Below are positions 1-30,597 of a stretch of DNA of 30,597 nucleotides, piece by piece. Under the pieces are notes generated by a model, which did not search any database, was not told the DNA's origin, and saw only the letters and a list, made by a program, of their open reading frames with translations. The position numbers and the translations under genes are program-made. Numbering within the stretch: the stretch's first letter is position 1; each line of letters opens with the position of its first letter. The stretch spans positions 1 through 30,597 of the forward strand of contig JANOJK010000540.1 in NCBI GenBank assembly GCA_031408165.1, given 5' to 3'. This DNA comes from Acidobacteriota bacterium. Its GTDB lineage: Bacteria; Acidobacteriota; Vicinamibacteria; Vicinamibacterales; 2-12-FULL-66-21.

Positions 1-451
1 CATAGAGCGAGGGCGCGATGTTGTCGATATGCGCCGTGCCGCTCGCCACTTCTTCCCCCCGCATCGCGAACTTGAGCAGACGCAGCTTATCCAGCGGTTC
101 GTGGAGCAAGGCGTTGGCCGCGACCACGGCGGCGACGGCGGACGCCGCGGAGCCGCCCAGTCCCGATCCAAGGGGGATGCCCTTGTCGATCGTCAGCTCG
201 AACCCGAAGTCGAGGCCCAGCGCGTCGGCCATCGTCGCGACCGCCATCCCTGCGGTGTTGCGCTCCCACTCGAGCGGCAGATCCGTCACGAGGCCGTGTA
301 TCGCGGCGATGCGGACGCCGCGGGCGGCCGTGCGCACGGCGCGGACGCGATCTCCGGCGCAGGGCGCGCTGTAGCCGAGCACGTCGAAGCCGACGGCCAC
401 GTTGCCGACGCTAGCCGGCGCGAAGGCGATCGCCTGGCCGGGACGCGTCAT
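1..451 (-). CDS. thrB: Homoserine kinase (3' end runs off the window)
   Basis: Manual translation (absent from the ORF track): [26 protein letters not shown]...[21 protein letters not shown]...[10 protein letters not shown]. It has the GHMP-kinase PxGSGLGxSAA motif and the ThrB N-terminal 'PAS..N...GFD' and 'H.DN.AP' motifs. The ATG overlaps the thrA stop (ATGA). Confidence 0.95.
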
Positions 452-2922
452 AGGTGCGCGCCGAGATACGCGCAGACGCGCAGCAGATCGGCGAAGACGC
501 CGCCCGCGGTGACCGCCGGGCCGGCGCCGGGCCCGCGGACGACCAGCGGATTCCGATCGTAGCGGCTCGTCGTGAAGCTCACGACGTTGTCCGTGAGGCT
601 GATGTTCGCGAACAGATGGGACCGGTCGAGCTCGACGAGCGCGACGGTGGCGCGGCGCGTCTCGGCGTCCAGCCGCCCGACGTAGCGCAGCACGCGACCG
701 CGCGCGCGCGCCGCCTGGAAGCGATCGCGCATGGCCGCGTCAACCTCGGGCACGCGCGCCAGGAACTCGTCTGGGCTGCACGACCGCAGTGACTCCGGCA
801 CGAGTCCTTCGAGGTGCACGTCGCCGAGCTCCAGGTCCAGTCCCATCTCCCGTGCGAGAATGATCAGCTTCCGCGCGACATCGGTGCCGGCCAAATCGTC
901 GCGGGGATCGGGCTCGGTGAAACCCTGCGCCTTCGCCTCGCGGACCAGCGTCGAAAACGGCTGCTCCCCGTCCCAGACATTGAACAGGTACGACAGCGTG
1001 CCGGACAGGACGCCCTCGATCCGCTGGACACGATCGCCGGTCTCGCGCAGATCGCGCAGGGTCTGGATGATCGGCAGCCCGGCGCCGACCGTCGCCTCGT
1101 AGAGGTAGTGCGATCCCCCCGCCCGGCGGGCCTCGCCGAGCGTCCGGTAGAAGGCCAGGTCGGCGCTGCCGGCCTGCTTGTTCGGCGTGACGACGTGGAT
1201 GCCGGCCGCGAGCCATTCGGGGTAATGGCGCGCGACGTCGGCGCTCGCCGTGCAGTCGACAATCACGGCGTGCGGCAGATGGCCGGCATCGACGTGCTCC
1301 ACGAACCGGGCCAGATCCGCAGCGCCGCCGTTCTCGAGCGCCTCGCGCCACTCGGACAGCGGCACGGCGGTGTCGGCCAGCAGCATCTTTCTGGACGTGA
1401 GGATGCCGCGAAGGCGCAGGTCGAGCCTGAAGTCGCGCGTCAGCCGTCCCACCTGCGACGCCAGCTGATCGAGCAGGGCGCTGCCGACAAGTCCGGGGCC
1501 GATCAGGCCGATGGACACCGTGTGCGGCGACAGGTAGAAGCTCGCGTGCACGGCGCCGAGCGCGCGCGCGATCTGCTTCTCGTCGATGACCACCGAGATG
1601 TTGCGCTCTGAGGCGCCCTGCGCGATCGCGCGGACGTTGACGCCGGCGCTCCCGAGCGCCTCGAACAGCTTGGCGGCGATGCCGGGCGTGCCGGCCATCC
1701 CGTCGCCCACCACCGCGAGGATGCTGCAGTCGCGCGTCACGTCGATGCGTTGGATCTGCCCCTGCCGCAGCTCGCGCTCGAAGGCTTCACGGACGACCGC
1801 CGCGGCGCGCTCCGCCTCCGACTGCGCCAGCGCGAAGCAGATCGAATGCTCGGAGCTGCCCTGGGAGATCAGCGAGACCGAGATGCCGTGCTCCCGCAGC
1901 GCGCCGAAGAGCCGCTGCGCGGTGCCCGGGACGCCAATCATGCCGGTGCCTTCGACGTTGACCAGGGCGACCCCATCGATGCTGGTGATGCCCTTGACCG
2001 GATGCGACGACACCGGCTCGGCGCAGATGAGCGTCCCCGCTTTCTCCGGCGCGAAGGTGTTCCGGATCCAGATCGGAATGCCCCGGCTCACGGCGGGCGC
2101 CATGGTCTGCGGGTGAAGGACCTTGGCGCCGAAATACGCCAGCTCCATCGCTTCGTTGTAGGAGAGCGAGTCGATGATCGTGGCATCGGGGACGCGTCGC
2201 GGATCGGCGCTCAGCACCCCGTCGACATCGGTCCAGATGACGATCTCCGAGGCGTCGAGCAGCGCGCCGAAGATCGAGCCGGAAAAGTCGCTGCCGTTCC
2301 GGCCCAGGGTGGTCTGCAGCCCCTCGCGCGTCCGGGCGATGAAGCCGGTGATGACGAGCGTCAGGCTTGCGTCGCGCGGGATGATGCGATCGGCATTGGC
2401 GCGGGACTCGGACCAGAGGACGCTCGGGCCGAGCGGCGCGGCATCGATTTCGACAATCTCCCGCGCGTCGATCCACAGCACCCCGCCGGCGCGCTTCCCC
2501 CGCGCCCGGAGGTAGCGCGTGAACAGACGCGTCGACCAGATCTCGCCATAGCCGGCCAGCAGGTCGCGGACGACAGGAGAGGCGATTCGGAGCAGGCGGA
2601 CGGTCTGCAGGATACCGGCGATGTCGCGGCAGTCGGCGGTGAGACCGTCGATGTATTCGTCGGCGGCCGGCGCCCCGAGCAGGGTGCGTGCGATGCCGAC
2701 ATGCCGCTCCCTGATGGCCTCGAGCCGCGCGGCGTCGCCGTCCTGCAGGCGCTCCGCCGCGTTCACGAGCGTCAGCAGCGCGTCAGTGACGCCACGGCAC
2801 GCCGACAGGACCGCGGCCACGCGGGGCAACGGGTCGTTCTCGAGAATGCGCGCGACCCGTTCCATGCAGGAGGCGTCGGCCACGCTCGAGCCGCCGAACT
2901 TGTGTACACGCCAAGCGTCCAC
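448..2922 (-). CDS. thrA: Bifunctional aspartate kinase / homoserine dehydrogenase I
   Basis: 824 aa. KFGGSSV and [10 protein letters not shown] aspartokinase motifs, ACT region ([25 protein letters not shown]), HSDH Rossmann [37 protein letters not shown]. Translationally coupled to thrB. GTG start. Confidence 0.95.
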
Positions 2923-3033
2923 GTCCGGTTGATAGTCTCACATCGAATCCCGGGATGTCGCTCCGCCCCGTACGGTACCCGCCGCCGCGGGCGAGAAACG
3001 CGATGGTCAACCGCTGGTGGGATTCCGGCGCAC

Positions 3034-4368
3034 TCAGGTCTTGTCCGGCAGCGAATACGGCGCGCGATACGCGCGCCCGAGCAGCCCGTCGGCCTCCGCG
3101 TCCCCGACGAACCGTTCGGCGCTCCCGTCGAACGTGAGCGACCGGCCCAGCCGATACGAGATGTTCCCGAGGTGACAAAGCGCCGTGGAGAAATGCCCAT
3201 CCTCCATCGGCGCGTTGAGGCGCTCGGTCTTGCGCGAGCGCATGCACTCGATGAAGTTCTCGAAGTGGGTCTGCGAGCCGTCGCCTTTTTCGTCGGCCGT
3301 CAGCGTGGCGCCCGGTTCGTTCTTGGCTCCGAGATACACCTGTGCCTTGACGTCGGTGACCTTCATCCATCCCTTCGAACCGTACACGAACACACCCTGC
3401 GCTTCGGGTGGACCGCTGTACCAGTTGCGCAAATCACAGTGCAGCTCGGTTCCATCGGCGTACTGATAGGCCGCGTACTGCGTATTGGGCGTCTTCTGAT
3501 CCGTCGGCGCTCCCGCCTCGTGCAGGCCGCCGACCGAGTATGCCGTCCGCGGATGCTCCTGCTTGCCCAGCAGCCAGCGCACCGCATCGAGCGAGTGGAC
3601 GGCCGTGTTGCCGAGATCGCTGGTGCCGTACTCCCAGAACCAGTGCCAGTGGTAGTGAAAGTGGTTCTCGTTGAACGGCCGCAGCGGTGCCGGTCCGAGC
3701 CACATGTCGTAATGCACGCCCGGGGGAGCGGGACTGTCCGCAACGACGCCGATTGGCTCTCTGGGACGGTAGATGACGGTCTTTGCAGCGTACACCGTCC
3801 CCAGGCCACCGTCGCGCAGGAACTGCACGGCTTTTGCGAGCGTGGCGCCGCTGCGGCGCTGCGTTCCGACCGCGACGATCCGGTTGTAGCGTCGCGCCGC
3901 CTCGACCATCCTGCGGCCTTCGACGATGTTGTGGCTGACCGGCTTCTCGACGTAGACGTCCTTGCCCGCCTGACAGGCCCAGATCGTCATCAGCGCGTGC
4001 CAATGATCCGGGGCCGCGATCGTGATTGCGTCGACGTCACGGTTCTCGAGGACGCGCCGCAGGTCCGTCTCGGTCTTCGGATCGCCGCCCCACCGCTCTT
4101 TCAAGAAGGACAGCGACGTCTTGAAGTGCCGTTCGTCCACGTCGACGACGTGCGTCACCCGGACGTTCTTGATTCGGGAGAGGTATTCGTAGTGATCCTG
4201 GCCGCGGCCGCGGCCCGTCCACGTGGGATGCCCCTTGTTGTCGCCTCGGATGCCGACAACCGCGACGTTGATCGTCTCGTTGGGACTCGTCTGCGCATCG
4301 CTGCGCGCGGGAAGCGCCGCTGCGAGTCCGGCTGCTGCGGTTCTGGAAAGAAAGGCACGACGGTTCAT
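3034..4368 (-). CDS. Tat-exported Gfo/Idh/MocA family oxidoreductase (444 aa)
   Basis: Start corrected to ATG 4368: MNRRAFLSRTAAAGLAAALPARSDA is a twin-arginine signal. Motifs PDHWH, GKDVYVEKP and YDMWLGPAP. The track's 145-aa N-terminal extension overlaps mtrB and is spurious. Confidence 0.9.
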   Translation of the reverse strand: MNRRAFLSRTAAAGLAAALPARSDAQTSPNETINVAVVGIRGDNKGHPTWTGRGRGQDHYEYLSRIKNVRVTHVVDVDERHFKTSLSFLKERWGGDPKTETDLRRVLENRDVDAITIAAPDHWHALMTIWACQAGKDVYVEKPVSHNIVEGRRMVEAARRYNRIVAVGTQRRSGATLAKAVQFLRDGGLGTVYAAKTVIYRPREPIGVVADSPAPPGVHYDMWLGPAPLRPFNENHFHYHWHWFWEYGTSDLGNTAVHSLDAVRWLLGKQEHPRTAYSVGGLHEAGAPTDQKTPNTQYAAYQYADGTELHCDLRNWYSGPPEAQGVFVYGSKGWMKVTDVKAQVYLGAKNEPGATLTADEKGDGSQTHFENFIECMRSRKTERLNAPMEDGHFSTALCHLGNISYRLGRSLTFDGSAERFVGDAEADGLLGRAYRAPYSLPDKT

Positions 4369-4457
4369 CACGGCAGGACCACCTTCCTGAAGCGGCTGAA
4401 TCGTAGCACGGATGGTGCGCGATGGCCGCGGCTCCGGCCGGCTCCGGCGCCGCCTTC

Positions 4458-6755
4458 CTAGAAGCGGTAGTGGAGTCTGGCGAACGCGACGTTGGCCCTG
4501 TAAGGCCCGTCGTTCGCCTTGAGGTAGAAGGCGCCGGTGAGCGGGAAGGTTTCGATGCCGGCCGAGAACGCATCCGCGAAGAAGTACTTCTCGTACCAAT
4601 ACCCGACAGTCAAGCCCCAGGCCCGGGTCACGGTGTAGTCGATCTGGGCGGACACCGTCTGCAGCGTCGTGTCGCTGTAGTTCGTGATGTCCTGGATCCC
4701 GCCGTAGGACGCCCGGGCGAGAGCGAACGACCCGTTCGGGTTGCCGGTGACGTCCATGAGCCCGTCGAGCTTCTGGCGGCGCGCGAAGAGCGTCAGCGCC
4801 CACTTCTCGGGCACGATCCGGAATGTCGCGTTGGCGCCGTAGGTATCGGTCTTGTCGCTGCCGGCGAAGTTGAGGAGGCCGAGCACGGTGGTGCCGCCCG
4901 AGAAGGCCTGCGTCGTGCTGATGTTGTTCTCCCGGGTGTAGTAGACGTTGACCTCGACCCGTTCGCTCGGCGTGAGATCGATCTCGCCGGTGAACGTGTC
5001 GTACTTCGCCACGATCAAACCGTACGCCGTACCGGCGACACCGGGGACCGCGTCCGGGTTCCTGTAGTCGGCGTTGCGGCGGAAATACGCGACCACGAAA
5101 CCGACCCTGCTGTTGGGATTGACTTCCACATCGATGCCGGCGCGGGTCGAATCGCGTCGCTGCTCGTCGGCTTGAAGCCGGGTCGCGTCCGTGACGCCGG
5201 CACCGCTCGCCGTGCGCGACGCGTCGTCCACCGACCCGCGGACGCGCAGCCAGTCGCCGGTGTGGAGGACGGCCGCCAGCGTGACCCCCGTTTCCTTTCC
5301 CGCCTCCGCCTCACGAAAGGTCCGATCGACCTTGTTCTGCCGATAGGCGGCTTCGAAGGTGAACGACTTGATGTCGTAGCTCGCCGACAGGTCGGTTCGC
5401 TTCGACTTCAAGCCGTACGGGCTCGCCGTGAGGTAGCCCAGCGGCTCGGTCGCGAGATTGGTGTTCGAGAAGAGCCTGTCAGGGGACGCCGAGAAGCTGC
5501 CGATGCGGGGGATGACCGGCGTCTTGTTGTCGAGATCGTAGTGGCGGTAGCGCGCCCGCAGCCCGAGGCCCGCGATCGGCCGGCTCGAGAAGATGAACTT
5601 CAGCGACGTGGTGTCGATCTTCCCGTTGAGCGACTGGAACTGGAGCGACGCCAGGCTGTCGCCCGGCGCCCCGGTGCTGGTCACCGCCCTGGAGAAGATC
5701 GTGTACGGGTACAGCTGAGCGTTCTGTGTCCAGCGGCCGAACGCCGCGTCGGCTCCAAGCCGGGTCTGTCGCGCGAGCTTCAGCAGGCCGCCGAACGAAC
5801 CCGTGTTGGCGGCGTTGTCGGGCGGGTTGATGAAGAGCGCCCTCGACGTGCCGCCGGTGGCCGGAATCGCACCCGCGGCAGGCACGAAGGCCTGATCGAA
5901 CGCCACGAGCGGGTTGTCGACGATGAGCGTTTCCTGGCGATCGTTGTACCAGTTGCGGTTCAGTCCCCCGTGCACGTTCCCCCACCGCCGATTGAGCGCC
6001 AGCCTGACTCCGACATCCTGCATCACTTCGTTCAGCGGCTCGGGAACTTCGACGATGTTGTCGGAGAAGCCCCTGATGGTGCCGCCGCCGGCGCCGCGCG
6101 TGCCGGTCTTGACCTCGCGCAGGTAGCTCACCGCCAGATCGAACGGCAGATTCTGTCCGAAGCTGACCTCGACGTTGCCGCGCCTGCGCAGGCTCGCGAG
6201 ATCGACGAACCCGGCGGACGCGATCGTCGGCGCGTAGAGCGTCGAGAAGAAGTCGTAGTTGCGCGTCGCCGTTGGCACCCGGGCGTTGACTCTGTCCCCG
6301 AGCGCCTGACGCAGCGTTGCGTTCATGCCCCAGACGCCTGGTGCCAGTTGCGTCATGATCGTTCGGCCGCCGTTGCCCATGGCGTGGGGAATCTGGTTGT
6401 AGTCGAATGACACGCCGGCCCAGTCCGTGCTCGCCCATCCTGTATAGCGCTGATCGGACTGGGAGAGGTTCCGGCTGAACAGCGCGAAGTCGGTGCCCTT
6501 GTTGCGCCCCGCGAGCGTGAACATCGGCATGGAGACGCCCTTCGGGACGATTCGGTACTCCTCGAACTTGGATGACGCCACGTTGTCTCGGCCGAGCAGC
6601 AGCAGGCTGGCACCGCCCTCGAACCAGTTCGACGAGGTGTCGTCTGTCGCTGGGGGAGGGGACGGCGCCGCGGGCGCCGTCTGACCGAAGACCGGGGCAC
6701 TCACGGCGAGGATGCCGCAACTGAACGCCACAAGGAACAGGGGGGTATCCTTCAT
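4458..6755 (-). CDS. mtrB: MtrB/PioB family outer-membrane beta-barrel (porin of a porin-cytochrome conduit), 765 aa
   Basis: Start corrected to ATG 6755 (GAGG upstream, 2 nt after the mtrA stop). Signal peptide MKDTPLFLVAFSCGILAVSAPVFG, amphipathic beta-strand pattern, C-terminal ...LHYRF aromatic BAM signal, FEEYR near the N-terminus. Directly downstream of a decaheme cytochrome. Confidence 0.88.
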   Translation of the reverse strand: MKDTPLFLVAFSCGILAVSAPVFGQTAPAAPSPPPATDDTSSNWFEGGASLLLLGRDNVASSKFEEYRIVPKGVSMPMFTLAGRNKGTDFALFSRNLSQSDQRYTGWASTDWAGVSFDYNQIPHAMGNGGRTIMTQLAPGVWGMNATLRQALGDRVNARVPTATRNYDFFSTLYAPTIASAGFVDLASLRRRGNVEVSFGQNLPFDLAVSYLREVKTGTRGAGGGTIRGFSDNIVEVPEPLNEVMQDVGVRLALNRRWGNVHGGLNRNWYNDRQETLIVDNPLVAFDQAFVPAAGAIPATGGTSRALFINPPDNAANTGSFGGLLKLARQTRLGADAAFGRWTQNAQLYPYTIFSRAVTSTGAPGDSLASLQFQSLNGKIDTTSLKFIFSSRPIAGLGLRARYRHYDLDNKTPVIPRIGSFSASPDRLFSNTNLATEPLGYLTASPYGLKSKRTDLSASYDIKSFTFEAAYRQNKVDRTFREAEAGKETGVTLAAVLHTGDWLRVRGSVDDASRTASGAGVTDATRLQADEQRRDSTRAGIDVEVNPNSRVGFVVAYFRRNADYRNPDAVPGVAGTAYGLIVAKYDTFTGEIDLTPSERVEVNVYYTRENNISTTQAFSGGTTVLGLLNFAGSDKTDTYGANATFRIVPEKWALTLFARRQKLDGLMDVTGNPNGSFALARASYGGIQDITNYSDTTLQTVSAQIDYTVTRAWGLTVGYWYEKYFFADAFSAGIETFPLTGAFYLKANDGPYRANVAFARLHYRF

Positions 6756-6757
6756 GG

Positions 6758-7699
6758 CTACCTCACAAAGTACGCGCCCGAAGGTGAGTTCGAGCCGTGG
6801 ATGGCGAGGTGACATTGCTTGCAGCCACGTTCAGTGTTGCGTGAGCTCCGGGTCACCGTGCTGCCGGGGGGCGCGACCGGCAACCCCTCGAGCGAGCTCA
6901 GGTTGTCGGCCGTCAGCCCGTGGCCGGAGAAGTGACACCGCTGGCAGAGAAACGGCGTCTTGGCCACGAGAAGCCGTTCGTGGTTCGACCCATGCGGATC
7001 GTGGCACGTCACGCACTCTTCACGCACGGGCGCGTGTTCGTAGAGGAACGGCCCGCGCTTCTCGGTATGGCACTGGTAGCACTTCTCGTTGATCGAGTTG
7101 GCCGAGATCATTTTCGGGTTGGTCCCGTCGTGCGGGTTGTGACAGCTCGAGCAGCTCATCTTCCCTTCGCGCAACGGGTGGTGAGAGGTGCGCATCGACT
7201 TGGCGCGCTCGGACTTGTGGCACGTGAAGCAGGTCTCGGGGTCGGCCGCCGTCTTCAGCTGCGCCTTCGGCGACTTGAAGCTGTGGATGCTGTGGCACGT
7301 CGTGCAGGACACGTTTCTGCGCGCGTGCATGCTGCTCATGAAGCTGGCCTGATTGTCCTTCTCGTGGCACGTCAGGCACGTGTCGTTGATCTGCTTCGGG
7401 CTCAGGCTCTTGAAGGACGGAACCGGCCCCTTTTCGCCCGCCGACTGAGTCCTGGCGTGCTCGGCGACGTCGGAGTGACAGCTCGAGCAGTTCTGTTCGA
7501 TCCGGGCGTGCTTGCTCTGCTGGAAGGTCGAGGATGGACCCACGGCCTTCTCGTGACAGACCTTGCACTCGGCAGGGTCCCATTGCCCCGGGGCTTTCGG
7601 TGGCACTGCCTGCGCGGCGGTCTGAAGGCCTCCGACCAGAGCGACGGTCCCTCCGAGCAGAAGGGCCGATACACCGAGCACGCACAGACCAAGTCGCAT
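6758..7699 (-). CDS. mtrA: MtrA/DmsE family periplasmic decaheme cytochrome c
   Basis: Signal peptide plus exactly 10 CxxCH (CKVCH, CSSCH, CLTCH, CTTCH, CFTCH, CSSCH, CYQCH, CVTCH, CQRCH, CKQCH). Family motifs EKRGPFLYEHAPV, CHDPHGS and the C-terminal IHGSNSPSG..F.R. Confidence 0.95.
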   Translation of the reverse strand: MRLGLCVLGVSALLLGGTVALVGGLQTAAQAVPPKAPGQWDPAECKVCHEKAVGPSSTFQQSKHARIEQNCSSCHSDVAEHARTQSAGEKGPVPSFKSLSPKQINDTCLTCHEKDNQASFMSSMHARRNVSCTTCHSIHSFKSPKAQLKTAADPETCFTCHKSERAKSMRTSHHPLREGKMSCSSCHNPHDGTNPKMISANSINEKCYQCHTEKRGPFLYEHAPVREECVTCHDPHGSNHERLLVAKTPFLCQRCHFSGHGLTADNLSSLEGLPVAPPGSTVTRSSRNTERGCKQCHLAIHGSNSPSGAYFVR

Positions 7700-7790
7700 A
7701 GGCAGCCTTTCCAGGCGATTGTCATCGCATCACCGACGCGTCGAACACGGCCGCGAGGCCCGGCGGACAGTGTGGGAACGGGCGCCCCAG

Positions 7791-7806
7791 AGCAACATCA
7801 GTGCCG
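7791..7806 (-). promoter_or_regulatory. Sigma54 -24/-12 promoter for mtrA-mtrB
   Basis: The minus strand reads CGGCAC-TGATG-TTGCT: GG-N10-GC, matching TGGCAC-N5-TTGC. Correct orientation, about 90 nt upstream of the mtrA start. Confidence 0.7.
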
Positions 7807-7927
7807 CCGGTCGTCATCGGATCGTTTCAGCGGGATTCAGGAAGCAATCTGCGGGACCGTCGGACCTGCGGGAAAGGCAGAGTCGGCTTTCCCAACGCGA
7901 ACAACCGGGTACACCGCGGCGCCGCGT

Positions 7928-7937
7928 CGGGAACCCG
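7928..7937. promoter_or_regulatory. Palindromic motif CGG-RAAY-CCG, copy 1 (candidate activator site)
   Basis: CGGGAACCCG in the mtrA/hypF divergent intergenic region. The same 10-mer pattern recurs upstream of three other sigma54 promoters. Confidence 0.45.
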
Positions 7938-8086
7938 TCGTCACCTGCCCCTCGACACCGCTCATGCACAGGAAGAGCATGAACAACGGGCCGGATCGCG
8001 GGCCACGCGCCGCCCCGAGCACGGGCCGATTTCCCGGGCCCGGAATCCGCCCCACCCCTCCGCGAAGTAGTCCCCCGCGCCCCCGC

Positions 8087-8096
8087 CGGAAACCCG
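8087..8096. promoter_or_regulatory. Palindromic motif CGG-RAAY-CCG, copy 2
   Basis: CGGAAACCCG within GCCGGAAACCCGGCA (8085-8099), which matches 16469-16483 at 14 of 15 positions. About 60 nt upstream of the hypF -24 box. Confidence 0.5.
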
Positions 8097-8158
8097 GCAC
8101 GGGCCCCCGATCACCCGGCCATCCACCCGTTCTGCCGCTGAAAGCGCTCCTGCCTCCG

Positions 8159-8174
8159 TGGCACCGGCCTTGCC
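8159..8174 (+). promoter_or_regulatory. Sigma54 -24/-12 promoter for the hyp operon
   Basis: TGGCAC-CGGCC-TTGCC is a near-consensus match with exact GG-N10-GC spacing, just upstream of hypF. Confidence 0.8.
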
Positions 8175-8192
8175 ACCCATCGGATCACCCTC

Positions 8193-10520
8193 GTGCGAAT
8201 TTTCCACTTCGATGAAGTCGGTCGCAGGCCTGGGGCGTCTCTCGAGGGGCGCCGCATCCTGATGCGGGGCACCGTGCAGGGCGTCGGCTTCAGGCCGTGG
8301 GTCTACCGTGTGGCGCATGCCTCGTCCGTGACCGGACGCGTGCGCAACGACACGGCGGGCGTCACCATCGAAGCGTTCGGCTCGACGGGGGCCCTCGATG
8401 GGTTCGTCGAGCGACTGGCTCACGACGCCGCCCGCCCGGCCGCTGCCGTCGTCGAACACATGACCGCGGAGGCGATCGCGTTCGAGGACGCAAAGGATTT
8501 CTCGATCGTGCCGAGCACCACCGTCGCGGACCAGTGCGTGTCGATTCCCCCGGATCTGGCGACCTGCGCCGAATGCCTCGCGGAGATCCACGACCCGGCG
8601 GACCGGCGTTACCGCTATCCGTTCACCAACTGCACGAACTGCGGTCCGCGGGTCACGATCGTCCGCGCCGCGCCGTACGACCGGCCGGCGACGACGATGG
8701 CCGCGTTCGCAATGTGCGCCGAGTGCCGGCGCGAGTACCACGACGTGGCGGATCGGCGGTTTCACGCGCAGCCCAATGCCTGTCCCGCGTGCGGGCCGCG
8801 CCTGGATCTGCGAGACGCCGGCGGCGCGCCGCGCGAGAGCGCCGATCCGATCGCGGATGCTGCGCGCGCGCTGCGCGACGGGCTCGTCGTCGCGATCAAG
8901 GGCATCGGCGGCTTCCAGCTCGCGTGCGACGCCACGTCGGACGCCGCCGTGCAGCGGATGCGCGAACGGAAGCGCCGCGACGAGAAGCCCTTCGCGGTGA
9001 TGGTCCGGGACCTCGCCGGCGCGAGGGAGATCGCCGACCTCACCGCCCGGGAGGCGAGGCTGCTGCTCTCGGTCGAACGGCCCATCGTGCTCGTCGCGCG
9101 CCGGGAGGATTCCGGTCTCGCCCCGTCGATCGCGCCGCGCAACCCGCTCGTGGGGGTGCTCGCCGCGAACTCCCCGCTCCACGACCTCCTGCTCGCGGCG
9201 GCGGGCGTGCCTCTGGTGATGACGTCCGGCAACCTGTCTGAGGAGCCCATCGCGTGCGGCAACGAGGAAGCGCTGTCCCGACTGCGGGGGGTGGCCGACC
9301 TGTTCCTCCTTCACGATCGCGAGATCGTGACGCGGGCGGACGACTCGGTGGCGCGCGTCATCGCCCGGCGACCCGTCGTGTTCCGCCGCGCGCGCGGGTA
9401 CGTGCCGCGGGCGATCGCGGTGGCGAGGGCGTTCGACGTGCCGGTCCTCGCGTGCGGCGCGCAGCTCAAAAACACGTTCTGCTTCGGCCGCGGCCACGAG
9501 GCGGTGCTGGGCCCCCATATGGGGGATCTCGACCACGTGACCGTCTTCAGCGAGTACGAGGCGGCGATCGAGCGGCTGGCGCAGTTCCTTGACGTCACGC
9601 CCGCGATCGTTGCGCACGATCTCCATCCCGACTACATGTCGACCCGCTACGCGCTCAGCCGTCCCGGCGTCGTCACCATCGGCGTCCAGCACCACCATGC
9701 CCACGTCGCCAGCGTCATGGCGGAGCACGGCCTCACCGGCCACGTGCTGGGGCTCGCCTTCGACGGCACGGGATACGGAGCCGACGGGACGGCCTGGGGC
9801 GCCGAACTGCTCCTCGCGGACTATGCAGACTTCACGCGTCTGTCCACCTTCCGGCCGCTGCCGCTCGCCGGCGGCGACACGGCGATCCGGCAGCCCTGGC
9901 GCCTCGCGCTTGCGCTCGTGGACGACGCGTTCAAGGGGGAGGCGCCGCTCGACGGGTTTCCCGTGTTCCGGGACATCCCGCCCGCAGACATCGACGTGGT
10001 CACGCGAATGATCCGCCGCGGGTTCAACGCGCCGCGGTCGCACGGACTCGGCCGGTATTTCGACGCCTTCGGCGCACTGCTGCTCGACCGCCCCCGCGCG
10101 TCGTTCGACGGGCAGATCGCCCTCGAGCTGAACATGGCGGCCGATCCCGAAGAGAAACGCCGCTACGACTACGACATCGACCAGGCCTCCACCCCGTGGG
10201 AGGTCGACCTGCGGCCGGCCGTCCGCGCTGCGGTGTTCGAGTACCTCGGCGGTGAGACGGTGGCGCGCATTGCCGCGCGCATCCACAACACCCTGGCGGC
10301 GGCGAGCATCGACATGGTGCGCGCCGCGGCCCACGTGACGGGGCGGCTGCCGGTCGTGCTGTCGGGCGGGTGTTTCCAGAACGCGCGCCTTGCAGAATCG
10401 ATCGTCCGCGGCCTCGAGCCGGAAGTCCCCGTCCACCTGCACCAGCGCGTGCCGCCCGGCGACGGCGGGATTGCGCTCGGCCAGGCGGTTATCGCCGCTG
10501 CGAAGACAAGGAGCCTGTGA
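8193..10520 (+). CDS. hypF: Carbamoyltransferase HypF
   Basis: Acylphosphatase domain (GTVQGVGFRPWVY), two zinc fingers (CAEC..CTNCGPR; CAEC..CPACGP), YrdC-like domain (IKGIGGFQLACDA, LVMTSGN), Kae1-like HHHAH and GDGGIALGQ. The exact start (GTG 8193) is less certain. Confidence 0.97.
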   Translation: MRIFHFDEVGRRPGASLEGRRILMRGTVQGVGFRPWVYRVAHASSVTGRVRNDTAGVTIEAFGSTGALDGFVERLAHDAARPAAAVVEHMTAEAIAFEDAKDFSIVPSTTVADQCVSIPPDLATCAECLAEIHDPADRRYRYPFTNCTNCGPRVTIVRAAPYDRPATTMAAFAMCAECRREYHDVADRRFHAQPNACPACGPRLDLRDAGGAPRESADPIADAARALRDGLVVAIKGIGGFQLACDATSDAAVQRMRERKRRDEKPFAVMVRDLAGAREIADLTAREARLLLSVERPIVLVARREDSGLAPSIAPRNPLVGVLAANSPLHDLLLAAAGVPLVMTSGNLSEEPIACGNEEALSRLRGVADLFLLHDREIVTRADDSVARVIARRPVVFRRARGYVPRAIAVARAFDVPVLACGAQLKNTFCFGRGHEAVLGPHMGDLDHVTVFSEYEAAIERLAQFLDVTPAIVAHDLHPDYMSTRYALSRPGVVTIGVQHHHAHVASVMAEHGLTGHVLGLAFDGTGYGADGTAWGAELLLADYADFTRLSTFRPLPLAGGDTAIRQPWRLALALVDDAFKGEAPLDGFPVFRDIPPADIDVVTRMIRRGFNAPRSHGLGRYFDAFGALLLDRPRASFDGQIALELNMAADPEEKRRYDYDIDQASTPWEVDLRPAVRAAVFEYLGGETVARIAARIHNTLAAASIDMVRAAAHVTGRLPVVLSGGCFQNARLAESIVRGLEPEVPVHLHQRVPPGDGGIALGQAVIAAAKTRSL

Positions 10521-10822
10521 TGTGCTTGGGTGTACCGGGACGGGTGGTCGAGGTGCTGGAGAACATCGCGCTCGTCGATTTCTTCGGCGTGTGCCGGCAC
10601 GTGCGTCTCGAGCTGGTCGATCAGCCGGTCGCGCCGGGTGACTACATCCTGAATCACGTGGGGTTCGCGCTGCGCAAGATTCCCGCCGAGGACGTCGAGG
10701 GCACGCTCGCCATGTACGAGCGGCTGCTCAGCGAGGCGGACGACGACCTGATGGCCGCCGATGTGCGCGGAGAAATCGCGGCCGCCGCAGCCGCCGGCAC
10801 GAAGGGCGGATCCCATGACTGA
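10520..10822 (+). CDS. hypC: Hydrogenase maturation chaperone HypC (100 aa)
   Basis: Start corrected to ATG 10520, overlapping the hypF TGA. MCLGVPGRV N-terminal Cys motif and GDYILNHVGFAL. Confidence 0.95.
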   Translation: MCLGVPGRVVEVLENIALVDFFGVCRHVRLELVDQPVAPGDYILNHVGFALRKIPAEDVEGTLAMYERLLSEADDDLMAADVRGEIAAAAAAGTKGGSHD

Positions 10823-11957
10823 TCGGGCCGCGCGTGAACTGAAGTTCCGCGATCCGGCGCGCGCGGCGGGGCTGGCGGCCGCCCTGGCGAAGGCGGTTGG
10901 AGAGATCGACCACGCGCCCGTGTCGGTGATGCACGTGTGCGGGAGCCACGAGCAGGCGATCGCCCGCTTCGGGCTGCGCTCGATGTTTCCTCCGAACCTG
11001 CACGTCATCATGGGACCCGGGTGCCCGGTCTGCATCACCGACCAGCCGGAGGTCGACGAAGCGGTGGCCCTCGCGCGGCAAGGCGTGCGCGTCGCCACCT
11101 ACGGCGACATGGTCCGCGTGCCGGGCAGCTCGGCGTCGCTCGCCGACGCGCAAGCCGAAGGCGCGCAGGTCGACGTGGTCTACAGCATCGATCAGGCCAT
11201 CGCCATCGCGCGGGGATCGGAGGCGCCGGTCGTGTTCTTTGCCACCGGTTTCGAAACCACCGCGGTGGCGACCGCCGCCGCGATCCTGGCCGGCGTGCCG
11301 TCGAATTTCTTCGTCCTCTCGGCGCACAAGTACATCCCGCCCGCGATGGAGATCGTCGCCGGAATGCCGGACTCCCGCATCGAGGGGTTCGTGGCGGCGG
11401 GCCACGCCGCCATCATCACGGGCTCGGCGGTGTTCGAGGATTTCGCGGTGCGTCACCGCGTGCCGGTGGTGGTCGCCGGGTTCGAGCCGCTGGACATCCT
11501 CGCGGCGCTCGTGCGCCTCGCCGAGCTGATCCGCGATCGGCAGTGCACCGTCGAGAACATGTTTCCGCGCTGCGTCACCCGCAAGGGCAATCTCACCGCG
11601 CAGTCGCAGCTCTGGCGGGTCTTCGCCCCGATCGGCGGCCAGTGGCGCGGCATCGCCCTGATTCCCGACGGCAACCTCCGGCTGCGCGACGAATGGGCGC
11701 ATCTCGACGCGCGGCGCCGCTTCGCGATCGATCTGACCGGCGTCGGAGACCAGCCCCCTTCAGCGCTCGCGCTGCAATGTGTGTGCGGCGACATCATGAC
11801 CGGCTTGAAATCCCCGTCCGACTGCCCCCTGTTTGGCGGCGAGTGCGTGCCGGAGACGCCCGTGGGGGCGTGCATGGTCAGCACCGAAGGCACGTGCCGC
11901 ATCTGGCACGAATACGGTGTGTCGGATCCCTTGGCCCTCGTCGGGAGAACGTCATGA
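10815..11957 (+). CDS. hypD: Hydrogenase maturation protein HypD (380 aa)
   Basis: Start corrected to ATG 10815. HVCGSHE, GPGCPVC, GFETT, and the C-terminal Fe-S cysteines CGDIMTG..CPLFGGEC..VGACMVSTEGTC. Confidence 0.97.
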   Translation: MTDRAARELKFRDPARAAGLAAALAKAVGEIDHAPVSVMHVCGSHEQAIARFGLRSMFPPNLHVIMGPGCPVCITDQPEVDEAVALARQGVRVATYGDMVRVPGSSASLADAQAEGAQVDVVYSIDQAIAIARGSEAPVVFFATGFETTAVATAAAILAGVPSNFFVLSAHKYIPPAMEIVAGMPDSRIEGFVAAGHAAIITGSAVFEDFAVRHRVPVVVAGFEPLDILAALVRLAELIRDRQCTVENMFPRCVTRKGNLTAQSQLWRVFAPIGGQWRGIALIPDGNLRLRDEWAHLDARRRFAIDLTGVGDQPPSALALQCVCGDIMTGLKSPSDCPLFGGECVPETPVGACMVSTEGTCRIWHEYGVSDPLALVGRTS

Positions 11958-12970
11958 CTGTTGCGACTCTCAACCAGCACGTCGCCATGAAGCACGGGTC
12001 TGGCGGGCGCGCGATGCGCCGGCTCATCGAGCAGGTCTTCCTGCACGACGCGAATCCCACGGCGGCCGCGATGGACGACGGCGCGGCGATTCCGATCGAC
12101 GGCGGCTGGCTCGTGATCACCACCGATTCCCACGTGATCCATCCCATCGTCTTTCCCGGCGGGGACATCGGCCGGCTGGCGGTCGCCGGCACGGTCAACG
12201 ACCTCGCGATGATGGGCGCCACCGAACCGCTCGGCCTCACCTGCGGCATGATCCTCGAGGAAGGTTTTCCGATCGAAGAGCTCGCGCGGCTGCACCAGTC
12301 GATGCTGTCCGCGTGCGAGGAGGCGGGGACGACGATCGTGGCCGGGGATACGAAGGTGATGCGGCGGGGGGAGCTGGACGGGATCGTCATCAATACCACC
12401 GGCGTCGGCATGGCGCGGCAGGTCGTCCGGGACGCCGGACTGCAGCCCGGCGACCGCATCATCGTCACCGGCACGATCGGCGATCACGGCATGGCGGTCA
12501 TGGCCGTGCGCCATCAGTTCGTGTTCGGCGAAACGCTGTGCTCGGACGTCGCGCCGCTGAACACGCTCATCCGCCGCGCGCTCGTGGCCGGCGACGGGGG
12601 CATCAGCGCGATGAAGGATCCCACGCGCGGCGGCGTGGCGAGCGCGCTGCACGAGATGGCCGCGAAATCGAAGGTGGGCATCGTGCTCGACGAACCGTCC
12701 GTGCCGGTCCGGGTGACGGTCCGCGCGGCCGCGGAACTGCTCGGCATCGATCCGCTGTTCATCGCCAACGAAGGGAAGGCGCTCATCGGCGTGCGGCCGT
12801 CGTCGGTGGACGCGGTCCTCGCCGCGCTGCGCGCCCATCCCTATGGCGTGGACGCCGCCGTCATCGGCGTGTGCGTCGCTGACCGACCGGGCTCGGTCCT
12901 GGTCGACACCGGTTTCGGCCGCCGTCACCTGTCGGAACCGGACGGCGAGCTGCTCCCGCGCATCTGTTGA
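11954..12970 (+). CDS. hypE: Carbamoyl dehydratase HypE (338 aa)
   Basis: Start ATG 11954 (ATGA overlap with hypD). HGSGG, TTDSHVIHPIVFPGGDIGRLAVAGTVNDLAM, MKDPTRGG, ANEGK and the C-terminal LPRIC. Confidence 0.97.
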   Translation: MTVATLNQHVAMKHGSGGRAMRRLIEQVFLHDANPTAAAMDDGAAIPIDGGWLVITTDSHVIHPIVFPGGDIGRLAVAGTVNDLAMMGATEPLGLTCGMILEEGFPIEELARLHQSMLSACEEAGTTIVAGDTKVMRRGELDGIVINTTGVGMARQVVRDAGLQPGDRIIVTGTIGDHGMAVMAVRHQFVFGETLCSDVAPLNTLIRRALVAGDGGISAMKDPTRGGVASALHEMAAKSKVGIVLDEPSVPVRVTVRAAAELLGIDPLFIANEGKALIGVRPSSVDAVLAALRAHPYGVDAAVIGVCVADRPGSVLVDTGFGRRHLSEPDGELLPRIC

Positions 12971-12985
12971 TCGCGAGGGACCGTC

Positions 12986-13327
12986 ATGCACGAGTACTGC
13001 ATCGTCCAGGCGCTCTACGACAGCGTGCTCGCGCAGGCGGAGGCGCGCCACGCCCTGAGCGTGCAGGGGGTGCACGTGCGCATCGGCGAGCTCTCGGGCG
13101 TCGATCCCGGGCTGCTCGCCACGGCATGGTGCCTGTTCCGGGTGCACACGATCTGCGACCGCGCGCCCATCGACGTCGAGGTCGTGCCCGCACGGTGGGA
13201 ATGCACGGCATGCGGCGCCACAGTGACCCGCGGCAGCATCCTGCGATGCCCGGCCTGCGGCGGGCGCGTGCATCTCGCCGAGGGGGACGAAATCGTGCTC
13301 AACCGCATTGTGATGGAGGTGGCGTGA
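12986..13327 (+). CDS. hypA: Nickel metallochaperone HypA
   Basis: N-terminal MHE, IGELSGV, and two CxxC motifs (CTAC, CPAC). Confidence 0.95.
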   Translation: MHEYCIVQALYDSVLAQAEARHALSVQGVHVRIGELSGVDPGLLATAWCLFRVHTICDRAPIDVEVVPARWECTACGATVTRGSILRCPACGGRVHLAEGDEIVLNRIVMEVA

Positions 13328-14058
13328 TGTGTGACTCATGCGGATGCGGTGACACGACACTGGTGCCGATCGAGGTGCAGCACCGGATTCTGTCCGAGAA
13401 CGAGCGGACGGCGGCGCACAACCGCCACCATTTCCTCGAGCGGGGGCTGCTGGCCGTCAACGTGATGGGATCCCCCGGCGCGGGCAAGACGGCGATTCTG
13501 GAAGCGACGGCGCGCGCGCTCGACGGGCGCCGCCTCCTCGGCGCGCTCGCCGGCGACCTCGCGACGGACAACGACGCCCGCCGCCTCGGCGCCGCGGGCA
13601 TCCGCGCGGAGTCGATCACCACCGGTTCGGCGTGCCACCTCGATGCCGCCATGGTGCACCGCGCGCTGCATCACCTGCCATGGACCGATCTCGAGTACCT
13701 CTTCATCGAGAACGTCGGCAATCTCGTGTGTCCAGCCGTCTACGACCTCGGGCAGGCCGCCAATGTCGTCGTGCTCGCGGTGACGGAGGGGGAAGACAAG
13801 CCGCTCAAGTACCCCGTCATGTTCCACAAGGCCGATCTCGTGCTGATCTCGAAGATCGACCTGCTCCCGCACCTCCCCGACATCAGCGTCGGCCGGATCG
13901 TGGACGCCCTCCGGCACGTGATGCCGGACCCGCAGTATCTCGCGGTCTCGGGGCGCACCGGGCAGGGCATCGACGCCTGGGTGACGTGGCTCCACGAGCA
14001 GGAGCGCCGCGTGGCGCCGGGGCAGCGCGCCGGCGCGCCGGCGCACACGCATGTCTGA
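13327..14058 (+). CDS. hypB: Nickel-insertion GTPase HypB (243 aa)
   Basis: Start ATG 13327, overlapping the hypA TGA. N-terminal CxxCGC (MCDSCGC), P-loop GSPGAGKT, ACHLDA, ENVGNLVCP, EGEDKPLKYP, SKIDLL. Confidence 0.97.
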   Translation: MCDSCGCGDTTLVPIEVQHRILSENERTAAHNRHHFLERGLLAVNVMGSPGAGKTAILEATARALDGRRLLGALAGDLATDNDARRLGAAGIRAESITTGSACHLDAAMVHRALHHLPWTDLEYLFIENVGNLVCPAVYDLGQAANVVVLAVTEGEDKPLKYPVMFHKADLVLISKIDLLPHLPDISVGRIVDALRHVMPDPQYLAVSGRTGQGIDAWVTWLHEQERRVAPGQRAGAPAHTHV

Positions 14059-14701
14059 GTCGCTGACCGGCGTCCTCGCCCTCGCGGCGGTCATCGTCGG
14101 CTCGCTGCACACGCTCGCGCCGGACCACTGGGTGCCGTTTGTGGCGCTGTCCCGCGCGCAGGGCTGGTCCCGACGGCGCGCGATCGGGATCACCTCGCTC
14201 TGCGGCTTCGGTCACGTGACGGTCTCGGTCCTGCTGGGGGTGCTTGCCCTGGTGTTCGGCGTCGAGCTGCTCGACCTCGTGGGCCGGCGCATGGCGGCGG
14301 TCGCCGGCGTCCTCCTGATCGGCTTCGGCGTCGTCTACGCGGCACTCGCGGTGCGCCGCCTGGCGGGGGAGCGCTTCCACGGGCATCACCATCGCCACTA
14401 CGATCACGTGCACGAGCCGTCGACGATGACGCCGTGGGCGCTGTTCCTGCTGTACTCCGCCGATCCCTGCGTCGCGCTGATTCCAATCCTGTTTGCCGCC
14501 GTGCCGCTCGGCATCGCGCGGACGGCGTTCATCGTCTGTGCCTACGAGGTGGCGACCATCGGGACGATGGTCGCGCTCGTGGTGCCCGCGACGGCCGCGG
14601 TGAAACGCGTCCGTCTCCCGTGGGCCGCGCGCTACGGCGATGCGGCCGCCGGCGCGGTCATCGCATCGGTGGGTGTGCTGGTCGTCATCCTCGGCTGGTA
14701 G
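14051..14701 (+). CDS. His-containing Ni/Co membrane transporter (UreH/RcnA/NicO-like); direction of transport unknown
   Basis: About 6 hydrophobic helices, TM1 motif HTLAPDHW (HAxxPDH-like), His-rich loop FHGHHHRHYDHVHE, and a PC motif (ADPCVALIP). Last gene of the hyp operon, overlapping hypB. Confidence 0.75.
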   Translation: MSESLTGVLALAAVIVGSLHTLAPDHWVPFVALSRAQGWSRRRAIGITSLCGFGHVTVSVLLGVLALVFGVELLDLVGRRMAAVAGVLLIGFGVVYAALAVRRLAGERFHGHHHRHYDHVHEPSTMTPWALFLLYSADPCVALIPILFAAVPLGIARTAFIVCAYEVATIGTMVALVVPATAAVKRVRLPWAARYGDAAAGAVIASVGVLVVILGW

Positions 14702-14815
14702 GGGAGAAGTTCGTACGAAGCGTTTCCGCTGTCGAGCGCCGATACCGCGCCAGTGGCCATGTCGCGCAGCCTGGATGCCGCTGCCGGCCTTGTCCTGGAC
14801 TCAGGATCGCGGCGA

Positions 14816-16420
14816 TCAGCCCGGCGGTTTGCCTGATACCCCAGCGTCCGGCAGGGACGATGGAGATTCCGGAGCGTTTCGCCACGCGTCGCCTGCTGGT
14901 TCCGGCTCCCGCTTGGAGCCGCGCATCGACAGTTCCTCGAAGGTTTCCTGCGCCTGGTCGCAGCCGAACCGCAGCGTCATCGTCAGGTAGTCGAGAATCT
15001 GCTGGCGCATGCCCTCAGAGGCCGGATCGCGCCTGAGGATGCGCATGCAGATCAGGTTGAGCAACTCCACGGCCCCGCAGAATTCCTCGGCCTCGAATCC
15101 CTCTTCGAATCGGCGCGCCGCGAGATCGCGGCAGTAGCTCGTGAACACCGACTTGTCGCCGGTGCGGACGGCGTTGAACAGCTGCCGCACGATCAGCCGG
15201 TGGTTCCAGTCGTGCTCCGCGGCGGCCAGGCCCTGGTAGTTTGGAAACCGCTCCTGATGGTCGGGCCCGACGAGCGCGGCGTGAAACGCGGTGAGGATCT
15301 CCGGCTCGTGCTGCTGGAGGAGCCAGTAGATCTTCAGGTAGTCCGAGATCCACACCGCCTTCATCGCCGCCTGGTTCCGCGCGATCCACTCGTGCGGATC
15401 GGTTTTCAGGTTCTCGACGAGAAACGGGACGCGCCGGAGCAGTTCCAGGCGGGGACGGGGGCTCCAGCCGAGAAGCCGCCGGGTCACCGAGGAGTCCACC
15501 CGCATCTCCCGATCGATGTAGTGCGCCATCCAGGGCCGCTCGAACGGGCGCTGTCCGGTCACGCGCCCGAGCGCGTCGAGCACCCGGATCCCGCCCCGGC
15601 ACAGCGCCTTGGGCACGTAGCGGGGCTCGCGGCGCTTGCCGTGATAGGCGAGCGTGGCCGTGCCGAACAGCTCCCGGTGTGAGACGGCGCCGTCGCTGCT
15701 GGCGATCAGCACTTCTCCCGGCGTGAGATCGCTTTCGCGTTCGAGGACCCGGCGCAGGAACGCGACCGCGTCGTGCACGTGGAGGTACGGCATGGCCGTC
15801 AGCCCCCGGCCGGCAACCACCTGGGCGTTCCAGAGCGACGACAACCACGTGTTCAGCTGCACGAAGAGCGGCGGGTATTCGCACCAGTCGGAGAACAGGG
15901 CCGCCAGCCGCACGACTGCGCTCGGAAACGCCTGCTGGTACTCGTTCAGCATGGCCTCGCCGAGGCACTTCGTGCGCGCGTAGACGTGCTGGCCGTCGGG
16001 CGGGCTCGACTCGGTCAGCGCGCGTCCGCCCGACGGGAATCTGCAGGCGGCCAGCGAGCTGGCGAAGATGAAGCGGCGCAGCGGCATGCCCGCGCAGAGG
16101 TCGAGCACGTTGCGCAGCCCGTGGACGTTGGTGCGCGTGTACTCCGGATGATCGAGGCCCGTGAAGTCGTAGTACGCGGCGAGATGCACGACATAGTCGG
16201 CGCCGCCGGTCTCGGCGATGGTGCGGAACGCGGCCTCCACCTGCGGGCGCTCGCCGATGTCCGCCTCCAGCCACGTGATGTTGGGGTCCTCCGGCACGCC
16301 GGCGCGGCGTTGCGATCGGCGCGCGATGCCGACGATCCGGTGGTCCCCCTTCAGCTGCTCCAGCAGGTGGCGCCCGACGAATCCGGACGCACCCGTGACG
16401 ATCACCCGCGGTAATGCCAT
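14816..16420 (-). CDS. Extended SDR (NAD-dependent epimerase/dehydratase) with an extra C-terminal helical domain, 534 aa
   Basis: Start corrected to ATG 16420. TGASGFVG Rossmann motif, HLAAYYD, FASS, catalytic YARTK. About 150 extra helical residues follow the SDR fold. Confidence 0.85.
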   Translation of the reverse strand: MALPRVIVTGASGFVGRHLLEQLKGDHRIVGIARRSQRRAGVPEDPNITWLEADIGERPQVEAAFRTIAETGGADYVVHLAAYYDFTGLDHPEYTRTNVHGLRNVLDLCAGMPLRRFIFASSLAACRFPSGGRALTESSPPDGQHVYARTKCLGEAMLNEYQQAFPSAVVRLAALFSDWCEYPPLFVQLNTWLSSLWNAQVVAGRGLTAMPYLHVHDAVAFLRRVLERESDLTPGEVLIASSDGAVSHRELFGTATLAYHGKRREPRYVPKALCRGGIRVLDALGRVTGQRPFERPWMAHYIDREMRVDSSVTRRLLGWSPRPRLELLRRVPFLVENLKTDPHEWIARNQAAMKAVWISDYLKIYWLLQQHEPEILTAFHAALVGPDHQERFPNYQGLAAAEHDWNHRLIVRQLFNAVRTGDKSVFTSYCRDLAARRFEEGFEAEEFCGAVELLNLICMRILRRDPASEGMRQQILDYLTMTLRFGCDQAQETFEELSMRGSKREPEPAGDAWRNAPESPSSLPDAGVSGKPPG

Positions 16421-16433
16421 CGGCCACCATGTG

Positions 16434-16449
16434 TGCAAGGCCCGTGCTG
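16434..16449 (-). promoter_or_regulatory. Degenerate sigma54-like promoter facing the SDR gene
   Basis: The minus strand reads CAGCAC-GGGCC-TTGCA. The -12 box and spacing are correct and it resembles the hypF promoter, but it has AG in place of the normally invariant GG. Confidence 0.3.
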
Positions 16450-16470
16450 ACCCCGCTGGCCCGGGCCTGC

Positions 16471-16480
16471 CGGAAATCCG
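16471..16480. promoter_or_regulatory. Palindromic motif CGG-RAAY-CCG, copy 3
   Basis: CGGAAATCCG within the perfect 6-bp-arm inverted repeat TGCCGG-AAAT-CCGGCA (16468-16483), between the divergent SDR and radical SAM genes. Confidence 0.5.
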
Positions 16481-16512
16481 GCATCCCTCTCGGGACGACC
16501 CGTTTTTACACC

Positions 16513-16528
16513 CGGCATCCCCCTTGCG
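16513..16528 (+). promoter_or_regulatory. Sigma54 -24/-12 promoter for the radical SAM / cytochrome operon
   Basis: CGGCAT-CCCCC-TTGCG with GG-N10-GC spacing. It matches the BON promoter at 14 of 16 positions. Confidence 0.7.
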
Positions 16529-16540
16529 ACGAATGCGCAT

Positions 16541-17776
16541 ATGGCGCTCAACGCGTGCGAGCTCGAAATCGATCTGTTCTGCCTGGGCTTGCGGGTCCCC
16601 GCCGAGCTGTCTCTGGACGGCGCTCGCGGGATCTCCCGCACGCGCGCCGGCCTTGGTTCCGGTTTGGAGATCGTGATCCGCTCGACGTCGTGGCTGAAGC
16701 GCGAGATCTGGATGAACGCACCCGTCGCGGAGCCCTTCGCGGCACGCTCGCCGTACGTGCTCGAGTCGAGCCCGGCAGGCGGCTATTCCGTGCATGACGA
16801 CCGTGACGGCCACCGCTACCGCGTGGACCTGCCCCCGGCGCCGGCGTGGTACCGGCGTCACACGTCCCGCGACGTGCCGATGTCGCGCATCGGCGTGATG
16901 CAGGGCACCTACCTCGGCATCTACATCAATCCCGTCTGCGCGTTCTGGAATTACCGCCCCGCGCTGAACTGCGGCTTCTGCACGACCGGCCAGAACGTGG
17001 GCGGCCACGAAGCCGCGGTCAAGACGGTCGACGACGTCGTCGAGACGTGTCACGCGGCGAAAGGTGCGGGCGTCACCTTCGTGCACTTCAACGGCGGCTT
17101 CCAGGGCACGCGCGGCCTGCGCGCGGCGGAGCCGTACGTGAAGGCCGTGAAGGAGAAGGTGGGGCTGCTCGTCGGCCTGCAGCTCACGCCGGAGCGCGAC
17201 TTCACCGCGTACGATCGGCTCATCGATCTCGGCGTCGACCACTTTTCGTTCTGCCTGGAGCTGTTCGACCCGGAGTGGTTCGCGCGCGTCTGCCCGGGCA
17301 AGGCGCAAGTGCTCGGACAGAACCTGTTCCTCGAGGCGATGGACTACTGCGCGGCGCGGATGCCGCGCGGCGCCGTGTCGGGGGAGATCATCGCCGGCAT
17401 CGAGCCGATCGCGAACACGCTGGCGGCCATCGAGCGCATCACCTCGGTGGGGGCGTTTCCCACCGTGTGCGTGTTCCGTCCGACGGTGGGATCCGACATG
17501 GAGGACTGGCCACCGCCGGCCTACGACGACATGCGGCGCGTGCTGGCGGCCGTGTACGACGCCTGTCGTCGCCACCGCGTCCCGATCGGCCTCGCGCCGA
17601 ACATCGAGGTGAGCCTGGTCGTGAACCCCGATGACGCGGCGCTGCTCGCGCCGCGGACGGCGGCGATGTTCGCATACGAGGCGTGGCGGCGCGTGGCGCG
17701 GCTCGCGGCGCGGCCGGTGTTCGCGCGGCGCATGCGGCCCCGGGGGGGCACGCGCCCATCGGCCAGCGCACGGTAA
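16541..17776 (+). CDS. Radical SAM protein with atypical CX10CX2C cluster motif; function unknown
   Basis: VCAFWNYRPALNCGFC is followed by TIM-barrel-like segments (HFNGG, GVDHFSFCLE, IIAGIEP, VCVFRP). There is an N-terminal extension of about 130 aa. Confidence 0.85.
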   Translation: MALNACELEIDLFCLGLRVPAELSLDGARGISRTRAGLGSGLEIVIRSTSWLKREIWMNAPVAEPFAARSPYVLESSPAGGYSVHDDRDGHRYRVDLPPAPAWYRRHTSRDVPMSRIGVMQGTYLGIYINPVCAFWNYRPALNCGFCTTGQNVGGHEAAVKTVDDVVETCHAAKGAGVTFVHFNGGFQGTRGLRAAEPYVKAVKEKVGLLVGLQLTPERDFTAYDRLIDLGVDHFSFCLELFDPEWFARVCPGKAQVLGQNLFLEAMDYCAARMPRGAVSGEIIAGIEPIANTLAAIERITSVGAFPTVCVFRPTVGSDMEDWPPPAYDDMRRVLAAVYDACRRHRVPIGLAPNIEVSLVVNPDDAALLAPRTAAMFAYEAWRRVARLAARPVFARRMRPRGGTRPSASAR

Positions 17777-17789
17777 TTCCGGAGGCACC

Positions 17790-17987
17790 ATGGTAGACAG
17801 AGAAAAAGTACTGACCGTCCTGACCCGCCGGTTCCCTGACGCGAGGCCCGATCAGGTCGCCGCCGCCGCGAATGCCATCGTCGGGCTCGAGGACGAGTGG
17901 GAGGACGTGACCGAAGTGGCGCAGCCGGGTGGCCGGGCTGATGAGGTCCGCGTCTTCAGTCGCCGGACAGCCGGCGGCGGCAGGTGA
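17790..17987 (+). CDS. Small hypothetical protein (65 aa)
   Basis: Strong SD (GGAGG) 4 nt before ATG 17790. MVDREKVLTVLTRRFPDARPDQVAAAANAIVGLEDEWEDV... fills the gap after the radical SAM gene. Confidence 0.7.
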   Translation: MVDREKVLTVLTRRFPDARPDQVAAAANAIVGLEDEWEDVTEVAQPGGRADEVRVFSRRTAGGGR

Positions 17988-18088
17988 CAACATTCCCCGG
18001 CCGTGACAGAATGCAGCCGGTCCTTCGCAATAGCCGCCGGAACGCGCCTGACGCCGCTGATAGTCCCCGCCTGGCCACTCGGTTGACC

Positions 18089-18343
18089 ATGAGCCCAGTC
18101 GGCTTGGCATTGAATGAGCGTTTCGAGATGGTGTGCCGGAGCGAGCTCGTGCGTCTCCGGCGGAAGACCGCGTCACTCAGCCCCGAAGATCGGGCCAGCG
18201 TCGATGCGCTGACGCTCGAGTTGGCCCGGCGGCTTGCGGTTCGTCTGGACGCTGCGCTCCAGGGACCAGGCAGTGCGGGCCTCGCGCCCGTCCTGATGCG
18301 CCTGTTCGCCGTCTCGCCACCTGCTTTGGAGGAACGCTTATGA
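18089..18343 (+). CDS. Small helical protein resembling the glutamyl-tRNA reductase (HemA) C-terminal dimerisation domain; start uncertain (17984, 18011 or 18089)
   Basis: LNERFEMVCRSELVRLRRKTASLSPEDRASVDALTLELARRL...LMRLFAV follows the recalled GluTR C-terminal pattern (LR..FE.IR..EL.RL..KL..LS.E.R..VD.LT..LV.KL...L..LF.L). The stop overlaps the cytochrome c ATG, whose SD lies within this ORF. Confidence 0.55.
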   Translation: MSPVGLALNERFEMVCRSELVRLRRKTASLSPEDRASVDALTLELARRLAVRLDAALQGPGSAGLAPVLMRLFAVSPPALEERL

Positions 18344-18687
18344 AACGTGTGTTGATTGGAACCCTTGCGGCGCTCGCGCTGGCGGCGTTCGCTGCCCCGG
18401 CGTCAGCTCAAGACGCGAGACTGGACAAGGGCGCGAAGGTCTACGCCGAACAGAAATGCATGATGTGCCATTCGATCGCCGGCAAGGGGAACGCCAAAGG
18501 GGCGCTGGACGAGGTGGGCACGAAATTGACGGCCGAGGAAATCCGCCAGTGGATGGTGGATCCGGTTGCCATGACGGCCAAGCACAAGGCGGTCCGCAAG
18601 CCCCCGATGCCCGCGAAGTTCAGCGCGCTGCCGAAGGACGATCTGGACGCGCTCGTCGCGTACCTGTCCTCGCTGAAGAAAAAGTAG
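18340..18687 (+). CDS. Periplasmic class I monoheme cytochrome c (115 aa)
   Basis: Start corrected to ATG 18340 (GGAGG upstream). Signal peptide ending ASA-Q, CMMCH, distal Met in KPPMP, and DLDALVAYLSSL. Confidence 0.93.
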   Translation: MKRVLIGTLAALALAAFAAPASAQDARLDKGAKVYAEQKCMMCHSIAGKGNAKGALDEVGTKLTAEEIRQWMVDPVAMTAKHKAVRKPPMPAKFSALPKDDLDALVAYLSSLKKK

Positions 18688-18745
18688 ACGCACCGGCGCC
18701 GGTCATCGAGCGCTCCACTGACTCGCGGACCACGCGGAGGGCACG

Positions 18746-20065
18746 ATGAAGAGCCGAGGCGCGATCGCCACACTGATCCTGATCTGGGGGCTCGCGCTGA
18801 CGATGTCGGCGCGGGCGCCGCAACCCGCGCCCCCGTCGCGGCCGGTTGCGCGCGCCGCGGCGCCTGCCGCCGCGCCCACCCCCGCGCCCACCGCGGAGGA
18901 CTGCTTCACCTGTCACGAGGACGCCGAGCTGAAACGGGCCAACGGCACCGCCGTGACGGTCAGCAAGCCGGCCTTCACCGCCTCGGTGCACGGCCCGCTC
19001 GCGTGCGTCGACTGCCACGCGGACCTCGCGAAGGCGGAGCTTCCGCACCCCGAGACACTGGCGAAGGTCGACTGCGCGTCGTGTCACGCCGAACCGGCGG
19101 CGCTCTACAAGCAGAGCGTCCATGCCGCCGCGCGCGCGGGCGGCAACACCGTCGCTGCCTCCTGCGCGAGTTGTCACGGCATCCACGATATCCGCGGCGG
19201 CAAGGACCCGCAGTCGCGCACCTACCACCTCAACATCGCGGCGACCTGCGCCGCGTGCCACGGCAACCAGGACGTCATCCTCAAGGGGCGCATCGGCAGC
19301 GGCGACGTGGCGTCCCCGTTCGCCGACAGCATTCACGGCCAGGCGCTCAGCCGGAGCGGGCTCCTGGTGGCGCCGACGTGCAGCAACTGCCATGGGCCCC
19401 ACGACATCCGGAAGAAATCGGATCCGGCGAGCCGCGTCGCCCTGGCCAACGTCCCGGCGACGTGCGGGGCGTGCCACGAAGGCATCTCGAACCAGTTTGC
19501 CGGCAGCGTGCACGCCACGGTGCTGGCGAGGGGGCTCGGCGGGGTGCCCGCGTGCCAGACCTGCCACACGTCGCACGCCATCCAGCAGGCCGGCAATCCG
19601 CGGTGGCAGCTCACCGTGGTGAACCAGTGCGGCTCGTGCCACGAGGACAAGCTGAAGACCTATCGGGACACGTTTCACGGACAGGTGACCAACCTCGGGT
19701 TCCGCACGGTGGCGGCGTGCGCGGATTGCCACGGCAATCACCGGATCCTGCCGGCGCGCGATCCGGCGTCGCCGATCCACCCCACGAACCTGGTCGCCAC
19801 CTGCGGGAAGTGCCACACGAACGCGAGCGCGAATTTCGTGAAGTACGACCCGCACGCCGACAAGGGGAACCGGGAGCGGAACGCCGCGTTGTACTTCGCG
19901 GCGAAATCGATGAAGTTCCTCCTGTTCGGCACGTTTGGATTCTTCGGCCTGCACACGGTGTTGTGGCTGCTGCGAGGGCTCCAGGAGGGCCGGACCGCGC
20001 CGCCGGCGAAACCCCCGAGGGAGCCCGAGGAGAAGCCCGAGGGAGAAGAGAAGATTGATGAGTGA
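18746..20065 (+). CDS. Membrane-anchored 11-heme cytochrome c (CbcL-like cytochrome c module)
   Basis: Signal peptide, Pro/Ala linker, 11 CxxCH motifs with the repeating S.HG / H.I distal-ligand pattern, and one C-terminal TM helix (LLFGTFGFFGLHTVLWLL). Confidence 0.9.
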   Translation: MKSRGAIATLILIWGLALTMSARAPQPAPPSRPVARAAAPAAAPTPAPTAEDCFTCHEDAELKRANGTAVTVSKPAFTASVHGPLACVDCHADLAKAELPHPETLAKVDCASCHAEPAALYKQSVHAAARAGGNTVAASCASCHGIHDIRGGKDPQSRTYHLNIAATCAACHGNQDVILKGRIGSGDVASPFADSIHGQALSRSGLLVAPTCSNCHGPHDIRKKSDPASRVALANVPATCGACHEGISNQFAGSVHATVLARGLGGVPACQTCHTSHAIQQAGNPRWQLTVVNQCGSCHEDKLKTYRDTFHGQVTNLGFRTVAACADCHGNHRILPARDPASPIHPTNLVATCGKCHTNASANFVKYDPHADKGNRERNAALYFAAKSMKFLLFGTFGFFGLHTVLWLLRGLQEGRTAPPAKPPREPEEKPEGEEKIDE

Positions 20066-20893
20066 GCTCGCCCCCGACGCCGCACCCGAGCGGCACGTGC
20101 TGCGGTTCGACCGCCTCGATCGGACGCTCCACGGGTTCCTGATGCTCAGCTTTCTGGGCCTGGCGGCGACCGGCCTGCCGGTGCTGTTCAGCGACGCCCC
20201 GTGGGCGCCGCGCATGGCGCGGGTGCTCGGTGGCTACACCGTCGTCCACCTGATGCACCGCGTGTTCGCGACGGTCATGATCGGGGTGTTCTCCGTGCAC
20301 GTGTGGCGCCTCGTCACGCGCGTGGCCATCCGAAAGGACTACGGCATCTTCTGGGGGCCGCGATCGATGGTCCCCCAGCCGAAGGATCTCGCCGACATGT
20401 ACGGCCACTTCCGATGGTTCCTGGGGCTCGGCCCCAGGCCGGCGTTCGACCGGTTCGCGTACTGGGAGAAGTTCGACTACTGGGCGGTGTTCTGGGGGAT
20501 GGCGATCATCGGCGGGTCCGGCCTGATGCTGTGGTTCCCCGAGGCGTTCGCGCGCGTGCTGCCAGGCTGGGTCTTCAACATCGCGCTGCTGGTGCACGCC
20601 GAAGAGGCGCTGCTGGCCGCCGGTTTCATCTTCACCATCCACTTCTTCAACAGCCACCTGCGGCCCGAGAAGTTCCCGATGGACATGGTCATCTTCACCG
20701 GCCGCGTGACGGAGCGGGAGCTGCAGGTGGAGCGGCCGGCGGAATACGCGCGGCTGGCGGCGGCCGGGCCGCTGCCGGATGCGGGGCCTCCCTCCGCCCG
20801 CGTGTGGATGGCCGGCCGCGTGATAGGCTCCGCCGCAGTGATTCTCGGCCTGGCGCTCGTCGGATTGATCCTCTACGCGGTAGCCCCTCACCT

Positions 20894-20897
<4 letters not shown>
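20058..20897 (+). CDS. Di-heme cytochrome b, FdnI/HydC type (CbcL-like cytochrome b module), 279 aa
   Basis: Start ATG 20058, overlapping the upstream stop. TM histidines (TLHGF, LMHRVF, LVHAEE, TIHFFNSH) and the motifs FDRFAYWEKFDYWAVFWG and HLRPEKFPMD. Confidence 0.88.
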
Positions 20898-22240
<1,343 letters not shown>

Positions 22241-22334
22241 GAAGGTCAGGCAGCGGGACGATCACGACGGCTCACGGCTCATCACGAAGTGTTCGTGGCC
22301 CTGGTGAGCTTCGTATGATTTCCGTGTGACGGGC

Positions 22335-22790
22335 TCAGCCCTCCGCGGTCAGCGTGATCGCATTGGAGACGCCCCGCACGCCGGCGAGATACTTCACCGC
22401 GTTCTCCGCTGCGGCGCGCTGGTGCATCCAGTGGACGGTGCCGCCGAGCGTGATGAAGCCGTCGCTCACGACCGCCTGCACCCCCTCGGGAATGGCCACG
22501 TTGTTGCGCAGCCGGTGCAGCGCGTCCCGTGCGATATCGGTGTCGGTGCGCTCGTTGGGCGTCTTCACGTGGAGATCGCTCGCCACGCTCCTGACGCCGC
22601 GCACGAGCATGACGGCGCGCTCCGCGGCCACTTTCATCGCCAGCGAGTCCACCCGGCCCGTCAGCGTGACCACGCCGTCCTCGGCGGCCACGCCGATCTC
22701 CCACTCGTGGACGGCGGGATCCCGATCGATTGCGGCCAGCGCCGCGTCGCGCAGAATCTCACACCCCGGGGGGGCCACTGCATAGACCAT
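22335..22790 (-). CDS. Dual-BON domain protein (151 aa) with no signal peptide
   Basis: Start corrected to ATG 22790 (AAGGAG upstream). Two BON repeats: GVVTLTGRVDS...GVRSVASDL and GFITLGGTV...GVRGVSNAI. Confidence 0.9.
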   Translation of the reverse strand: MVYAVAPPGCEILRDAALAAIDRDPAVHEWEIGVAAEDGVVTLTGRVDSLAMKVAAERAVMLVRGVRSVASDLHVKTPNERTDTDIARDALHRLRNNVAIPEGVQAVVSDGFITLGGTVHWMHQRAAAENAVKYLAGVRGVSNAITLTAEG

Positions 22791-22823
22791 GGTCGTCTCC
22801 TTCTGACTGTATGGCCCCGCTAT

Positions 22824-22839
22824 CGCAAGGGGGCTGCCA
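22824..22839 (-). promoter_or_regulatory. Sigma54 -24/-12 promoter for the BON gene
   Basis: The minus strand reads TGGCAG-CCCCC-TTGCG with GG-N10-GC spacing. The predicted start site near 22813 leaves a leader of about 23 nt that contains the SD. Confidence 0.72.
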
Positions 22840-22882
22840 TCGCGGCCCCCCATGGAAACCCGCGCCGATCTCGCCGGCCCGC

Positions 22883-22892
22883 CGGGAACCCG
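22883..22892. promoter_or_regulatory. Palindromic motif CGG-RAAY-CCG, copy 4
   Basis: CGGGAACCCG, identical to copy 1, about 45 nt upstream of the BON -24 box. Confidence 0.45.
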
Positions 22893-22922
22893 TAAACGAG
22901 GGTCCCGCGCGTCGGCAAGCTG

Positions 22923-22931
22923 TGGTACGGT
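22923..22931 (+). promoter_or_regulatory. Possible extended -10 (TGnTACGGT) housekeeping promoter for maf
   Basis: TG-G-TACGGT lies 10 nt before the maf ATG. No recognisable -35 box. Confidence 0.25.
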
Positions 22932-22941
22932 GCGGGTTCGC

Positions 22942-23520
22942 ATGGCCTCCGCGCCCTCGCGGCTGATCCTGGCGTCCGCGTCCCCCCGCCGCGCCGAGCT
23001 CCTCACGTGGGCCGGCTATGCGTTCACGGTCGAACACGCCAACGTGGATGAGTCGGTCTGGCCGGCGGAAGAGCCGGCGAACTACGTGCTCCGTGTCGCG
23101 CGGGCCAAAGCCCATGCAGTCGCCGCGAGGTGCCGGGAATCCGGCAGCACGGTCCTGGCGGCTGATACGACCGTCGTCGCCGGCGGTGAAATCCTCGCAA
23201 AACCGGCCGACCGGGACGACGCCGTTCGCATGCTGAAACGGCTTGCGGGCGTGGTCCATGAGGTCCTGACGGGCGTGGTGGTCGTCTCCAGGGGCCAGGA
23301 AATGGCCGAGGTGGTGCGGACCCGGGTACACCTTTTGCCCCTCAGTCCGGAAGAGATTTCCTGGTACGTCGATACGGGTGAGCCGGACGGGAAAGCCGGC
23401 GCCTATGGCATCCAGGGCCGGGCGGCGCGGTTCGTGGACTGGATCGAAGGGTCCTGGTCGAACGTGGTCGGGCTGCCGGTCGCGACCGTAGAACAGATGC
23501 TCAAGAGACTTGGCGCGTAG
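22942..23520 (+). CDS. maf: Maf family nucleoside triphosphate pyrophosphatase (YhdE-like), 192 aa
   Basis: Start corrected to ATG 22942. LILASASPRRAELL, ADTTV, ILAKP, KAGAYGIQG and NVVGLP. Confidence 0.93.
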   Translation: MASAPSRLILASASPRRAELLTWAGYAFTVEHANVDESVWPAEEPANYVLRVARAKAHAVAARCRESGSTVLAADTTVVAGGEILAKPADRDDAVRMLKRLAGVVHEVLTGVVVVSRGQEMAEVVRTRVHLLPLSPEEISWYVDTGEPDGKAGAYGIQGRAARFVDWIEGSWSNVVGLPVATVEQMLKRLGA

Positions 23521-23556
23521 TATCCTGCAGAGGGCAGCACGCGGCTGCAACTCCTT

Positions 23557-23964
23557 ATGACAACAAAAGCTATCAAGATTCTCGTGACTTGTGCCGTCCT
23601 GGTCGCCGCGCTCGGGGGCCTGATGTATACCACCCTCGCCGAGGGCACCGAATACTACATCCACGTCGACGAAGTGATGCAGGATCCGGAGGCCTGGAAG
23701 GGGAAGCGGCTGCAGCTCCACGGCTTTGTCTCCGACCTCCGCCAGCGGCCCAATTCGCTCGACTACAAGTTCCACGTGCAGTTCAACGGGCAGACGATCG
23801 CCGCGAGCTATACCGGGGTGGTGCCCGACACCTTCAAGAACGAGTCGGAAGTGGTGCTCAAGGGGCAGCTGCATCCGGACGGCTTCGTGGTGGCTGCCAA
23901 CGGCGTGATGGCGAAATGCCCGTCGAAGTACAACGCGCAGACCCCGCGAACGGCGGGAAGCTAG
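23557..23964 (+). CDS. ccmE: Heme chaperone CcmE, Cys variant (CxxxY, System I*)
   Basis: N-terminal TM anchor, YTGVVPDTFK and EVVLKG. C-terminal MAKCPSKY, where canonical CcmE has LAKHDENY. Confidence 0.93.
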   Translation: MTTKAIKILVTCAVLVAALGGLMYTTLAEGTEYYIHVDEVMQDPEAWKGKRLQLHGFVSDLRQRPNSLDYKFHVQFNGQTIAASYTGVVPDTFKNESEVVLKGQLHPDGFVVAANGVMAKCPSKYNAQTPRTAGS

Positions 23965-26415
23965 ATGCCTGCGCTCGGTTCTTTCATTCTCCTCGCCACC
24001 TTCGTGGTGGCGAGCTACGCGCTGGCCGCGTCGGTCGCGGGCGGACGGCGCCGCTCGCGCGCCCTCATCGAGAGCGGCATCAGCGCGTTCTACATGACGG
24101 CCGCGCTCATGGCGGTGGGGTCGGGCGTCATCATCCACGCGTTCGTCACCGACAACTACGCGATCAAGTACGTGCAGCGCTACTCGGACGCCGCGCAGCC
24201 GCTGGTCTACAAGATCACGTCGTACTGGGGCGGCCTCGACGGCTCGATCATGTTCTGGGTGCTCCTCCTGTCGGTGTTCGGCACGATTGCCGTGGCCACC
24301 AACCGTGAGCGCCACCGGGAGCTGATCCCCTGGGTCGTCGCCATCATCTCGGCGGTGGAGATGTTCTTCATCTTCATCATGGTGGTGCACAACAACCCGT
24401 TCGACACCTTCGTGGCGGCCGCGCCCGCCGACGGCAAGGGGCTCAATCCGCTCCTCCAGAACTTCTACATGGCCATCCATCCCCCGTCGCTGTACACGGG
24501 TTTCGTGGCCATGACGATTCCCTACGCGTTCGGCATGGCCGCGCTCATCACCGGGCACCTCGACGACGCGTGGCTGCGCGCGGTGCGGCGCTGGACGATG
24601 ATCGGCTGGCTCTTCCTGACCTTCGGCCTGACGCTCGGCATGCTCTGGGCGTACGAGGAGCTGGGCTGGGGCGGCTTCTGGGGATGGGACCCGGTCGAGA
24701 ACGCGGGCCTGCTGCCGTGGTTCACGGCGACGGCGTTCCTGCACTCCGTGCTCGTCCAGGAGCGCCGCGGCATGCTGCGCGTCTGGAACGTGACGCTCGT
24801 CATCACCACCTTCTTCCTGACGATCTTCGGCACCTTCATGACGCGGTCGGGCGTCGTGCAGTCGGTGCACGCGTTCGGCGAGGACCCCTGGCTCGCCAAG
24901 CTGTTCGCCGGCTTCATGGTGCTCATCGTCACCTTCAGCTTCGGCTGGGTCATCTACCGCCTGCCGCTGCTGAAGTCGCGGCACGAGCTCGATTCGTGGG
25001 TCTCACGGGAGGCCGCGTTCCTCGCCAACAACTGGATCCTGCTGTTCTCGGCGTTCTTCGTCCTGTTCGCGACGATGTTCCCGACGCTGAGCGAGGCCGT
25101 CCGCGGCCAGCGGCTCACCGTCGGCCCGCCGTTCTTCAACATGTGGATGCGCCCGATCGGCCTCGCGCTGCTGGTGCTCACGGGCATCGCGCCGCTGCTC
25201 GCGTGGCGCAAGTCCACGTTCACGAACCTCGTCCACAGTTTCACCTGGCCGGTCGCGGCCGGGATGGTGACCGGCGCGGCGGTCGTCGCGCTGGGGCTCC
25301 GCGTGTGGTCGTCGGGCATCTGTTTCGCGTTGTGCGCGTTTGTCGGCGCCACTCTCCTGCAGGAGTTCATCCGTGGCGCGCAGGTGCGCCGCGGCGCCTC
25401 CGGGTCGGACATCGTCACCGCGATGGTCGGCCTCGTGGCGCGACAGCAGCGGCGCTACGGCGGCTACATCGTGCACCTCGGGATCGTGCTGATGTTCCTG
25501 GGCTTCGCCGGGCAGGGATACAAGCTCGAAGAGAACATGAAGCTGAACCCCGGCCAGCAGGGCACGGTCGGGCAATTCACCGTGCGCCAGGACTCGATCA
25601 GCGTCACGAGCGACGATCAGAAGCAGATGATCACCGGGCACGTCACCGTGCTGCGCGGCGGCCGGGAGATCGCGCAGATGACGCCGGCGCGCTGGTTCTT
25701 CGCCAAGCACGAGGACCAGCCGACGACCGAGGTGGCTATCCGCCGCGCCGCCGGCGAGGATCTCTACATCGTGCTCGCGGCCTACGACGTGGCGACGCAG
25801 AACGCCACCTACTCGGTCACGGTCAATCCGCTCGTGAACTGGATCTGGCTCGGCTTCGGCGTACTCGCGATCGGCACCGGCATCGCGCTCCTTCCCGAGC
25901 GTGCGTTCGCCCTGGCCGGCGCCAGGGTTCCGGAGGGGGCGGTGACCTCCACGCTGGTCCTGCTCGCGCTGCTGCTCCCCGGGATCGCGGGGGCACAGAC
26001 CGTCGTTCCGCGCAGCGAGCTCCGCCGCCAGCTCGAAGCGGAGATCATGTGCAAATGCGGCGGCTGCATGGCGCCGATGAACAACTGCCCGATGGGCCCC
26101 GGCTGTCACGGGTTGAAGGAGCAGAGCGCGAAGCTCGACGCGTACCTCGCCAAGGGCATGACGCGCGACGAGGTCAAGGCGGCGTTCGTGGCGGATCACG
26201 GCGGACAGGACATCCTGGCCGCGCCGATCGATGAAGGCTTCAACCGCCTCGCATGGGCGCTGCCGTATGTCGCCGGGGCGACCGGCTTCGCGCTCGTGGG
26301 CCTGGCGGCGCGGCGCTGGGCGCGCCGCCAGGAAGACACGCCCGCCGCCCCGGCAGTTCCCGAGGAGGACGCGCTTCGCGCGCGGCTGGACGATGAGCTC
26401 AGAGACCTCGACTAA
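23965..26415 (+). CDS. ccmF: Cytochrome c heme lyase CcmF with a fused C-terminal CcmH-like domain
   Basis: IHPP, WGGFWGWDPVEN (WWD), TAFLHS, TRSGVVQSVHAF, HLGIVL and NPLVNWIWLG. From about residue 675 there is a CcmH-like domain (EIMCKCGGC...LAKGMTRDEVKAAFVADHGGQDILAAP) plus a TM helix. Confidence 0.95.
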   Translation: MPALGSFILLATFVVASYALAASVAGGRRRSRALIESGISAFYMTAALMAVGSGVIIHAFVTDNYAIKYVQRYSDAAQPLVYKITSYWGGLDGSIMFWVLLLSVFGTIAVATNRERHRELIPWVVAIISAVEMFFIFIMVVHNNPFDTFVAAAPADGKGLNPLLQNFYMAIHPPSLYTGFVAMTIPYAFGMAALITGHLDDAWLRAVRRWTMIGWLFLTFGLTLGMLWAYEELGWGGFWGWDPVENAGLLPWFTATAFLHSVLVQERRGMLRVWNVTLVITTFFLTIFGTFMTRSGVVQSVHAFGEDPWLAKLFAGFMVLIVTFSFGWVIYRLPLLKSRHELDSWVSREAAFLANNWILLFSAFFVLFATMFPTLSEAVRGQRLTVGPPFFNMWMRPIGLALLVLTGIAPLLAWRKSTFTNLVHSFTWPVAAGMVTGAAVVALGLRVWSSGICFALCAFVGATLLQEFIRGAQVRRGASGSDIVTAMVGLVARQQRRYGGYIVHLGIVLMFLGFAGQGYKLEENMKLNPGQQGTVGQFTVRQDSISVTSDDQKQMITGHVTVLRGGREIAQMTPARWFFAKHEDQPTTEVAIRRAAGEDLYIVLAAYDVATQNATYSVTVNPLVNWIWLGFGVLAIGTGIALLPERAFALAGARVPEGAVTSTLVLLALLLPGIAGAQTVVPRSELRRQLEAEIMCKCGGCMAPMNNCPMGPGCHGLKEQSAKLDAYLAKGMTRDEVKAAFVADHGGQDILAAPIDEGFNRLAWALPYVAGATGFALVGLAARRWARRQEDTPAAPAVPEEDALRARLDDELRDLD

Positions 26416-27004
26416 CGACGGCTTCCACGTCAATCATTTCTTCGTCCTCATGTCCCTGCTCGCCGCGACCGTCGCGGTCGTCATGGCACGCCAGAGCGCG
26501 CCGGAACACCTGATCCTGATCAGCCTCACGATCGGCGCCGCGGGCCTCGCGGGGCTCTGCTTCTACCGCACGCTCGCGCCGCTCGTGGCGCCGCACGCCG
26601 ACGTCGAGCGCCAGGCGCTCAGCGCCCGCGCGCGCGTCGATCTCGAACGCGAGAAGGCGCTGACGCTGCGGTCCATCAAGGAACTGGAGTTCGATCGCGC
26701 GATGGGGAAGGTTTCCCCCTCCGACTTCGAGGAGATGGCCGGCCGCCTCCGCGCCCGCGCGGTCGGGATCATGAAACAGCTCGACGCGGGGGTGTCCGCG
26801 TACCGCGCGCTGATCGAGAAGGAGCTGGCGGCGCGCGTGGGCAGCACACAGGTTGGACAGACGCCCGACCTGGGGGGCGGACCCACGGGGGACCGGCTCA
26901 CGGGAACGCCCACACGTGCACCGGGTGTGTGCGCCTGCGGGGTTTCGAACGACGCCGATGCCCGCTTCTGCAAGTCTTGCGGCGCGAAGCTGAGGGCGGC
27001 GTGA
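26393..27004 (+). CDS. Membrane protein with a CcmI-N-like helix and C-terminal zinc ribbon (203 aa)
   Basis: Start ATG 26393. Two TM helices, EREKALTLRSIKELEFDRAMGKVSPSDFEEM, and C-terminal CACG...ARFCKSCG. Confidence 0.75.
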   Translation: MSSETSTNDGFHVNHFFVLMSLLAATVAVVMARQSAPEHLILISLTIGAAGLAGLCFYRTLAPLVAPHADVERQALSARARVDLEREKALTLRSIKELEFDRAMGKVSPSDFEEMAGRLRARAVGIMKQLDAGVSAYRALIEKELAARVGSTQVGQTPDLGGGPTGDRLTGTPTRAPGVCACGVSNDADARFCKSCGAKLRAA

Positions 27005-28224
27005 ACCTGAAACGGGCTGCCGGCTTCGTGATTTGTCTGGCCGTTGTGGGCTTGACGCTGCGGTCCGCCGCGGCGCAGGCACCCTCTGCCGGCCAGGGCG
27101 CCCAGATGCCCGATCCCAAGGCCATGTCCGGCATGCCGCTGCCGGTGCCGGACATTCCGGTTGGCACCGTGACGGCCCGCGTCGTCCGCGGCGCGCTGAC
27201 CAATCCCCTCGCCGGCCAGAGCGTCGAGCTGACGGTCGCCGGCGGCGCGCCGAAAACCGCGACAACCGACGATGCCGGCCGCGCCAGCTTCATCGGTCTC
27301 GCGCCCGGGACCCGCGGCAAGGTGGTGGTGGTGGTCGACGGCGAGCGGGTCGAGTCCCAGGACTTCGACGTGCCGGCGGCCGGCGGGATCCGCGTCATGC
27401 TCGTCGCGACCGACGCCGCCATCGAACAGAAGTCCGCGGCCGATCGCAAGCTGGCCGCCGGGCCGGCGGTCACGGGCGCGGTCGTGTTCGGCGACCAGAG
27501 CCGCATCGTGATCGAGGTGGGGGACGACGCGCTGAACGTCTTCTACATCCTGCAAATCGTGAACACGGCGAAGCGTCCCGTGACGACGAGCGCCCCGCTC
27601 GTGTTCGACCTGCCGGCCGGAGCCGCCGGCGCGGGAGTGCTCGAAGGCTCCGCCCCGAACGCCGTCGCCGCCGGCAGCCGCGTCACCCTCACCGGCCCAT
27701 TCGCTCCGGGGAATACGCTCGTGCAGTTCGCCTACTCGGTGCCCCTCGGGAGCAGTGAGATCGTTCTGGCGCAGCGGCTGCCCGCGCCGATCACGCAGCT
27801 GTCGGTGATGGCGCAGAAGGTCGGCGGCATGCAGTTGTTGTCCCCGCAGTTCACAGAACGGCGGGAGTCGGTGGCCGACGGCCAGCATTACATCCTCGGG
27901 CAGGGCGGCGCGGTGAAGGCGGGCGATCTGGTGACGCTGACGCTCACGGGGCTGCCGCACCGGACCGTCTGGCCGCGATATGTCGCGCTGCTCCTGTCGG
28001 GCATCATCCTGGCGGCAGGCGCCTGGGGGGCGACGCGCGGGAGCGCCACGCCCCACCAGAACGCGCGGCGCGGGCAGCTCAACGCGCGCCGCGACAAGCT
28101 CTTCGCGGAGCTGGCGGGCCTCGAGGCCCAGCGGCGGAAGGGGACGGTTGACGCGCCGGCGTATGCCTCCAGGCGCGCCGATCTCGTGACCTCCCTCGAG
28201 GACCTGTACGCCGAGCTCGAATAA
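27001..28224 (+). CDS. Membrane-anchored periplasmic beta-sandwich protein with a CcmI-N-like cytoplasmic tail (407 aa)
   Basis: GTG 27001 overlaps the upstream TGA. Signal peptide, carboxypeptidase-regulatory-like repeat (PLAGQSVEL..TDDAGRASF.GLAPG), TM helix near the C-terminus, then RRDKLFAELAGLEAQRRKGTVDAPAYASRR. Confidence 0.75.
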   Translation: MNLKRAAGFVICLAVVGLTLRSAAAQAPSAGQGAQMPDPKAMSGMPLPVPDIPVGTVTARVVRGALTNPLAGQSVELTVAGGAPKTATTDDAGRASFIGLAPGTRGKVVVVVDGERVESQDFDVPAAGGIRVMLVATDAAIEQKSAADRKLAAGPAVTGAVVFGDQSRIVIEVGDDALNVFYILQIVNTAKRPVTTSAPLVFDLPAGAAGAGVLEGSAPNAVAAGSRVTLTGPFAPGNTLVQFAYSVPLGSSEIVLAQRLPAPITQLSVMAQKVGGMQLLSPQFTERRESVADGQHYILGQGGAVKAGDLVTLTLTGLPHRTVWPRYVALLLSGIILAAGAWGATRGSATPHQNARRGQLNARRDKLFAELAGLEAQRRKGTVDAPAYASRRADLVTSLEDLYAELE

Positions 28225-28228
28225 TCCC

Positions 28229-28879
28229 GTGCCCGTCGATTTCACGGCGGTGCGCATCGTCGAGGTCAGCCGGACGTTCGGCCGCCGCCGCGCGCTGAAC
28301 CGGGTGTCGCTGACGCTCGAGGCGGGGACGATCACCGCGCTCCTCGGGCACAACGGCGCCGGCAAGTCGACCCTGCTCTCGATCGCCGCGACGCTCCTGC
28401 GGCCGACCAGCGGTCGCGTGGAGTACGGAGACCGCGATGCCGCCGCCGGAGGGGCCGCCCTGCGCGCGCGCATCGGCCTGCTGGGCCACGATCTCTATCT
28501 CTACGCGGAGCTGACGGCCGCCGAGAACCTCCGCTTCTTCGCGAACGTGTACTCGCTGGACACCGTCGAGACGCGCGTCGACGCGTCACTGGATCGGGCC
28601 GGCCTGTCCGAGCGGCGCGACGACATCGTGGCCGGCTTCTCGCGGGGGATGCGCCAGCGCCTGGCGCTCGAGCGGGCGCTGATCCACGAGCCGCGTCTCC
28701 TGCTGCTCGACGAGCCGTTCACCGGCCTCGACGAAGCCGCGAGGGAGGCGCTCCGCGTCAGGCTGCGCGCGGCCCGTCAGGCGGGGGCCATCGTGCTGCT
28801 GACGACGCACGACACGGCGGCGATCGAGGGGCTGACCGATGCCGCAGTATCGCTCGTGGACGGGCGGCTGGCGGCGTGA
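28229..28879 (+). CDS. ccmA: Heme ABC exporter ATP-binding subunit CcmA
   Basis: Walker A GHNGAGKST, signature FSRGMRQR, Walker B LLLLDEP, H-loop TTH. Immediately upstream of ccmB. Confidence 0.92.
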   Translation: MPVDFTAVRIVEVSRTFGRRRALNRVSLTLEAGTITALLGHNGAGKSTLLSIAATLLRPTSGRVEYGDRDAAAGGAALRARIGLLGHDLYLYAELTAAENLRFFANVYSLDTVETRVDASLDRAGLSERRDDIVAGFSRGMRQRLALERALIHEPRLLLLDEPFTGLDEAAREALRVRLRAARQAGAIVLLTTHDTAAIEGLTDAAVSLVDGRLAA

Positions 28880-29559
28880 GGGGCTTTCTGAAGGCGATCT
28901 GGGTCGTGACGCGGAAGGACCTGCTGATCGAGACGCGCACCCGCGAGATCCTGCTGACCACGGTGTTCTTCGCGCTGGCCTGCGTGCTGGTGTTCGCGTT
29001 CGGATTCGTGCGGGAGGGGCGTCCGGTGCAGGACGCGGCGGCCGGCATCCTGTGGATCGCGATTGCCTTTTCCGGCACGCTGGCGCTCGGGCGCGCCTTC
29101 GAGCGCGAGCGGCAGGGAGAAACCCTGCGCGCGCTTCTCATCTCGCCGATCGACCGGTCGGCGCTCTATCTCGGGAAGCTGTGCGGGATCCTGGTCTTGC
29201 TGGCGGCCGTCGAGGTGCTGATCGTGCCGCTCGTCGCGCTGATGTTCCAGGCCCCGCTGTTCGACCACGCGCTGCTGATGCTCGGGTTGCTCGCGGCGGG
29301 CACGCTCGGCTTCACGGCCGTCGGCACGCTGTTCGCGGCGATGCTCGTCCGCGCGCGCAGCCGGGACGTGATGCTCCCGGTGCTCTTGTATCCGATCACC
29401 GTCCCGGTCATCATTGCCGGCGTCCGCGGGACCGCCGCGCTGCTGCAGCCGGAGGCCGACCTCCCGATGGCCCGGGCATGGCTCTCGATGCTCGTGTTCT
29501 TCGACGTGGTATTCGTGACGCTCGCGCTCTGGACCTTCGAGCCCGTGATGACGGAATAG
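28876..29559 (+). CDS. ccmB: Heme exporter membrane subunit CcmB
   Basis: RKDLLIETR, AAGILW, FERERQGETLRALL, LYLGK and MLPVLLYPITVPV. Six TM helices. Confidence 0.94.
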   Translation: MRGFLKAIWVVTRKDLLIETRTREILLTTVFFALACVLVFAFGFVREGRPVQDAAAGILWIAIAFSGTLALGRAFERERQGETLRALLISPIDRSALYLGKLCGILVLLAAVEVLIVPLVALMFQAPLFDHALLMLGLLAAGTLGFTAVGTLFAAMLVRARSRDVMLPVLLYPITVPVIIAGVRGTAALLQPEADLPMARAWLSMLVFFDVVFVTLALWTFEPVMTE

Positions 29560-29561
29560 AC

Positions 29562-30218
29562 ATGAAGAAACTCTTCGCTCCGCTGTCGATCGTTGCCGCG
29601 GCGATGTTCGTCTACGCGCCGTTCCTGATCCTGAACGCGCCGTACGAGGCGACGATGGGACTCGTCCAGAAGATCTTCTACTTCCACGCCGCGTGCGGCA
29701 TGGCGATGTTCCTGGCGGCGTTCGTCAGCGGCATCGGGAGCGGCATCTTCCTGTTCGCGCGCAAGCCGTGGGCGGACCGGCTGGCCGTCGCGGGCGCCGA
29801 GCTGACGATCATGATCGGCTTGATCGTCCTCGTCACCGGGCCGCTCTGGGCGCGCAAGGCGTGGGGCGTGTGGTGGCAGTGGGACGCGCGGCTCACCTCC
29901 ACCCTCGTCATGTGGCTCATCTTCAACGCCTACCTGCTGCTGCGCCGGTACGGCGGGCCGGGCTCCGATCGGCTGGCCGCGGCCGTCGCCCTCTTCGGCA
30001 TGGCGAACGTGCCGTTCGTGTACTGGTCGGTGAACGTGTGGCGGACCCTGCACCCGAAGACGTCGGTCATCCCGTCGCTCGTGCCGGGCATGAGAGGGCC
30101 GTTCTGGTTCTGTGTGGTGGCGTTCCTGCTCGTGTCCGCACTGATCCTGGTGGTCAGGGTCGAGCTCGAAAAGCGGCGGCAGGAGCTCGACGAGTTGTAC
30201 CTGGCGGCGGAAGAATAA
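29562..30218 (+). CDS. ccmC: Heme chaperone-loading protein CcmC (218 aa)
   Basis: Start corrected to ATG 29562. KIFYFH, the WWD motif WARKAWGVWWQWDARLTS, and RTLHP. Confidence 0.95.
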   Translation: MKKLFAPLSIVAAAMFVYAPFLILNAPYEATMGLVQKIFYFHAACGMAMFLAAFVSGIGSGIFLFARKPWADRLAVAGAELTIMIGLIVLVTGPLWARKAWGVWWQWDARLTSTLVMWLIFNAYLLLRRYGGPGSDRLAAAVALFGMANVPFVYWSVNVWRTLHPKTSVIPSLVPGMRGPFWFCVVAFLLVSALILVVRVELEKRRQELDELYLAAEE

Positions 30219-30235
30219 TCAGGCCGGAGAGAACC

Positions 30236-30526
30236 ATGAAACGCATCGCGAAAGTGCTACTGATCCTCGTGCTGCTCGGCGCGCCGCTGTACGCGCAGGT
30301 GCCGGTGCCGAAGGCGCCGCAAGGCGCGGCGCAGGACGGGTTCGTCCCGGTGGACTCGCCGATCGACGCGGACGACACCATGCCGGCGCCGCGTCTGGTG
30401 GCGATTGCCTACGGCTTCATCTGGGTCGTGCTGTTCGGCTACCTGTGGTCCGTCCGCAGCCGCCTGGCCAAAGTCGAGCACGAGATGGGGGTCGTCAGCC
30501 GCCGGCTGTCGTCCGGGGGGAAGTAG
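30236..30526 (+). CDS. ccmD: CcmD-like protein with an N-terminal signal peptide extension (96 aa)
   Basis: Start ATG 30236 (GGAGAG upstream). The C-terminal half LVAIAYGFIWVVLFGYLWSVRSRLAKVEHEM fits CcmD (TM helix then charged helix). Located after ccmC. Confidence 0.72.
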   Translation: MKRIAKVLLILVLLGAPLYAQVPVPKAPQGAAQDGFVPVDSPIDADDTMPAPRLVAIAYGFIWVVLFGYLWSVRSRLAKVEHEMGVVSRRLSSGGK

Positions 30527-30529
30527 CCC

Positions 30530-30597
30530 ATGGATTTCGCCACCATGTCGTCGGTGCACTTCATCCTGATCCCCGCAGTACTGCTGATCGGGATGGT
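30530..30597 (+). CDS. Small membrane protein, 5' fragment only
   Basis: ATG 3 nt after the ccmD stop. MDFATMSSVHFILIPAVLLIGM... is hydrophobic and open to the window edge. Confidence 0.55.
   Translation, partial: MDFATMSSVHFILIPAVLLIGM

Follow-up and report, generated by a model that had tools for sequence, protein, structure and literature searches.

The window, by which we mean the whole 30,597-nucleotide stretch analyzed here, is the longest contig of a metagenome-assembled genome (MAG) of a freshwater-sediment Acidobacteriota, probably of the class Vicinamibacteria. The closest relatives of its porin come from Vicinamibacteria, in agreement with an earlier note that read the sequence alone and judged an Acidobacteriota host probable. 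That note placed a decaheme MtrA with its porin, all six Hyp proteins, a small periplasmic cytochrome c and an ImcH-like module within ~26 kb; the genes lie where it put them, and profile and motif searches bear out each of these identities. Its count of 28 heme motifs also stands (10, 1, 11 and 6), 27 being CX2CH and one CX3CH. The window holds further genes that the note did not mention: one of the epimerase family, which lies on the opposite strand, one for a variant radical SAM protein, a pair of small conserved ORFs, a BON-domain gene and maf.

The outer-membrane conduit is encoded on the minus strand. An MtrB/PioB-family outer-membrane porin (4458..6815; PF11854, 142 bits, GA 23) has a signal-like N terminus and is 765-785 amino acids long, its start being uncertain between 6755 and 6815. 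It scores 90 bits against TIGR03509, under the cut-off of 240, and phmmer found no match among PDB chains at E<=0.01. The gene upstream (6758..7699, minus) encodes an MtrA/DmsE-family periplasmic decaheme cytochrome c with 10 CXXCH motifs, which matches TIGR03508 (236 bits, cut-off 192) and chain A of 6R2Q (E=3.6e-51). Porin orthologs (39-64% identity) are paired with MtrA in every case, and almost all of 28 related loci keep the pair intact. A decaheme MtrA encoded beside an MtrB/PioB-family porin is the feature shared with Shewanella MtrCAB (PDB 6R2Q), MtoAB and PioAB. Unlike Shewanella MtrCAB, the window porin falls under the NCBIfam subfamily cut-off and no MtrC/OmcA-type surface decaheme adjoins the pair; because of this last difference, the window mtrAB is MtoAB/PioAB-like by composition. 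It is one of four MtrAB-type pairs in the genome.

Divergent from mtrAB, on the plus strand, lies hypFCDEAB (8193..14058), a complete [NiFe]-center maturation set and the sole copy found in the genome: hypF (8193-10520), hypC (10544-10822), hypD (10815-11957), hypE (11954-12970), hypA (12986-13327) and hypB (13324-14058), each with its Pfam match. Overlapping hypB by 8 nt is the gene for a putative Ni/Co permease of 216 amino acids (14051..14701, plus), which is kept downstream of hypB in relatives. The assignment, which the earlier note gave as a Ni transporter, is based on about six hydrophobic, putatively transmembrane segments, a His-rich loop and an HX4DH motif in the sequence, together with the hypB overlap and atlas neighbors that are partly NicO/UreH or DsbD_2; no Pfam or NCBIfam model matched even at E<=5. 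An NAD-dependent epimerase/dehydratase-family gene follows on the minus strand (14816..16405; PF01370), with no counterpart between the permease and radical SAM genes in G009 or L052. The variant radical SAM gene (16541..17776, plus; NF045502, 175 bits, cut-off 125) keeps a constant place between hyp and the cytochrome operon, and in G026 it stands beside the cytochrome trio without hyp. Next is a small conserved ORF of 65 amino acids (17790..17987, plus), recognized by alignment and translation, with a 54-nt in-frame deletion relative to its relatives.

The link to H2 drawn by the earlier note depends on a [NiFe] hydrogenase, and the genome encodes two. On a separate contig (C750) is a Hyb-type periplasmic uptake hydrogenase, with the Tat motif SRRDFVK, a HybA match of 340 bits (cut-off 263) and proteins whose best matches are HybO, HybB and HybC, respectively. 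The second, on C920, is group 3b-like and cytosolic, and the hyp set must serve it as well. Hyb-type hydrogenases are typically anaerobic. The C750 operon and its relatives share with E. coli hydrogenase 2 (HybOABCD) the order small subunit (Tat), HybA ferredoxin, NrfD-type HybB, large subunit and protease; a further likeness to the E. coli genes is that hyp directly follows the hydrogenase genes in sister genomes. In contrast to E. coli, the hydrogenase-hyp cluster runs on here into radical SAM and inner-membrane multiheme cytochrome genes, and the structural operon of the window genome no longer adjoins hyp.

The cytochrome operon, on the plus strand, begins with a conserved 84-amino-acid ORF (18089..18343; conserved in four genomes, called in L052/L053), which has a weak GlutR_dimer match of 21 bits. 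Its stop overlaps the start of a periplasmic monoheme class-I cytochrome c of 115 amino acids (18340..18687; PF00034, 46.5 bits; one CXXCH, signal-like N terminus), whose best NCBIfam matches are oxidase-linked cytochromes, all under cut-off. An 11-heme cytochrome c (18746..20065; 11 CXXCH) then carries a His-containing C-terminal transmembrane anchor (residues 391-409) and is overlapped by 11 nt by the gene for a membrane cytochrome b of the FdnI/HydC/Ni_hydr_CYTB superfamily (20055..20897; PF01292, 32 bits, GA 30.1; TIGR01583, 33 bits, under cut-off), with at least four transmembrane segments by hydropathy. The 11-heme protein has 3445 relatives, and among the 120 matches listed these are separate proteins of 354-471 amino acids without PF01292. 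Together the two products most likely form a split bc-type quinol oxidoreductase. In layout they resemble Geobacter CbcBA (GSU0593-0594) and CbcL (GSU0274), which likewise combine a multiheme c with a di-heme-b-type FdnI/HydC-superfamily membrane protein. The module had been called CbcL-like; however, the c and b parts are fused in CbcL and separate in the window, where the c-then-b gene order and the His in the C-terminal segment of the c protein are closer to CbcBA. CbcA has 7 hemes and CbcL 9, compared with 11 here. Elsewhere, the genome also encodes a bc-type cytochrome b and two heme-copper oxidases.

The last gene of the operon (20894..22240, plus) encodes an ImcH-family inner-membrane hexaheme cytochrome of 448 amino acids, with three transmembrane segments, a CX3CH at residue 122, five CX2CH and an NrfH-like region that matches 2J7A_C (E=2.6e-4). 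Three N-terminal transmembrane segments, a CX3CH right after the third and a NapC/NirT-like region are shared with Geobacter sulfurreducens ImcH (GSU3259) and the homologs of Zhong & Shi 2018. Motif and transmembrane spacing agrees with that of the six-motif homologs in Table S3 of that survey, motif spacing being almost identical to those from Acidobacteria and Gemmatimonas (PMC6295460). Geobacter ImcH differs in having seven heme motifs, the C-terminal one being missing from the window protein, and a length of 495-519 amino acids. Unlike in the 2018 family, the window gene closes an operon with a bc-type pair.

Beyond the cytochromes, a BON-domain protein is encoded on the minus strand (22335..22853; PF04972; real start probably ~22790). 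Upstream of it, a weak sigma-54-like element occupies 22824-22839 and a dyad-like site 22882-22893, and G007 has a one-mismatch sigma-54 element 97 nt upstream of its BON gene. The remainder (22930..30526, plus) is a System I cytochrome c maturation operon, collinear in G005, G009, G007 and L052: maf (22930-23520), ccmE (23557-23964), ccmF (23965-26415; weak C-terminal CcmH match), orf203 (26393-27004), orf415 (26977-28224), ccmA (28229-28879), ccmB (28876-29559), ccmC (29562-30218) and orf96 (30236-30526), with Pfam matches for maf and the named ccm genes. The earlier description of this operon as dedicated and lacking only ccmG has to be revised. Because it is the only ccm cluster found in the genome, with neither a second copy nor ResB detected, we regard it as housekeeping; "lacking only ccmG" is too precise, since CcmD and CcmI were not identifiable by HMM in the cluster.

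How much of this arrangement is inherited? hyp is conserved beside inner-membrane cytochrome genes: the two are linked in at least seven genomes or contigs from four genera, although the linkage of hyp to the trio is restricted to one family, whose members are not independent. The hydrogenase operon continues straight into hypF in three of these, and in sister genomes the radical SAM and cytochrome genes come next. In G005 and G013 a single strand, with PFOR divergent, carries SSU-HybA-NrfD-LSU-protease-hypFCDE(x)AB-permease-rSAM-cyt c-11-heme-cyt b-ImcH, which we infer to be the ancestral order; G007 has the array without the trio, G009 carries an 8.7-kb insertion, and G022, G017 and L052/L053 have partial forms. 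The ~22 kb of the window from hyp through maf-ccm are most likely a vertically inherited array. The linkage of mtrAB to hyp is, by contrast, not conserved. mtrAB occupies the spot held by the hydrogenase operon in sister genomes, hyp lies near none of the 28 orthologous mtrAB loci, so that the window arrangement is unique to this genome, and a search of 10 same-genus genomes turned up no mtrAB ortholog. In other families the trio is followed directly by MtrA'B' (G025, G026, L016 and L017), which supports the inner-membrane-to-outer-membrane chain that the earlier note envisaged; the MtrA'B' pair of G026 has an ortholog on C133 of the window genome. The ImcH-type gene directly adjoins MtrA'B' in these families, an adjacency absent from the 2018 survey (PMC6295460).

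The promoters tie several of these units together. A sigma-54-type -24/-12 element with one mismatch (8159..8174, plus) precedes the called start of hypF by 19 nt. Such an element occupies the corresponding position in G005 (where the 16-mer is identical), G009, G007, G013 and L052, making six genomes with the window's own. The dyad CCGGAAACCCGG (8086..8097), a candidate enhancer-binding-protein site, stands 62 nt upstream of this element, a spacing repeated in relatives, and 280 nt from the sigma-54-type element of mtrA. The latter (7791..7806, minus; one mismatch to TGGCAC-N5-TTGCW) lies 92 nt upstream of its gene and is found at only 3 of 25 orthologous loci; 64 nt further upstream, an inverted repeat read from the sequence, GGGAAAG-N10-CTTTCCC (7870..7893), is a putative element unlike the hyp dyad. 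A second strict dyad, CCGGAAATCCGG (16470..16481), precedes the radical SAM gene by 60 nt, and a shorter form of the palindrome does so in G007, G013 and G022. The rare dyad CCGGAAANCCGG recurs ~40-80 nt upstream of hyp and cytochrome-operon promoters, and also at MtrA'B' operons elsewhere. Across the 5.35 Mb of the genome we found 21 strict dyads, 13 of them intergenic. Four of the 21 stand 51-62 nt from a sigma-54-like element, where ~0.15 are estimated by chance; the dyads at hypF and at the MtrA'B' pair on C773 are among the four. The genome-wide sigma-54 motif background is 104 matches, or 0.59 per 30.6 kb.

Seven relatives have a sigma-54 element (<=1 mismatch) upstream of the cytochrome operon, and, as in Geobacter CbcBA, the promoter at the operon start is followed by small hypothetical genes (10.1101/2021.04.15.440034). 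The window differs from CbcBA here in that its own promoter looks degenerate: alignment with G005, G009 and G007, which keep an intact TGGCAC-N5-TTGC, reveals a remnant TAGTCC-N5-TGGCC (18061..18076, plus) that has lost the -24 GG, with a one-mismatch dyad-like site nearby (17963-17974). Both the window genome and G005 have a sigma-54 element ahead of the hydrogenase small subunit gene. The trio-MtrA'B' operon of G025 is preceded by a strict dyad and, 78 nt on, by a sigma-54 element that fits the consensus perfectly; G024 has a single dyad flanked by divergent sigma-54 elements, one for the hydrogenase small subunit and the other for Usp-MtrA'-MtrB'; and in G013 and G017 PFOR carries the same module. 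The genome encodes RpoN, but with ~35 sigma-54 activators a sigma-54 promoter is not enough to mark a single regulon. The candidate regulator acting at the dyad is a short AAA+/HTH activator whose gene lies beside such clusters; the one on C773 has orthologs, 64-66% identical, beside the trio in G025 and G017. The shared sigma-54 and dyad architecture argues against independent expression of the modules, an outcome the earlier note had allowed for, although the degenerate cytochrome-operon promoter and the different inverted repeat nearest the mtrA promoter weaken the argument. These patterns suggest that the hydrogenase, hyp and cytochrome operons are co-regulated.

What might these genes do together? 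We lean, with confidence only a little better than even, toward an anaerobically induced respiratory regulon that would carry electrons from H2 and other donors through quinone and ImcH-like and bc cytochromes to MtrAB-type conduits. A rearrangement would have separated the hydrogenase operon, now on C750, from hyp. Hyb would pass H2 electrons to menaquinone, with other donors also feeding the pool; ImcH-like and bc-type cytochromes would draw electrons from it, c-type cytochromes would take them over the periplasm, and the four MtrAB-type pairs would release them from the cell, with Fe(III) in soluble or chelated form, Mn(IV), humics or partner cytochromes as possible final acceptors. In this scheme the carrier order, the H2 coupling and an outward flow are all proposals. 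Because the quinone pool is shared, H2 would be at most one of several donors. The H2-coupled chain of the earlier note thus survives in part: the Hyb hydrogenase, the sister operon running into hypF and the shared promoters favor it, and the unconserved mtrAB-hyp linkage does not. Its "hybrid Geobacter/Shewanella" chain is a label only, as Acidobacteriota were already known for commonly encoding ImcH-, Cbc- and MtrAB-type proteins (PMC6295460). Peat Acidobacteriota likewise have porin-multiheme clusters, with H2 proposed as an extra donor and ccm expressed alongside, just as ccm adjoins the cytochromes here; that work differs in concerning Terriglobia and Bryobacterales, sequence-divergent conduits and group 3 and 4 hydrogenases, and physical or promoter-level hydrogenase-cytochrome linkage was not reported (bioRxiv 10.64898/2026.05.27.727921). 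Hydrogen-driven electron export in this sediment Acidobacteriota is plausible but unproven.

Could the same genes instead reflect a general anaerobic regulon and inherited gene order, with no dedicated chain from H2 to the outside? We consider this rather unlikely, though it draws on several of the results above. Here hyp would mature two hydrogenases and ccm all cytochromes c, the trio would be one of several quinol:cytochrome c branches, the monoheme c could feed periplasmic reductases or oxidases, and mtrAB would have come to lie upstream of hypF by chance at a rearrangement-prone spot. That spot is indeed variable: depending on the genome it holds mtrAB, a hydrogenase operon, an ECF sigma gene or an insertion of 8.7 kb. 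Both ccm and hyp are housekeeping genes present in one copy, no hyp lies near the orthologous mtrAB loci, and the bc-type cytochrome b, the two oxidases and the oxidase-linked, sub-cut-off matches of the monoheme c point the same way. PFOR under the same promoter module also fits a general anaerobic regulon over a dedicated chain. Other observations are less easily accommodated: four genomes from other families have MtrA'B' joined directly to the trio, and G025 has the shared dyad and sigma-54 module in front; a second, non-orthologous hydrogenase|MtrA'B' divergent pair shares one dyad in G024; and the window mtrA has acquired a sigma-54-type promoter rare among its orthologs.

The outward direction of our preferred chain could also be reversed, which we judge improbable. 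Fe(II), reduced humics or a cathodic surface would then supply electrons that flow inward to the quinone pool or oxidases in MtoAB/PioAB style, with an MtoD-like monoheme c, an MtoC/CbcL-like bc-type module, and H2 and Fe(II) as alternative lithotrophic donors whose genes lie side by side. The lack of an MtrC/OmcA-type gene adjoining mtrAB and the heme-copper oxidases would suit such a flow, as would the mtoA-mtoB-mtoC(CbcL homolog)-mtoD(monoheme c) clusters of Fe(II) oxidizers and the implication of CbcL/MtoC homologs in both electron directions; ImcH, however, has so far been implicated in quinol oxidation only (PMC6295460). The apparent co-regulation of these genes with PFOR and the Hyb-type hydrogenase further suggests anoxia, with acceptors limiting rather than donors. 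Finally, the MAG is highly fragmented (1237 contigs, N50 ~5 kb, contamination 2.6%), but it seems highly improbable that faulty assembly or binning brought mtrAB next to hypF, despite visible strain variation (94.7% identity where C593 overlaps the end of the window) and a depth ~20-30% greater on the hyp side. One 3349-nt contig from a public sediment run (X1), which may itself be the sample of origin, spans the mtrA|hypF junction (5143-8491) at 99.8% identity. In run X3 two contigs abut at 8131/8137, read depth is almost uniform across the junction in three runs, and GC content and codon usage are similar on either side.

Hydrogenase, hyp and inner-membrane cytochrome genes are linked in relatives of the organism that carries the window, and this linkage, together with a putative sigma-54 regulon read from promoter motifs, is conserved and testable. 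The earlier note had treated the whole region as one H2-linked island for extracellular electron transfer. The hydrogenase-cytochrome linkage that it proposed is conserved, but the succession of mtrAB, hyp and ccm is for the most part peculiar to this genome, in which housekeeping and respiratory operons lie side by side. An anaerobically induced respiratory regulon is the best-supported reading, and we regard it as moderately probable.

The window is the entire contig C847, the longest of a metagenome-assembled genome (MAG) of 5.35 Mb (1237 contigs, 86.5% complete, 67.5% G+C), and is contained in four public freshwater-sediment metagenome runs (X1 to X4); one search across runs of any kind showed no RNA run with the locus. 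The closest relatives of its porin are in MAGs labelled Acidobacteriota, Vicinamibacteria or Vicinamibacterales, with Gemmatimonadota ones more distant; the host phylum is therefore Acidobacteriota, as had been supposed, and the class is likely Vicinamibacteria. Because the window is 69% G+C, genes were called by codon-position bias and checked with Pfam and NCBIfam. The gene content listed in the note was recovered, as were its 28 heme motifs (27 CX2CH and one CX3CH).

On the minus strand, a GHMP kinase gene, an aspartokinase/homoserine dehydrogenase gene (thrA) and a GFO/IDH/MocA oxidoreductase gene lie to the left of those for an MtrB/PioB porin (4458-6815) and a decaheme MtrA (6758-7699). 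The plus strand carries hypF, C, D, E, A and B (8193-14058), followed by orf216 (14051-14701), which overlaps hypB and encodes a 216-aa membrane protein, a putative Ni/Co permease. Beyond a minus-strand epimerase-family gene, the plus strand continues with a variant radical SAM gene (rSAM, NF045502; 16541-17776), two small ORFs (17790-17987 and 18089-18343), a monoheme cytochrome c (18340-18687) and a trio comprising an 11-heme cytochrome c whose C-terminus bears a TM helix (18746-20065), a cytochrome b (20055-20897) and a 3-TM NapC/NirT-like cytochrome (20894-22240). A minus-strand BON gene separates the trio from maf-ccmE-ccmF(with a CcmH-like domain)-orf203-orf415-ccmA-ccmB-ccmC-orf96 at the right end. 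Even at permissive thresholds, neither Pfam nor NCBIfam assigned orf216, orf203, orf415 or orf96 to a family. What stands of the proposed Ni transporter is a membrane gene beside hypB, but its identity is read from motifs and context. Relatives share both small ORFs; in the window the first (65 aa) is shortened by an in-frame deletion of 54 nt, and the second (84 aa) has a weak match to the GlutR dimerisation domain and a stop codon that overlaps the cytochrome c start.

Which proteins might take electrons from quinol at the inner membrane? The 3-TM cytochrome is a 448-aa protein with hydrophobic segments at residues 8-26, 39-57 and 91-109, corresponding to three N-terminal TM helices, a CX3CH motif (CGQVCH) at residue 122 and CX2CH motifs at 147, 196, 303, 421 and 441. 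ImcH proteins have been defined by an N-terminus of three TM helices, a CX3CH that comes immediately behind TM3, a further 5-9 CX2CH motifs and an identity of about 31% or more to the Geobacter ImcH group (Zhong & Shi, PMC6295460), and published six-motif homologs carry their motifs at 129/153/202/307/424/445 (PMC6295460). TM count, CX3CH and CX2CH number in the window protein all agree with the motif part of that definition, and its motif and TM spacing is nearly residue-for-residue that of the six-motif homologs from Acidobacteria and Gemmatimonas (PMC6295460). The motif layout is that of the ImcH-like module proposed in the note. One group among the protein's Atlas neighbours is a Thermodesulfobacteriota cluster (0.98), which serves only as a lead.

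The CbcL-like module claimed alongside it requires a correction. A multiheme cytochrome c and a HydC/FdnI-type cytochrome b are present, but they are encoded by two genes with an 11-nt overlap rather than by the single polypeptide typical of CbcL, MtoC and MtrH, in which the multiheme part is fused to a six-TM cytochrome b. A large protein search with the 11-heme cytochrome returned 3445 matches; 120 of the 120 listed are separate c proteins without PF01292, and this split family is large in metagenomes. The listed relatives are all split and carry generic names, and they did not anchor the 11-heme protein to CbcL. The cytochrome b falls within the HydC/FdnI (Ni_hydr_CYTB) superfamily, with a marginal PF01292 score (32 bits, GA 30.1) and a TIGR01583 score (33 bits) below cut-off; it has four hydrophobic segments and 10 His, and a PDB sequence search with it gave no match. 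The same search with the 11-heme and ImcH-like proteins returned only weak matches to NrfB or NrfH. A TM helix at residues 391-409 of the 11-heme protein bears a His (…GLHTV…). In Geobacter CbcBA, CbcA likewise has a C-terminal His-bearing TM helix and is paired with a four-TM cytochrome b (10.1101/2021.04.15.440034). The two systems share this architecture, with separate genes in the order c then b, and in relatives of the window genome the operon also opens, like that of CbcBA, with a sigma-54 promoter and then small hypothetical genes. However, CbcA has 7 hemes, whereas the window's cytochrome has 11 CXXCH motifs. By analogy, the pair is putatively CbcL-like in its working, though unfused. 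The trio was rejected as the only quinol:cytochrome c route because the genome also encodes a bc-type cytochrome b; together with two heme-copper oxidases, this indicates that the organism can also respire oxygen.

The outer-membrane conduit is represented by MtrA and its porin. MtrA (313 aa, 10 CXXCH, signal-like N-terminus) is of the size expected for periplasmic decahemes (about 300-330 aa), scores 235.6 bits against TIGR03508 (cut-off 192.2) and matches, over residues 44-310, the MtrA chain of the Shewanella MtrCAB structure (6R2Q_A, E=3.6e-51). The porin scores 141.9 bits against PF11854 (MtrB_PioB, GA 23; profile positions 36-635) and 90.2 bits against the TIGR03509 subfamily model, below its cut-off of 240; a PDB sequence search gave no match at E<=0.01. 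On these profile scores, we classify it as a diverged MtrB/PioB member. Of 28 loci that encode an orthologous porin, nearly all have the decaheme gene next to it. The Shewanella-type conduit of the earlier note is a 10-heme MtrA with an MtrB/PioB porin; it is not a complete MtrCAB, since no further multiheme ORF adjoins mtrAB in the window to supply an MtrC/OmcA-type decaheme lipoprotein. Elsewhere in the genome, 10-heme ORFs occur on contigs C474 and C187, and there are four MtrAB-like pairs in all. One of these, on C133, is the ortholog of a conduit located directly after the trio in the related genome G026. In G023, a genome of the same family as the window's, the orthologous MtrB (C24, 168254-170624) contains an in-frame TAG and aligns as two fragments, so the gene may be a pseudogene.

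Pfam identified all six Hyp proteins, HypA to HypF, as products of a single operon of overlapping, co-directional genes, which is a complete Hyp set. Does the genome encode an enzyme for them to mature? An H2-linked chain requires a [NiFe] hydrogenase, and two are present. Contig C750 encodes a Tat-signalled small subunit, a HybA ferredoxin, an NrfD-type HybB, a large subunit and a protease, with a divergent PFOR gene alongside. HybA scores above the equivalog cut-off, and the other subunits are best matches that fall below the E. coli equivalog cut-offs. From these matches, the enzyme is predicted to be a Hyb-type (E. coli Hyd-2-like, group 1) periplasmic uptake hydrogenase. The second enzyme, on C920, is cytosolic and group 3b-like.

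The linkage of hyp to cytochrome genes holds in relatives for the inner-membrane cytochromes but not for mtrAB. The order hypFCDE(x)AB-permease-rSAM-cytochrome c-11-heme-cytochrome b-ImcH is collinear in the related genomes G005 and G009, in locus L052 (GCA_009772905.1) and in a JGI soil contig, and in all four it runs on through ccm where the contig allows. G013 and G022, of other genera, have the array without the permease and monoheme cytochrome c, and G017 shows looser linkage. In G005, G007 and G013 the Hyb operon leads directly into hypF with no change of strand, and PFOR is transcribed away from it, which is the content of C750 in the window genome. The collinear array and this order indicate that the ancestral state was one co-directional cluster of hydrogenase, hyp, rSAM and cytochrome genes. 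In the window genome, the hydrogenase-hypF junction is interrupted, and the opposite-strand GHMP kinase, thrA, GFO, mtrB and mtrA genes occupy the position upstream of hypF. This site varies among relatives too: G009 has an 8.7-kb insertion there, and L052 an ECF sigma gene. No hyp gene lies near orthologous mtrAB in any of the 28 loci, most of them read with 10 kb on each side, and an ortholog of the porin was found in none of 10 same-genus genomes. Chaining of contig ends from the window toward C750 gave joins only to C593 on the left and C392 on the right. C593 (1615 nt) overlaps the left end (1-397) at 94.7% identity, a sign of strain heterogeneity within the bin, and C392 shares 141 nt with the right end at 100% identity. 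At 3903-4203, within the GFO/IDH/MocA gene, summed contig depth is about 3-7 times that of adjacent bins in X1-X3, and in X4, where the organism is rare, it is 125 against about 2; this stretch is probably common to other abundant organisms at >=95% identity.

Some loci depart from the common order. Several relatives have an enoyl-CoA hydratase/isomerase-family gene between hypE and hypA (e.g. L052, 5099-5926), whereas in the window no gene separates the two. In G026 (L047, C16, 8658-16213), a 9-heme cytochrome c and a cytochrome b, paralogs of the window's pair (27% and 34% identity), come immediately after hypFCDE and an enoyl-CoA-hydratase-family gene, and hypA and hypB are absent there. 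The rSAM gene lies between hyp and the cytochromes in all relatives, and in G026 it adjoins the trio although hyp is not there, which may mean that it goes with the cytochrome genes.

Promoter motifs speak to whether these modules are expressed independently. The sigma-54 pattern TGGCAC-N5-TTGCW, allowing at most one mismatch, has 104 matches genome-wide (0.59 per 30.6 kb). Two lie in the 493-nt mtrA/hypF spacer, each facing its own gene, and another is 59 nt upstream of the hydrogenase small subunit gene on C750. With two mismatches, the window shows no excess (9 matches versus 9.6 in shuffles), and therefore weight is given only to matches with no more than one mismatch, to where they lie and to whether they are conserved. 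Elements of this stringency recur upstream of hypF in G005, G009, G007, G013 and L052, upstream of the cytochrome operon in these five and in G022 and G017, and upstream of the small subunit gene in G005. Located 40-80 nt upstream of many of them is the dyad CCGGAAANCCGG, a candidate enhancer-binding-protein site. A shorter palindrome, CGG-RAAY-CCG, was discarded because its exact match is not conserved at hypF in relatives; the longer form is. The dyad occurs 21 times in the window genome (13 intergenic), and four copies have a sigma-54-like element 51-62 nt away, compared with an estimated 0.15 or so by chance. These four sites are at hypF, at an MtrAB-type pair on C773 (MtrA'B', distinct from the window's mtrAB) and at two others.

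Comparable arrangements occur in other genomes. In G025, of another family, a trio-MtrA'-MtrB' operon is preceded by a perfect sigma-54 consensus with a strict dyad 78 nt ahead of it. G024 has a dyad with one mismatch flanked by divergent sigma-54-like elements, the weaker (two mismatches) facing a hydrogenase small subunit gene and the other (one mismatch) facing Usp-MtrA'-MtrB', a non-orthologous second case of the window's layout. This G024 locus (L045, C4, ~9700-18400) holds a different [NiFe] hydrogenase-hyp cluster with Usp, a 10-heme MtrA' and an MtrB/PioB-like porin divergent upstream; the porin lies in two overlapping frames (16070-17740 and 16846-18360), which indicates a frameshift or sequencing error. 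The window genome encodes RpoN, and beside the C773 promoter is a short AAA+/HTH activator with orthologs (64-66% identical) beside the trio in G025 and G017. The C773 locus (L054, 1-8701) comprises this sigma-54 activator (AAA+/HTH only; 3793-4809), a 246-aa radical SAM, the dyad with its sigma-54-like element, MtrA' and MtrB', and divergent from them a HemN-like gene and ferrochelatase; anaerobic heme synthesis thus adjoins a conduit operon. With -24/-12 elements and an upstream dyad at several operons, and with RpoN and an activator encoded, we propose a candidate sigma-54 regulon at the level of motifs. Within the window, the inverted repeat closest to the mtrA promoter differs from the dyad, and no sigma-54 element was found in the rSAM-cytochrome c spacer. 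Alignment with L036, L034 and L046 shows that the site there is mutated: the cytochrome-operon promoter (18061-18076) reads TAGTCC-N5-TGGCC, having lost the -24 GG. The window genome may therefore express this operon differently or weakly.

In the proposed heme c maturation operon, CcmA, B, C, E and F are clear and CcmH is a weak domain on CcmF (24.8 bits, GA 25). HMM searches of the window identified no CcmD, CcmG or CcmI, so the note's statement that only ccmG is missing goes too far. The cluster had been called dedicated; since it is the sole ccm cluster found in the genome, where no ResB was found either, it is instead the housekeeping maturation system. Its adjacency to the array holds within the genus only.

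How might these parts work together? In an anaerobically induced respiratory regulon, periplasmic Hyb would oxidise H2 and reduce menaquinone via HybA and HybB, and the quinol would be re-oxidised by the ImcH-like protein and the split bc-type pair. The monoheme cytochrome c and other periplasmic cytochromes would bring electrons to MtrA, which, inside the MtrB barrel, would carry them across the outer membrane. The parts list, synteny and motifs are observed, whereas the order of carriers, H2 as the specific donor and flow toward the outside are modelled on Geobacter (ImcH, CbcL, CbcBA) and Shewanella (MtrAB). Those models suggest outward flow, and the alternative that electrons move inward, as in Mto/Pio systems, appears improbable to us; the pair is nonetheless MtoAB/PioAB-like by composition, as no MtrC-type gene adjoins it. 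A 3349-nt contig of run X1 spans the mtrA/hypF junction and depth across it is almost even in three runs, and we give very little credence to an assembly artefact as the explanation of the mtrAB-hypF adjacency.

The dyads may instead mark a general anaerobic regulon with no dedicated chain. In G013 (C294) and G017 (C13), the PFOR gene beside the hydrogenase operon is preceded by a dyad and sigma-54-like arrangement, which suggests a broad anaerobic regulon; the putative regulon may thus cover pyruvate oxidation too. The window genome has about 35 sigma-54 activators. We consider a general regulon with no dedicated chain rather unlikely. A bolder proposal is that one sigma-54 activator, acting at CCGGAAANCCGG, switches on the whole chain from H2 to extracellular acceptors (Hyb, hyp, ImcH- and bc-type quinol oxidases and MtrAB-type conduits) in this Acidobacteriota family, and that conduit genes joined the hydrogenase locus in two or more independent events (the window genome and G024). 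This proposal is tentative, and we are inclined to doubt it.

Every protein family at the locus is already known, and ImcH- and MtrAB-type genes have been catalogued in Acidobacteriota before. Published work describes acidobacterial ImcH homologs, MtrAB homologs unaccompanied by MtrC, and Acidobacteriota porin-multiheme clusters with H2 as a possible donor (PMC6295460, PMC8805035, 10.64898/2026.05.27.727921), and the 2018 ImcH survey explicitly had no ImcH-MtrAB adjacency (PMC6295460). In the literature searched, we found no report of a conserved hydrogenase-hyp-rSAM-bc/ImcH cytochrome cluster, of ImcH genes directly beside MtrAB-type pairs, of a common dyad and sigma-54 module (including at MtrA'B' operons) or of repeated recruitment of outer-membrane conduits to hydrogenase loci, and nothing specific on physical hyb/hyp-ImcH/Cbc linkage or on Mtr/Mto genes in Vicinamibacteria.

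Vicinamibacteria, the likely class of the host, are mostly regarded as aerobic heterotrophs. If the chain from H2 to the outside is true, members of this soil and sediment lineage would use hydrogen to respire metals or humics where oxygen is lacking. Should the coupling be real, the dyad, sigma-54 promoter and activator would be a concrete, testable genetic marker of H2-driven extracellular respiration in an abundant, mostly uncultured lineage, with relevance to iron, humic and hydrogen cycling in anoxic microsites. The window genome, with its degenerate promoter, and G007, without the trio, would then form a natural comparison set. G007 is of the same genus, and its locus (L046, C1, 5313-8098) is a natural deletion variant, of use as a control, in which the array is kept and the monoheme cytochrome c is retained, and the 11-heme, cytochrome b and ImcH genes are missing.

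Follow-up and report, generated by a model that had tools for sequence, protein, structure and literature searches.

The palindrome CGGRAAYCCG, which recurs upstream of sigma54-like boxes in the window (the whole stretch of 30,597 nt analysed, from the genome labelled G000), forms the inner part of a 16-bp dyad, TGCCGG-N4-CCGGCA with an A/T-rich centre, and the 16-mer is the discriminating form. We consider it probable, from genome comparison, that this dyad serves a single sigma54 regulon of Vicinamibacterales as its upstream activating sequence (enhancer), and that its most likely binder is a bEBP of the type encoded at locus C773. The motif, its conservation and its links to sigma54 boxes and to this bEBP family are directly supported; from these we infer binding, activation and a signal. 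A sequence-only reading of the window had proposed the palindrome as a sigma54 enhancer, a proposal that gains support from intergenic bias, conservation in orthologous promoters and co-occurrence with -24/-12 boxes.

Exact copies of the 10-mer were found in the window at 7928, 8087, 16471, 22883 and 23134. The first four had been reported by the sequence-only reading and were all present, but the fifth, inside maf, had been overlooked. The number expected in the window was 0.68 from shuffles and 0.74 from the genome-wide density of 130 copies in 5.35 Mb; five or more copies were reached in 0 of 100 shuffles. Relative to the genome density the excess had a Poisson P of ~1e-3, which by our arithmetic becomes ~0.2 when 175 windows are allowed for, so that density can only be called suggestive, and position upstream of sigma54-like boxes is the stronger fact. 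We rejected the 10-mer as a regulon marker, since 97 of its 130 copies were coding (25% were intergenic, against a 15% baseline) and only eight had a sigma54 box 25-160 nt downstream, four of those eight in the window, an association within the range of control 10-mers. The extended dyad, by contrast, occurred 16 times exactly in the genome, with 11 copies intergenic and an intergenic density ~12-fold that in coding DNA, these tallies being approximate because our in-house gene caller is crude and mis-calls some starts (the BON gene, for example, was extended over its own promoter). It ranked second of 4,096 6-N4-6 palindromes by intergenic count, and its 28 intergenic sites with at most one mismatch compare with a mean of 4.8 and a maximum of 13 for 59 permuted control palindromes of the same composition; exact copies in that comparison numbered nine for the dyad and none for the controls. 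Dyads stood in tandem ~30 bp apart at C1169, C773 and C750, and on either side of divergent promoters at C750, C773 and position 16468 of the window.

Each of the four sigma54-like boxes in the window, at 7791-7806 (-), 8159-8174 (+), 16513-16528 (+) and 22824-22839 (-), has a copy of the 10-mer upstream. In that order the 16-mer starts 134, 75, 45 and 56 nt from the box, which places a dyad at looping distance upstream of each -24/-12 (GG-N10-GC) promoter, and its centre precedes the expected start site by ~150, 92, 63 and 73 nt, matching the 60-150 nt proposed from the sequence alone. The hypF dyad, CGCCGGAAACCCGGCA (8084-8099; dyads are given without strand), has one mismatch to TGCCGG-N4-CCGGCA and starts 75 nt before the -24/-12 box TGGCACcggccTTGCC (8159-8174, +), with the hypF GTG start codon following at 8193; it is the putative upstream activating site of the hypFCDEAB promoter. 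A perfect dyad, TGCCGGAAATCCGGCA (16468-16483), separates the divergent epimerase gene (14816-16420, -) from the radical-SAM/cytochrome operon (16541 onward, +), which is headed by the sigma54-like box CGGCATcccccTTGCG (16513-16528, +) with hardly any leader left before the ATG at 16541. The extension of the palindrome to GCCGGAAAYCCGGCA, noted earlier for two copies, is correct at 8085 and 16469.

At the other two promoters the nearest sites are degenerate. The box TGGCAGcccccTTGCG (22824-22839, -) belongs to a BON/OsmY-like gene (22335-22790, -) and has 56 nt before it a proximal site with three mismatches, CGCCGGGAACCCGTAA (22880-22895), while a perfect dyad within the maf coding sequence, TGCCGGGAATCCGGCA (23131-23146), lies 307 nt upstream of the box and is probably a strong distal site for the BON promoter. 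The site CGTCGGGAACCCGTCG (7925-7940), with four mismatches to the 16-mer and an intact 10-mer core, lies 134 nt before the box CGGCACtgatgTTGCT (7791-7806, -) upstream of mtrA-mtrB (6758-7699 and 4458-6815, -). The two weaker variants reported earlier, CGATTTCCCG (8027-8036) and CGGAATCCG (8041-8049), are there as described, again without strand, but either differ from the 16-mer at four positions or are wrongly spaced, and are probably not sites; at 8041-8070 lies what is left of the 3' end of an upstream gene since lost (NPPHPSAK-stop, compared with NPPHPSAH-stop in G009). A hidden gene in 7700-8192 was rejected, as tblastx and blastn against orthologous upstream regions gave no coding similarity, the sole match being the last eight codons of the lost neighbour (8044-8070).

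Comparison of orthologous promoters supported conservation of the dyad together with its sigma54 box. In an alignment of hypF upstream regions from eight genomes only the dyad and the -24/-12 box were conserved, with TGGCA and TTGC of the box invariant in all eight and a spacing of 75-76 nt in G009, G005, G022 and G023 and 96 nt in G025. The hypF dyad was canonical in six genomes and a symmetric variant in two (G007 and G013), where different perfect dyads occupied the same place with both arms changed symmetrically; no HTH changes matching these variants were found, the recognition helix being identical in all orthologues and paralogues. The radical-SAM dyad was conserved in five genomes, as was the sigma54-like box in five genomes of the same genus, at 44-45 nt in G006, G009 and G005 and 65 nt in G007. 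Within maf the dyad was conserved in four genomes, its arms holding while centre and flanks varied: relative to the BON start, the arms in G003, G005 and G009 (one mismatch) lie between -300 and -353, and by our own reading of the codons the changes in the centre are non-synonymous. The BON sigma54 box was conserved in G003, G009, G005 and G007, but conservation of its proximal site was weak because orthologues had other, differing degenerate versions at 26-65 nt.

It is possible, though we think it doubtful, that the sites at 7928 and 22883, and with them the rule that every promoter has one, are partly due to chance and that only the dyads at 8084, 16468 and 23131 function, in which case the mtrA promoter would depend on the hypF dyad, shared and 280 nt distant, and the BON promoter on the one within maf. 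The three to four mismatches of these sites, the abundance of the 10-mer in mostly coding positions, and a proximal BON site conserved in neither sequence nor position all point this way. However, the closest mtrA orthologue (G023), the one orthologue in which conservation of the weak mtrA site was shown, carries CGTCGGAAATCCGCCT, with the same degenerate CGTCGG-AAAT-CCG, 129 nt before its sigma54-like box compared with 134 nt here, and the chance of a 10-mer in a given 120-nt stretch upstream of a promoter is ~0.003 by our estimate from density.

The enhancer reading draws further support from the association with sigma54 beyond the window. The genome encodes rpoN (DNA-binding domain at C802) and ~35 Sigma54_activat (bEBP) genes. 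A sigma54 box lay 30-140 nt downstream of 6 of its 28 sites, compared with 3.3% at random (P 2.6e-4), and of 4 of 26 when the window sites were left out (P 0.01). Co-occurrence with -24/-12 boxes was likewise evident across 101 Vicinamibacterales genomes, where a dyad was combined with a sigma54 box within 15-160 nt 46 times, compared with five for a reversed control (shared ancestry uncorrected), at spacings of mostly 44-130 nt. Dyad-to-box spacings showed a period of ~10.5-10.75 bp, but helical phasing is suggestive at most because P was 0.14 once identical spacings were collapsed. A recognisable box was present near only ~6-10 of the ~23 sites in the genome that exceed chance; none was nearby for the sites before the malic-enzyme and B12-radical-SAM genes, and widening the search windows up to 400 nt added no sites. 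Some spacings were short for DNA looping: 45 nt here, and elsewhere 25-26 nt or so close that dyad and -24 box overlap.

The sequence-only reading had postulated a bEBP controlling this island, and on sequence comparison the candidate family most likely to bind the dyad consists of a bEBP at C773:3793-4866, which is encoded outside the window, and its paralogues. The candidate has ~350 aa, with AAA+ and HTH domains and no sensor domain; its paralogues lie on C243, fused to a NifU-like domain, and on C787, with a separate 58-aa NifU-like gene, and all three share the recognition helix KRSTLGDR. No NCBIfam name could be given to the candidate, every match falling far below its cut-off. Its NifU/Nfu-like neighbour, of 58 aa with an invariant CxxC, adjoined the bEBP gene in 60 of 80 loci and was fused to it in a minority. 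Around 80 bEBP orthologues we counted 71 dyads in 644 kb, compared with ~15 expected, and by our tally ~27 of the 71 lay within 400 nt before the bEBP gene, which appears to regulate itself. Our comparison of coordinates also placed composite dyad-box matches often near a family member, several within 10 kb. With presence of the family defined at E<=1e-90, exact TGCCGG-NWWN-CCGGCA occurred 101 times in the 41 genomes with it (2.5 each) and 32 times in the 60 without (0.5 each), shared ancestry being uncorrected. At least two A/T-centred dyads were found in 26 of the 41 genomes with the family compared with five of the 60 without, and two of those five are 74-86% complete. In G017, seven of eight exact dyads fell in a 108-kb stretch with hypF, the radical-SAM gene, BON, two mtrA genes and both bEBP paralogues. 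The evidence that the HTH binds the dyad is one of association, comprising dyads upstream of the C773-type gene in many genomes and the phyletic correlation.

Against this family as binder, the dyad might be the operator of an ordinary dimeric regulator that is not a bEBP, CRP/FNR-like or otherwise redox-responsive, with an indirect sigma54 association, which we regard as unlikely. CRP/FNR boxes have the same 6-N4-6 geometry, a clear sigma54 box is lacking at over half of the sites in the genome, some copies lie just 25-45 nt from a box or are separated from a start codon by 40-70 nt, and hydrogenase, PFOR and hemN are targets that FNR-type regulators control elsewhere. Such an operator, however, does not account well for a dyad-box spacing fixed in orthologous promoters, a composite enrichment of ~9-fold, or dyads that concentrate before one bEBP family and track its presence; nor was any sigma70-like promoter found in the 7650-8250 intergenic region, or any candidate non-bEBP regulator seen adjoining the sites. 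Several observations sit uneasily with the enhancer reading, namely the short spacings, the sites without boxes, the G007 and G013 variants despite unchanged helices, the five genomes with at least two dyads but no family member, and the degeneracy of 7925-7940 and 22880-22895. We rejected as very improbable that the palindrome is a structural element (terminator, REP-like hairpin or RNA stem-loop) and not a protein site. In favour of such an element, the sequence could fold into a G+C stem of 5-6 bp around a 4-nt loop, the hypF copy in G009 and G005 directly follows the upstream gene's stop codon, and an unrelated REP-like palindrome family is present in the genome. However, T-tracts and terminator-like matches were absent, folding energies barely beat shuffles (z 0 to -2), and at least seven sites separate divergent genes, with no site in a clearly convergent gap. 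Nor do the flanks recur as those of a mobile repeat would, and one of the conserved copies is located within coding sequence; the sites resembled neither intrinsic terminators nor REP hairpins.

If the dyad is a bEBP enhancer, a dimer of the activator would bind it through the C-terminal Fis-type helix-turn-helix, and the active AAA+ ring would be built from dimers that occupy a single dyad or several. DNA looping would then bring this ring to a -24/-12 promoter 45-135 nt (sometimes ~300 nt) downstream, where ATP hydrolysis would open the sigma54 closed complex. The predicted regulon takes in a Hyb-type [NiFe] uptake hydrogenase, hypFCDEAB, two mtrAB porin-cytochrome pairs, the radical-SAM/cytochrome operon, the BON protein, hemN-hemH, pyruvate (PFOR) and 2-oxoacid:ferredoxin oxidoreductases, and the activator gene itself, and has the look of an energy programme for hydrogen and low oxygen. 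More speculatively, the sensor-less bEBP and its NifU-like CxxC neighbour may form a new type of switch, in which an Fe-S cluster on the small protein reports oxygen, redox state or iron and gates the activator at the dyads; we think this less likely than not. Through such a switch, widespread soil Acidobacteria that are commonly taken for aerobes would activate the uptake of H2, electron transfer out of the cell, PFOR and haem synthesis that needs no oxygen.

Soils harbour abundant Vicinamibacterales, most of them uncultured, and literature searches returned nothing relevant on the motif, NifU-linked bEBPs or Acidobacteria sigma54 regulons, and nothing on the transcriptional wiring of the order. 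The dyad offers a sequence-level handle on one regulon of this group, which would tie a Hyb-type uptake hydrogenase and its maturation to MtrAB-type outer-membrane electron conduits, oxidoreductases linked to ferredoxin and the oxygen-independent synthesis of haem. From the dyad one can predict the genes that respond jointly and name a candidate activator, and it could be used to annotate the regulon in hundreds of metagenome-assembled genomes. A possible sensor is offered by the small NifU-like protein paired with the domain-less bEBP, a combination that is unstudied.

Among known systems, NifA and NtrC bind 16-17-bp dyads through the Fis-type HTH of a bEBP dimer, often in tandem and ~60-150 nt upstream of -24/-12 promoters, the NifA upstream activating sequence being TGT-N10-ACA and NtrC sites TGCACC-N5-GGTGCA. 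The outer triplets of the dyad described here, TGC-N10-GCA, are laid out as in the NifA site, but its sequence differs from both, the candidate bEBP has no GAF or receiver domain and scores far below the models (326.6 against a cut-off of 528.85 bits for NifA, 319.4 against 558.6 for NtrC), and the predicted targets are hydrogenase and cytochrome genes in place of nitrogen genes. HoxA and HupR control [NiFe] hydrogenase genes in Cupriavidus, Rhodobacter and Bradyrhizobium, and FhlA controls hyc/hyp in E. coli, HoxA and FhlA acting through sigma54; the likeness lies in an NtrC-family activator and a palindrome that precedes operons for hydrogenase structure and hyp maturation. HoxA and HupR, however, belong as response regulators to H2-sensing two-component systems and bind TTG-N5-CAA-type sites, and FhlA senses formate via a large N-terminal domain, whereas the candidate here lacks a sensor domain, mostly comes with a small NifU-like CxxC protein, and has a putative regulon extending to mtrAB, PFOR and hemN. 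PspF and HrpR/HrpS are closer in architecture (AAA+ plus HTH, ~330-360 aa, no N-terminal sensor) and in apparent autoregulation, but the candidate falls below the PspF cut-off (273.5 against 443.55 bits), and its neighbour is NifU-like, with no pspA-like or hrpV-like partner seen. CRP/FNR boxes (TTGAT-N4-ATCAA, at -41.5 or -61.5 of sigma70 promoters) share two arms around a 4-nt centre, and the targets here are typical of anaerobic regulons; the dyad differs in its arms, TGCCGG and CCGGCA, lies at enhancer distance upstream of sigma54 boxes, and tracks a bEBP family.

All four copies of the palindrome CGGRAAYCCG that the sequence-only reading had placed at 7928, 8087, 16471 and 22883 were recovered by motif matching, and its two weaker variants agreed in sequence. 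A scan of the window added a fifth match at 23134, within maf, giving five matches versus 0.68 expected from shuffles. As claimed, a copy lay upstream of each of the four sigma54-like boxes (7791-7806 and 22824-22839 on the minus strand, 8159-8174 and 16513-16528 on the plus strand), at a distance of 45-134 nt. All five copies read RAAY on the plus strand, never RTTY, although the minus strand carries two of the promoters served; a shared orientation has a 1 in 16 probability by chance and probably means nothing. Genome-wide, 97 of 130 copies were coding, so the 10-mer on its own is a poor marker; a sigma54 box was downstream of eight of the 130, and control 10-mers did equally well. Once longer matches were listed, a mostly intergenic form of 16 bp emerged: the dyad TGCCGG-N4-CCGGCA, A/T-rich at its centre.

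The genome was assembled from a metagenome and is fragmented (1237 contigs, 5.35 Mb, 67.5% G+C, 86.5% complete); the window is its contig C847. It held 16 exact dyads, 11 of them intergenic, relative to an intergenic baseline of 15%. When all 4096 perfect 6-N4-6 palindromes were counted without bias, the dyad had the second-highest number of intergenic copies, after an unrelated REP-like repeat. Compared with 59 control palindromes with permuted arms and unchanged composition, it had 28 intergenic sites at one mismatch or fewer (control mean 4.8, maximum 13) and nine exact copies (controls 0), leaving approximately 23 sites above chance in this 86%-complete genome. The REP-like family has the core CCGACC-TTCA/TGAA-GGTCGG with conserved flanks (ccagttggc...gcgtg) and 46 copies (e.g., at C73:4802 and C294:254), 38 of them intergenic and frequently paired ~50-70 nt apart; the window has none.

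The genome encodes rpoN and about 35 genes for sigma54 activator proteins (bEBPs). Co-occurrence with -24/-12 boxes held for the dyad: a box lay 30-140 nt downstream of 6 of 28 intergenic copies compared with 3.3% for intergenic positions taken at random (P 2.6e-4), and of 4 of 26 with the window left out (P 0.01). In 101 Vicinamibacterales genomes, a composite of GCCGG-N4-CCGGC followed after 15-160 nt by TGGCAY-N5-TTGC occurred 46 times, versus five for its reversed control. Spacings clustered at ~44-45, 55-56, 74-79, 85-88, 95-97, 107-109 and 120-130 nt. Their periodicity was strongest at 10.5-10.75 bp, though not significantly so after collapsing duplicate spacings. More than half of the dyads in the genome were without a clear sigma54 box nearby, and some dyad-box spacings were short for DNA looping. 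An ordinary transcription factor co-regulating the same genes might read the dyad instead; set beside the composite counts, we give this reading a small chance and prefer that of a sigma54 enhancer.

Pfam and NCBIfam matches placed thrA (448-2922), a GFO/IDH oxidoreductase gene (3034-4371) and genes for an MtrB/PioB porin (4458-6815) and a DmsE/MtrA-type decahaem cytochrome (6758-7699) on the minus strand, separated by a 493-nt gap (7700-8192) from plus-strand hypF-C-D-E-A-B (8193-14058). The mtrAB-hypF junction (7700-8040) was found in this genome only, so mtrAB came to lie beside hypF through a rearrangement. Adjacent to it, 8041-8070 is a relic of a lost upstream gene, its last eight codons and stop (NPPHPSAK-stop) matching the NPPHPSAH-stop that ends the gene preceding hypF in relative G009. 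Relatives retrieved with one protein of the genome were all Vicinamibacterales, Acidobacteriota. Eight regions upstream of hypF, from orthologues in four genera of one family and in a second family, conserved two blocks only, the dyad and a TGGCA-N6-TTGC box, separated by 75-76 nt in five genomes and by 96 nt in another. A hairpin or terminator role for the dyad is unlikely. Upstream of hypF in G007 and G013 (loci L003 and L005) were other perfect or near-perfect dyads, TGCGGACTAGTCCGCA and CGCGGAAACTTCCGCG, at the same distance from the box as the canonical dyad and sharing with it just the outer TGC-N10-GCA. Both arms were altered symmetrically, as expected if a dimer reads the site, and the bEBP recognition helix was unchanged in both genomes despite the variant dyads.

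An epimerase-family gene (14816-16420, minus strand) and a 120-nt gap (16421-16540) precede a plus-strand variant radical-SAM gene with cytochrome c, cytochrome b and NapC-like genes (16541-22240). This promoter retained dyad and box 44-45 nt apart in G006, G009 and G005, and 65 nt apart in G007. The conserved box ends 13 nt 5' of the ATG at 16541 (window 16513-16543) and the protein is conserved from residue 1 among orthologues, so the transcript would be nearly leaderless; in G009 the box sits 120 nt further upstream. Beyond the operon lie a BON/OsmY-like gene (22335-22790, minus), maf (22942-23520, plus) and ccm genes (23557 onward, plus). At the BON promoter the box was conserved and the proximal dyad degenerate in every genome compared. 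G003, G005 and G009 retained the maf dyad (23131-23146, exact in the window), between -300 and -353 relative to the BON start, while its centre and flanks varied; translated by hand in frame, the centre gave differing proteins (CRESG, CRKSG, CRIPG), which argues for selection on DNA. At the weak mtrA site (7925-7940), the closest orthologue (G023) had an equally degenerate CGTCGGAAATCCGCCT, 129 nt upstream of a sigma54-like box.

The candidate activator is a bEBP of 357 aa (C773:3793-4866), composed solely of an AAA+ domain, lid and HTH_8, which fitted no named family in an NCBIfam profile search. A sigma54 box and two or three dyads mark the promoter of its gene, from which hemN-hemH diverge; a radical-SAM gene follows downstream, as does a second mtrA-mtrB pair that has a box and dyad of its own. 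Across 80 orthologue loci (58-83% identity, 644 kb) there were 71 dyads versus ~15 expected, ~27 of them (hand tally) within 400 nt upstream of the bEBP gene; in the closest orthologues the dyads sat 55-135 nt upstream of a sigma54 box. With membership set at E<=1e-90 and exact, A/T-centred dyads (TGCCGG-NWWN-CCGGCA) counted, 41 genomes with a family member had 101 dyads (2.5 each; nine reversed-control copies; at least two dyads in 26), versus 32 in 60 genomes without one (0.5 each; nine control copies; at least two in five), an odds ratio for at least two dyads of 19, uncorrected for relatedness, over the 101 genomes. By coordinates, composite matches were often near a family member, several of them no more than 10 kb away, and seven of the eight exact dyads in G017 fell inside a 108-kb stretch that includes hypF, the radical-SAM gene, BON, two mtrA genes and both bEBP paralogues.

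The window's genome has two paralogues of this bEBP. That on C243 (61% identical) carries a fused, degenerate NifU-like domain at its N-terminus, and that on C787 has a 58-aa NifU-like gene in front of it (C787:1397-1573). This second paralogue (C787:171-1400) has a normal AAA+ domain and an arginine-rich C-terminus without HTH, probably a frameshift through either assembly error or pseudogenization. Every paralogue and orthologue examined had the same recognition helix, KRSTLGDR. A ~58-aa NifU/Nfu-like gene, co-directional just upstream or divergent, directly adjoins the sensor-less bEBP in 60 of the 80 loci (L060-L139), with CxxC intact in all (TGMCAGCPSA or TGNCVGCPSA), and a minority of bEBPs have it as an N-terminal fusion; the protein may be a sensor or partner of the activator. 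In nifU-bEBP operons of distant loci (L087-L139) the dyad lies just 25-26 nt upstream of the box, and in some its right arm doubles as the -24 element, e.g., TGCCGGAAATCTGGCAcgccgGTTGCC. This arrangement suggests autorepression by promoter occlusion, a better fit there than activation.

Predicted regulon members include a Tat-dependent Hyb-type [NiFe] hydrogenase operon on C750 (small subunit, HybA-like, HybB-like, large subunit, protease). PFOR is transcribed away from it, and the gap between the two (C750:7200-7480, L054) carries a tandem array of four dyads, one exact and three degenerate. A sigma54 box faces the hydrogenase there, and the PFOR side has a near-box with GA replacing the invariant GG. 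Further members are a 2-oxoacid:ferredoxin oxidoreductase on C1169 (two dyads 30 bp apart), malic enzyme, B12-radical-SAM, xanthine-dehydrogenase-family and CusB-like genes, a small multihaem cytochrome and the window's own operons; together they resemble an energy programme geared to hydrogen and low oxygen.

From sequence, the dyad is a genuine, conserved motif, probably an enhancer of a known kind, whose binding we infer; a candidate activator can be named, and the predicted regulon is coherent. The literature yielded nothing describing the motif, the NifU-linked bEBP or an acidobacterial sigma54 regulon. Membership in the NifA, NtrC, HoxA, HupR, FhlA or PspF systems failed on site sequence or model score. 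The predicted element would nevertheless function as NifA and NtrC enhancers do, its regulon resembles the control of hydrogenases by HoxA, HupR and FhlA, and the candidate activator is similar in build to PspF.
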